A stretch of 61,848 nt of DNA, the filler included, from Kipferlia bialata (taxonomy: Eukaryota), in the NCBI GenBank assembly GCA_003568945.1. It is 4 parts of 4 records of this genome, joined end to end, with 100 filler letters (N's around TTAATTAATTAA, not from the genome) between each part and the next. Parts side by side here need not be neighbours in the genome. Positions count along the whole stretch, not along the records: positions 43,918 to 57,345 come from BDIP01000387.1; 3 more parts are not named here. One strand, 5' to 3'. The notes under the pieces were generated by a model. The model saw only the letters and a program-made list of their open reading frames with translations. It ran no database searches and was not told the DNA's origin. Within the stretch, counting starts at the first letter, position 1. Every line of letters begins with the position of its first letter. Below are positions 1 through 61,848 of the stretch, one piece after another. Position numbers and translations under genes: made by a program.

Positions 1-1404
1 CTGGGGGGTCAACTACTACTCAGACATCAGGTGGGAAGGCCTTCATTGTGCATATCCCCCCCCCCCCCTCTCTCTCCCTCACCCCAGGACCCCCGACTCG
101 AGTGAGATCAAGGACATCGTTGAGAGTGGCATGCTGCACAGGCTGATCGACCTGTCATTCCATGAGGACAGGTATGGGTATATATATATATACTACTGAT
201 ACTCTTCCTGACCCCCCAGGCGCATTGCCATCCCCGTGCTGAGGGTCATTGGCAACATCAGTGCCGGGGACAATGCCTTCTCCACCACCCTGGTCAACAG
301 GGGACTGCTGGCACACCTGAGGTCACTCGTTTCTCAGGTATGTCATATTATATACATGGTTACACATTGGGTACACAGTTACACTGTATGGTTTACCCTC
401 TCCCCCCCCCCCCCTGACCCTTAGTCCGATGCCTACATTGTCAAGGAGGCCATCTGGATTGTGTCCAACATCGCAGCCTCATACGACCAGCACAGGCTCA
501 CAATCCTGCAGAACGGTACGTGTATAATACACATATATTATATACGATATGTGTATATATGTATACTGTATGTGTATCTGCATGTCTACATCCTCCTCAC
601 CCCCCAGGCCTTCTGGATGACATCATGCGTAAAGTATATAATGTGTGAATATCTATATATTTGTATATCTGTTTATGTTTATGTATACGGTGTGTGTATG
701 TGGACTGTCTGTATATCTGTATGACTACATCCCCCTCACCCCTTAGGCCTATTGGATGACATCATGCGCAACCTGAGGGTGTCCAAGGATGCAGCAGTGG
801 TCAAGGTATGGCAGGCCATATCTGTGCATATGTGTATATATATATCAAATCGAGACTCTATACAGTACGGTATACTCCTTCTCACTATTAGGAGTGCACC
901 TGGGCCCTCCTCAACATGTGCACCTCGAGTGACCAGACCATCCTGCAGGGGGTGGTGACAGACGCCAACACTAAGTCCCTCATTGCAGCCATATGCAGGC
1001 TCAACCAAGTCAGGTGAGTGTAGTATATATATATGGTTAGTACATACACTCTACATTCTTCACTCTCTCCCCCCCTCTCACCCCAGGGACGAGAAGACCC
1101 TCTACACCTGCATTGAGGTGCTGGAGCACTTCCTGGAGCAGGGGGAGAGCCTGGGACTCGACGAGAACCCAGTTGTCAACATCCTAGAGGTATCTATAAA
1201 TACAATACCCATCTCCTACCCCATACTGTCTTCTCTCTTCTGTATCTTGTGTGTGTCTCTCTCACCCCCCAGGAGGACAACAACGGCGCTGGCCTGGACC
1301 GCCTTGAGGAGCTGCAGTCTGCCCCCTCTGAGGGCATCTACACCCTTGTGTCCCACATCATCCAGTACTACTTTGGGGAGGAGGACGAGGAGTACACAGA
1401 GTAG
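1..1404 (+). CDS. KPNA: Importin-alpha (karyopherin alpha), 3' portion, multi-exon, 5' end outside window
   Basis: Joined GT-AG exons give ARM-repeat text: IAIPVLRVIGNISAGD, IVKEAIWIVSNIAAS, ECTWALLNMC. It ends with the importin-alpha C-terminus GLDRLEELQSAPSEGIYTLVSHIIQYYFGEEDEEYTE*, TAG at 1402-1404. Confidence 0.9.
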
Positions 1405-1874
1405 GGGGAGAGAGAAGTCTTCTGCTCCTCCTGACTCTTAGAAGGGGGAGAGTGGAGGGGATGATGGAGTGGTTGTTGTAATTCCTAGAGACGCTGGTTG
1501 TCACCTCATATATATATATACGTATATGCCCCTGGTATCCAAGGGTGAGTGGGTATGGTACTCAGTAACACGTTTGGAACGTGGTACAGTACAAATAGAT
1601 GATCAGATTTATTCAGTGATGATGAGCATGGAGTGTAGGTGTGCTATGCCTATGATAGCATTGCATGTGACATCATTCATCCGGCATCAGCTGATCCACC
1701 CACCCGGTAGACGCGGGTGTAACTGTGCTTCATATGTGCTCCATGGGGGACTCTGTTTAGTTGTAGACTCTGTATACAAGTGGATGAATCGCGTACATTG
1801 CGGAAGCGGTTCAACGTTGTGGTGCAGTTCGATTTGGTCTCTGCTTCTTCCTTCTCTCCAAGTGTTCTCTGTGT

Positions 1875-2284
1875 ATGTCGAGTGCACCTGTGGCCACTGT
1901 GCCAGGGGATGGGACTGATGATACACCTCTGACCGAGGCAGGGTGTGCACAGGGACAGCCCATACCCCGGTGGCTCATCATGGGTCTCTATGCCATCTTG
2001 GCCGTGATGACACTGGTGTTCCAGTTCACAGGTGGGTGGGTATATGTGTATGATGCTAGTGGGGTATGTAAGAGTGTATGTATACATGGGGGCTATAGTG
2101 GAAAGGGAGTGGTTCGGTATTGTGTTTTAGCGTGGATCAATCCGGTAACCGTATTCCCTCATCCTCTCATTTCAATATTACACTGTGTATCAGTACTATG
2201 CTCCAACTCATCAATGCTGATAAGCCCGCCTCTCTGTGCTGCTCTGTTTAAAGATGCAATTCAGTGTAACATCTACTCATCACT

Positions 2285-2327
<43 letters not shown>

Positions 2328-2700
2328 CCCCCCCCCCTTCCCCCCCCCCCCCCCCCCCCTCCAACCCGCCCCTTCTCTCTGTCTCTCTGTCTCTCCCTCA
2401 CACCCCAGGTTGAGTACTCCCCCCCCTCTCTCTCTCTGTCCTTGACCCCAGGTTGAGTACTCCCTGCTCAATGTGGGACATATTGTGGAGAGACAGGTAC
2501 AAATGAATATATTGGTAACTATATGTACATACATGACCACATGTATAGATGCCCCATCTCACCCACCAGAGTACCTGTGTCTACACTGGCAGGTTTGTGT
2601 CAGTACTGGTTCCGTAGTGATATGTAGACAATAACTTCTCACCCCCAGAGTACCTGTGTCTACACTGGGCCCCTTGGCAAGGACCGAGTATCCCCTGCTG
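1875..2700 (+). CDS. Small putative single-pass membrane protein, multi-exon; 3' end uncertain
   Basis: ATG at 1875 opens MSSAPVATVP...RWLIMGLYAILAVMTLVFQFTG, followed by a GT donor. Downstream CCCCAG acceptors lie near 2451 and 2648. Confidence 0.35.
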
Positions 2701-2859
2701 ACACGCTCAGACCAGGCACTCTCTTTCTATCTTTCTCTCTCTCACTCTCTCACACACACACACACTCCAGAGCTGTCAGATTAGTCTGATATTCAATCCC
2801 TATTCTCTGAATCACCTCCTTTTTCTCCCATACATGAATATGCATATATGATAGCTTAC

Positions 2860-5167
2860 ACCAGGAGACAAGCGCTCCCACCTGTTGCTAGGGCAGAACA
2901 CACACGACGAAGTTAGGTGCCTGTAACTGTAGTAATAGATAACCCTCCCCCCCCAAAGTGTCTGGTGTTCTAATCTCTTTTGCTGACTCCTAGGACCCAC
3001 TGTGTGCCAGTGACCCAGGACCCTCAGACAAAGGTGTGTTTCATTGTATACACAATCAGTACCCCCCCCCCCAATCATTATTTCTTCCATAGCACTGGCT
3101 GTGTCTTCCTCACTTACCCACAGGAGTACACCTATGAGCCTCTGGACTACATATATCTTCTCTCTATATGTATGCTTGCTCACCTGAGTCTGGCACTCTA
3201 CTGATACACAGCAGTACACCTCTGAGTCTCTGATATATGCACAATATGTATGTATGTAAGGACGTATATATGTATGTGTGCAAATATTTATACAAATACA
3301 CAGGAGTACATATATGCACAATATGTATGTATGTAAGGACGTATATAGGAATGTGTGCAAATATCTCTACAAATACACAGGAGTACACCTCTGAGCCTCT
3401 GGACTGCCCCATCCCACAGGACATAAGGGGGATAACAGGCACTAGGTACACGGAACAAGAACATGTACATGTGCATATATACAGTATCTCCAATGTATTT
3501 GAAGTAGTGAATAGGTACCTCTGATTTGCATGAGGTGTAACACATGCACAATGAAAAAGTACTCTTCCTACACATCTATGTATGCGTTCAGTATTATAGT
3601 ACTTGGATTTTGATCTTAATAATGCTTACCACTAACCGGTCAGAATAGGTGACCGTGTCTACTACTTTGGGGGCATGACCCATACACACCATGGGTCAGA
3701 TGAACACAGAGACACGTTCCACAGCTACGACATCAACACGCGGGTGTGTGGTGCTCTAGTCACATCCTATAGAGTTAGAGTTGTTAATCAGTGTTGGGTG
3801 ATTCTCACCCCTAGGAGTGGCATCAGATTGAGCAGCCCACAGATGAAGACATGGAGAGAGAGGGACAGAGAGAGAGACACGAGCAGGCTGACCGAGACGC
3901 CATAGGTTCCGTATATGCACATATATATACATATATACCATACCATATTGTGTATGTCTATCCGATGTGTTGTTTGCCTTATGAGTACTTGATTAACACG
4001 AAGGTGGTGTGTACTTCTTCCCAGAGAGTGAGGACATGATAGACAGGGAGAGGGAGTGTGAGACAGGAGGTGAGGTCTGGGCCCCCACTGTCCAGTGGCC
4101 AATGGGACGCAGTGCCTTAACGTCATTCACACTGGGAGGTACAAGGTGTCATATCGATAATGAATACATGTGTTTCATAATAGACACTGTCTATGTTCAG
4201 TCACCTTGTATTTCACATTGGCTGCACTGCCACATAACACTGAAATGTCCCTTCCCCTTCCATCGAGATTCTTCGTACTGCCATTATCGGTGTATATTGA
4301 TTGGTCTAACAACTAGGGTGTTTCTATCTTGTGGGTGGGTACAACAACAGTCTGGCAGATGCCACCCTGAGTGACTGCTGGAAGTGGGACCCAAGGACTA
4401 GGGTGGGAGCATACACCTCAATTGAAACTATAGCCATTCGCAGTATTGTGTAGTTATTGTATATATACTTAATATATTGAATATTGATAATATCCTATAT
4501 TACTCCAGCTGTGGGAGAGGATGCCGGACTGTCCGGTTGGGTTCCACTCTGCCTCTTCCTGCACAGTCGGTGACACAGTGCACATAATAGGTATGATAGT
4601 AACTACACGTGTTGGCATAATTGCAGCATTATCATGCATGTCATTCTTAAGACTCTGCCCCATGCTGCACAGTGAGTGCACCGTATATCTCATAGGTAGT
4701 CTAGGTGTTAGTGAATATGTGTGTAGTGATGTATGCGAAGTACTTGTACTACTGCTGTGGTACCAATTTCAGGAGGCCTTCCCTCCTTGGACATGCATCT
4801 GTGCTACAGTGTCAGACTGGGCTGGGTGGAGATGCCACCATTGCCATTTACGGTACTTATGTGATATATATTGCGAGCAGTATGGCATACTATTCAATAT
4901 ACACAAACACATATACATGTATGTCTGTGGGTATATGTACCAGGTAGAGGTGTCTCCTTGTCCTTATCTCTTAGGTCTCTGCTCCTACCGTTGCCGCTAG
5001 CCGCACAGACATACACGTCATGGCAGAGTACGATATTTGAATACTCCTTTACTCCTTCTCTCTGTTGGTATATATGTGTGTATGTCCATGTAGGGCCCCA
5101 CCACAGCTCCCAGTCCTGTCACACCTATGACACACTCACTGGCACATGGAGAGTCAGCGACAAGTAA
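2860..5167 (+). CDS. Kelch-type beta-propeller protein, multi-exon; start approximate
   Basis: Exons encode kelch motifs: IGDRVYYFGG...FHSYDINT, FLVGGYNN...SDCWKWDP, WERMPDCPVGFHSASSCTVGDTVHIIG, HTYDTLTGTWRVSDK*. Confidence 0.65.
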
Positions 5168-5843
5168 CCAGTGAGACTTCACGTGTGTGTGCATCTGTAA
5201 TAGTGATGAATATCACAGAGTATTTCCCATATGCATGTCACCTCCCAAACAGTGTACAAATTGTCAGTGTATATATCAGGAAATATATAGTTCTCTAATC
5301 AGACATCGGTATACTATACCTATCCATCGGGTTTTGAGGCCTCATGAGACCACGTAGCGTTACTCACGTTAGTGATTGGAGAGCCAGTGACTAAGGATGT
5401 TAAAGAGGCTCCAAAAACCAGCTGTCTAGATGGATTCATCCCATTATCACCAGGTTGAAGCATGTGTCTCACTCTAAGACGGTCCTACAGTGAGACGACG
5501 CGTATGATGGTCTACAAGTTGTAGACTACAACGCTTTTAGTACAACCCCATCCCCTTGTGACTGAAGGCTCAGTCTACAATGAAGCATCAAGCAAGGGTC
5601 ACCAACACAGTTGCTGATCACAGATATAGAAGTAATATCAGTCGTTCGGCAATATATGCTTTAGTCAATGATTCTATGTTGTGGGTTGTGAATCCGACAC
5701 CATCTGAGGGTATCATTTTGCGAATGACGCTTTCACTTGACAGTATATATCTAGAGCACTGAGGGTATATCAGCTCTCACACATGGGTAGCTGCGAACCC
5801 TTCGCCGTTCTACAACAGCTGTACAAACCAAGCAGCTACACAC

Positions 5844-6824
5844 ATGCAAGGAGCTTTCTCAACCAACCCTATTCCGCTGCCACCTCACAAGGATCATTCA
5901 ATGATACCACACGGGGTCCCAGGTCCAGCACCCAACCAGCTCACATGCATGAGACTCCCTCACTCCTTTATTATTCTGTCAGTTGTCCACGTCAACGAGG
6001 ACACACCGGGTATTCAGAGTGAGACAGTTTCAGTAAGATCGTCTGCCCCCAACGGCTGGGTCAACTTTGGTTTAGAAATCAGGCACTGTGTGGTGGACGG
6101 CGTACTCTACTATGTAGTCGAAAAGTCAGGGAACGAACACCGCGTTACGTTTACAATCCATGCAGTGTCACTAGACACGTATACCGTCTCTCAGCTTCCA
6201 CAGCCCCCTGGACACACCAGTAACCGGATGCCTCCCTCTCATTGCCCTATGATAGAGAGCATGTTCGGGCTTGACCATCACATAGTAGTTGTGCAGTGCG
6301 TAAGTGGAGTCTCTAGGGGATTGCAAACACTTGTGTACTCGCCAGAAGATCGAAGTTGGAGGAATATGGGATGCAAGAACTCATTCTCAAGGTGTACCTT
6401 CGTTGGAACGTGTTGTGGGTGTGCCTATGCTCTCATATACAGCTCTGATGACCATGAATACCAGATACGGTCCTTTGACTTGTCTCTAGGATGGCGAGCG
6501 TTAGGAAAGCCACTGCCTCAAGGCCACACGGTCGTAAGTACTTGTAGGTTTTGTATAGCTGAATCCTACTTAGTCTTCCCAGTGACAGATTGTCATAGGG
6601 ATGACCATATTCTGGCATTCGATACAGTGTCTGGTGAATGGAGTAACTGGGGTGAATCCTACCAGCCACACCAGTTCGATGAATGGGGAGTGTTCACACC
6701 CTCTAATGTCTTGTGTGGCACCTCCTTACACAATGACTCTACTGTGCTCTATGATATTGATCCAGCCGATGTAAACCCACACTGGGCACTAAGGTGGGGT
6801 GATGGCGGAGATGTTATACACTAG
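5844..6824 (+). CDS. Intronless divergent kelch-like beta-propeller protein (326 aa)
   Basis: Long uninterrupted ORF with blade-end motifs LVYSPEDRSWR, RSFDLSLGWR and LAFDTVSGEWSNWG. Confidence 0.65.
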   Translation: MQGAFSTNPIPLPPHKDHSMIPHGVPGPAPNQLTCMRLPHSFIILSVVHVNEDTPGIQSETVSVRSSAPNGWVNFGLEIRHCVVDGVLYYVVEKSGNEHRVTFTIHAVSLDTYTVSQLPQPPGHTSNRMPPSHCPMIESMFGLDHHIVVVQCVSGVSRGLQTLVYSPEDRSWRNMGCKNSFSRCTFVGTCCGCAYALIYSSDDHEYQIRSFDLSLGWRALGKPLPQGHTVVSTCRFCIAESYLVFPVTDCHRDDHILAFDTVSGEWSNWGESYQPHQFDEWGVFTPSNVLCGTSLHNDSTVLYDIDPADVNPHWALRWGDGGDVIH

Positions 6825-7470
6825 CGGTTTGATGGGAGGAATAGAATAGTACACCATGTGACACCATAATAGCTATCTTTCTTAGTACAAATGAGTCATT
6901 TGAAATTACGGACACTCTATTCAAATTTATTACAGTCTGTGGACACTCTTATCACTCTGAAGTCTATTTTTGACTCTAAAGTAGGATTAACAACTGTTCT
7001 TAGGTAGACTGGTCATATTACTTAACTGATAGTAGTTCTCTGTGTATTCTAGTGAGTGTTGCCGAAGTAATTGTAGTGCCTAGAGTGCTACACCCTATAT
7101 ACATTGTATCATGGACAATCTGGGCATAGAAGACTGTGGCCGGAGCCTCCAACTCGCGGGTACAATTTCTATGGTATATAGTACACAGTATACCATAATG
7201 TGTGGAAGCTATACAGCTGACTGTATGGTCTACAGATCCCGTCATTCAAGCCATTGTAGACTCCACAGTGACTTGAGAGTATCAACAGTTGCCACTGTTT
7301 ACACTGCCATTCTATAAGGCTCTCATACGATGGATTCGACTGGTTCTCCACGCTGTTTCTATCCACATTCCCTTTGAACCCACAAAGAGTGACATCCAGA
7401 ACTAGTCAAGTGAGTCACTTGACTCAAGTGACTTGAAACATCTCCTTGACTTGACCCATCTCCTTGGAGA

Positions 7471-8418
7471 ATGGCACGTAGGGCATGGTATGATCGCTGC
7501 ACATTAGCACTCCCAGAGATCACAGATGAAGCCAGAGAGAGATCATGCCCTCAGATGGTATCCTTGGGACACAACAGGGTCCTCCTGACGTATGTAGATG
7601 GATACCTGGACGCCAAGTGGTCAGTGCTCACTCTCAATGACAATGACTCTGTGACGGAGAGTGCTCTTTTAGTACCTCATGCCCTTGCATTATGTACTGA
7701 TCCTGTGATTGTCAGAATCAGTAACGCAGTTATCGCGTACAGCTCTATAGGGGGGGAGTCAGTAATGTACCAGTTCAGCTTAGAGACTGAGGAGTGGGAG
7801 CAACTGGAGTTCAGTGGAGCTTCGCCTCCAAGATGCTTCCCTATGTTGCTGCCAATGTCTGGGTCTCATGTTGAACTAATATTGACTGGTGGGTGGGACG
7901 CGGTTACCAGAGAAGGGGCTTCTGACGCTGTTCTCTTAGATATTGGTAGGAGGACGTGCTCTCTACTTGGAGACTTTCCCAGGACGTTAAGCTCTTCCGA
8001 CGAGACTTTTGTAGCGTACAGTGACACGTGTCTAATCCCGCCATATTGGTCTACATTAGGTCCGGGTCTCAGTGTTTCACTCTCTTCAGCTGGCGTAGAG
8101 ATATCGGAAGAGGGCTGGTTGTATTGTTCCTTGGGGAAGGAAATACTTGGATACACCACTGCGTGTGACGGCGAAGACTATAGGCGCCTCTTTTTCACTG
8201 TTTCGGATAACAGTGGTATGCTGTCAGTTGGTATCTATGACATAGTGTCCAATGACCTGATCCCTTGTGAGCCTCTTCCCCTGACCTGTACAGGGGATCC
8301 AAACGTGGCAGCTGCAATGTTCAATCCCACCACTGTCATTGTGGTTGGTAGGACTCAGACACTGCTTGTTGAGCTGCTACCGGGGGTAATGGGGCCAGAC
8401 TATTACGCAGACATCTAA
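7471..8418 (+). CDS. Intronless divergent kelch-like beta-propeller protein (315 aa)
   Basis: Long ORF with YQFSLETEEWEQL...SPPR, LILTGGWD and GIYDIVSND motifs. Confidence 0.65.
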   Translation: MARRAWYDRCTLALPEITDEARERSCPQMVSLGHNRVLLTYVDGYLDAKWSVLTLNDNDSVTESALLVPHALALCTDPVIVRISNAVIAYSSIGGESVMYQFSLETEEWEQLEFSGASPPRCFPMLLPMSGSHVELILTGGWDAVTREGASDAVLLDIGRRTCSLLGDFPRTLSSSDETFVAYSDTCLIPPYWSTLGPGLSVSLSSAGVEISEEGWLYCSLGKEILGYTTACDGEDYRRLFFTVSDNSGMLSVGIYDIVSNDLIPCEPLPLTCTGDPNVAAAMFNPTTVIVVGRTQTLLVELLPGVMGPDYYADI

Positions 8419-8889
8419 GAGTGTGAGAGTATATGAGTATAGGGTAGCAAGGAATATATATAGACGTAATTGAGGTTCTCTGATATTAATAGACTGAGGT
8501 ACAACCCCTCAGTCCTCGAAGAGTTCTACGGTAGACATTCTAACGCTGCAGCAGTGTGCCGATTCCTCCTTCCCTCAAGTTGGTTTCCCAAGTGGTGATG
8601 GCCTAGCACTACTAGATGTGTGAGCATATGTGTGGACATCAGCTTATGTGCAGGACCTCTCTAATATAGAAACTGTACAGTAAATGTTGTGTATATAGTT
8701 ATAGGGTCAACATCATATGGATGCTGTCTTGGTACTGCACAGGGACATCAGCAGGTATGTAATATGAATATATGAACATATAGCATACTATTCAAGCATA
8801 TGATCTCTCAATACGTTCTCTATCCAAGGTCCATCCACTACACAAACACACCTCACTAATCTATATTCCTCAACAGAGAGAGTGCGTGT

Positions 8890-10733
8890 TTATGGCCCAG
8901 ACAGTCTGGACGCAACGTGCGGCACGTACGGTGCCACTGTCTCTTCTCTCTCGACAATAGCAGCCAAGAGGTCGAGGGCATAGTAACCCAATTTGGCACC
9001 CATGTGTGGAAGTGCAGCATCTAGTGTAACACTAGAATGACAACACTAGACTAATGTTGTCAACATGCAGTCATGACACACAATGTACACTCATAAGGAG
9101 TCTCTCAACCACATCATGAAACGACACCAATAATCGACTCTATGCTGAACATCCCGTTCAATATGTGGGTTAGATATGTAATTACTCCCTGCAAAAGTCC
9201 TCTGGCCCGAGCACACCTCCGTTCTCATGAAGCTGAACGAGGTTGACTGTCAGACGGTACCATGACCCACTGGAGTTAGGAATAGTGTCAACAGGTAACC
9301 GTATGTATATATATATACAAGTCCCACAGAGACATTGAGATGAAAGAGGCAATTATGGAAGTACATTGGAAACCAAACCCCTATATAGTGATCATCACCT
9401 GCCCAGACGGACTACAAACGAGTCCTGGTCAAGCCGTGTGATCATCTCAAAACGGAAACTCGTGACGCAGCACATTGTCCAGTTTCCACTAACTGCATCC
9501 ACTGCATATATGGTGCACCAGTCATCCTCTTCACACGCATCATCCGTACTGCCATCGACAAATACCAATGTGCAGTGAGAACTAACCTGGATGGCGGAGA
9601 ATACAAAGAGAGTTGCAGGAACATAGCAGCTGACTGGCACCGAGGTCCACCCGATGCTTGCTGGGGTGAACACGTGGTACTTCAGGGGCCAGATGCCGTC
9701 CCCGTCCAGGTCTAAGATACTAGCAGTCCAAACACTGGATCCAACAGGAAAGAGAGAGATTGTGTGGCAGCTTGGATCTAGGGTGAGACCACCCAAATTT
9801 CAATAGTATAGTTCACAGCTTGCTATATATACCTTCGAGGTTCCCGAGATCCCCAGGCCATCTCGTGTAAGATGTCCACCGTCCAGTCTGGTATCAATAA
9901 TGCTGTGAGTGTATGTGGCTAGTGGTGTGTCGACACATGTGTATATACATGTTATCTTGTCCACCTGAGGGTCATACAACCAGGTGCAGCCATTGGTGCA
10001 CAAAAGGAACAGCTTGTCACCAAGAGGGAAGAATGCCTAAGGGTAAGAACACTGTTAAAAATTGACTATACCTGGCAAATGGCACTTGGACAGAATAGTT
10101 ATGAATCCGGTTACTAAAATGCACCTACCACAGCTGCATCCTTTGGGCCAGTATAGATACCCGGTTTGGCTGGGAGGAAGGTCTGCTCTCCTGGGTGTCA
10201 GTCTTGGTGTCCACCTACGTGGTCATAATGGTATCGATACTACTCCACGAATTGAAGAATAACAAGGTTAGAATTGCCCTCAGCAGAAAATCAGTCTTGC
10301 CTGCGCCGTGCAGGTTCAGAACATGGAGACCATAGAGGCGCCTACTGGTTGCACGGCGGTGTCCTTTTCCGTACATGTACAGCTTACCGCCGAGAACCGC
10401 AGGGAAATTGGACTTGGTACGTGGATCCAGCGGAAGAGGCTGTTCCCCAAGGACACAGAGACGAGTCTCAGTGTGTGCTGCCCGCTGTCTCTTCCGGATA
10501 TCGTGGTGGTACACGGACTCCGTTCCAACACTGTATGGACCCCTTAACATAGGTACCCCTAAGTGGCTTGATATGAACAGGTTGTTGCCCAGTGGTGAGA
10601 GACCATGGGGATCCCCTTGGAACGCATAGGTGTGGAGTGGCTCAAGACAAAGAAAGGGGCACTGGTTGTTGAGGAGGCCTTCCTCGGTGAGAGTCTGCAT
10701 CTGCGCTAGGTCTGAAAGTGAGTGGATCCCCAT
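8890..10733 (-). CDS. Divergent kelch-like gene, intron-split or decayed
   Basis: Minus-strand fragments LPLDPRTKSNFPAVLGGKLYMYG, TWLYDPQVDK, HVFTPASIGWTSVP and IYAVDAVSGNWT. I could not reconstruct a continuous frame. Confidence 0.4.
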
Positions 10734-11848
10734 GTGTATAGCATTGTGCAGGTGTAGTGTATACCTACGTTGGTTCAGAGGCGGCTCTCAACAGTGCACA
10801 GCTGTTCTACAGCTATGTGTCAACAGTGGTAACGCTGCCTGTCAACAGTGACAGACACACTGTATAACAGGGCCACACTGTCTGAGTGTCAGATAGGCAT
10901 TTGATTGAGTGTGGATTCACATAGTTCCTAGGGAGAAGCAAGTTAACAAATACTGTGTCCGTTCCAATATGGACCATACATCGCATACGGTGAGGAATAC
11001 TATTCGAATAACCGACATGTAGATGCGATAGACATCAACAATACATAACCACGGCTATCAAACCCATGTATGTACTCAACAGTCATCCAACCTCCTGTTT
11101 GGTCTGCTTCCGCTGTGCTCTTAAAGAGAGATAGGAGGACTGAACCCAGTTTTACAGCACTGATATACTGTAGAATAGTATGCAATGATGGCCTCGCTAT
11201 TACATATGTACCTCTCATGATACCCTGTGTTCCTGGGGTGATACCCTATTGAGAAGGTCATACAAGATTCACGCAACCTGCTACAACGTAAGGCCCACCC
11301 ATTCTTACCCTTGTGGGGTCAGACTTCAAGCGCAGTAACATCAACAATTTAGGTTCTTACATATGAAGGAGCGTGTAAGATGTCTACAGATTGGGATGAT
11401 CCCGGCACTATATGTTCTCACTCCTCTGCACAGTGTGGGTGGGATAAACACAAAGATCAGCCTCATTTTTCGGTGTGTTCGTTGCTCAATAGTGTAGTAG
11501 GTGGACCGAGAGAATTGAAGTAAATTTGGAGTTGTTGGTAGCTAGGGGGTCGGATACACCAGTTATGTCGCTTCGGTGTAGTACTGAGACACTACGGCTA
11601 CGAGCTCCCAGAGTAGTGTGCGGATTCGATCCTCACTCAAGTTGCTTGCCCAACTAGTGATAGCGTAGCACTGCTTGATGTGTGAGCGCCTGTCTGTACA
11701 TCAGCTGTAGTCTATACTGTAGACTTCACCGGCAAACAGAAACACTGTTACAGTATATTGGTGTCAACTCTTAGAATGAGAGAGAGTTATATGGTATCTA
11801 GAAGAGTGTCAATCTGCTGACTAGGACGTGCTCCTTTACCTCACCCAA

Positions 11849-24869: not shown

Positions 24870-27800
24870 ACAAAGAGGGGTACCATACACACATCAATAT
24901 GTGTCTTGGAAAATAATCATTGATTGAGTGACATGTGTACCCTACCTGACTCCGTGGGACTGGAGGGTGGCAATGGAGTTGACAAGCTCTGGGGTGAGGT
25001 CACAGAGGGGAAACCTTAGTAATAATATTGAGCACTCACACCCACCTGCCCTAGACCCTCCCCTTCCATTGAGTCTGTAGGAGACAGGCTGGTAGTAGAA
25101 GTCCCAAGGGTTCATCTGGTCCTCCATTGGCTGCCAAGACATGACCTGGAGGTGAGGGGGAGAGAGGGAGAGAGCGAGTGAGAAGATATATATATAGAGA
25201 GAGAGCGGAAGGCACCTGCTCGTTGGCTGGGAAGAACCGAGCTCCCATGTAGCCTGCCTTGCCAAGGAACTCAGCCTCCTTAGCAATCTCAGAGTGGGGC
25301 CACCTGGCATGGGTGTGTGGGCGGGCATGAAGTGTATATAGTATATGCAGGAACAGTGTATGACAGAGAAATGATATGCCACACCCGAAGAACTCTACGA
25401 GTGCTCCCCTCTGTCCATCTCCCTGGAGGGTGTATGGGTTGTGGGTCATCCAGTAGAAGTACACGTCGTCTGAGATAAGGAGGAGAGCGAGAACAACAAG
25501 TGGCCACGAATACAGTACCATATACATACATACACACATACACATACACATATATACACGCACCGATGGGCAGGATGTACTCGTCTGAGTATCCGTTGAG
25601 CCTGACAGACACAGTGAGGGGTCTCTGGATGGTGCTGTGGGAGGCCTGGGAGATGCTCTTCTGACACGTGAGAGGGTGAATGTACACAAACACTCAGAGA
25701 CTACACTACCCACTGCACCCACCCCCATACATACCTGTCTGGATGTGCCCTCCACCCCATCCCATGTCACCAGGACGGCAGCCTCTATCTCTGGGGTCTT
25801 GGCCACCACATTCAGCCTCACAGTGGCGCTGGTCCTGTCCTAGGCGTGAGACACAGGGGGTGCATATATGAATGGATATACAGACACCCACAGTTTCCCC
25901 CCACCTGGCTGTACCAGATGGACACCCATGCGCTGTAGAGGGAGTACCCGTGGAAGTCAGGGCTGGGGTGAGACACACACACTGACTCACACAGGTAGAT
26001 AGACCCTGCCCAGCACCAGGTGTAGCACTGACCTGTAGTTGGGGCTGGTGGGCTTGGGGGTCTGCCACCTATTGGCCTCGAAGGAGGGGTCGGTCACAAT
26101 GCAGTCCCCGGCACAGGAGTTGATGGAGTATAGCTCACACCTGACAGTTAGGGGTGGATCATGGGTTGAACGGTTGAATGACACACACATACCCGGGTAG
26201 GACTGGGGCAGGGCACTGGGTCATGCAGGTGCCATCTGGGCACTCCTGGTAGCCATCGGCACAGGTCCTGGGGTCAGGGGTGGACGTGTGGGTGGTATTG
26301 GACACACACATATATATGGCATTGCACTCATATACTCATATACTCATATACTCATACACCCACCTGATGCACTCCCCCATGGTGCATGTGGCAGAGAGGG
26401 TGGATGCATTGGGAAGGCACACCTCCCCACACCCCCCACAGTTGTACACATCGGATGAGACATCTGTGTTGCACATCCCTGGGACAGTGGAGCAGGAGTC
26501 GAACCCCTCGGCACACACACACCCGAGGGCGGTGTCGCAGGTGCCGTTGTCGCCTAACAGTTAGGTACTAGAGGGTGGAATAGAGTATGAGACAGTGTCT
26601 CACTCACCGCAGTAGGACCCGTCCTCATAGTCACAGGTGCCGCTACAGTCTGGGAGGTAGGACCTGGGGTGAGGAAGGGGGATGGGGGATGGAAGAGGAC
26701 TGACAGATACAACTTTTGTGCACCAATTCATTCACTCACCCGTCGTTACACTTGCAGACTCCGTCCAGGCAGTTTCCATTGCCGTTACAGTCACCTGTGT
26801 GTCAGAAAGAACAATAGTCTGAGGATCTACACAGAAATACTTGTCACAATACCTGGGCAGCCCTTAGGGTATGTGGCGATTGTGTCTACCGTGTGGCTGC
26901 TGGAGTGTGTGACGTACACTCCGGGGGATGACACGGAGTAGTTGGCGTTGTTGTCGTTATCCCAGCTCATGCCTGAGGGTAAGAAGAGCAGGGTACTCCA
27001 CCACTACACCATCCTCACATATCCATATATACATATCCCCCATCACGCACCATCTGTGAAGACGTAGTCGAGGGTGTTGGCAGGGATCAGCAGCACATAC
27101 ATGTCTGTGACTGGGGTGTTGTTGGGACCCACAGAGGTGGGGGTCATCTCATGGCCTAGCGGTAAGGGGGATGCGATATAGAACGAAAATGCGCCATCCT
27201 GCAAAAGCCTCACGACATATGTAGTATGAGAGGCTCCACCCCACCTGGCAGCTCGTCCCAGTCTGTGATGTCGGTCTTGTAGTGGATGTACACGGTGGGG
27301 GCAGTGCTGAACATTCCATTGGACACGTCATAGTACATCTGGACATAGCCAGGGCCTGGTGTGAGGGGGGACAGTCATATATATACAGAGGGTAAGGAAG
27401 ATGACGGACACCTGGTCCTATGGGGCAGTCGATGTTGCATGTGTTGTCGGGACAGAGCTGGAACCCATCCAGACACACACTGGGGGTCAGAGGGGAGGCA
27501 GAGAGAGAGAGAGAGAGAGAGACTGAGTGATACATACCGGTTGCATGTACCGTTGTCACAGTTGGCGGTGCGGTCATTGGCTCCTGGGAGTGAGTGTATG
27601 GGAGACTATTCTCACAGTACAGTAGTAATAATAGTATATATATACCTAGCAGACACTCGAGGCCGCATGCCCCGCAGTTGAGGTCATCGTTGTCGAGGTT
27701 GACACCACAGGGACTGTCGTCTGAACATGTGGTGTAGTCTGCGGATGAGCCAGAATTAGAAACGGAATGACGAAGAGAAGGGTTGTTCCCCACCATAATA

Positions 27801-28723
27801 TGGGATAGACAGATGTGTAACAGTCGTACCGTCAGCGCAGAGACAGTCACTGGAGGCCAGGCACTGCCCAGCCCCACATGCCCCATCAGCTGTGCACTCC
27901 ACAGGTAGGGGGGATACACGGCTGCAGTGAGGGTAAAAAAGAGAGCGGTGGCAAGGGGATGTATGAGGCTGTGATAATGATACGTACTTGTCGGCAACCT
28001 CGTAGGTACCCACTTCACTGATCTCGTAGTTCATGCCACCGTTGTTGTCCCAGGTCTAGAGGTCAGAAGGGGTAGCCATAGCTGGTATTATAATTACATG
28101 TCTGGCAATGCAAGGAACACTCACGTTGTGTCCATCGTTGAATACACAGGACATGCTCTCCAGGGCCTCATCGGCAGCCAGGAAGAACTCGCCATTCCTA
28201 GACAGTCAGAGAGGAGTATCTACAATGAGGAGAAAGGATAGGTTCATCAAAGCAATGTGAAGTGTCTTACATAACAGAGGGCAACACTTGACCCCAGCAG
28301 TACAATGTATGAGATATGCTGACGCACCTGACATCCATGGGCACTCCTGGGGGCACGGTCCACTCACCACCTGGCGTCACAACACACTGGATGGTAAACA
28401 GTAATGTACGTATATGTATGTACAGGTACGATATTCATATTTGAGTCTACATAGCATATACCAACTCACCATCGACCTGGTAGTGCATGTAGGCCTGATC
28501 CCAGGTGGACTGATAGTACACACCGATACCCTAGCGGTGAGAAAGACATATTGTCTATGGCTAGTGAGTTAAGGAACGGGAGTCGGTGCGGACCAATTGG
28601 ATTGGCTGTCCTGACAAGTGATAGAAATACCTGCTCCTGGTACTTGACATCCTTCCGGAGGAAGGGCCATGCCTGTGCGGCACAGATTAGGGCCAGCACG
28701 GCTACCACAGGGAGAAGACGCAT
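24658..28723 (-). CDS. Secreted modular alpha-amylase (GH13): signal peptide, two CBM25-like starch-binding modules, Cys-rich/EGF-like repeats; catalytic domain truncated
   Basis: Leader MRLLPVVAVLALICAAQA. CBM signatures AYMHY...WTVPPGVPM...CVFNDG.TWDNNGGMNY and YVFTDG.SWDNDNNANY. Cys repeats DDLNCGACG and DVYNCGGCG. GH13 start GQRGALVEFFGWPHSEIAKEAEFLGKAGYMG...NPWDFYYQPVSYRL...LQSHGVR. Confidence 0.8.
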
Positions 28724-28915
28724 GCTTCAGGCTGTGTTGAAGAGATGATGGTCCAAGTTGATTGAACAATCAGGAAGGGTTTGCTAATATTCTCAGGATC
28801 TCGGCACAAAGGTTTTAAGCGACCAAAAAACACATCTCCATAGGGGTTTAGCGCTTGTACGTCGTACAGTACGATCCTGTCTCTGACAGGAGCCCAAGGA
28901 AAGGAGTGTTAGCAG
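28724..28915. promoter_or_regulatory. Putative bidirectional promoter between amylase and HBS1
   Basis: About 190 bp between divergent ATGs. Confidence 0.45.
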
Positions 28916-31900
28916 ATGGCGAAGAAACGGAGAGAGAAGAAAGGGAAGGGGAAGGTATGATGAGTGGTGGTGCAGACGTTGCCGGGGTGATCACTTTCGT
29001 CACTGATTTCCACTGTTCACATTGAATTGGTCTGCACTCCACACACTAGTACGTGTGGAGTGTCACAACAGCATGTCTATTTATGAAGTATTTACATAAG
29101 ACGTACACTAAATGGTGACCCCCCCCCCCCCTCCTCCCCCTCCTCCCCCTTCCCGTCTCAACATGTACCAAGTGCCTCTCCAGTGGTATGTCTGAATGCA
29201 CTCCCCCCCCTCTCACCCATAGACCATGCTGTCCCTGGACATTGGGTCAGACGTGCCTGCCCCTGCCCCTGTGGAGGAGCCAGTAGAGGAGGAGAGGGGA
29301 GAGACCCTGGATGAGAGGTAGATACACAGTGGTCATTGCTATACCCTAGTTCCATAGCCAGTATCCCATTGCCACACCCACCCTCAGGGTCAAGTCTAGC
29401 ATCAGGGCCAATCTCAGCCACACAAACAGGAGCATTGGGTCCAGTCTGGGCCGCTCTCTGGGCCAGTCCCTCGAGAGCAGACACAGGCTCAGGTATCAGT
29501 GGGTGGTTGTATATATTACATGTCCTGATGAGTGGGGTACATTGCCTCCCATCACAGATTCATACTCTAATGGTTTAAGCACCTTTGGAAAGGACATCCC
29601 CCCCCCCCCCTTTCCTTCCTTACCCCAGGGAGGACAGCGACAGTGACTCGCTAGGGGATGACGGCATGGACGGGGCCTTTGACGACTATGAGTACAGCAA
29701 GGGGAGGTGCGTAGCTGGCTGTAGTGTAGTCTGAGTCATGGTGGGTACATACAATTCATGTACACTGTGTCTCTAGTGTAGAGTCTTTATTTCAGGGTGT
29801 TTGCCGTTGGTAGGCCCACCCCCCAGGTGTCCAAGAGACCCAGCCCAGTAGGTACGGGGTGTATAGACTGATTGGGTTACACTGATACGACCTAGTCCTT
29901 TGGATGGCTCAGTCATGGGACACACTCACCCTCCTTACCCTAGGGTCCCAGCCTGTGTCGAGGGCTGGGTCCAGGAAGCCCTCCCCCAGTGGCTCCACTG
30001 CCAACTCTCCCATGGCTAGCCCCAGGTGGGGTGTTGGTCTCTCCCTATACCTCTCTATATCCCCTCTCCCTTCGTCTTACCCTAGAGTGGGTGCCAAGCG
30101 GTTCCCGACCTCGGGGGGCACAGGGGGAGTGGTGGGTAGCCTGGCTGCCTGTAAGAAGTGGCTGGTCAAGAGCAGGGAGAAGGTGGGGGGGATTGTGTCA
30201 GACGTGTATTATCTATGTGCTCTCTGCCCGTTCTATTATTCACCTAACCCAGGCTGAGAAGGCCGCCCTTGAGTCATGCACCCAGCACATATCCGGCAGT
30301 GCAGTCAGTGTCATGGTCGTGGGTACGCAGGAGACATATACCCTGTACCGTTCAAATTCCACCTTCCTCTCTGCCCTCTGTCTTCCTCTCTCCTTCACCC
30401 CAGGTCACGTTGACTCTGGCAAGAGTACCCTGCTGGGTCACCTCCTGGTGTCACTAGGTATGCTGGGTTCTATGCTTCTACCACCTATCTTCACCCTCTC
30501 TCTGTATATACACACATGCACCTGACCCCCCTAGGCCTTGTGGATCAGAGGGAGCACCACAAGCACAAGCAGGAGTCCGCCAACATGGGCAAGGTACCAT
30601 AGCGATACAAGTTCCATTACAGTGTAGGAATCAAGGGTGTCCCTCTAATATAGCCACTCCCGACCCGAAAGGCCTGCTTGTCCTGTATAGATATGAATAT
30701 ATACATATATCCATTTTATATATATCTAATATTCCCCAGGCCTCCTTCTCCTACGCATGGGCCCTGGATAGCGGCAAGAGAGAGCGCACCTCAGGTGTGA
30801 CCATCGATGTGGCTGTGCGTGCCGTGCCTGTACCCTCCACCATAGTGGGGGGGGACCACGACCTGCCCCTCATTGTGATGGACTGCCCAGGACACAGGTG
30901 CTCTCTCACGCTCTGCTCTCATACTGTATGTACCTACCTTACTATTAATACCCCCCCCCCCTCTTTCATCCTAACCATTAGGGACTATGTGTCCAATGTC
31001 ATCACTGCATGTGGAGTGCCAGACTGCGGTGTGCTTGTGGTGTCAGGTGCTGTCAACGAGATGGAGACAGGTCTCTTCAAGGTATGGGGATGCCTTGCCC
31101 CTGGACCACTGTAGTATAGTAGTAGTATATCCCCCCCGCCCCTGTCTAACCCTCTAGGGAGGCCAGACAGTGGAGCATGCCCAGCTACTAAGGGCAGTGT
31201 CCACCAGGGCCGTGATAGTGGCTGTCAACAAGCTGGACACCCTACCAGCTGACAAGCAGAGGGACAGGTTCATAGAGGTCGTCAAGGTGGGGGCACATTT
31301 ATGTGTTATATGAAGAGTGTCCATTAACGCTGTCCCTGACCCCCCAGGCTGTGGGTCCCCTCCTGCAGAAGAGGCTGAGGCTTCGGAAGGTGGCCTTTGT
31401 ACCCGTGAGTGGGCTGGCCGGGACCAACCTTATATCCAGCACAGGTGGGGTGGGGTATGTACAGTCTAGGTGTCTGTTGCTGCACAGGTCTCTCTTCAGC
31501 AGACCCCCCTGACCCCAGGCGAGGACCCCACCTCTGTGTTCCCCTGGTGGGACATGAGAGATGCAGAGCTGGCAAAGCTCACCTTCACCCCCAAGGAGTG
31601 CACAGAGAGGGCTGAGGCAGCAGCAAAGTGAGTGAGGTGGTGTATTGTGACTCTGTCAGATGGTACTGTCTCTCTACTGTATCCACCCCTATCCCACCCC
31701 CAGGTCTCTCAAGACAGCTGTGGCTGCTGGCACTGTCGGCTCTACAGTGACCGGTACAGTCATGGGCCCCACCCTAGTGCAATCCATGCTGCCAGTGTAC
31801 AGGGTGAGACTCTCCCACTATATATCCCCCCCCCTCTCTCTCTACCCCTCTACCCTCCAGTCCAAGCAGGGTGCCAGCAGTGAGGCCAGGGCCAAGCAGC

Positions 31901-33096
31901 CACCCAGGCTAGTTGTGCTGGGTGGGGGTGTGGTGGCCCAGGGGTCAGACCAGATGATGGCCACAGGGTGCCCACACGGTACGTCTCTGTCTCTCTCCCT
32001 ATGTCTATGTTGCACACACACTCTTTCTATCTCTTACTCCAGGTGCCTTTGCGTCCGTGTATGTCGACAGGGGACACCTTGTTCGCAACGCCCCTCTCCT
32101 CCTCTCCCCCTCCAACCTGCTGGTCACCGCCAAGGACTTCAGACCCATGGCAGGCAGGAGGAAGGGTGGCTACTTCTACAGGTATGGGGGTGTCTAGTCT
32201 TGTGTCTCTTTTAGTGTCTCTAGTGCTCTATCAATAATGTATCTCCCCCCTCCTCATCTATAGGGCCGGTGAGTACGTGGACGTGTGGCTGGAGGCCGCC
32301 CCCCACCAGCTGCCCTCTGCCTCTGCCACATCCCCAGACGCCCAGGTACTCTCTCTCTCCCTCTCCTATACTCTGTCAATCCTACCCCCCCTTCCCTCTC
32401 CCACCCCCAGGACATAGCCGATGCCTGTGTGCCAGGGGCAGTGCTGGACTTTGGAGGACTGCCAGTGCCCACAAGGTATGTATATATGTATATGTTAATT
32501 TGTGTGAATAGCTTCGTCTCTATGTCTCTTCTATCCCCCCCTCACTGTAGGGACCCCTGGGTGTGCCCCATTGTGGACAGGATCAAGTGCCGCATCAGGA
32601 CATCCGACATGGAGAGGGCCCTGATCGTGGGTGACAGTGTCGATGTGTACATCGGGGTGTGCTCCATCGGGGCCACCCTCAACAGAATCAACAAGGTGGG
32701 TGTGCATGTATATAATCATGCACGGATCCCTGCAGTCGACACTATGAAGTCCACATCCCTGTTTCCTGACCATCAGGTGTTTGACCGCACTGGTGCCATT
32801 GAGAAGAGACGCCCCACCTCTCTGGGCTCCAACAGGGATGCCCTGGTTGACCTTGTCCTGTCGACACATGCCATGTGCTCACTCTATGCATCAGGTGCCC
32901 ATACCTTACCCATCTTGCATAGAATCACGTAGGCAGTGTATAGGATCATGGTGACACATCTTGTATTGATGTTTTGTAGTCTGTACATATCCCCCCTCAC
33001 CGCTAGGCTCCCGTGTGCTGGGGAGGGTTGTTGTCAGACTGGCAGGCAAGACTGTCGCAGTGGGTGTGGTTGAGAAGGTGCAGGAGGTCATGAAGT

Positions 33097-33098
<2 letters not shown>
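28916..33098 (+). CDS. HBS1: HBS1-like translational GTPase (eEF1A/eRF3 family), multi-exon
   Basis: G1 VVGHVDSGKSTLLGHLL, GKASFSYAWALD, ERTSGVTID, DCPGHRDY, GGQTVEHA, VAVNKLD, FVPVSGLAGTNL; C-terminal LGRVVVRLAGKTVAVGVV; long low-complexity N-terminus. Confidence 0.85.
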
Positions 33099-33139
<41 letters not shown>

Positions 33140-33443
33140 AGAGGATGTGTACGACTGTGGTATTCGAGGTTTCAAGAGGGTGTGAGAGTATCTAGGTCTT
33201 GACAGTGGTTGTACGACGTGGCTGAAGGCGTGGTAGAGATGTGTGAGGTTTCTATTTATTGTGGCGAATATACTCATACAAGTGAGCAATGTGTTAGGTT
33301 GAGAGGTCTTTAGAAGTCGTGCAGTGAGTGGTTACAAGGTATATACTAGCCAACAACGTATATCACTAACAGTAATTCAACGTCTATTCTAATACAGTAG
33401 GGTGTCTTGTCACACATATATACGAATGACCACCCGAGTCTCC

Positions 33444-34890
33444 TCACACCACCCCTGTCCCAGCCTGGTATGTAGATGTCAATCTCTCCTTGAGCTCTGC
33501 GTCACCCGGCCTGACGTAGTGCTTGGGCTTGTGGAAGAGGTAGTACCACACCAGGGCACAAGGGAGGCCGATGAAGCCTGGGATTAGGGATGGTGAGGGG
33601 AGGTAGACTCAAGCATCACTGGGTATCCGAAGGACAGTGTACAGCATACATTGAGTGGTGTTGTTAGTGATACTACCTAGCAGCTCGCATATCTGGGAGA
33701 CTGTTGGGTCCTTGTAGAGGTGGCACCCGACAAGGTCATCGTGGAAGAACTAGGAGTTAGACTATATGGATCAGGAGGGTATCAGATGCAGCTGTGAACC
33801 GTCTGTACCAGGATGTAACAATGATGTGACAACGCCAATGGTGTATTCATAGTATGAATCATACTTGTACCACTATATAGAATGTAACGTACCTTGTCCC
33901 AGAATGTCTGTGTTGGCACACTTGGGTCAAGGGGGTTGATGGAGCTGGGGTCAGTAAGTGAGAGAGCTCTACAATGTGAAGTTACATCCGTATATACCTG
34001 AAGAACAGGGGCAGGAGGGGTGCGTAGTGGTCTGTCCAGGGCATGCATATACAGTCCAGGGTCCAGTGGGAGAAGAAGACACCTGGGTTAGGGAGAGATG
34101 GAATTGTATGTAACGTACAGAGCATGTATTGACAGGAGGTGTTAGGGTACCCGCGAGGATGGCGGATGTCCTGATGTTGTGGTTGGTGATGAGGTAGCTG
34201 ATGCCAAACACAATGGCGGCCTCGATTAGGTTGTTGCACAGGCCTGGGGGTTACAAGAGAGAGGAAGGAAAGAGTGACCGAGTGAGACGTGTTGGGGTAG
34301 AATAGTGAGAGGGAACATATCCATGACCATACCGTGTGTCACCCAGTAGTATGCCCCAACCACCTGGCCCTGAGGGTACTGGGTGTGAGACACATATATG
34401 CATATATACATGCATATACACGAATATATAGTATATATTATATACATATATACTCTTGGCAATGCGAGTGTAAGTATATGAACATATAGTGTTACCTCCG
34501 GTGTGACTGTGAGGGGTCCCACGATGAATCCCTCTAGGTCTGGGAGATAGCTGACGTAAGAAAACTAGAGAACGGCAGAGATGGGACAATCCTGATACTG
34601 TGACAATGAAGATAGTATATATCTGACGCACCATAGCACTAGCAGGATGGCTACATTGACATAGGGGACCAGGGGGTGCAGGCACACGGCTAGGGTGAAG
34701 TGAGGCCTGGGAGTGAGAGATGTCCATTATTTTACACGTATTATATGAAGGAGCAGCAAATGAGAGAGTTCAATCTCTCAATAGTGGTTTCAAGAAACGA
34801 GCCTAAACAAGAGATACAGGAACCAGATAGAGCGTAGCACACACTGTGCTAGTCTATACTAAGTCTTACATACTGTACTCACCAAAACAT
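33444..34890 (-). CDS. Membrane-bound metal-dependent hydrolase-like protein (bacterial YbcI/YdjM type), multi-exon
   Basis: Spliced MFWPHFTLAVCL...PDLE...YYWVTHGL...AILAGVFFSHWTLDCI...PLLPLFF. The H / PD / TH / SHxxLD pattern sits within TM segments. Confidence 0.6.
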
Positions 34891-35363
34891 CACTGGTGCA
34901 TAGAAGTAGGTCCCCAATTTTACGATTCCGACCCCCTCACTAATACAATGGGTTTAATCAATGGAGTTGAGGGTAAGTTGTTCCAGAATATGAGTCTTGT
35001 GTTCAAAATCTTCATGTTTGTTGCTCTACTTCAAGTCCGTCACTGTTAATCACTAGCATTTCAGCGTAGAAGCCCCTAAGCAGGTCAATAGGTTCGTTAT
35101 ATGATTAGGACGTCTTGACAATAATTCGGTCACCGATCGGTGTCATTGTTAAGGTTAACCTTGGCGCAGATGCTACTAAGTATGCTGACTGTTTCCTATC
35201 ACATGTGGTAAGAGCTACATTATACATCACTCCAGACACCTTCCACGCTTAACTCTATTAATTCATACACTACTATCATAATATACACTGTCTCTACATT
35301 GGGACCAACTACATCATACATACACTGCACCCTCTCTGACACTACCCACTCCTATACCATCCT

Positions 35364-35764
35364 CTACACATGCACCCTCCCCCTGGGCGTGGCTGATCCT
35401 GCCCTGGACCCCTTACCTATGGGGTATATGATGACAGCCAGGCATATGGCCTCAATGAGGTTGGCTGGGGCAACGGCATACTGGTATATGGTGCTGTCCT
35501 CGACCCTTGTCAGCACCAGGAGGCATATGAAGGCTAGGCAGTATGCCCCATAGACCCAGGGCAGAATGTCCAGCTTGGCAAGGCGCTTCTTGCTCTTCCG
35601 ACCCCTCTTGGCACCCCGTCTGGTGGGGGAGTGCATGCTGGCCATGCCTAAGGTAAGAGGGGGGGGGGGGGGGGGGGGGGGTGGGGGAAGAGAGAGAGAG
35701 AGAAGCCTTGGAGGGCATGCCGTGGTCATGCACAACCTATAGTGAGTACTCTAAGAGATAGAGG

Positions 35765-35795
<31 letters not shown>

Positions 35796-36405
35796 CTGGG
35801 TGCCTTGGAGGGCATACCGTGGTCATGCACTACCTAGGGAATTAGATATATATGTATACATATCTAAAAATATACATATATATATAGAGAGAGAGAGAGA
35901 GAAGCCTGGGGGCCTTGGAGAGCATGGCGTGGTCATGTACATAAGTATACATACATATATTCATTATAGTATAGTGTATCAATACCTGGACCAGGAATGT
36001 GAGTCCGTAGATGTCCCAAACAGTGTGCTTGAGGGCTGTATAGTGTAGTATACTATATATATTTAAAACAAATTACATATATATACATATATACTATATA
36101 CATATAGTAATATAGTACCTGCACCAGGAATGTGAGCCCGTATATGTCACCGCATGTGGTGAAGTACTTCAGGGCTGTGTTCTTGAACTTGGACACGGCC
36201 AGACAGGACACGCCGTGGTGGGAGTACCTAGTAATTAGATATACATGTATATATACATATATATATACACCTCTCTATGTCTGTCCACATTCCTCAGCAT
36301 ATTGCACTGTGACCCCCCCTCTCTCTCTCAATACATATATATATATACACACACGTATATATATTCTTTTATACATACCTCAGTAGACTGCCCTGTGTCA
36401 CTACG

Positions 36406-36447
<42 letters not shown>

Positions 36448-36566
36448 CATATACATCTATACACACCTCAGCAGACTGCCCTGTGTCACCCTGTCTTTCT
36501 CTCTCTCTCTCTCTATATATATATACATATACATCTATACACACCTCAGCAGACTGCTCTGTGTCA

Positions 36567-36617
<51 letters not shown>

Positions 36618-37580
36618 CATATACATCTATACATACCTCAGCAGACTGCTCTGTGTCACCCAGCCTCTCTCTCTCTCTCTCCATACAAATATAGTGTATC
36701 TATCTATATACCTCAGCAGACTGCCCTGTGTCACCCTGTCCCTCTCGAGTCCCTCCCCGGTGTTGAGTCTGTCAGTCTCCTGGGGTCAGTCTATATATAT
36801 GTATTTTTGTACATATACATATATAGACACCGCCCGCCGAACTACCACTCCATACCTTCCCCAGAGAGTATGATGCCACTTGGTTGACAACCTGCAGACC
36901 AACGTAAATATATTCACGTATATATACATAGGGTATCAGATACTATGTATAGTATAGTGATGTACTGTATATTGTATGTAGTATATAATATATATACCTT
37001 CTCCAAAGAGTATGATGCCACTTGGTTGACAAGCTGCAGACCAACCGATGTGACCTGCTGCATGCTGTCGGCCATGAGCCTAGAATGTTAGACATACAGT
37101 ATAATATACACACACACTATATATATATATAATACAAGACATTACATAAAATGAATTACATATTCATTAATAGTGTATGTGACCTGCTGCATGCTGTCGG
37201 CCATCAGTCTGGGGGTTAGATATAGTATATATATACACATATATATATATATATATTACAAGACATTACATAAATGAATTACATATTCATTAATAGTATA
37301 TGTGACCTGCTGCATGCTGTGGCCATCAGTCTGGGGGGTAAGTATACATAGACTATATATACACTATACATAAGAACACATATACATAGTATATACACAT
37401 ATATATAGTATATACCCGGCTGCATGCTGTCGACGGCCATGAGCCTCAGGTTGAGGTACATACACATAAGACGATAAGAGAAATACTAATCCAAATACAC
37501 CCAAGGGTTAAGGATCCATTTACTTGACCATATAGTCATTGTATACATACATACTATTCATTACCTAGCTGCAGCTGCCA
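35364..37580 (-). CDS. Hypothetical membrane protein, 5' end in scaffold gap
   Basis: Terminal exon has two hydrophobic helices (LDILPWVYGAYCLAFICLLVL; LIEAICLAVIIYP). Upstream exons read YSHHGVSCLAVSKFKNTALKYF and LMADSMQQVTSVGLQLVNQ. Confidence 0.5.
36291..36740 (-). repeat. Intronic donor-side exon-echo array (about 6 copies)
   Basis: ACCTCAGCAGACTGCCCTGTGTCACC variants at ~36291, 36377, 36465, 36543, 36635 and 36710 (real). Confidence 0.9.
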
Positions 37581-37627
37581 GTGCCACCTCGCACTGCCTG
37601 TCCCCCCCCCCCCCCGCCCGCTGGCGG

Positions 37628-38159
37628 NNNNNNNNNNNNNNNNNNNNNNNNNNNNNNNNNNNNNNNNNNNNNNNNNNNNNNNNNNNNNNNNNNNNNNNNN
37701 NNNNNNNNNNNNNNNNNNNNNNNNNNNNNNNNNNNNNNNNNNNNNNNNNNNNNNNNNNNNNNNNNNNNNNNNNNNNNNNNNNNNNNNNNNNNNNNNNNNN
37801 NNNNNNNNNNNNNNNNNNNNNNNNNNNNNNNNNNNNNNNNNNNNNNNNNNNNNNNNNNNNNNNNNNNNNNNNNNNNNNNNNNNNNNNNNNNNNNNNNNNN
37901 NNNNNNNNNNNNNNNNNNNNNNNNNNNNNNNNNNNNNNNNNNNNNNNNNNNNNNNNNNNNNNNNNNNNNNNNNNNNNNNNNNNNNNNNNNNNNNNNNNNN
38001 NNNNNNNNNNNNNNNNNNNNNNNNNNNNNNNNNNNNNNNNNNNNNNNNNNNNNNNNNNNNNNNNNNNNNNNNNNNNNNNNNNNNNNNNNNNNNNNNNNNN
38101 NNNNNNNNNNNNNNNNNNNNNNNNNNNNNNNNNNNNNNNNNNNNNNNNNNNNNNNNNNN
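37628..38159. other. Scaffold gap (N run)
   Basis: Run of N next to poly-C tracts. Confidence 0.95.
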
Positions 38160-38355
38160 TATGGGCAGATTTTTCTCACCCCCCCCCCCCCCCCCCCGCC
38201 TCCAGTCTACTTGCATCCTCCATACCTTCTATCCTTTTCTCTATCCATTTGTCCTTTCCCCTGCCTCCACCTAGCGTAATGAGGAGGGCAGATACCCCCT
38301 CTATCCCTCTTTCTATACTTCTATTCCCCCAAACGGTATACATACCTTACCCTAG

Positions 38356-41300
38356 CTTCTGTTCGTGGCTCAGTCACAATGGGGATGAGCTTGTGTTTGT
38401 GGGGGTGCTGGGTACTATCCTGCTGTGTCTAAGGTGCGAATATAGTCTGAATATCATTACTTCACCCAGTCCCGCAGTATTGCTGTGACTTAGATCTCTC
38501 TCTCTCCCTCCTTCTTCTCTCTCTCTCTACCCAACTTACCCCAGTGCCGCAGCATCCCATCCACTTATGCACACACACACACTCTCTCTCTCTCTCTCTC
38601 TTTCTCTATATACCCTCACCCCAGTGCCGCAGCATATGCCGTGCACTATGCCGTGTTCAGAGACGTGCACCACATATTCATATGTGAGTGTATATATATC
38701 ATGTATATTGAGATGTTTATACTTGGCTAGTGTTGTTCAGAGACGTGCACCTCATATTCACAAGTAAGACGTGATCATCTGTGGCTAGAGGTATATTTGC
38801 AATATCCACCAGTCTCACTATCATAGTGTCTTGCTTTATACGACCTAGATATATGGAGCGTGACCACCAGACCCTCTCTTGTACTCTCTTTCCAGACCCC
38901 CTAATCTTCTCTTATGGCCCTAATATTGATGTCTCTTACACAGTCTAATCCCAGACCTCCTTGGGGATATTGGGTTCATGTTCTTCGAGATTCTGTGTGT
39001 CACCCTGCTCGTAGGTATACTGCACCTCATTATCTAGGACAAATATACATAGACACACATTTGCACTGTTGACCTGTAACTATGTGTGGGTGTTTGGCCA
39101 CTGGCTTCTTCTGAGACCCTTCTCATTCTCCAGAGGGTCTCCTGCGGCACAGGGAGAAGAAATCGACTCTGCGGAAGGTAATGGAATATCTCTCCTCAAA
39201 TGCATCCCCTCTGTCCCTACTCTACTAGCTTTCTTATCCAAGGTCCATTCCTACATCTCATAGAAGCAGTAGTTTATACGTTTGTCTGCCCTTCTTGGTT
39301 TGCTTTGCTGTAGAGTCGTGACGTAATACCACTCCGTTTACCTTTGACTGGATCTCTTATCAACCTCAATTGCACCCCACCATCTCCCTGTTCATGTTTG
39401 AGTATCCTCCTCCATATACTGTATATACTGTGTCATCTTTTAGTGTTGGACACTTTCCATTCCTCGCCCTGTCTCTCATCCTAGCTACACCCCACCATAT
39501 CCCTGTTCATGTTTGAGTTTGGGTCTGAACTGCTCACAATCATAGCCAGGATGGACAGGTGTGTATACCCTATATCACACTGCAGGCACTACTATGATAA
39601 AGTTCTTTCTTCAGGTTTTCAATACTATACATTATACAAACAGTATTGAGTATTACTTTTTAAGTACGACAGTTTTCATATCATAATTGATCTAAACTAC
39701 TAAATATCATAGCGAGGATGGACAGGTGTGTATACGTAGTGATTATGGATAGTTACTCTATTCAGATGTAGTATGTAGTATATGGATATGGATATGGATA
39801 CCCTGACAATCATAGCCAGGATGGACAGGTGTGTAAATGTAACCATTATGAATTCTATTAGTCTGCCTGAATAGATACACGTATAGTTCTGAATATGATT
39901 ATAGATATGAGACAGTCATTTCTAGGGTAAACATTTATATGTATATGGATATATATACTGAGTCTTTGACACCGTTCTTAATAGCTCAATGCTGTGCCGG
40001 TAGTCAAAGAGGATTTCTCTCGTGTAGTCTACAGTGTTGTCATTTTCTCCAAGTACATACATATACAGTCATTCACCTTTGTAAGGTAAGGTGACCTTAC
40101 CCCTTCTACCTCCAGGTCGTGCTCCCTGATGGCTGTCAAGAAGGGATTCACCCCCAAACAGTTTAAGGTATGGGCACAGATATGAAGATAGATATTTCTA
40201 TACAGGAATAGTGCAGATAGTATCATCTCACCTTCGCACCCCCACCCCAGGCAGCTCGTGTTCAGGCATCCCATTGCATAGAGTATCTACTTCACCCATG
40301 TAGCTCATTGTAGGGTACATATATTATTGACATCCATGTATACAGTTCTAATCCATAGGCAGCTCGTGTCCAGGCCTCCACTGCGAGGATCGAACTCAAC
40401 AGGAACCAGCTCAACCAGGTAACCGTGTACTACATATACTATCATAGTAACTATGATTCTGGAATACCAAAGTATTATATACCCTATATAGTCTCTGCAG
40501 TACAGGTTGGCCGAGTATGCCTCACAGTCAGATGCGACGTCTTCTTGCAGAGCACAGCCACCAGATAGAGGCACCATTAAGGTGTGAGTTACCACTATAT
40601 TATTACTAGGCCTACTAAGTATCTACACGATGCGTCTAGTCTAGACTCCAATCCTAGGAACCCCAACATGACTGAGCATGAGGAGTTCACAGACATGTTA
40701 CTGGCCCTGCATCATCTCAAGGAGGAGCTGAAGGCCAAGGCGAGTAACATCGAGAGTGTTATGGGAAGCTTTGACGGTTATGGTGGGGCACTAACTCTTG
40801 CCCTAGTAGGGAGGTGTAATTCGACTTGATACGTGGCCATCGTTGATACGAATATATAACTCTAACACTCAGGCCTCCTTCAGTGACGAGGAGTTGGCTG
40901 TGGTGTCGCAGCACTGCAGCAGGTATAAATACTCTATATTCTGTTAGAATACATAATACATGCATGTAACACAGCCCTGTATCCCTTCCTTCCTCACTAT
41001 AGTCTATCGAGTTCTGTTTCTGTAAGTGTGTATATACCTCTTGAGTTCCTGACACCAGAGTGTACCGCATGCTAGCTGAGCAGTGGGTGTTGCACTTGAG
41101 ACACATACAGACAGGTAACTATACACATACACAACCACACACATATATATATTCTCCATATGTGTGTATTTATGTACATAAACCGGTAGAGACTCCCTTC
41201 ACGGACTTAGTATTGAGATGAGACAACCACAACATGGTGTAGACTCTGTCCATGTTGCCATGTACTGACCCCAGAGAACCCGTACATGGTTAACTACGAA

Positions 41301-42491
41301 TACAGATACATACACCCATATGACATTTACATACTATATTCGTATGGGATGTATACATTGCGTGTTGTCTGATCCCAGAGTACCCGTACATGTTTGACTA
41401 TGCAATAAGGACCTCCCCGTTCAAGGTACGGGTACATCATGTAACATACATGGCTGAAGGTTCTCAACACTATATTCCCAGACACTACTGATATATTGGT
41501 GTCACCTATATTGCGTCAAGCCAACTAAGTAGGAGAGTGTAGCAGCATCTCTGACTCCTCATTGTGTAGCATGTATCACTAGTATATGCGATCTTCCTCA
41601 AACTGCCATACCAACCTACCCCATTCTGATGATTCCGAAATGTATTGTTTACAGTATATGAAATTGTCAAACTCTAGACGTGTCGCACTTCCCTCCCCGA
41701 GTCTGACACTGACATTGACCTGCATTCTTATGTATATGATATAGTAGATATATCCCTATATATCATATATACTTTTGTATATGTACTCACTCTAGACGAG
41801 CCACATCTGCCTCCCCCACTCTGACACTGACATGGACCTGTATATCTATATGTATAGGAATATGAATACTATACAGTGTATAACATACTTACTCTCTAGA
41901 CAAGCCACATCTGCCTGCCCCACTCTGACACTGACATGGACATGTATATCTATATATATATAATAGTAGATATATCCCTATATATCATATGTACATATTG
42001 TATATGTCTCACACTAGACAAGCCATATCTGCCTGCCCCACTCTGACACTGACATGGACCTGCACCAGAGGGTGGTGGAGAGGAGGATGGTCAGCGGGTC
42101 ATTAGGTATAGTGATAGTGTATATACATTGACATATATACATGTATACCCACAGCCCACATATATAGAACCTATACGATCTAAGTATACGCATACATCTG
42201 ACCCCCAGCCCACATCCAGCGGGAGAGGGAGAGGGTAGCAGCCTGGGAGAGACTGGGAGAGAGAAAGGCAGAGGAGCTCAGGTTCACACTCTATACTATA
42301 CACTACACGGTTGATGGTAAGTTCAACACGATAATCTCACTCCCAGGTGGCACCCCAATAGTATGTGGGCCAGTGATGTTGTGACCCCCACTCTACACGG
42401 TGACGCAGAGCCTAGTGTGTCGAGTACCAGTGTGGTGGAGGCTATTGACACTATAGGGTACTCGGATGTGGATACGTTCAATTCTGTGTGA
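38356..42491 (+). CDS. Two-TM protein resembling an uncharacterised family of anaerobic bacteria and methanogenic archaea; ~14 exons; 5' end unresolved
   Basis: Spliced AVHYAVFRDVHHIFIYLLGDIGFMFFEILCVTLLV..LLRHREKK...FEFGSELL...NPNMTEHEEFTDMLLALHHLKEEL...VYRMLAEQWVLHLRHIQTEYPYMFDYAIRTSPF, then a lineage-specific tail to TGA at 42489-42491. The family was recognised from recalled motifs, not from a search. Confidence 0.65.
41675..42062 (+). repeat. Intronic acceptor-side exon-echo array (4 copies)
   Basis: TAG-ACAAGCCAYATCTGCCTGCCCCACTCTGACACTGACATGGACC variants at 41675, 41793, 41897 and 42015 (real). Confidence 0.9.
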
Positions 42492-43664
42492 TAGGCAACA
42501 CTATGGGAAAAGTCGACGGGGGATATAGAGTATAGTAGTGTGAGTGGCGATTTATCCATGTAAGTGTCTGGAGTAAATTATCATGAGATAGTCTTCTGAA
42601 AGTCAAGCAATAATCGTGGATTTTCAAGCGACCTCACACTCTTGACACTCGTCGTGTTATGGGGCGACATCCATAGACCTGGTATAGCATGTCACATCAT
42701 GTGACATGCTAAGCAAGTGGGTCACGGGTGGCCCTCTCTGTCACGGGCAGCGTTGACGTCACCTCGGGTATTACGTACATTGTAGCCGTGTACAAGGTGC
42801 TCAGTATGGTTGGCAACGTCACGTACTCAGCATCTATCTATACAAGTAGTGTCGGTGGTTTGGGACATGTTCCTTTGTTCACACGGTAATTTTCGAGGCT
42901 CAATAGAAATCGAGCAGTAACACCAACTGGTCCTACTGTTCTGATTCCCAACGTGCGCCATATTGGGACCCCAGTCGGTGGTGGCAGCACCGGAGACCCT
43001 TGACCGAAGGGCCTTGAGACTCAAGGCTTGAGTACTCAAAGCCTCTGTCAATCTCAGCTATCTATGCCATACCCAATGGGTATGATACCCATACTCTCTG
43101 CTACAAGACGCATAGTGTCAAGAGAAACCCAACTCTTACTTGCTGAGTGTACTCAAGTCTATATCAAGTCTTTGGTGTCTCCAGCAGTTAGTGGACTAGT
43201 CCGAAACTATAATGTGAAATTTAGTAATCAACTCCCATCACAACATCTACTGTCCAATATACTTAGCAGACAGTCTCGCTACGAACACCCCATCCACTTG
43301 TGCTATGATATAGACTGCCTTCTCTTCACAGCGTATGATGACCTGTGCTACGACCTTACTCCCCGACGGAGAGTCCCCGTAGGAAGGTGCCACAGTTGTC
43401 CAGTTTTCCCCTTGTGGATGAGTGATTACCATCAGCAATGCCAGCACTCCTGGCAGGAGTCCTGCCGCAGGAGGCTCCTGTGCCTATAAGCATTCAACTG
43501 ATTGACAACGTCGCCGTACACTGATTGATGCCGATGCAGATATCTCTGTTTGTAAGTGCCATTACATAGAATATGAGTGACAACATATAACTGCTACATA
43601 CCGTGTGTGATGTTGTGTGACCTCGAACACATGCTGAAGGGCACCCCTCAGAGAGGGGCTTAAC

Positions 43665-43776
43665 TAGGGTGGGCATGCGACTTAGTCGGCCGACGTGCGA
43701 CGGCCGACAAGTCGCATATGCGTCGCATGATTATCCACCCTGCGACTTAGCGACTATTTTTTACCCTGCACCCCTG
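43665..43776. repeat. Inverted-repeat element; possible DNA-transposon end or MITE
   Basis: TGCGACTTAGTCGGCCG...CGGCCGACAAGTCGCA hairpin nested inside AGGGTGG...CCACCCT, with a repeated GCGACT motif, near the contig end. Confidence 0.4.
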
Positions 43777-43817
43777 ATGTATGCCCCTGAACCCCTTACT
43801 TGCATTGCTAAACCCTC

Positions 43818-43917
43818 NNNNNNNNNNNNNNNNNNNNNNNNNNNNNNNNNNNNNNNNNNNNTTAATTAATTAANNNNNNNNNNNNNNNNNNNNNNNNNNN
43901 NNNNNNNNNNNNNNNNN
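43818..43917. other. Artificial contig linker (N44-TTAATTAATTAA-N44)
   Basis: Same 100-bp structure as the other two linkers. Confidence 0.95.
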
Positions 43918-44291
43918 TCACCCCCTCATACAGATGGTCAACTTGTGGGATCCCCCCCCGCACCCCTCCCCCCTTCCCAACTCACCATATTGCCAGTATA
44001 TACCTCCTCTATCTCGTTTACTATATATATATATATATATATGCAAAGGTCTCTGTGTATTCCACACATATACGTATATATCAGTATTGTATTGTCGGCT
44101 ATGCATGTGTGACAATCTGAATCACACAGACTGTATGTATATACCTGAATGTCTGCTTGATTCTCTCACTCTCAGTCTGAGAGTCTCAGATGGGTGCAAG
44201 AGTCTCCATATTGCTCTTCCTTACCTATAGCCTTCATTTCTATTTGTATTGCCCCAGTCACTATATATCTGAATGTTAATTCTAACCCTCA

Positions 44292-47200
44292 GATGGGTGC
44301 AAGAGGAGTGGGACTTGAGCCTCGCGGTTATCTGCGCATTGGGGCTCCAGTGAGAGTAGTCAAGGGTGGGTATATCAAATCATTGTTATGTATCAGACAT
44401 TCTTCTATATGCCTATATTACTTTAATATATAGGCCTCTATATACACAGTGATACTACTTCTTTAGAATGGTGTTACAGTAGTGTTATTCACTGCTCTGA
44501 TACACCAACAGCACTATCCATCAGTTAGTGTATCTTATGACCAGGTGTCAATAGAAACGACCTGGGAGTGCTAGTTGGATCACACAAGACTGACAAGAGT
44601 CGCGTCGATGTCAAGGTACCTTGCTCCATACTAGATCGGTAATGACTGTCCCATTATATTATATTATATACTAAGTATATAGTATGGATATTAGTGTTCA
44701 GTCGCGTCAAGGTCAAGGTACCTTCCAAATAGGGCTTCAAACAAATATATATGACTTACACTCCATACTATCTCCATGAGATAATGATGAGATGATCTCA
44801 TCATCAGTGGTACGGGACCGGTACTGTTAAGGACGTTCCCGCCTCCTGTCTGGAGTATATCAACATGGTTGTGGTGGACGCGGAGCAGAGGAAGAGGGAT
44901 GAGAGAGAGAGGATGGACAGACAGATTCTGGAGAGCGAGATTATGAAGAGAGAGAGAGTGGGGAGAGAGAGACAGACGCTGGCCGATGCTGACTGGAAGA
45001 GAGAGCAGGCATCGATTGTTGATGCTCTACAGAGTGAGGTAGAGTCTCTGAAGAGTGAGGTTGCCTCTCTCAAGGCCGAGAGGCAGAGCAGCACTGCCTC
45101 CTCTTCTCTCTCCTCCTTCTCCCCCTCTGCCCTAGAGGGAGTGCAGACACTGACAAAGAGGGCAAGGGTGTTTGACAGCGTGGCACTCTCAGGTGCTGTC
45201 GAGAACCTCGAGGTGGGTATATATATATATTAATATATACACTAACTAAAAATGAATATCCATAGCGTAAGTGGTATATACAAATATTCATATGTATATA
45301 TATATGTATGTATATGAAGAGTTTATAGTAAATATATGCATATATGTATTGATATATATGTATCCTGGATACTCTACGTACATATATGTGTGTGAGTGTG
45401 TGATAGTGAGTATACTCACCCTAGACGTACCTCCCCCTTGTTCAGGGGATAACAGCCCAGGCAGAGAAGCTGAGAGAGTTCATCAAGGAGAACAAGAGGA
45501 GCGAGGTATATATACGGTATTCAATGACAATTCATCCACTCAATCCCCCCCGGCTCACACCTACTTCTATATATACTTATATCACTCTCCTATGCCATAC
45601 TACCTTCTCCCCATGTGATATACATCTCACCCCCAGCTGGTCCCTAAGGAGTGCTCCACCCTCTCTGCCTCTCTAGCCAAGATGCACTCTGCCTACCACA
45701 CCAGTCTGGCCTCTCTCACTGCCGTGGACTTCAAGCCAGAGGATGCAATGGAGATAGTGAGGTATTGCATGTGTTATACTGCTGCGCTGAGACTGATTGT
45801 GTTATACTGTATACATATATACGTGTCATACTCCTCTCACCCCAGGTCCGCAATCACTCTCCTCTCCGCCCTCTCCTCTGTCAGACTGGTCCCCCTGCCC
45901 CAGGACACTGCACACCTCACACTACTAGAGACACGCAAGTACATTCAGGTGAGGGTAGTTCTAGAGATGTTGCGTGCACTCTCTCTCTCTATTTAACAGC
46001 GGGTTAGTTCATTGCCAAACTGTTCACTGACCTTAGGGAGACAATTATAACATATATATACATTTACATTTACCATCATATTCATACTTTAAGTATGAAT
46101 CATACTTAACCCTAGGTTGAGCAGTTCAACCAGGCTGTCAGAGAGCTGGTGGAACTAGTGGGACCCATCATCGACATACAGGTACTTTATGTGTGCTACG
46201 TACGTATATTCTATTCCTGTGTTATTGTCTCATACTTGCCATCGGATACTCTTCTATTGTCTGATGAGTAATACTGCTGTTTGTATACATTGTATTGACT
46301 ACAGGCCACCATGGAGCAGTACATGAAGGACCTAGAGTGTCTAGAGACACCAGACACTGAGGTATGTAGGGAGTCATGAAACACTATTACAACTGGATAT
46401 ATATATAGCTTTGGGTATTACCCAATGACAAGTTCTTTAAATAGTATATCTATCTATATCTAGAGACACCAGACACTGAGGTATACACCAACTGATGAAT
46501 CAGTATACTATATATGGGCCTACGTACTTGTAATCATAGCCACTATATACAATACTCAATGTGGCTAGAGGGTCTAGAGGGTCTAGAGACACCAGACACT
46601 GAGGTATGAGGGATCAATCACTAGTATATACAGTATATACATACATTCATTATGCTTAATATATACTGTGTACCCATGGCCGTAACGCCCAGTCCCTCCC
46701 TGCCATTGACCAGGAGTGTGCTACCATTGTATACTCAGTATACATACACAATACTCACAGTTAACACTACCAACACATATTTAACCCTAGGCTCTGACAG
46801 CCCTTGACCAGGAGTGCGTCACTCTGCTAGACACCTATATATATACTCTATATATAGTGTATAGCGTTTAGGGTATTTGTAACCCTAGGCTCTGACAGCC
46901 CTTGACCAGGAGTGCGTCACTCTACTAGACACTCTGAACAGTCTAGCCAAGGACCAAGCTGAGGCAGAGACACTGCTAGAGCTGTGGGAGCAGGTGTGTG
47001 GTAAGTACAAGGCAGTGTCTTTAAGGCACAGATACTATATACTATATTTGTATGATCTGACTAACTTATGTGTCCACTACACTGTACTTGATGTAGTGTA
47101 TAACTAACACCAACTGGGTGTCACCCAGACCCCCAATGTGACTCAGGCCCAGGCTGATGATGAGGAGTGTATACTATGTATACTATGTATACTATGTACA

Positions 47201-48386
47201 CTGTATGCACTATATATGTTAAGCAGATGTACTGTACCTAATAATACTTACCCCCCAGACACCCCATGTGACTCAGGCCCAGGCTGATGATGAGCAGTGT
47301 GAGGTGGAGGTGCTGCAGTTCAGGCATGATTATCTATATATATATGATTATATATATACGTATTCTATATATATAGATATGCATAAGTACATCCAGGCTG
47401 ATGACGAGCAGTGTGAGGTAGAGGTGCTGCAGTTCAGGTATGAATACACATATATTAATATACATAGACAGTAGTATACATTGTATACATATACAGTAGT
47501 ATGTATATATGACATATGTACTAATGCGGGAGCAGTGTGAGGTGGAGGTGCTGCAGTTCAGGTAGGAGAGTATACCAACATACATATATACATATACAGT
47601 AGTATATATATTAATGCCATATATACTATAATGCGGGAGCAGTGTGAGATGGAGGTGCTGCAGTTCAGGTATATAGTTATGTATGTGTGTACATATTATA
47701 TGTACTACAAATACATACACACAGTAGTGTGTTAATTGTCATCATGTATACTATAATGCGGGTAGGAGTGTGAGGTGGAGGTGCTGTAGTTCAGGTATAT
47801 ATACAATAGTATATGTGTGTGACATGTATACCATTAGGTTAGGAGTGTGAGGTGGAGGTGCTGCAGTTCAGATATGAGAATACATATATATATATATATA
47901 TATACATAATGACACACTCTGTAGAGACTCTCCCCCTATTGATATTTCAACGTATGTATGGCTTCCCACTTTCTCTACCAACTCCCAGGCTCAAGAAGAT
48001 GAAGTCCAAGCCAGCCGAGGAGAGAGCACCCATTGAGGCTGAGATAGCCACACGTCAACAGACCCTGGCCTCTATGCAGCACAGTATCCAAGAGAGGGCT
48101 ACGCTCACTAGGGAGCTGGCACCATACACACACCTACCCAAGGTATATGTACTATATATGTAATACCATGTATATTTACATGTCACACACCTGCCCAAGT
48201 TACGTATAGTATATATAGTATATATAATATAATAATATATATATGATATCGCTATTCTTAGGACACCATGCACTAATCCAATAGGTTGCCCAGGCCCTCG
48301 GCCAGCCCCAGACCCCACTCGAGACAGCCCTGCAGAACCAGGCTGTGAGGGGGGTGGGCATGATGGTCAAGAAGCCAGTGTGCTAG
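44292..48386 (+). CDS. Lineage-specific coiled-coil protein with short SH3-like N-terminal beta region, multi-exon; start uncertain
   Basis: Exons YLRIGAPVRVVK / GVNRNDLGVLVG...VDVK / WYGTG, heptad text IVDALQSEVESLKSEVASLKAER, LTALDQECVTLLDTL, ending GVGMMVKKPVC*. Confidence 0.6.
47126..47872 (+). repeat. Intronic exon-echo array (about 7 copies)
   Basis: GAGCAGTGTGAGGTGGAGGTGCTGCAGTTCAGG variants at ~47292, 47406, 47530, 47637, 47765 and 47842, plus an acceptor-side echo at 47126. Confidence 0.9.
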
Positions 48387-48776
48387 AGAGGTAGAGAGAT
48401 GTAAGGGTGAGACTCTCAGCCTGAGACGTACTCAGAAAGTGTATATTTGTGAGGTGTGATGCTAGGGGATGCATAGGCAGTGAGGGTAGTAAGATACTAT
48501 CAGTGTGTTACAGACAGCATCAAGACATACATCTATGAGTGCAGAGGTACACTAAGCACATGCTTCTAGTGTCACTAGAAACTCAAGTGGGTCTCCATAG
48601 TGAAGAAGAATAGATCACTAAGTCTTCACAATTATGAAAACCATCTCCAGTTTAGCGGGTTGACATTGATATTACGTGTCTGACTCTCTAATAGTTAGAG
48701 TGGGTGAGATGACCTCTGATTTGTGGGTTTGGAACGACAACTGCTACACCCTTTCTTCTCACACTCAAAAACATCA

Positions 48777-51700
48777 ATGTCTGACCCAGAGCTGTCTCTT
48801 TACACCAGGTATGTGTCTGAAATATACATTAACATATGCATAATTGTGAATAGTAGCATTCCTATTGTGTTATGTGTTGCTATATTGTGTAAGAGTATAG
48901 GTGAAGAGAGAGGCGTCATAAATGAGTAAGAGGATGAGTCTTCTGTACAAATGTCTGCTTCACACCTCCTTGCATATGCTGCGTGCATCTGGTTTAGCGT
49001 ACATCTCTCTCTCTCTCTCTCGTAGATATGTTTGTGAGGAGGGGTGGTTGTTCACGCTCTTTCCTTGTATAATGCATAGCATATGTGACATGTTCAATGT
49101 GTATATTGGTACCATTGACACTGTTCTTGTGCTCAGATGTTGAGTCTCTATACATGTATGTCTTTGTCAGTAGTACCGTTACCGTATTAAATAGGTGTAC
49201 ATACTTGTATATCTCTACATTGTTCAGTCCCACACTGAGTATGTGTGTGTTTTCTCCCTTTTTCTCTTGCTTCACCCCCCCCCCCCCCCCCCCCCTCTCT
49301 TCCCCTCATATACTCTCTCTCTCTCTCTCTCTCCCTTATACCCCAGCCCCCCGGTGCCCCCCTCAGTCCCCCCTCCAGTAGTGTGTCCACCCTGGTGTCT
49401 GATGTTGGAGACATGCTCCCCTCCACACTAAGGGTGTCCTCCCTGGCTGTGGTGGGTGACCACTCCTCAGACATAGCATCTGCCCTATGTGCCTGTGGGA
49501 GGTATAGACCAGAGACAGAGGGGGATGGAGACTACCACTTCAGTGATGCGGATGTTCCCATCCCCGACCACTCTCCCTGCCCTGTCTCCATGGGTAGTAT
49601 AGGGTGTGTACCAACACAGGGTATGCAGGTGGACCTAGTGCTCATAGCCAACACCCTGGACACACATCCAGAGTGGAGGGGGGCGTTACGTGCACTGTCT
49701 CATACCCTGACCCCTGGTGGGTGGATGGTGGTGAGGGGGAGAGAGAGGGCTGGGTGTGAGCGGCAGAGTGTGCTTAGGGAGCTGACACGTCTTGGATACC
49801 CTGACCTGTCAGATGGCAAAGGGGGTAGGGGGTGTGGACACTGGGCAGTGCTGGAGGGGGAGACCCTCTCTCTCCCTGGGTTTGGCGATGCATGCTTCTC
49901 AGCCATGCCCTCCCTGCACACTGCACCCAACCAGGTGTACTACATAGCAGTGCACAAGCCAGAGACAGCTGTCACACCCACGCAACAGAGTACTAAAGGA
50001 GTGGAGAGTGACACTCTGGGACTGGCTGCTGCACTAGATGTGCTGGTGCAGGAGAGGGACATCAGATGTAACCCCCTCAGCTATTTTGCATCCACCTCTA
50101 GGTCGGTAGAGGTGTACTGTGCACCCACTAATATGCCTATGGTACAGGGTCACGCTGACGTGCATGGGGTGGAGAGTATAGTGGTCAGGGACATATCATG
50201 CCCAGAACAGAGGGAGAGAGAGAGACCCTCTGATGGTCTGGGTGTCCCTGCCCTTGTACTCTTGCAAGGTGTATCCAGTGAGGATGCTACCTCCTGTCTC
50301 CTATCCGTAGCCCCCCACACCCCTATGCTACTGGTGTCCAGTGCCTCCCCCCTCCCCCCCTCCACCCATGCCTCCCTGTTGACCTGTGGCATGGTGTGCA
50401 TAGACATGGCAGACAGACTGGGTTGGTGTGCAGCACTGTACTACAGGCCACAGACAGCTGACAAGGACAGAGAGAGGGCACACTTCAGAGCCATGAGGCA
50501 GACCAAGGACTGGGCCAGGATATCAGGTGGGGGGTCTGGCACATTATATGAAGTGGTATGATTGTATTCTCACACACACACACGGTCTCTCCCCTCTCAT
50601 CTTAGGCTATGTGCTGGGCGTGGCCTCTGGCAAGGGCGGCCCCCTGAGCCCCAAGGCCAAGGAGGAGTTCAACACTCTCTGTGAGACAGCACCTGATGTG
50701 GACGTGTATAGGTTCCTGCAGAGCCATGTACCCCCAGGCACGGGGGTCGCCAATGGGGAGAGGGAGAGGCTATACGCAGTGAACAGGGCTAAGAAGAGGG
50801 CGAGGGAGATTGCCGGTCTGCTGGAGAGAGGTGAGGTTGGGGTGAGGGTGCAGCCCAAGGCCATCCTGGATCTGTGCTGTGGGGATGGGAGTATAGCGGC
50901 TAGTCTGGCTAGAGAGTACAGGATACCCCCCTGTGCCGTGGTGGGTGTGGACATCAGAGAGCCCGAGGACAGGCACGGGACTGTGTTTGTGCAGCACAAC
51001 ATAGACAATGGTGCACTGGACCCAGGGGCCTATGCAGACCTCGCAGTGTGTATGCAGGTGGGTATCAATATATCTCTAGTATGTATGCATCACACCCTCC
51101 CTCACCCCCAGGCCCTGCACCACGTGTCTGCCCTAGACCATGCCCTCTCCACTCTATACAACTCCCTGCGGCCTGGGGGTGTGTGTCTGATCAAGGACGT
51201 CGAGGCAGCCACCCCCTCAGACCGTGCCCAGCTGGACATGCAGCACGGGGTGTACTCGTGTGTGGGTGACCCCCCCGAGATGTCTCCCGAGGACTTCACC
51301 TCCCAGTTTGTCATGTACTTCAGAGGCCCCAAGGAGGTGGAAGGGGTGGCCAGGGAGGTGGGGTTCGAGATCACATACTCGGCACCTGCTGGAGACAGAG
51401 GTATAGGCTCTAACTACTGGCTGGTGCTGAGGAAGCCAGGGGGTGACAGGTCGCAGGATAGAGTGAAGAGCAAGGTGAGGGTTGTGCTCAGAAGTGAGAA
51501 GGAGAGACACGGCTGGGACAGGAACAACTGGCGTGATAGAGATGGAGGTGACAGGGACTATAGGGGTGATAGGGGTGAGGGACAGGGTAGGTACAGTAGG
51601 GGCAAGCGGTCCTTTGGGAAGAGGAGAGGGGGGTACAGCCCAGACAGGTGGAGAGAGAGTGACAGAGATTCCGACAGAGACGGATACAGGCGGTATGGCA

Positions 51701-51783
51701 GAGACCGGTCCCCCTCCCCCAAGAGTAGAACAGGACATAGGGGAAGGGGGAGAGGCAGGGGGAGGGGGAGTGACCGATATTAA
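48777..51783 (+). CDS. Class I SAM-dependent methyltransferase with degenerate N-terminal MTase-like region and RS/RG-rich C-tail
   Basis: Motif I ILDLCCGDG, VVGVDI, DLAVCMQALHHV, LYNSLRPGGVCLIKD. Upstream relic LSHTLTPGGWMVV. Tail RDRDGGDRDYRG...RGRGRGRG. Early exons are uncertain. Confidence 0.75.
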
Positions 51784-52154
51784 CTAATAGACATGGACTG
51801 TGTCACTGTGACACACAAACCAAGGGATAATGAATCTACAGTCACTAGGATATAACACTCACTCACACCAACGACTCTATTTGTACTCTCTGTGTTGCCT
51901 CCAACCCCTGGTGCCATACAGTAATATAATACAGTGGGGACTAGATGGTCAGCCCCCTCTACGGACACACCCAACGGACACCAGGGCGGATGCATATCAA
52001 TGTCACAACCCATCCCACCACTACGCCAGCCCCCCACCGACCCATCCTTTGCCATACTATGGTTATGACCTAGGATCGGGTATGGACTGACCAATAGCCG
52101 ACACTAAACGCTCTACCCACTACTCACTACGCCACCCACACCATGGCTCTGGAC

Positions 52155-53910
52155 CTAGTAGTCACGGGACCTGTCAGGGCCTCTGGAGGAGCTCCTGCTG
52201 AAGCGGCCTCCCTGCCTCTCGCCTCCCCTGCTGGGGCCTCTCGACCTTCCGTTGCTGGGGCCTCTGGAGCTAGACCTGTCTCCTCCTCTGCCTCCTCCAC
52301 CGCCCCTCCTGTCTCCGTCTCTGTCTCCACCCCTGGAGTGACCCCTAGAGCCTCCCCTGGAGTTGCTGCCACCACGGTCGCCCCTGCCGCGGGACCCGCC
52401 CCTGGAGTTGGCCCTGCTGCCACCCCTGGGGGAGGAAGCGGCAGAGCGCTGGATCTCGTGGGCGTGGGACTTGAAGTCGAACTTGTCGAGCACGTCAGAG
52501 GAGTACATCGAGCAGAGGATGGCACGAACCTCGTTCTCACACACCTGGGGGTGAGGGGAGGGGGGGGGGGTATTGATATGGTGTTCTGTCCTTAATGCCT
52601 CTTCTACATACATCTATACACGTCGGAGTATATATTGTATATGAGACTGGTAGAGTAGGTACCCTTGTCCACGTATACCCATACCAAATAGAATAGAATA
52701 GAATATACTGCATGCACGTCTAGACGTACCGTCCTGGCAGCCTCGTCGTTCGTGTTGAGCCAGAACTCCATGTGGAGGAAGGTGGGTCTGATCTGGGGGG
52801 TGAGACACAGAGGGGCAGGGGGGCAGGAGTGTGTTACTATCACCATGTGTGTCTATGTAGAGTATAATAACTGCACATACCTTGCAGACCACTCCGTTGA
52901 CCAGGGGGTGCATGGGGGAGGTGCCTCCAATCACAGAGAGCAGCACCATCAGGAACTGGGCCTTGAACTCAACCTGGGGGGTCAGGATGGACTCACATAT
53001 GATATATACCACACTATAGCATACCCCCATACCTTCTCCATGACGCCAAACTTCTTCTCGGAGCTCTTGCTGTTGTGCATCTTGATGGACATGGTGCACC
53101 CGTCCTTGTTGGCGGGGTGCTCCCACTTGGGCTCGATGTCACCCTTGAAGTAGTGGTATATGGCATACCTGGAGTGAGAGGGGGAGGGGGACACATAGAC
53201 TATATAGTATATTGGGTAGAGTGACTGAGTGAGAGAAAGATACGCAGTCACATTGGTGGATACAACACTGACTGTCGACCAAGCCAGAGTAGCCCCACCA
53301 CCACAGTATATGCAGCATCCTGAATCATATATGTATATCAATGTGACGTACTGGACAGACATGTTGCCGATGGAGACGAGGGTGTCCATGAAGTGGTACA
53401 GGCACCAGAACTCCTCAATGCTGGAGAAGGTGGACACCTTGTGAACGTTCTTGGCCCAGGACTCCTCGCTGGTGCTCTGGCTCTTCTTCGACTTCTTGTT
53501 CTTGGGGATCTGGGGTGAGCAGGGGTATACAGGGTGGTATATAGATGCAGGTGTATCATATATATCAATCAGAGACACACACAGATGCGTTCCCGTACCC
53601 TAGTGGAGAAGTGGAGGGACCAGCTCTCCTGGAAGTGCATGCCGGAGATGTCAAACATCTCCAGGTCCTCATCGTCGGACTCCTCCTCAGCAAGAAGGTC
53701 ATCGGACTCACGGGGGGTGATAGGGCCGGCGGTCTCCTCGGGGACAGCCTCCACAAGGGGGAGAGCAGCCACAACGGCAGCAGCCTCGGTAACCTGCTCC
53801 TCAACCTCCTCGGGGGCGGTCTCGGCCTCAACCACAGCCTCCTCAGCGACAGCAACCATCTCTGGGACCACCTCAGGGGTCTCAGTGACCACAGTCTCAC
53901 AAACACTCAT
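52155..53910 (-). CDS. EIF4E: Cap-binding translation initiation factor eIF4E family protein, 6 exons, acidic N-extension and RGG C-tail
   Basis: ESWAKNVHKVSTFSSIEEFWCLY, YHYFKGDIEPKWEHPANKDG, LLSVIG, VNGVVCKIR, MEFW, FKSH. Confidence 0.9.
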
Positions 53911-54210
53911 ATTGCTCTGTTGTATACTCAGTCCAAGCTCTTCCTCCTGTATACAAGCTCCAGCGACCGAAACACGACGAAGGGCAGGCACCTTCGCATC
54001 GATATGGTTGGACTACACCCTTTTCTTGAGTATTCGAGCAAAAACGTGTTTTGCTCAATAAATAGGGGTTCGTTCTCACTTTCTTACAATTGGGGTGGTC
54101 TCTCCACTGTGGGTGCTGTTATTGACGTGTCACACTCTGTCCATCGCTCTAGACTGCTCTCTTGAGCTGTAGGCAGTTGCTTGCCATCCCTGGGCAGTGG
54201 GAGTGCAGAC
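53911..54210. promoter_or_regulatory. Putative bidirectional promoter between eIF4E and TGS1
   Basis: 300-bp spacer between divergent ATGs, containing an AT-rich core and lacking microsatellites. Confidence 0.5.
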
Positions 54211-56427
54211 ATGTCCAGAGGGGAGAGAGGTACACGAGACTATCACCCAACTAGTCGGTATCATAGTGATAGAGATGATAGGGACTGGCGGGAAAGGGGG
54301 AGGGGGGGAGACAGAGACAGAGATGCATCTAGGGGAAGGGGCTATGGGAGGGATGACAGGAGTGATAGGTGGGAGAGGGATAGTCGGGATCGAGTAGAGA
54401 GGGGTCACAGAGACCAGAGGGAGAGGGGTAAGGGGCACTCTCCCTCTAGGGGTGGAAGAGGGTCAGACTATAGGCGGAGAGAGAGTGGGTCAGGGGGTCG
54501 GTATAGCAGCAGTGGTAGGGATTCCGGGAGGGATAGGGAGGACACCTCTGTTGATGTTGAGGGTGTGTGTGTCACGACCCTCAATGCCTCAGACACATTC
54601 AGACCCTTCTCCACAAAGAACCAGGCTGCAACCACGGCAGCACAGAGACACGAGGTGGGGGAAGGTGCAGTGTCAGGTGTATATGGAGTATATCCAATCT
54701 CGTAGCTTCTCCCTCCTCTCCCTCACCCCCTAGGCCCGTACCGTTGTGAGAGCAGCTGGCCACATGCGTACAGCCCTGTCCTGCCAGACAGACGGGGGGG
54801 TGAAGGAGGGTGGGGGTGGGGGGGCTGGGAGTGAGGCCTCTGTGCCAACCTCTCTCTCCCTCCCCTTACCCCCTTGCATCAAGGTGTTGACAGGGGTGGG
54901 AAAGACAGAGGGAGAGAGAGAGGCTGGCAGTGCCTCCCCCTCCCCTGTGTGTGTCCCTGTCCCCCTTGGCCCTGTCCTCTCTGTCCTAGCTGCCGCCAAC
55001 ACCCCACCCCCCCTCTCCTCCCCCGACCCCCTTGCATGTTTCCACTGTCCCGACCAGCCATTTGGACATGCCATTGAGAAGTACTGGGCACAGCGGTACA
55101 GGTACTGTCTTATATGAGCATGTCTTTCTCTAGAAGTAGTAGATTCATGGTACAGGTGGATAGTAGTCTCTTCTCACACCCCTCCCACACTCACCCCCAG
55201 ATTGTTCCCTAGACATGACGAGGGCACAGGGTTTGTGGCAGACCCAGAGGGCTGGTACGTATACACATGTCTGAGTGTACCCTAACTGATCATTGCTGAC
55301 ATGCACTCTCATATTCTACATGTATGCCTGGGTTGTCTCAGACCCAGAGGGGTGGTACGTGTATACATATGTGTATACCTTTGGAGGGATATACACTTCT
55401 ACTCATTCTCATTATACAAACATTAATGAATATATAGTTTGCATCAGACACAGAGGGGTGGTGCGTGTCTTCACTTGGAATGGTTTCTCTCTGTTCCGTG
55501 TAGCCTTGTCCTCACCCCCCAGGTTCAGCACTGTCCATGTGGTCTTCTGTAGAAATAGTGTGTCTATATCATCACAATAGTGTGTCTATATCATCGCTAT
55601 TGAGCCCTCACCCCTCAGGTTCAGCACTGTGCCCGAGGCCATGGGCAAGCAGATAGGGGGTGTGATAGTCTCTGCCCTGGGCGAGGGCTCTGTCCTCTGC
55701 GACCCCATGTGTGGGTGCGGCACATCGCTCATCCACGCCCTCACTGCACACCCCTCTCTGACAGGGGTGGCAGGGGACATAGACCCCTTGAGGGTGGCCA
55801 TGTGCCACAGAAACTGCGAGATAGCAGGGGTGGCAGACAGGGTGTCCTTCTACGTGGCAGACTGTCTGTGCGAGGGGCCTGGGTCTCTATCCGCTGCCTT
55901 GGAGCGTGATGGGATCCAGTGCTCATGTGTCATCACCTCTCCCCCCTTTGGTGGCCCAGAGTATGCGACCAAGCCCACCTTCGACCTGGCCTGTGACCTG
56001 CCCCAGTGTCTGTCTGCCCTGATACCCAGTCTGCACAGGCTGAGTGACACCCTCTGTCTGTTGATGCCTAGGAACACTAGGCTGGACAACCTGCCTGCAC
56101 TGCTGCACCCAGACACACCTAGTACAGGGGGTGCATCCACAGACCCCAAGGTGGAGGGGTGCATCCTGACCCTCAACACCAAGCCCAAGATGTGTGCTGT
56201 CATGACGGGGGGGCTGGTGGATGCATCCAGGCCCAGGTGCTCACAGGCACTGCTGGCCAAGGCCAGGTGGGTATATATGCATATATGTGTGTATATATTT
56301 TCATATGTTGTAATACTTGTCTATTAATGATATTCTCACCCCTAGGTGGGTCATGAAGAGAGGCCCCCGTACCGGTCAGGGACAGGGACAGGGGAGAGGG
56401 AGAGGGGGGAAGCGGTGGAGGCGGTAG
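54211..56427 (+). CDS. TGS1: RNA cap guanine-N2 methyltransferase (trimethylguanosine synthase family)
   Basis: KYWAQRYRLF, EGWFSTVPE, DPMCGCG, GDIDPLRVAMCHRNCEIAGV, VITSPPFGGPEY, LLMPRNT. RS/RG-rich N-terminus; TAG at 56425-56427. Confidence 0.9.
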
Positions 56428-57345
56428 TGTTAGGATTACTTGGCCTAGTTGAGTTGTATATGTGTTCATTCTTCCATTGTTCTATAGGTGTATTGTGTTC
56501 GTATACTGATAGTGATATAGAGACCCATCAGCATATGAGTTCAGACCCACCTTGTGTCCTGAGTGGTTATGTGTACAACTTGAGCATCAGAGGACTGCTT
56601 TCATTATCATGATTCATTACGAAACAGTGTCATGACTAGACCCCAGGCATGGGTGTGGTATCAATGCATTGATGCGAGTATGCTACACGTTTTAGATTGA
56701 CGGAATACTGACAAGACTCTCTTTACATAGTTACATACAGACGAACACGCAGTACTCCCATCTAAAGAGCGAATCAGAGCGCGATTCAGAAGATCCAGGC
56801 TTTGGATACTAGGAACTAACTGCTACAGAACTGGTGGTCGGCCACACAGTCCTCCAAACTCACGGTCAACTACACACACTTTTGACGCACTAGGTTTATA
56901 ATAATAAGTGGTAACACATTGCCCTATGAACCCCTAGAAGACCGTAGCTGGATCTTGGTCGGACGACAGGCCCAATTCAATAAACATAGGTGATGTCAAC
57001 CTCTTTATGGCACCGCCAGGTATGGGTAACCTGCCAGCTTCCTAGAGTTTGCTCCAGTATGCACTCGCTCTCCTCTAGCAACCCCACAAGAATGTAGGAC
57101 TACTTTGCATTCAAGTTCTGAGGTAGGCGGTCCTTTTTTCACTTATGATGTCAAAGAGAACAGTGGCTTTGGTTCACCAAGAACCATCCAATGCAAAAAC
57201 AATGTTTATGAAATCCCCTTCCTTACACGTTAGATCTTCTGGCTCAATCGACTCTCCCTCTCTTCGGAGCCTTCCCTTCGGGGTTGGTCCTCCAAAAAAC
57301 TTTGTTTTAATACAGAGAAGATTAGCACGTCCCTCGGAAAGAGTC

Positions 57346-57445
57346 NNNNNNNNNNNNNNNNNNNNNNNNNNNNNNNNNNNNNNNNNNNNTTAATTAATTA
57401 ANNNNNNNNNNNNNNNNNNNNNNNNNNNNNNNNNNNNNNNNNNNN
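57346..57445. other. Artificial contig linker (N44-TTAATTAATTAA-N44)
   Basis: Same 100-bp structure as the other two linkers. Confidence 0.95.
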
Positions 57446-58291
57446 GGGGGGGGGGGGGGGGGGGGGGGGGGGAGAGAGAGAGAGAGAGAGAGAGAGGTAG
57501 TACCTTGTCTAGTCACAGGGTCTGGGGGCATAATAGTACCAGGGAGGTGATAGTCACTTCAGCGTCTTGTGTCTAGGGACACGATGGGGGGGGGGAGGGG
57601 AGATAGCGCACAGACTAAGTACACTCTAGACGGTCTAGATGGTTGGAGAGATGTGTCTCTTTCAGTCTGGGTTGCCCGTCGCCCTAGGCCCTTCCAATGT
57701 TGGGAGGGATTATAAATAGAGAGAGAGAGAGACCGATGTGTGTCATCATTGTCACATACTGTAGAGAGTGATGGCCTCAAGAGAGTGTGACAACGTTCAT
57801 AAGGGTTCAGCTAATGTTTGTCAAGCATCCACACGTGTAGGCTTTAGCCCCCTCCCTTTCATATCATTGTGAGTGACTCTGCTTAGCAAGAGAAGGGCCA
57901 CTGCTCTTGAGGGTTCTTAGGACTGTTGACATGCCAGGTACAGCTGGATACGTTTTGAATGAGTCAGTCATATACAAATATGTAATGTCTGAATACAATG
58001 GTCATTTGCTCTGCACATTGCATCATATACTGATGTCTCTCTTCCTCATGGACACTTTGCCAACCCTCAGACACCTTTACATCTCTTTTTTAGTGTTTCT
58101 CTCCCCCCCCCCCACCCCCCTCCCCCCTATCTCTTAACTCTCTGTACTATATATGTAGTTAGATATAGATAGTAGGGTCTCTGTCTCTATGAGATCCATT
58201 ACTAACCTGGTTATTCATCTGTCTCACTCATTGTTTTTGCCTCTCTCTCTGTCTCAGGAAAACAAGTCACAAGTTCCCCAGCACAACTCTT

Positions 58292-58330
<39 letters not shown>

Positions 58331-58699
58331 GTACACATTCGGTATTGCCATCGCCTTACCCAATCCCTCAGGGATTTGTATATTCAATGCGTTATATACT
58401 CAACACGCTCCTAGGCCATTCTTATATCTCTCTCTCTCACTCTCGCTCCTTCTTCCTCTTACATCCGGGCATATCGCTCACTCCCCTCACCCTGTCCTAA
58501 CCCCCCCCCCAGTCAAGCACAATGTTCTCTCTCTCTCTCTCTCGCTTCCTTTTCCTCTTATACCAGGCATTTCTCTCACCCCCCTCACCCTGTCACCCCC
58601 TGCCAAGCACAATGGATATATACTATATACTATATACTTTAATACTATATTCATTGTGCTATACTATATATTCTAACACTAGGCATTACTCTAAGACCC

Positions 58700-61600
58700 A
58701 TCACCCTGTCACCCCCTGCCAAGCACAATGGGTTTGGGAACCTGGTCTCACTGGGGGACTCAAAGGTAGTGTTTTATGGGTAGACATATGGATACATAGT
58801 AGTATGACAAGAGTTTTATATTATTGTATACATATATATATGGTTTGGGAGCCTGGTCTCACTGGGGCACTCAAAGGTATTGTTATACACACACATTAAT
58901 ATATGTGTATATTAAAGTATGACAAGAATAAGAGAGATATCAGTTATGTATATACACATATAAGCTTATACATACACATATAGTATGGGAAGCTTCTGGC
59001 ACTGGGGGACTCAAAGTTAGTGTAGTTATATGTGTAATCATAGATATATAGCAGTGTAACATAAATAATTGTAGTATTTAATGTGTATATACATATAGTA
59101 TGGGAACCTTCTGGTATTGGGGGACTCAAAGGTATGGATACGGTCATGAATACATGTATACGTACACCGACACATACACACACATATAGACATGTCACTA
59201 CCCCGGGCCATGCTGGTATACCGGATAATAGACACCTGAGTACACGCTCTATTCACATTATATATATGCACTATATATATATATACCCCAGGCCATGGTT
59301 GTATACTATAACCAGTATACTGTTTCAGATATATGCCAATATATGTTGATTTACTAAACGTATACCCCAGCCCATGCTTGTGTACTACAGCAAGTCTATT
59401 GCTATTTATATATATATTGACATTTTGTTTCCCTAGATGGGATATATACACTAATGCACCAGGCCATGCTCGTGTACTACAGCAAGTCAGACCGCCAGGA
59501 GAACACAGTAGAGTGCCTAATGCTGCAGGTATACCAGAACTGTACTCTCTCTCTCTCCCTGTCTCTGTCTCTCTCTCAATACATATATTTGAATGTCTAT
59601 ACATACCTATTAGCTGCATATCAGGAGACATAGATCCAAGTGTCCCTTCCCATGCTCCAGTTCAATTGCTGATCTCTCTCTCTCTCTCGCTATATATATA
59701 TATGTATGTGTATATGAGTATATTACTACATATTATTCCTACCCTAGGTATGCTCTGATGGCACTTACACCCAGGAGAGGGAGATATCTTTCTCTCTCTC
59801 TCTCTCTCTATGTATACATAATGAAATGAGAATGAGACCATAATATACTCACCCAGGTATGCTCTGATGGCACCCATACCCAGGAGAGGGTGGAGTGGCC
59901 CGATGACTATAGGTACTGTAGTCATATGCATACACTTCTCTATGTAAGCTATATGAATGTATATCTGTTTTGATAGTATATGTCTTTATTTATTCATTGA
60001 GTCTCGCTATCAGGTGTGTCCATTACACCAACGCTCTACACACATATGTATATGTACATACTACCACAAAAACGTTTTTACATTTCCACACTTACTCTCA
60101 GGCCTTTCTCCACATTCGCAGTGGCAGTGGGGGAGAACGAGGTATTTTTGATTATACACACAGAGAAATATCTATGAATATTTGTATCTCACGCCATAAT
60201 TGAGAGTTGCATAAAACTAATTCTTCTGATTATGTCACAACTATTCTCTCTTATCTCGCAATTGTCTTTACTTATCTCGCAGGTCTGGATCTTCACCTCT
60301 GAGTGCATGGAGGGTGCTGTTGTGCAGTGCACCTCCATCTATGCATACACTGTGGACACGGGGGTGTGGAGGGTAACGGAATTGACGTATATACTGCAGC
60401 ATATACCTGGTAGGATATACTATATATATGTGTGTACATGTGTACAGTGCACATCCATCTCTGCATACACTGTGGACACTGGGGCCTGGAAGGTAAGGAT
60501 TGTTTAATATACTCACACTTAGACATGGTATGATACACAGCATACACATCCCACCTCTCTCTGTGCATTATCTATGTATCCAATATTCGTAACCTAATGT
60601 CTTCCCCTGGCAGGACTAGTGGCCCAAGGTTATATAGATATTTATACCCATATATATATGTATTTATTACACCCTCTATGAATTCATATACTAATACCCA
60701 GGTCTTCCCCTGGCCACACTAGTAATCCCCAAAAGAGAATAGTATATACATGTGTATTCCTATATATATATCAGGTCTTGCCCTGGCAGGACGAGTGGCC
60801 CAAGGTCAGGGAGTGCAGGATGCACTTTAACCTGGGTAGTAAGGTATCCACATAAGCTAATGGTGCATATATATAGATTATTAGTGAATACAGATGCATA
60901 TGTGTGTGGCAGGGAGTGCAGGATGCACTTCAACCTGGGAGCCAAGGTATCCACACACATATTAGTATATATACTATTACATGTAAGATATGATTTTGAC
61001 GGATACTCTAGTTTTGGCGATGACCGTATTGTGTATTGTTGTCTTTTTCACTCAATAGATCTACTTTGGGGACCTCAACGGTGATTGAGAGGAAACCTAC
61101 TACATACGTATACATCACTTACTATATTGTATTGTCTCACCCTCTAGATCTACTTTGGCGGTGACCTTAATGATGACGGAGAGGAGTACTACTTCTACTC
61201 CCTTGATACCATGACAATGGGGTGGGAGGTCATGGAGGATATGCCAGAGAATGTGGGGTACGACCTTAAGAAAGTGTATTAGCATACTTATGTGTGTCTG
61301 GGTATTACTATACTCTCTAGATACCATGACTATGGAATGGGAGGAGATGGAGGATATGCCAGAGAATGTGGGGTTAGTGATACGAATATATATGTATATA
61401 GATTAACTAGCAATAGTCCATTTATGTAGGTAATAGGGTGGGAGGAGATGCCAGAGAACGTAGGGTATGTCGACAATACTCATGTTGGTATCTTCTATTC
61501 ATATTATTGTATACATCTTCTCTGTCCCCCACTATGTATGTACCTCATACCAGGTATGGCCATGCCGTTGTTGTCGGCTCCCTATTACCTCTCTCTCTCT

Positions 61601-61848
61601 CTCTCTCTCCCCCACTCTCCCCCTTCTCTATATTCCTCACACTTAGGTATGGCCATGCCGTTGTTGTGGGTGACACTACCCATTCTCTCTACTCTCTCTC
61701 TCTCTCTATCTATATATGTATATGACTATATATGTATTCATATATCGATGTGACACTTAGATATGGCCATCCCGTGGTCGTAGGTGACACTACTTATCCT
61801 CCCCCCCCCCCCCCTCTCTCTCTATATGTATATATTTATTCCTCACAC
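58700..61848 (+). CDS. Kelch-type propeller protein with many small exons; start unresolved, runs off window
   Basis: Exons VWIF...IYAYTVDTGVWR, EWPKVRECRMHFNLGAK, IYFGGDL...FYSLDTMTMGWEVMEDMPENVG and YGHAVVVGDT. Confidence 0.6.
58729..59136 (+). repeat. Intronic donor-side exon-echo array (4 copies)
   Basis: TGGGAACCTGGTCTCACTGGGGGACTCAAAGGT variants at ~58729, 58841, 58983 and 59098. Confidence 0.85.

Follow-up and report, generated by a model that had tools for sequence, protein, structure and literature searches.

Exon edges are reiterated within neighboring introns

In Kipferlia bialata, roughly one in four of the introns analyzed contains an extra, near-identical copy of the neighboring exon edge together with its splice site, as we confirmed in a 61,848-nucleotide stretch of DNA (the window) that joins four parts of the assembly GCA_003568945.1 end to end with filler. 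Exon edges of hand-annotated introns were aligned, anchored, to their flanking introns, and a copy, or echo, was called at a local score of at least 24 and an empirical p < 0.01. Echoes occur in 38/149 introns, spread over 10 of 14 genes and all four contigs. Reverse-complement probes of the exon edges gave 0/298 echoes in the same introns at the same cut-off, and far-edge probes, usable only for exons of at least 90 nt, gave 0/118. An earlier note on this DNA had described such copies, and its observation is confirmed here. The count is 19/102 introns in the ten genes with near-open reading frames, and 37/148 when a gap-affected case is left out. At a looser cut-off, 49 junctions score, of which 46 (16, 14, 8 and 8 arrays per contig) were retained; here the real splice site is reiterated within a repeat unit inside the intron, in 73 copies at 1–5 per array. 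Donor and acceptor cases are near-equal (21 vs 23).

The duplications focus on junctions, as had been claimed. A scan of the window made without annotation returned 94 short-range direct-repeat pairs, by inspection nearly all exon-edge copies. Intergenic DNA of the window holds 0 echo-like events against ~25–30 expected, and a single independent intron-only repeat was found against ~20–27 expected.

The earlier note placed arrays in at least ten genes on all four contigs, which the annotation bears out, and its ten coordinates all fall on real arrays: nine match called arrays, and the tenth, 41675, marks a decayed unit of the acceptor 42018 array that the copy-picker missed and another search matched at 41690–41707. 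Its term "window-wide" goes too far, since echoes cluster by gene (p = 3e-4) and four genes have 0/53 echo introns. Two echo-free contrast genes (24669..33098) have 0/24 and 0/21, with median introns of 72 and 76 nt, and echo introns are absent from conserved genes of house-keeping type, among them eIF4E and an HBS1-like gene. Echoes are biased toward 5′ halves (26/50 vs 12/46, p = 0.012).

Arrays along the window

On the plus strand, a gene that we take to be importin-alpha-like (608..768) has acceptor 747 with an echo at 608 (20/22) and a spacer homologous to the upstream intron, the whole-unit type. A presumably Kelch-like gene (2409..3405, plus) carries acceptors 2452 (echo 2409, 13/13) and 2649 (echo 2570, 20/20, unrelated spacer) within 2409..2668, and acceptor 3381, echoed at 3124 (24/25) and 3212 (19/21), within 3124..3405; a 77-nt head-to-tail repeat at 3233–3387 holds another acceptor copy. 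On the minus strand, a duplicated segment of small exon, intron and next exon start (14493..14720), read by eye and outside the 38/149 count, lies upstream of exons 14574 and 14502. The array of acceptor 15043 and its echo 15160 (15020..15173, minus) spans a scaffold gap and was excluded from the spacer, profile and divergence tests.

Gene C (minus) contains, within 15510..16510, donor 15610 (echo 15510), donor 16320 with echoes 16189, 16044 and 15957 including a two-unit duplication, and acceptor 16412 (echo 16510, with another copy near 16670). Within 16814..18197 follow donors 17046 (16945, 16814), 17334 (17222), 17675 (17592) and 18175 (18080) and acceptor 17726 (17838). One intron of gene D (19022..19599, plus) is echoed at both ends, at donor 19052 (19160, 28/31) and acceptor 19578 (19454, 20/22). 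An MFS transporter gene (plus) has acceptor 22513 with echo 22438 (25/27; 22438..22539) and donor 23611, echoed at 23708 (32/33) and 23818 (32/35) across unrelated spacers (23577..23826).

Gene F (minus) holds a 30-nt exon-like piece in triplicate (35705–35940), with uncertainty as to which copy is functional. Its donor 36119 has an echo at 35986 (27/30, all three changes synonymous; 35705..36148), and donor 36712 has five echoes (36293..36746), of which the middle units are of the minisatellite type, repeating head-to-tail around (TA)n(GA)n spacers that are homologous. Within 36856..37444 lie donor 36998 (echo 36856, 45/48) and acceptor 37079 (37208, 37330, 37444), with one whole-unit duplication. 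Gene G (plus) carries acceptors 38625 (38545) and 39485 (39370) and donors 38683 (38763) and 39558, the last with echoes 39725 (19/20) and 39828 (23/23) and unrelated spacers (38545..39828); acceptors 40359 (40251) and 41379 (41275) within 40251..41400; and acceptor 42018 (41601..42062) with echoes 41900 (41/42) and 41796 (42/45), decayed copies at ~41678 and 41601, and a two-unit, 222-nt duplication.

In gene H (P0002, plus), acceptor 44293 (echo near 44190) and donor 44615 (44717) form arrays (44185..44717) that both lie within one identical public-run contig. Donor 46361 with echoes 46480 (22/22) and 46603 (29/30) and acceptor 46889 with echoes 46791 (43/44) and 46693 (20/26) share 46332..46932; acceptor 47259 (47129, 39/42) and the GC donor 47323, with five echoes (47437, 47561, 47668 and 47794, all four with GT, and 47871), share 47129..47875; and donor 48142 has an echo at 48199 (15/16; 48127..48199). 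TGS1 (P0001, 55239..55630, plus) has donor 55254 (55354, 55460) and acceptor 55619 (55523). Gene L (plus) carries acceptor 58683 (58567, 58469), donor 58765 (58876, 59016, 59131) and acceptor 59463 (59371, 59292, 59207) within 58469..59488, followed within 59748..61158 by acceptor 59857 (59748), donor 60372 (60492, 45/52), acceptor 60775 (60702, 60599), donor 60843 (60946) and acceptor 61148 (61059). At its end (61196..61793), a donor is copied near 61257/61372/61466 and an acceptor at 61555/61647/61760; these copies fall outside the counts, the functional acceptor being past the contig end.

Copies, spacers and intron growth

Each copy comprises 11–52 nt of exon (quartiles 20/26/32) with a few intron bases added; repeats below 11 nt were under the detection limit of the scan. 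Identity over the best-scoring stretch has a median of 94% (quartiles 0.90/0.94/0.98), with 185 mismatches and 7 gaps over 2118 aligned exon-copy bases. At fixed positions, identity is ~0.9 for exon bases 1–10 and near baseline by bases 41–50; on the intron side, ungapped identity exceeds baseline mainly to +9 (0.71 vs 0.41 at donor +3 to +6), and homology is graded over 2–45 nt, exceeding the null in 20/43. The array period is 57–236 nt (quartiles 91/104/121, n = 68), about one intron length. The earlier note held that identity usually falls with distance; it does so in 11/16 multi-copy arrays, a trend short of significance (p = 0.21). The polarity it described, with donor echoes downstream and acceptor echoes upstream, is real, and needs no special mechanism because the copy on the full exon is outermost after any junction-spanning duplication. 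The nearest copies (n = 44) differ from the real exon by 41.5 synonymous and 49.5 non-synonymous changes with no stops; more distant copies contain stops. Their pN/pS of 0.35 (95% 0.22–0.55; 0.27 in the best-framed of seven subsets tried) is no higher than the 0.5 that a copy neutral from birth should show.

Most spacers are AT-rich filler, as claimed earlier. In single-echo arrays the spacer is homologous to the neighboring intron in 4/26 and unrelated in 22/26, and spacers are unrelated in 14/18 pairs with exon copies at least 95% identical over at least 20 nt; the simulated power to detect true duplicate spacers, at 7% substitution per lineage and 6% indels, is 98%. AT content is 0.70 in the spacer adjoining the real site and 0.63 in what remains of that intron (paired p = 6e-4, n = 41). 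Spacer lengths resemble those of ordinary introns (quartiles 64/75.5/94 vs 65/76/93.5; none below 30 nt), and the intron remaining beyond the spacer is always at least 62 nt. Runs of (TA)3+ per kb rise from 0 in exons and 0.9 in intergenic DNA to 4.6 in echo-free genes, 7.0 in plain introns of echo genes and 11.3 in echo introns. This association of TA runs with echo genes, weak at the intron level (30/57 vs 19/53 introns with a run, p = 0.09), may be an effect rather than a cause. Introns have grown as the earlier note proposed: echo introns have a median of 294 nt vs 87 nt for others, and 29% of intron bases are enclosed by a real site and the echo most distant from it.

Insertion of an introner or transposon with target duplication, which would make inserts homologous between loci, finds no support: of 38 BLAST lines (>1 kb from the own array), the 30 listed are simple TA/GA repeats, in a comparison that covers the window, ~0.1% of the genome, and so weighs weakly against that reading.

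Decoy splice sites

Echoes keep GT in 33/38 and AG in 26/31 cases, close to what ~7% neutral change per site leaves. They are strong decoys, as had been suggested: 28/38 donors and 26/31 acceptors outscore the lowest tenth of real sites, and the cell would have to skip them. In TGS1, homology and the public gene model both place splicing at the sites next to full exons, and by homology the conserved EGWFS motif is restored by the outermost join only. The public model of gene H takes one echo, 47397–47437, as an exon, which makes donor 47323 a candidate for splice-site takeover, as modeled. The proposal that splice sites are repeatedly renewed comes down to this single candidate. Of the earlier idea of a junction duplication-plus-filler process, junction focus, filler, intron growth and decoys are retained, and site renewal and a special polarity mechanism are not.

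Recursive splice sites and duplicated micro-exons find no support: copies show no excess of an AG|GT context (6/27 vs 25/122), a partner splice site accompanies only 8/59, and frame is kept in 3/8 of these. That the copies are functional, as such sites or as alternative sites under selection, is very improbable; their strength and the gene H model speak for it, but splicing at an echo in place of the real site would introduce a stop or frameshift in 38/42, frame is unbiased among copies (3/8; 11/43), and stops occur in the farther copies.

Origin of the arrays

We lean, with evenly balanced confidence, toward the view that the copies are scars of double-strand-break repair without Ku, in which an over-copied junction was end-joined with filler. 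TA-rich cores of 50–120 nt introns would break, and the intact sister would template extension of one broken end through the splice site and 10–50 nt into the exon. PolQ-type end joining, rather than annealing, would attach the extended end to the other, keeping part of the old intron and adding or swapping in AT-rich sequence. The product would read exon edge, spacer, exon-edge copy, full-length intron, and the position of copies downstream of donors and upstream of acceptors would follow from geometry. Later head-to-tail multiplication, evident in some arrays, would add one or two units each time. Because the TA-rich spacer would invite more breaks, arrays would cluster; the GC-rich exon piece would stay recognizable while intron-only copies blur. 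The spliceosome would pick sites adjoining the full exon and ignore decoys, in line with exon definition and as homology indicates in TGS1, and the copies would have no function of their own. These steps are drawn from one haplotype.

Graded intron-side homology is expected if the old intron is partly kept, and near-equal donor and acceptor counts are expected of a strand-blind DNA process; if breaks concentrate in the TA-rich cores, splice sites need not be targeted as such. The combination expected for PolQ scars, PolQ present and Ku absent, is found in a published table (Supplementary Data 2, PMC8516963), which gives K. bialata no Ku70 and one PolQ. The near-equality of spacer and intron lengths, with no short spacers, is not predicted by break repair, the low pN/pS of the nearest copies also weighs against it, and filler at birth and wholesale replacement soon after would fit the spacers equally well.

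Plain tandem duplications of ~100 nt, by slippage or unequal exchange, are a less probable though credible alternative; they would span junctions because introns are shorter than the duplication, with the AT-rich part rewritten much faster or the exon part homogenized by gene conversion. Homology in 17/68 spacer pairs (mean z 0.84, p = 6e-5), spacers the length of an intron minus about one splice signal, and two-unit repeats all fit; size alone accounts for the missing intron-only copies, and human F7 IVS7 (PMC1557585) is in agreement. Since most spacers are not copies of the neighboring intron and are AT-richer, this account suits only the minority of arrays that are ordinary head-to-tail repeats with homologous spacers; whole-length unit homology is seen in parts of arrays 36712, 37079, 47323 and 747. 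Elsewhere it requires ~15–20% substitution and 10–15% indels per spacer lineage, against the 185 mismatches and 7 gaps in exon copies, yet homologous spacers are still alignable beside exon copies 75–100% identical, and exon-copy identity does not correlate with spacer homology (rho 0.23, p = 0.26). The absence of intergenic events is also left unexplained.

It is doubtful that breaks or R-loops caused by a reduced spliceosome at splice sites were repaired on nascent pre-mRNA, by Rad52 or PolQ reverse transcription, the spacer possibly being captured excised intron RNA. The intron-side copy ends near the junction, spacer lengths track intron lengths, events are confined to genes, and the 5′-half bias is in keeping; K. 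bialata has five Rad52 entries (PMC8516963 table), and 87/174 spliceosomal proteins with no snRNA candidates (PMC6679479). Against this, spacers are AT-richer than introns and not whole introns, partner sites are rare, the far spacer boundary shows no GT or AG excess (5/23 vs 5.1; 10/20 vs 6.6, p = 0.075), and house-keeping-type genes are echo-free. For the RNA-templated repair suggested earlier, a spliced-mRNA template is excluded for copies that run on into intron-type sequence, since these carry intron bases above baseline. A genome-wide, splicing-coupled pathway that acts at exon-intron junctions, copies the exon edge and inserts an intron-sized new segment is a slender prospect. If true, a quarter of 125,000 introns would have been rebuilt, function would now and then pass to a copy or a new intron arise, and echoes would be tolerated because a reduced spliceosome defines exons rather than introns despite 76-nt introns.

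Repair from a diverged allele or paralogue with an already unrelated intron, so that copy and spacer stem from different haplotypes, is improbable. It would yield spacers of intron size but unrelated sequence, branch motifs that differ yet stay intact, and differences biased toward synonymous ones, and the nearest copies, free of stops, accord with it; but across 1837 and 936 nt of gene H the DNA run has no differences between alleles, several 100%-identical copies adjoin unrelated spacers, and the pN/pS interval contains 0.5. A short-read assembly artefact is scarcely credible: the data are short-read only, one array lies on a scaffold gap with overlapping flanks (15079–15118) and the supporting run may itself be the assembly source, but independently built contigs of run X1 reproduce four arrays and match 44052–45888 and 45876–46811 with 0 differences at equal depth (427 and 429), the unitig of a 53-nt near-perfect repeat (46332..46932) has depth 843, twice its flanks, substitutions distinguish the copies and the spacers are of unique sequence. 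Both public runs listed derive from a single sample.

Relation to known systems

Break repair by alternative end joining is prominent where classical NHEJ is lost, and TMEJ and SD-MMEJ scars, like the 10–1000 bp tandem or partly tandem insertions of rice, combine local duplication with inserted sequence, as here; the cited parts of that review (PMC7407515) do not describe concentration at splice junctions. Of its templated-patchwork signature, K. bialata spacers show an excess of direct matches to their own flanks of 2.1 nt (p = 0.003), largely to other units of the same array, and no excess of inverted matches.

The 37-bp VNTR of human F7 IVS7 is a junction-spanning minisatellite, with others in IFI6 (6-16), CBS IVS13, LMNB2 and PDGF (PMC1557585). 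There too, the intron next to a splice site repeats that site in strong copies. In those cases the exon-adjoining site is the one used; in K. bialata homology and model agree on such use for TGS1, while the gene H model uses one echo. Each of those cases is a single locus whose monomers resemble one another throughout, whereas K. bialata echoes affect a quarter of introns, at donors and acceptors, with mostly unrelated spacers. A literature search returned no description of splice-junction echo arrays at this scale, which likely lengthen introns and leave decoy splice sites in an intron-rich protist.

Neointrons of Daphnia pulex, ascribed to double-strand-break repair (PMC4202315), are AT-rich novel inserts averaging 78 bp (78% AT) that carry the neighboring exon end as a direct repeat, and when young are prone to more internal duplications, as here; K. 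bialata likewise has inserts of ~80 bp unrelated to their flanks (median 75.5 nt, AT 0.70). Daphnia repeats are 4–12 bp, and those of K. bialata, with intron bases added, 2–5 times longer. The Daphnia insert makes a new intron within an exon, whereas the copies here, with one possible exception, span existing junctions and leave decoys.

One candidate for a new intron inside an exon stands out among the 46 arrays. The 97-nt intron 14132–14036 (14012..14134, minus) starts with a stretch that matches the next exon at 24/24 positions, and its remaining 71 nt, 77% AT and unrelated to the flanking exons, end in a branch motif and AG; its sequence makes it a candidate intron gain with a long target duplication. 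Short duplications within genes that copy splice signals, and the gain of introns through tandem duplication, were reportedly described by Gao and Lynch in 2009 and Hellsten in 2011. The process is reported to be a contiguous duplication and predicts neither unrelated filler nor concentration at existing junctions, but it resembles the case at 14132–14036, which uses a duplicated AG|GT.

Exon-edge copies in introns on all four contigs

The annotation comprises 14 genes and 149 introns and was built with a small predictor followed by correction by hand; the first gene predictor merged genes and served as a guide only, and for genes B, C, D, and G the reading frame is partly uncertain, with internal stops. 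Alignment of exon edges to their own introns at the scale of the window bears out the claim of the earlier note that introns carry extra copies of the adjoining exon edge and its splice site (echoes). Matches were found in 38 of 149 introns, as opposed to none of 118 far-edge control probes and none of 298 reverse-complement probes, the latter dismissing inverted copies. An annotation-free scan returned 94 short-range direct-repeat pairs, nearly all of which are, by inspection, exon-edge copies. The 10 affected genes, which are spread over all four contigs, contain 46 arrays (a junction with its echoes) and 73 copies altogether, and the ten sites named in the earlier note all lie on real arrays. 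All counts refer to this window, and none is genome-wide.

Echoes are clustered by gene (p = 3e-4), with 21 adjacent pairs of echo introns versus 9.5 expected. They occupy 19 of 102 introns in genes with near-open frames and none of 53 introns in four of the genes. The densest regions (13900–19600 and 35700–42100) each cover a divergently transcribed gene pair. The 5′ half of genes is richer in echoes (26/50 versus 12/46).

Anatomy of copies and spacers

The exon part of a copy measures 11–52 bases (quartiles 20/26/32), has a median identity of 0.94, and includes the splice site. On the intron side, ungapped identity exceeds the consensus baseline mainly to position ~9; gapped alignment reveals graded homology of 2–45 nt, which exceeds the null for 20 of the 43 nearest copies. 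The array period has quartiles of 91/104/121 nt. Spacers, the AT-rich DNA between the real site and an echo or between echoes, are AT-richer than the remainder of the same intron, and their length (quartiles 64/75.5/94 nt, n = 70) equals that of ordinary introns (65/76/93.5, n = 50). Introns with echoes have a median length of 294 nt versus 87 nt for those without, and the stretches between the real site and the farthest echo account for 7684 of 26,379 intron bases. The earlier note has identity usually falling with distance; of 16 arrays, 11 follow this trend (p = 0.21), and a steady decay was rejected.

Tests of spacers, profiles, and divergence omit the gap-affected array at 15043, the ambiguous array at 35818, copies shorter than 11 nt, spacers shorter than 20 nt, and, for the majority of these tests, the array at 14035. 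The flanks of the 40-N scaffold gap at 15061–15134 overlap by ~15 nt, which makes a spurious gap that conceals a short tandem duplication the probable reading.

Most spacers are unrelated to the neighboring intron

A simple tandem duplication would make the spacer a copy of the neighboring intron. Such homology was detected in 17 of 68 pairs, in 4 of 26 single-echo arrays, and in 4 of 18 pairs whose exon copies are at least 95% identical. Simulated detection reached 98% at the divergence of the exon copies, 6% indels included, and fell to the observed level only with ~15–20% substitution plus 10–15% indels per lineage. Exon-copy identity and spacer homology are unlinked. Plain duplication combined with fast spacer turnover or with conversion would suit the minority with homology and require that much decay elsewhere, and we regard it as unlikely. 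Two classes emerge from the spacer tests. In the larger one the spacers are unrelated; the smaller one consists of head-to-tail units, some of which are duplicated in twos.

Filler shows no inverted templating, which was dismissed, and its direct matches are mostly to other units of its own array. Elsewhere in the window, filler matched simple repeats only, among the 30 of 38 BLAST matches listed, and mobile-element filler within the window was likewise dismissed. Spacers as whole introns and AG or GT microhomology at the far boundary were also rejected. At its start, the intron at 14132–14036 matches the next exon at 24 of 24 positions; the 71 nt behind this copy (77% AT) are unrelated to either exon. 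It reads as a candidate intron gain, although an older echo intron shortened by deletion would look identical.

Duplications concentrate at splice junctions

A 20-mer scan gave no matches across 7857 scannable positions in the intron-poor region at 5100–13850, whose frames we take to be kelch-like and leucine-rich-repeat-like. Outside gene spans elsewhere, 93 matches occurred in 5899 positions; by inspection, all lie in echo arrays past the first or last annotated exon. Matches in intron interiors are parts of arrays, except for one 22-nt tandem repeat. Planted duplications were recovered at 76–93% (intergenic) and 68–88% (intron), or 40% and 34% under heavier decay. A uniform rate predicts ~25–30 intergenic and 20–27 intron-only events, assuming, as our own choice, 30 usable positions per junction. 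Even with expectations lowered to 21 and 14, Poisson probabilities are 8e-10 and 9e-5, respectively, which upholds the greater frequency of duplications at junctions than elsewhere. Constraint on intergenic DNA could add to the scarcity of events there.

A possible origin in break repair

TA runs are rare intergenically, dense in introns, and peak in echo introns. TA repeats are break-prone, and aborted synthesis followed by end joining yields tandem duplications. We envisage that breaks would fall in TA-rich intron cores, that the nearest junction would be over-copied during repair, and that PolQ-type joining with filler would close the break, a sequence of events to which we assign a roughly even chance. 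Passages of PMC8516963 describe metamonads as lacking classical end joining, and in its Supplementary Data 2 K. bialata has no entry for Ku70, one for PolQ, and five for Rad52, as against one Rad52 each in Giardia and Carpediemonas membranifera; part of the break and end-joining background comes from sections of a review (PMC7407515). The missing classical end joining, the presence of PolQ, and the density of TA runs in echo introns favor break repair. It would explain why donors and acceptors are affected alike, why homology on the intron side is graded, why the remaining intron is of full length and the spacer AT-rich, and why echoes cluster and are missing from intergenic DNA. It leaves the near-equality of spacer and intron lengths unexplained.

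Changes that separate an echo from its real exon tend to be synonymous, and they show little transition bias. The pN/pS is 0.44 (0.29–0.66) for 70 copies and 0.35 (0.22–0.55) for the 44 nearest. A neutral copy beside a constrained exon should give 0.5 or more, with which these values are compatible; they also hint at past use or a coding donor. Repair coupled to splicing or RNA seems doubtful.

A diverged allele or paralogue is an improbable template. In gene H (P0002), several loose ends point to related copies elsewhere; protein searches with the window genes returned only the window's own proteins and thus no paralogue for comparison. Of two metagenome scans for relatives, one gave none and the other a single locus at 27% identity, which was set aside. 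At 43952–44013, a contig from DNA run X1 has about half depth (232 versus 427) and two differences, representing heterozygosity or a paralogue.

Echoes as probable decoy splice sites

We took the outermost site of each array as functional, picked by open frame; this choice agrees with public models for TGS1 and for all gene H arrays except one. In TGS1, a motif common with human TGS1 is recovered only by the outermost join. With matrices trained in part on this window, the best echo equals or outscores the real site in 11 of the 21 donor arrays and in 11 of the 22 acceptor arrays. Replacing the real site with an echo introduces a stop or shifts the frame in 38 of 42 cases. The echoes gave no sign of recursive AG|GT sites or in-frame micro-exons, and both were dismissed; that echoes are functional is very improbable. 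Skipping both kinds of decoy would amount to choosing the longest intron, which, judged from sequence, would fit exon definition and not intron definition. Longest-intron choice for donors has been seen in F7 IVS7, according to part of PMC1557585. Run X2, which we presume to be RNA, gave one 31-nt contig and no joints against 43918–47160 and is uninformative on expression or site use.

In gene H (47259–47437), the full-exon donor is GC and four echoes carry GT. The public model uses an internal donor and includes the first echo as an exon, so that ADDEQCE occurs twice; between this echo and the real exon there are just two changes, both synonymous. The importin-alpha-like gene has a 21-nt echo (608–629) with synonymous changes and GT directly after, so that in-frame micro-exon splicing could occur there.

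Read support for the arrays

An assembly artefact is the least probable explanation. X1 contigs match 44052–45888 and 45876–46811 with zero differences, at depths of 427 and 429; for the longest near-perfect repeat, the unitig depth is 843. The doubt raised in the earlier note is thus eased for four of ~46 arrays, which these short reads reproduce exactly over one 3.2-kb stretch, but it persists in that X1 may be source data of the assembly itself.

Relation to known systems

Echo arrays are real and represent a variant on duplication and repair processes that are already known; what sets them apart is their scale and their unrelated, intron-sized spacers. They resemble junction-spanning minisatellites in what splicing has to cope with, and the neointrons of Daphnia break repair in insert size and make-up (sections of PMC4202315); one defining feature of each is not found here. 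Our literature search, in which subscription journals were poorly covered, turned up no genome in which a large fraction of introns is described as carrying exon-edge copies. The available portion of the K. bialata genome paper (PMC5874029) does not contain the word stem 'duplicat'; it counts 124,912 GU-AG introns in an assembly built from short reads and argues that intron richness is ancestral. Were the rest of the genome like this window, tens of thousands of introns in K. bialata would form a dated record of intron lengthening, each event clocked by its exon copy against the real exon. The origin of new intron sequence would then be testable in one genome, as would the choice of real site by a short-intron spliceosome facing equally strong decoys 100 nt away. 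The arrays would also bear on whether intron richness is ancestral or was in part generated within this lineage, which lacks classical end joining. K. bialata gene models may count echo copies as exons.

Genes of the window

Two window exons match K. bialata proteins at 100%, namely P0001 (TGS1) and P0002 (hypothetical). In the kelch-like gene, a GC donor at 2715–2717 seems necessary for an open frame, in contrast to the genome paper's count of GU-AG introns only. A 24-intron gene at 24669–28701 has zero echoes and encodes a cysteine-rich protein whose C-terminal part is presumably amylase-like. The window also encodes an eIF4E (Pfam IF4E) with a long RGG-rich tail (52155–53859) and a methyltransferase-like protein with an RG/RS-rich tail (49347–51783).

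What the first reader, a model, noticed from the sequence alone, without database searches (positions are those of the whole stretch)
48777..56427. Candidate RNA-cap writer/reader cluster: SAM methyltransferase, eIF4E and Tgs1 adjacent on one contig
Seen: TGS1 and eIF4E are head-to-head across 300 bp, a class I methyltransferase converges on eIF4E, and all three have RG/RS-rich tails. Established: Tgs enzymes N2-methylate m7G caps. In Giardia, Tgs2 makes m2,7G caps and one eIF4E paralogue prefers the trimethyl cap. Inference: this may be a co-regulated module that writes and reads a hypermethylated cap, possibly in an RNP condensate. Functional gene clusters are rare in eukaryotes, and chance adjacency is possible.
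Basis: partly seen in the sequence, partly recalled or inferred. Interest (0 to 1): 0.75.

Follow-up and report, generated by a model that had tools for sequence, protein, structure and literature searches.

The report
Orphan cap methylase beside cap genes
Three spliced genes sit in a row in a free-living relative of Giardia: a cap-binding translation factor, a homologue of the cap-trimethylating enzyme, and an unstudied methyltransferase whose relatives are often fused to RNA-capping enzymes, so the last likely modifies RNA 5' ends, while the row itself is probably a local arrangement and not a conserved module.

Summary
A class I methyltransferase (A), eIF4E and TGS1 are adjacent, all 11 introns in the tested stretch are spliced in one RNA run, and only these three genes in the window carry RG/RS tracts. 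The new result concerns gene A. It belongs to an unnamed family found in protists and giant viruses. In 43 of 150 hits the domain is fused to cap enzymes (guanylyltransferase, N7, VP39, FtsJ-like, XRN, Tgs) or to a degenerate Tgs-like domain; in Carpediemonas it is fused to a Tgs with an intact DPPW motif. So all three genes are likely cap-related. The module reading is weaker. The Giardia orthologues of A and Tgs1 have unrelated neighbours. A and this eIF4E are lineage-specific duplicates. 300 bp is below the species' mean intergenic length. This eIF4E lacks the Giardia eIF4E1 substitutions. TGS1 has Phe at the cap-stacking Trp, a change that inactivates Giardia Tgs2, and A has lost two near-invariant residues. 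Co-regulation was not tested.

The parts
48777..48808 (+). Candidate first coding exon of gene A (inferred; needs one further small exon to be in phase)
   Evidence: GT donor and A-rich pre-ATG context; phase mismatch with 49347; the RNA contig runs 159 nt beyond 49350; public model P0001 starts at a different exon
49347..51783 (+). Gene A: decayed first methyltransferase copy, middle alpha/beta domain, family methyltransferase domain (aa about 422-675 of P0001), RG/RS/RD tail. Exons 49347-50526, 50606-51057, 51112-51783
51484..51780 (+). RG/RS/RD-rich C-terminal tail of gene A (about 99 aa)
   Evidence: shorter tails in paralogue P0002 and Dysnectes P0003
52155..53910 (-). eIF4E, 383 aa: acidic N-terminal arm, core with W56/W73/W102/E103 equivalents, RGG tail. 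Exons 53910-53599, 53509-53352, 53168-53033, 52973-52881, 52792-52730, 52544-52155
52158..52463 (-). RGG/RS-rich C-terminal tail of eIF4E (about 102 aa; 8 RGG in the protein)
53911..54210 (.). 300 bp divergent interval between eIF4E and TGS1 start codons; presumed shared promoter region (inferred)
   Evidence: species mean intergenic distance 596.5 bp
54211..56429 (+). TGS1 orthologue, 531 aa, SPP-type motif with Phe for the cap-stacking Trp. Exons 54211-54654, 54734-55101, 55201-55254, 55619-56266, 56346-56429
   Evidence: human TGS1 3EGI/3GDH, E 1.4e-17
54211..54543 (+). RD/RG/RS-rich N-terminal arm of TGS1 (about 110 aa)
55255..55618 (+). TGS1 intron 3 (364 nt) holding two extra copies of the exon-end plus donor and one extra copy of the acceptor plus exon start; only the outer pair is seen joined
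   Evidence: (D2, D5)

Best explanation
These are three spliced genes that each likely act on the RNA 5' cap, and they probably became neighbours only in this lineage, without forming a dedicated pathway. TGS1 would add N2 methyls to m7G caps of small nuclear RNAs, probably weakly (family shown; activity inferred). eIF4E would bind m7G caps for translation through its intact Trp/Trp/Glu pocket (residues shown; preference inferred). Gene A is a 5'-truncated duplicate of a tandem methyltransferase (shown) from an unnamed family that likely transfers a methyl from SAM to a capped RNA 5' end, a base or a phosphate, with the decayed Tgs-like partner domain predicted to hold the cap (fusion pattern shown; substrate and chemistry inferred). 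eIF4E and TGS1 probably share a short bidirectional promoter, as compact housekeeping genes often do (inferred).
For: Family of A: 206 representatives at E<=0.001, best 150 examined; conserved R..R, DxGCxxG, HH, REHD, DxxHGxY. 8 of 150 carry Pfam-recognised cap or 5'-end enzymes: P0007 VP39+N7, P0008 Tgs, P0044 VP39, P0079 Tgs-like, P0101 capping enzyme, P0115 N7, P0126 Tgs, P0127 XRN+FtsJ. 38 of 150 match the core of partner domain X (30 of them are seeds and match by construction); union 43 of 150, or 43 of the 83 with a flank of 90 aa or more. X aligns to the Carpediemonas-type Tgs domain (hhalign probability 88.7, E 2.6e-6, 144 columns). In an AlphaFold model of P0065 the rows confined to X are three guanine-N2 methyltransferases: RsmD-like Z 15.6 (rmsd 2.5, 155 aligned), Trm14 Z 15.0 (2.9, 160), human TGS1 Z 14.9 (4.5, 160). 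The fusions fall in several parts of a FastTree tree, with different partners and orders. The viral fold search puts giant-virus methyltransferases first, one in a protein annotated PCIF1. 3 of 20 distinct viral genes are fused to cap methyltransferase-like domains (L006, L011 weak, L022). For a local arrangement: in Giardia 0 of 4 neighbours of the A orthologue and 0 of 4 of the Tgs1 row are annotated as cap genes; the A paralogue (GIQ80747) and eIF4E paralogues (GIQ81688, GIQ84886, GIQ83745) have accessions far from each other and from this locus; 0 of 72 neighbouring viral ORFs are cap enzymes.
Against: A triple of one pre-named class of 25 genes among 17,389 is expected only 4.6e-5 times per genome (0.014 over 300 classes), and all three carry RG tracts found nowhere else in the window; both favour selection. 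The A domain itself resembles small-molecule methyltransferases most (best Z 18.7, many ties), and no characterised RNA enzyme stands out. It is also fused to non-cap domains (PhyH, Longin, SAP, kinase-like, helicase), and many members stand alone. The window protein's own middle domain matches X only by one short motif (probability 4%, E 0.01). Giardia is a distant, rearranged genome, so missing synteny there is weak evidence; Carpediemonas, Dysnectes and Aduncisulcus could not be tested.
Confidence: 0.55

Rival explanations
1. Selected writer/reader module: TGS1 and gene A write a hypermethylated cap, this eIF4E paralogue reads it, and linkage keeps them co-regulated.
For: All three genes now look cap-related; low chance of a triple per class; RG tracts in all three only; A and eIF4E each have paralogues elsewhere, so this copy could specialise; A is fused to a Tgs in Carpediemonas.
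Against: No linkage in Giardia; the Carpediemonas fusion joins the other A copy (d1) to a DPPW-type Tgs, not these lineages; eIF4E keeps W56 and W73 where Giardia eIF4E1 has F and L; TGS1 has the W-to-F change; the 11-mer shared upstream is not significant, about 4% of shuffles and 10% of random window pairs.
Confidence: 0.2
2. Readers, not writers: both methyltransferases have decayed into cap- or RNA-binding scaffolds that gather with the RGG-tailed eIF4E in an RNP granule.
For: TGS1 differs at three tested residues: W766F (W143F inactivates Giardia Tgs2), T673V and N704S (Ala mutants keep 13% and 5% in human). A has Cys for the motif I Gly (Gly in 149 of 153 domains) and Val for the REHD His (His in 141 of 153), and its first copy has lost HH and REHD. 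All have long RG tracts, and the species keeps arginine methyltransferases.
Against: TGS1 keeps K646, Y647, E667, F670, S671, D696, D719, N731, S763, Y771, R807 and N808 equivalents. Loss of the stacking Trp would weaken cap binding too. An organism with about 125,000 introns may need its TGS1; whether it has a second one is unknown.
Confidence: 0.12
3. Gene A is not a cap enzyme; it methylates a metabolite or protein, and the finding is a chance eIF4E-TGS1 pair.
For: Fold and profile neighbours are small-molecule enzymes; a chance adjacent pair is expected 0.03 to 0.09 times per genome for 25 to 40 cap genes; giant-virus genes fuse readily.
Against: 8 of the 11 Pfam-recognised partners among the 150 hits are cap or 5'-end enzymes, and the commonest partner is a decayed guanine-N2 methyltransferase. 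No matched control family was tested for fusion rate.
Confidence: 0.13

Closest known systems
Human/yeast TGS1 (trimethylguanosine synthase; PDB 3GDH, 3EGI)
   Same: N-terminal KYW..LF and EGWFS elements, SAM-binding Asp residues, SPPxGGP.Y and PRN motifs
   Different: Phe for W766, Val for T673, Ser for N704; long RD/RG/RS N-terminal arm
Giardia Tgs2 (single N2 methylation, DPPW motif)
   Same: The Tgs domain fused to family A in Carpediemonas has DPPWGG; partner domain X derives from such a domain
Class I-like eIF4E; Giardia eIF4E1 (TMG-binding) and eIF4E2 (m7G-binding)
   Same: W56, W73, W102, E103, R157 and W166 equivalents present (numbering beyond W73 is from recall)
   Different: Thr and Met at the 112/113 positions, acidic N-arm, RGG tail; lacks the F56/L73/Y113 pattern of eIF4E1 and the F56/F73/I113 pattern of eIF4E2
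Cap methyltransferases RNMT, CMTR1/FtsJ, VP39, PCIF1, MePCE/Bin3
   Same: Class I fold; these are the enzymes to which family A is fused (MePCE excepted)
   Different: Family A has its own motifs and no Pfam or NCBIfam family above a specific cut-off; MePCE is only rank 46 among generic hits
Unnamed giant-virus SAM methyltransferases (Pithovirus LCPAC304, Satyrvirus, Mimivirus LCMiAC02, Marseillevirus LCMAC101)
   Same: Top fold matches over the whole domain; Nucleocytoviricota clusters in the Atlas
   Different: No function found in my searches; the window's copy is part of a tandem, partly decayed eukaryotic protein

Membership tests
TGS1 (cap guanine-N2 dimethyltransferase) | Methyltransf_15 domain with N-terminal extension | tested here: met
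TGS1 (cap guanine-N2 dimethyltransferase) | S/D-P-P-W motif with cap-stacking Trp | tested here: not met
   SPPF; Phe at this site inactivates Giardia Tgs2. It is an orthologue by descent; an active enzyme is not established
TGS1 (cap guanine-N2 dimethyltransferase) | Two rounds of N2 methylation of m7G | not testable with these tools
   needs an enzyme assay
eIF4E | IF4E domain with aromatic sandwich and cap-binding Glu | tested here: met
Giardia eIF4E1-type TMG reader | F56, L73, Y113 and a 130-166 insertion | tested here: not met
   W56, W73, M113 here against section 7 of PMC3388326
Giardia eIF4E1-type TMG reader | Phylogenetic grouping with eIF4E1 | not tested
   no Giardia eIF4E sequence was returned
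Giardia eIF4E1-type TMG reader | Binds m2,2,7G and not m7G | not testable with these tools
   needs a pull-down
Unnamed cap-associated methyltransferase family (gene A) | Profile match with R..R, HH and DxxHGxY motifs | tested here: met
   191.7 bits to the family profile, which includes it; motifs
Unnamed cap-associated methyltransferase family (gene A) | Motif I Gly and REHD | tested here: not met
   C500 and K588-D589-V590; a derived, perhaps weakened member
Unnamed cap-associated methyltransferase family (gene A) | Tgs-like partner domain X in the same protein | tested here: inconclusive
   one short motif only; alpha/beta pattern at low confidence
MePCE/Bin3 phosphate methyltransferases | Specific sequence or fold affinity | tested here: inconclusive
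   6DCC rank 46 among generic hits; no Bin3 family listed
Functional eukaryotic gene cluster | Conserved linkage in relatives | tested here: inconclusive
   not linked in Giardia by locus-tag order; closer relatives not available
Functional eukaryotic gene cluster | Co-expression or shared start site | not testable with these tools
   only contigs of one RNA run

The most novel reading that the evidence does not exclude
Family A is an undescribed cap-modifying enzyme shared by protists, Giardia included, and giant viruses, adding an unknown methyl mark to RNA 5' ends (about 0.6 on its own). In this genome a duplicate has been gathered with an altered TGS1 and an RGG-tailed eIF4E into a co-regulated unit that writes and reads a non-standard cap.
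Probability: 0.2. Interest if true: 0.85.

Novelty: new variant of a known kind. Interest (0 to 1): 0.6.

Why it matters
Cap structures of fornicates are not fully determined (PMC3388326, 2012), and some cap-methylating activities had no enzyme assigned in a 2015 review (PMC4615557). A family that giant viruses attach to their capping enzymes, and that Giardia keeps as a hypothetical protein (GL50803_32697), is a concrete candidate that can be assayed at once. If the linkage were also selected, it would be a rare non-metabolic gene cluster in a eukaryote.

Tried and rejected
No whole genome was held, so paralogue counts are lower bounds and RG tails could not be counted genome-wide. A homologue search with the TGS1 exon found nothing; no second TGS1 and no other fornicate TGS1 could be checked. 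eIF4E searches returned only this species. Contig depth was not used to rank expression, as the tool forbids it; runs X3 and X4 gave no cover, which is no evidence. A shared upstream 11-mer is exact only at 48744 and 54013 but was picked after the fact and is not significant. Rfam found only one sub-threshold match in 43918-61848. One viral scan found nothing. In the metagenome scan 11 of 80 loci were true family members; none showed eIF4E or TGS1 nearby by a single-sequence search, and most are short. The other 69 were dropped as generic methyltransferases; they are a poor control, and their 4 weak N7 hits lie on the methyltransferase itself. A Tgs search of viral records covered 3 of 5 and was uninformative. 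No solved structure is a close relative of A. The tree is FastTree only; the IQ-TREE run did not finish. No complex was predicted, as binding is not claimed. Paper searches that showed no description of family A or of this cluster in their listings; subscription journals and bioRxiv supplements are not covered, and the primary Giardia eIF4E paper was not held.
Full report
Observation. Gene A runs on + to 51783, eIF4E on - from 53910 to 52155, and TGS1 on + from 54211 to 56429. Start codons are 300 bp apart and the converging stops 371 bp apart. Pfam confirms all three identities. Contigs of run X2 skip 11 of the 11 modelled introns in 49350-57000 at GT..AG, and the DNA run X1 skips none; the two runs are one sample. 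Public proteins identical to the window's A exons and eIF4E are annotated as Kipferlia bialata KIPB_002372 and the next accession. RG/RS-rich tracts occur in these three genes and nowhere else in the window. The window has runs of N with linkers, so adjacency is certain only within 43918-57345.

TGS1. The best solved matches are human TGS1 (E 1.4e-17). It is the SPP type, not the DPPW type of Giardia Tgs2. Most cap- and SAM-contacting residues listed in PMC2709555 (passages) are kept, but the stacking W766 is Phe, T673 is Val and N704 is Ser. In Giardia Tgs2 the same Trp-to-Phe change was as severe as Ala (PMC1865056, passages). A weak enzyme is therefore plausible; natural compensation cannot be excluded.

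eIF4E. The core keeps W56, W73, W102 and E103 equivalents. It has neither Giardia pattern described in section 7 of PMC3388326. The same species has at least one close paralogue group (75% identical over the matched core; accessions GIQ81688, GIQ84886, GIQ83745), whose gene models stop or run into unrelated sequence after the fourth exon, so their tails are unknown. Cap preference cannot be read from these residues.

Gene A. A search of 1.84 billion representatives gave 206 relatives; I examined the best 150. They form one family with its own motifs. It includes fornicates (Kipferlia, Dysnectes, Carpediemonas, Giardia, Hexamita), intron-bearing metagenome loci and giant viruses. The window's protein is collinear with residues 339-1116 of the paralogue KIPB_001589 (31% identity) and is its sister in the tree: a 5'-truncated duplicate. 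Its first methyltransferase copy is decayed. Its second has Cys for the motif I Gly and KDVE for REHD, changes largely shared with the paralogue's second domain.

The partners of this domain are the main evidence. Pfam was run on 66 hits singly, on the other 84 as a set, and on two of those again singly. Eight carry cap or 5'-end enzymes and three carry other recognised domains (PhyH, Longin, SAP). The commonest partner, X, is hit in 38 of 150 (30 seeds, 8 not). X aligns with the Carpediemonas-type Tgs domain, though a two-sequence Tgs profile finds only 4 of the 32 seeds directly. In a confident model of P0065 (mean pLDDT 85), the rows confined to X are RsmD-like, Trm14 and TGS1; that all three are guanine-N2 methyltransferases is partly from recall. 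X lacks the PPW motif, so it is likely a decayed, binding-only domain. Among 20 distinct viral genes, 3 are fused to cap methyltransferase-like domains and one has a weak X hit; others are fused to kinase-like, helicase or unknown regions, and 0 of 72 neighbouring ORFs are cap enzymes. The fold alone is generic class I and closest to small-molecule enzymes, so the substrate is inferred from company, not shown. I put the chance that the family acts on RNA 5' ends at about 0.6 to 0.65.

Is the row a module? For 25 cap genes among 17,389 (PMC5874029, passages), a triple is expected 4.6e-5 times per genome, or 0.014 over 300 functional classes (class size and number are my assumptions, and fragmented gene models would raise the figure). 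That is low for one genome but reachable in a scan of this size. In Giardia, the ortholog table of PMC3091692 (supplement 3, single rows only) places the A orthologue among hypothetical genes of 1203, 2523 and 351 bp and a PIP5 kinase, and the PIPMT row (taken as Tgs1 from recall of the alias) among four unrelated genes. This assumes locus tags follow gene order; eIF4E is not named in that table, and hypothetical neighbours were excluded by length against recalled eIF4E sizes. The 300 bp gap is below the species mean of 596.5 bp and so is not special. No significant shared upstream motif was found. The RG tracts are striking, but such tracts are common in RNA-binding proteins (established knowledge), A's relatives have them too, and this species keeps arginine methyltransferases (PMC7743719, passages).

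Verdict. The writer/reader module is possible (0.2) but has no positive support beyond adjacency and tails, and two of its predictions failed. The lasting result is the unnamed cap-associated methyltransferase family, for which six paper searches showed no description in their listings. Other papers seen: PMC13393146 and PMC2904801 (abstract and outline), PMC2588526 and PMC4615557 (passages), supplements of PMC7743719 and PMC5887430 (searched, no relevant rows).

Noticed in passing
window 55230-55630: TGS1 intron 3 contains near-exact copies of the exon 3 end with its donor (three in all) and of the acceptor with the exon 4 start (two in all); the RNA contig joins only the outer sites. Looks like tandem duplication across splice junctions.
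   Followed up: partly
window 46340-47900: The upstream gene shows the same pattern more strongly: an exon end plus donor repeated five or more times at 47290-47900 and further repeated exon ends at 46340-46920. A possible route of intron growth or gain in this genome.
   Followed up: no
window 21860-21959, 43818-43917, 57346-57445: Runs of N flanking a 12-base all-frame stop linker; the window is joined from pieces, so genes across these points may not be neighbours.
   Followed up: partly
window 56430-57000: The TGS1 RNA contig continues at least 570 nt past the stop codon, a long 3' UTR.
   Followed up: no
window 29944-33331: Translational GTPase of the EF-Tu/EF-G type on + (Pfam GTP_EFTU), in another piece of the window.
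   Followed up: no
window 11974-13422 and 22406-24297: An LRR plus Vps62 protein and one or two MFS transporters.
   Followed up: no
P0127, P0101, P0007, L006:3664-6630: Large viral-type proteins that chain several 5'-end enzymes: XRN + A + FtsJ-like + VP39-like; capping enzyme + N7 + A; VP39 + N7 + A; FtsJ-like + VP39-like + A.
   Followed up: partly
P0008, P0126, P0075, P0025, P0002, P0003 (first domains): All fornicate first copies replace the family's DxxH His with Asp, while the second copies lose the REHD His; complementary changes that suggest divided roles.
   Followed up: no
L004:5515-6537 and L019:5863-6696: Two family-A genes on one viral contig.
   Followed up: no
L018:4356-5300: A gene with three histone folds near a viral family-A gene.
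   Followed up: no
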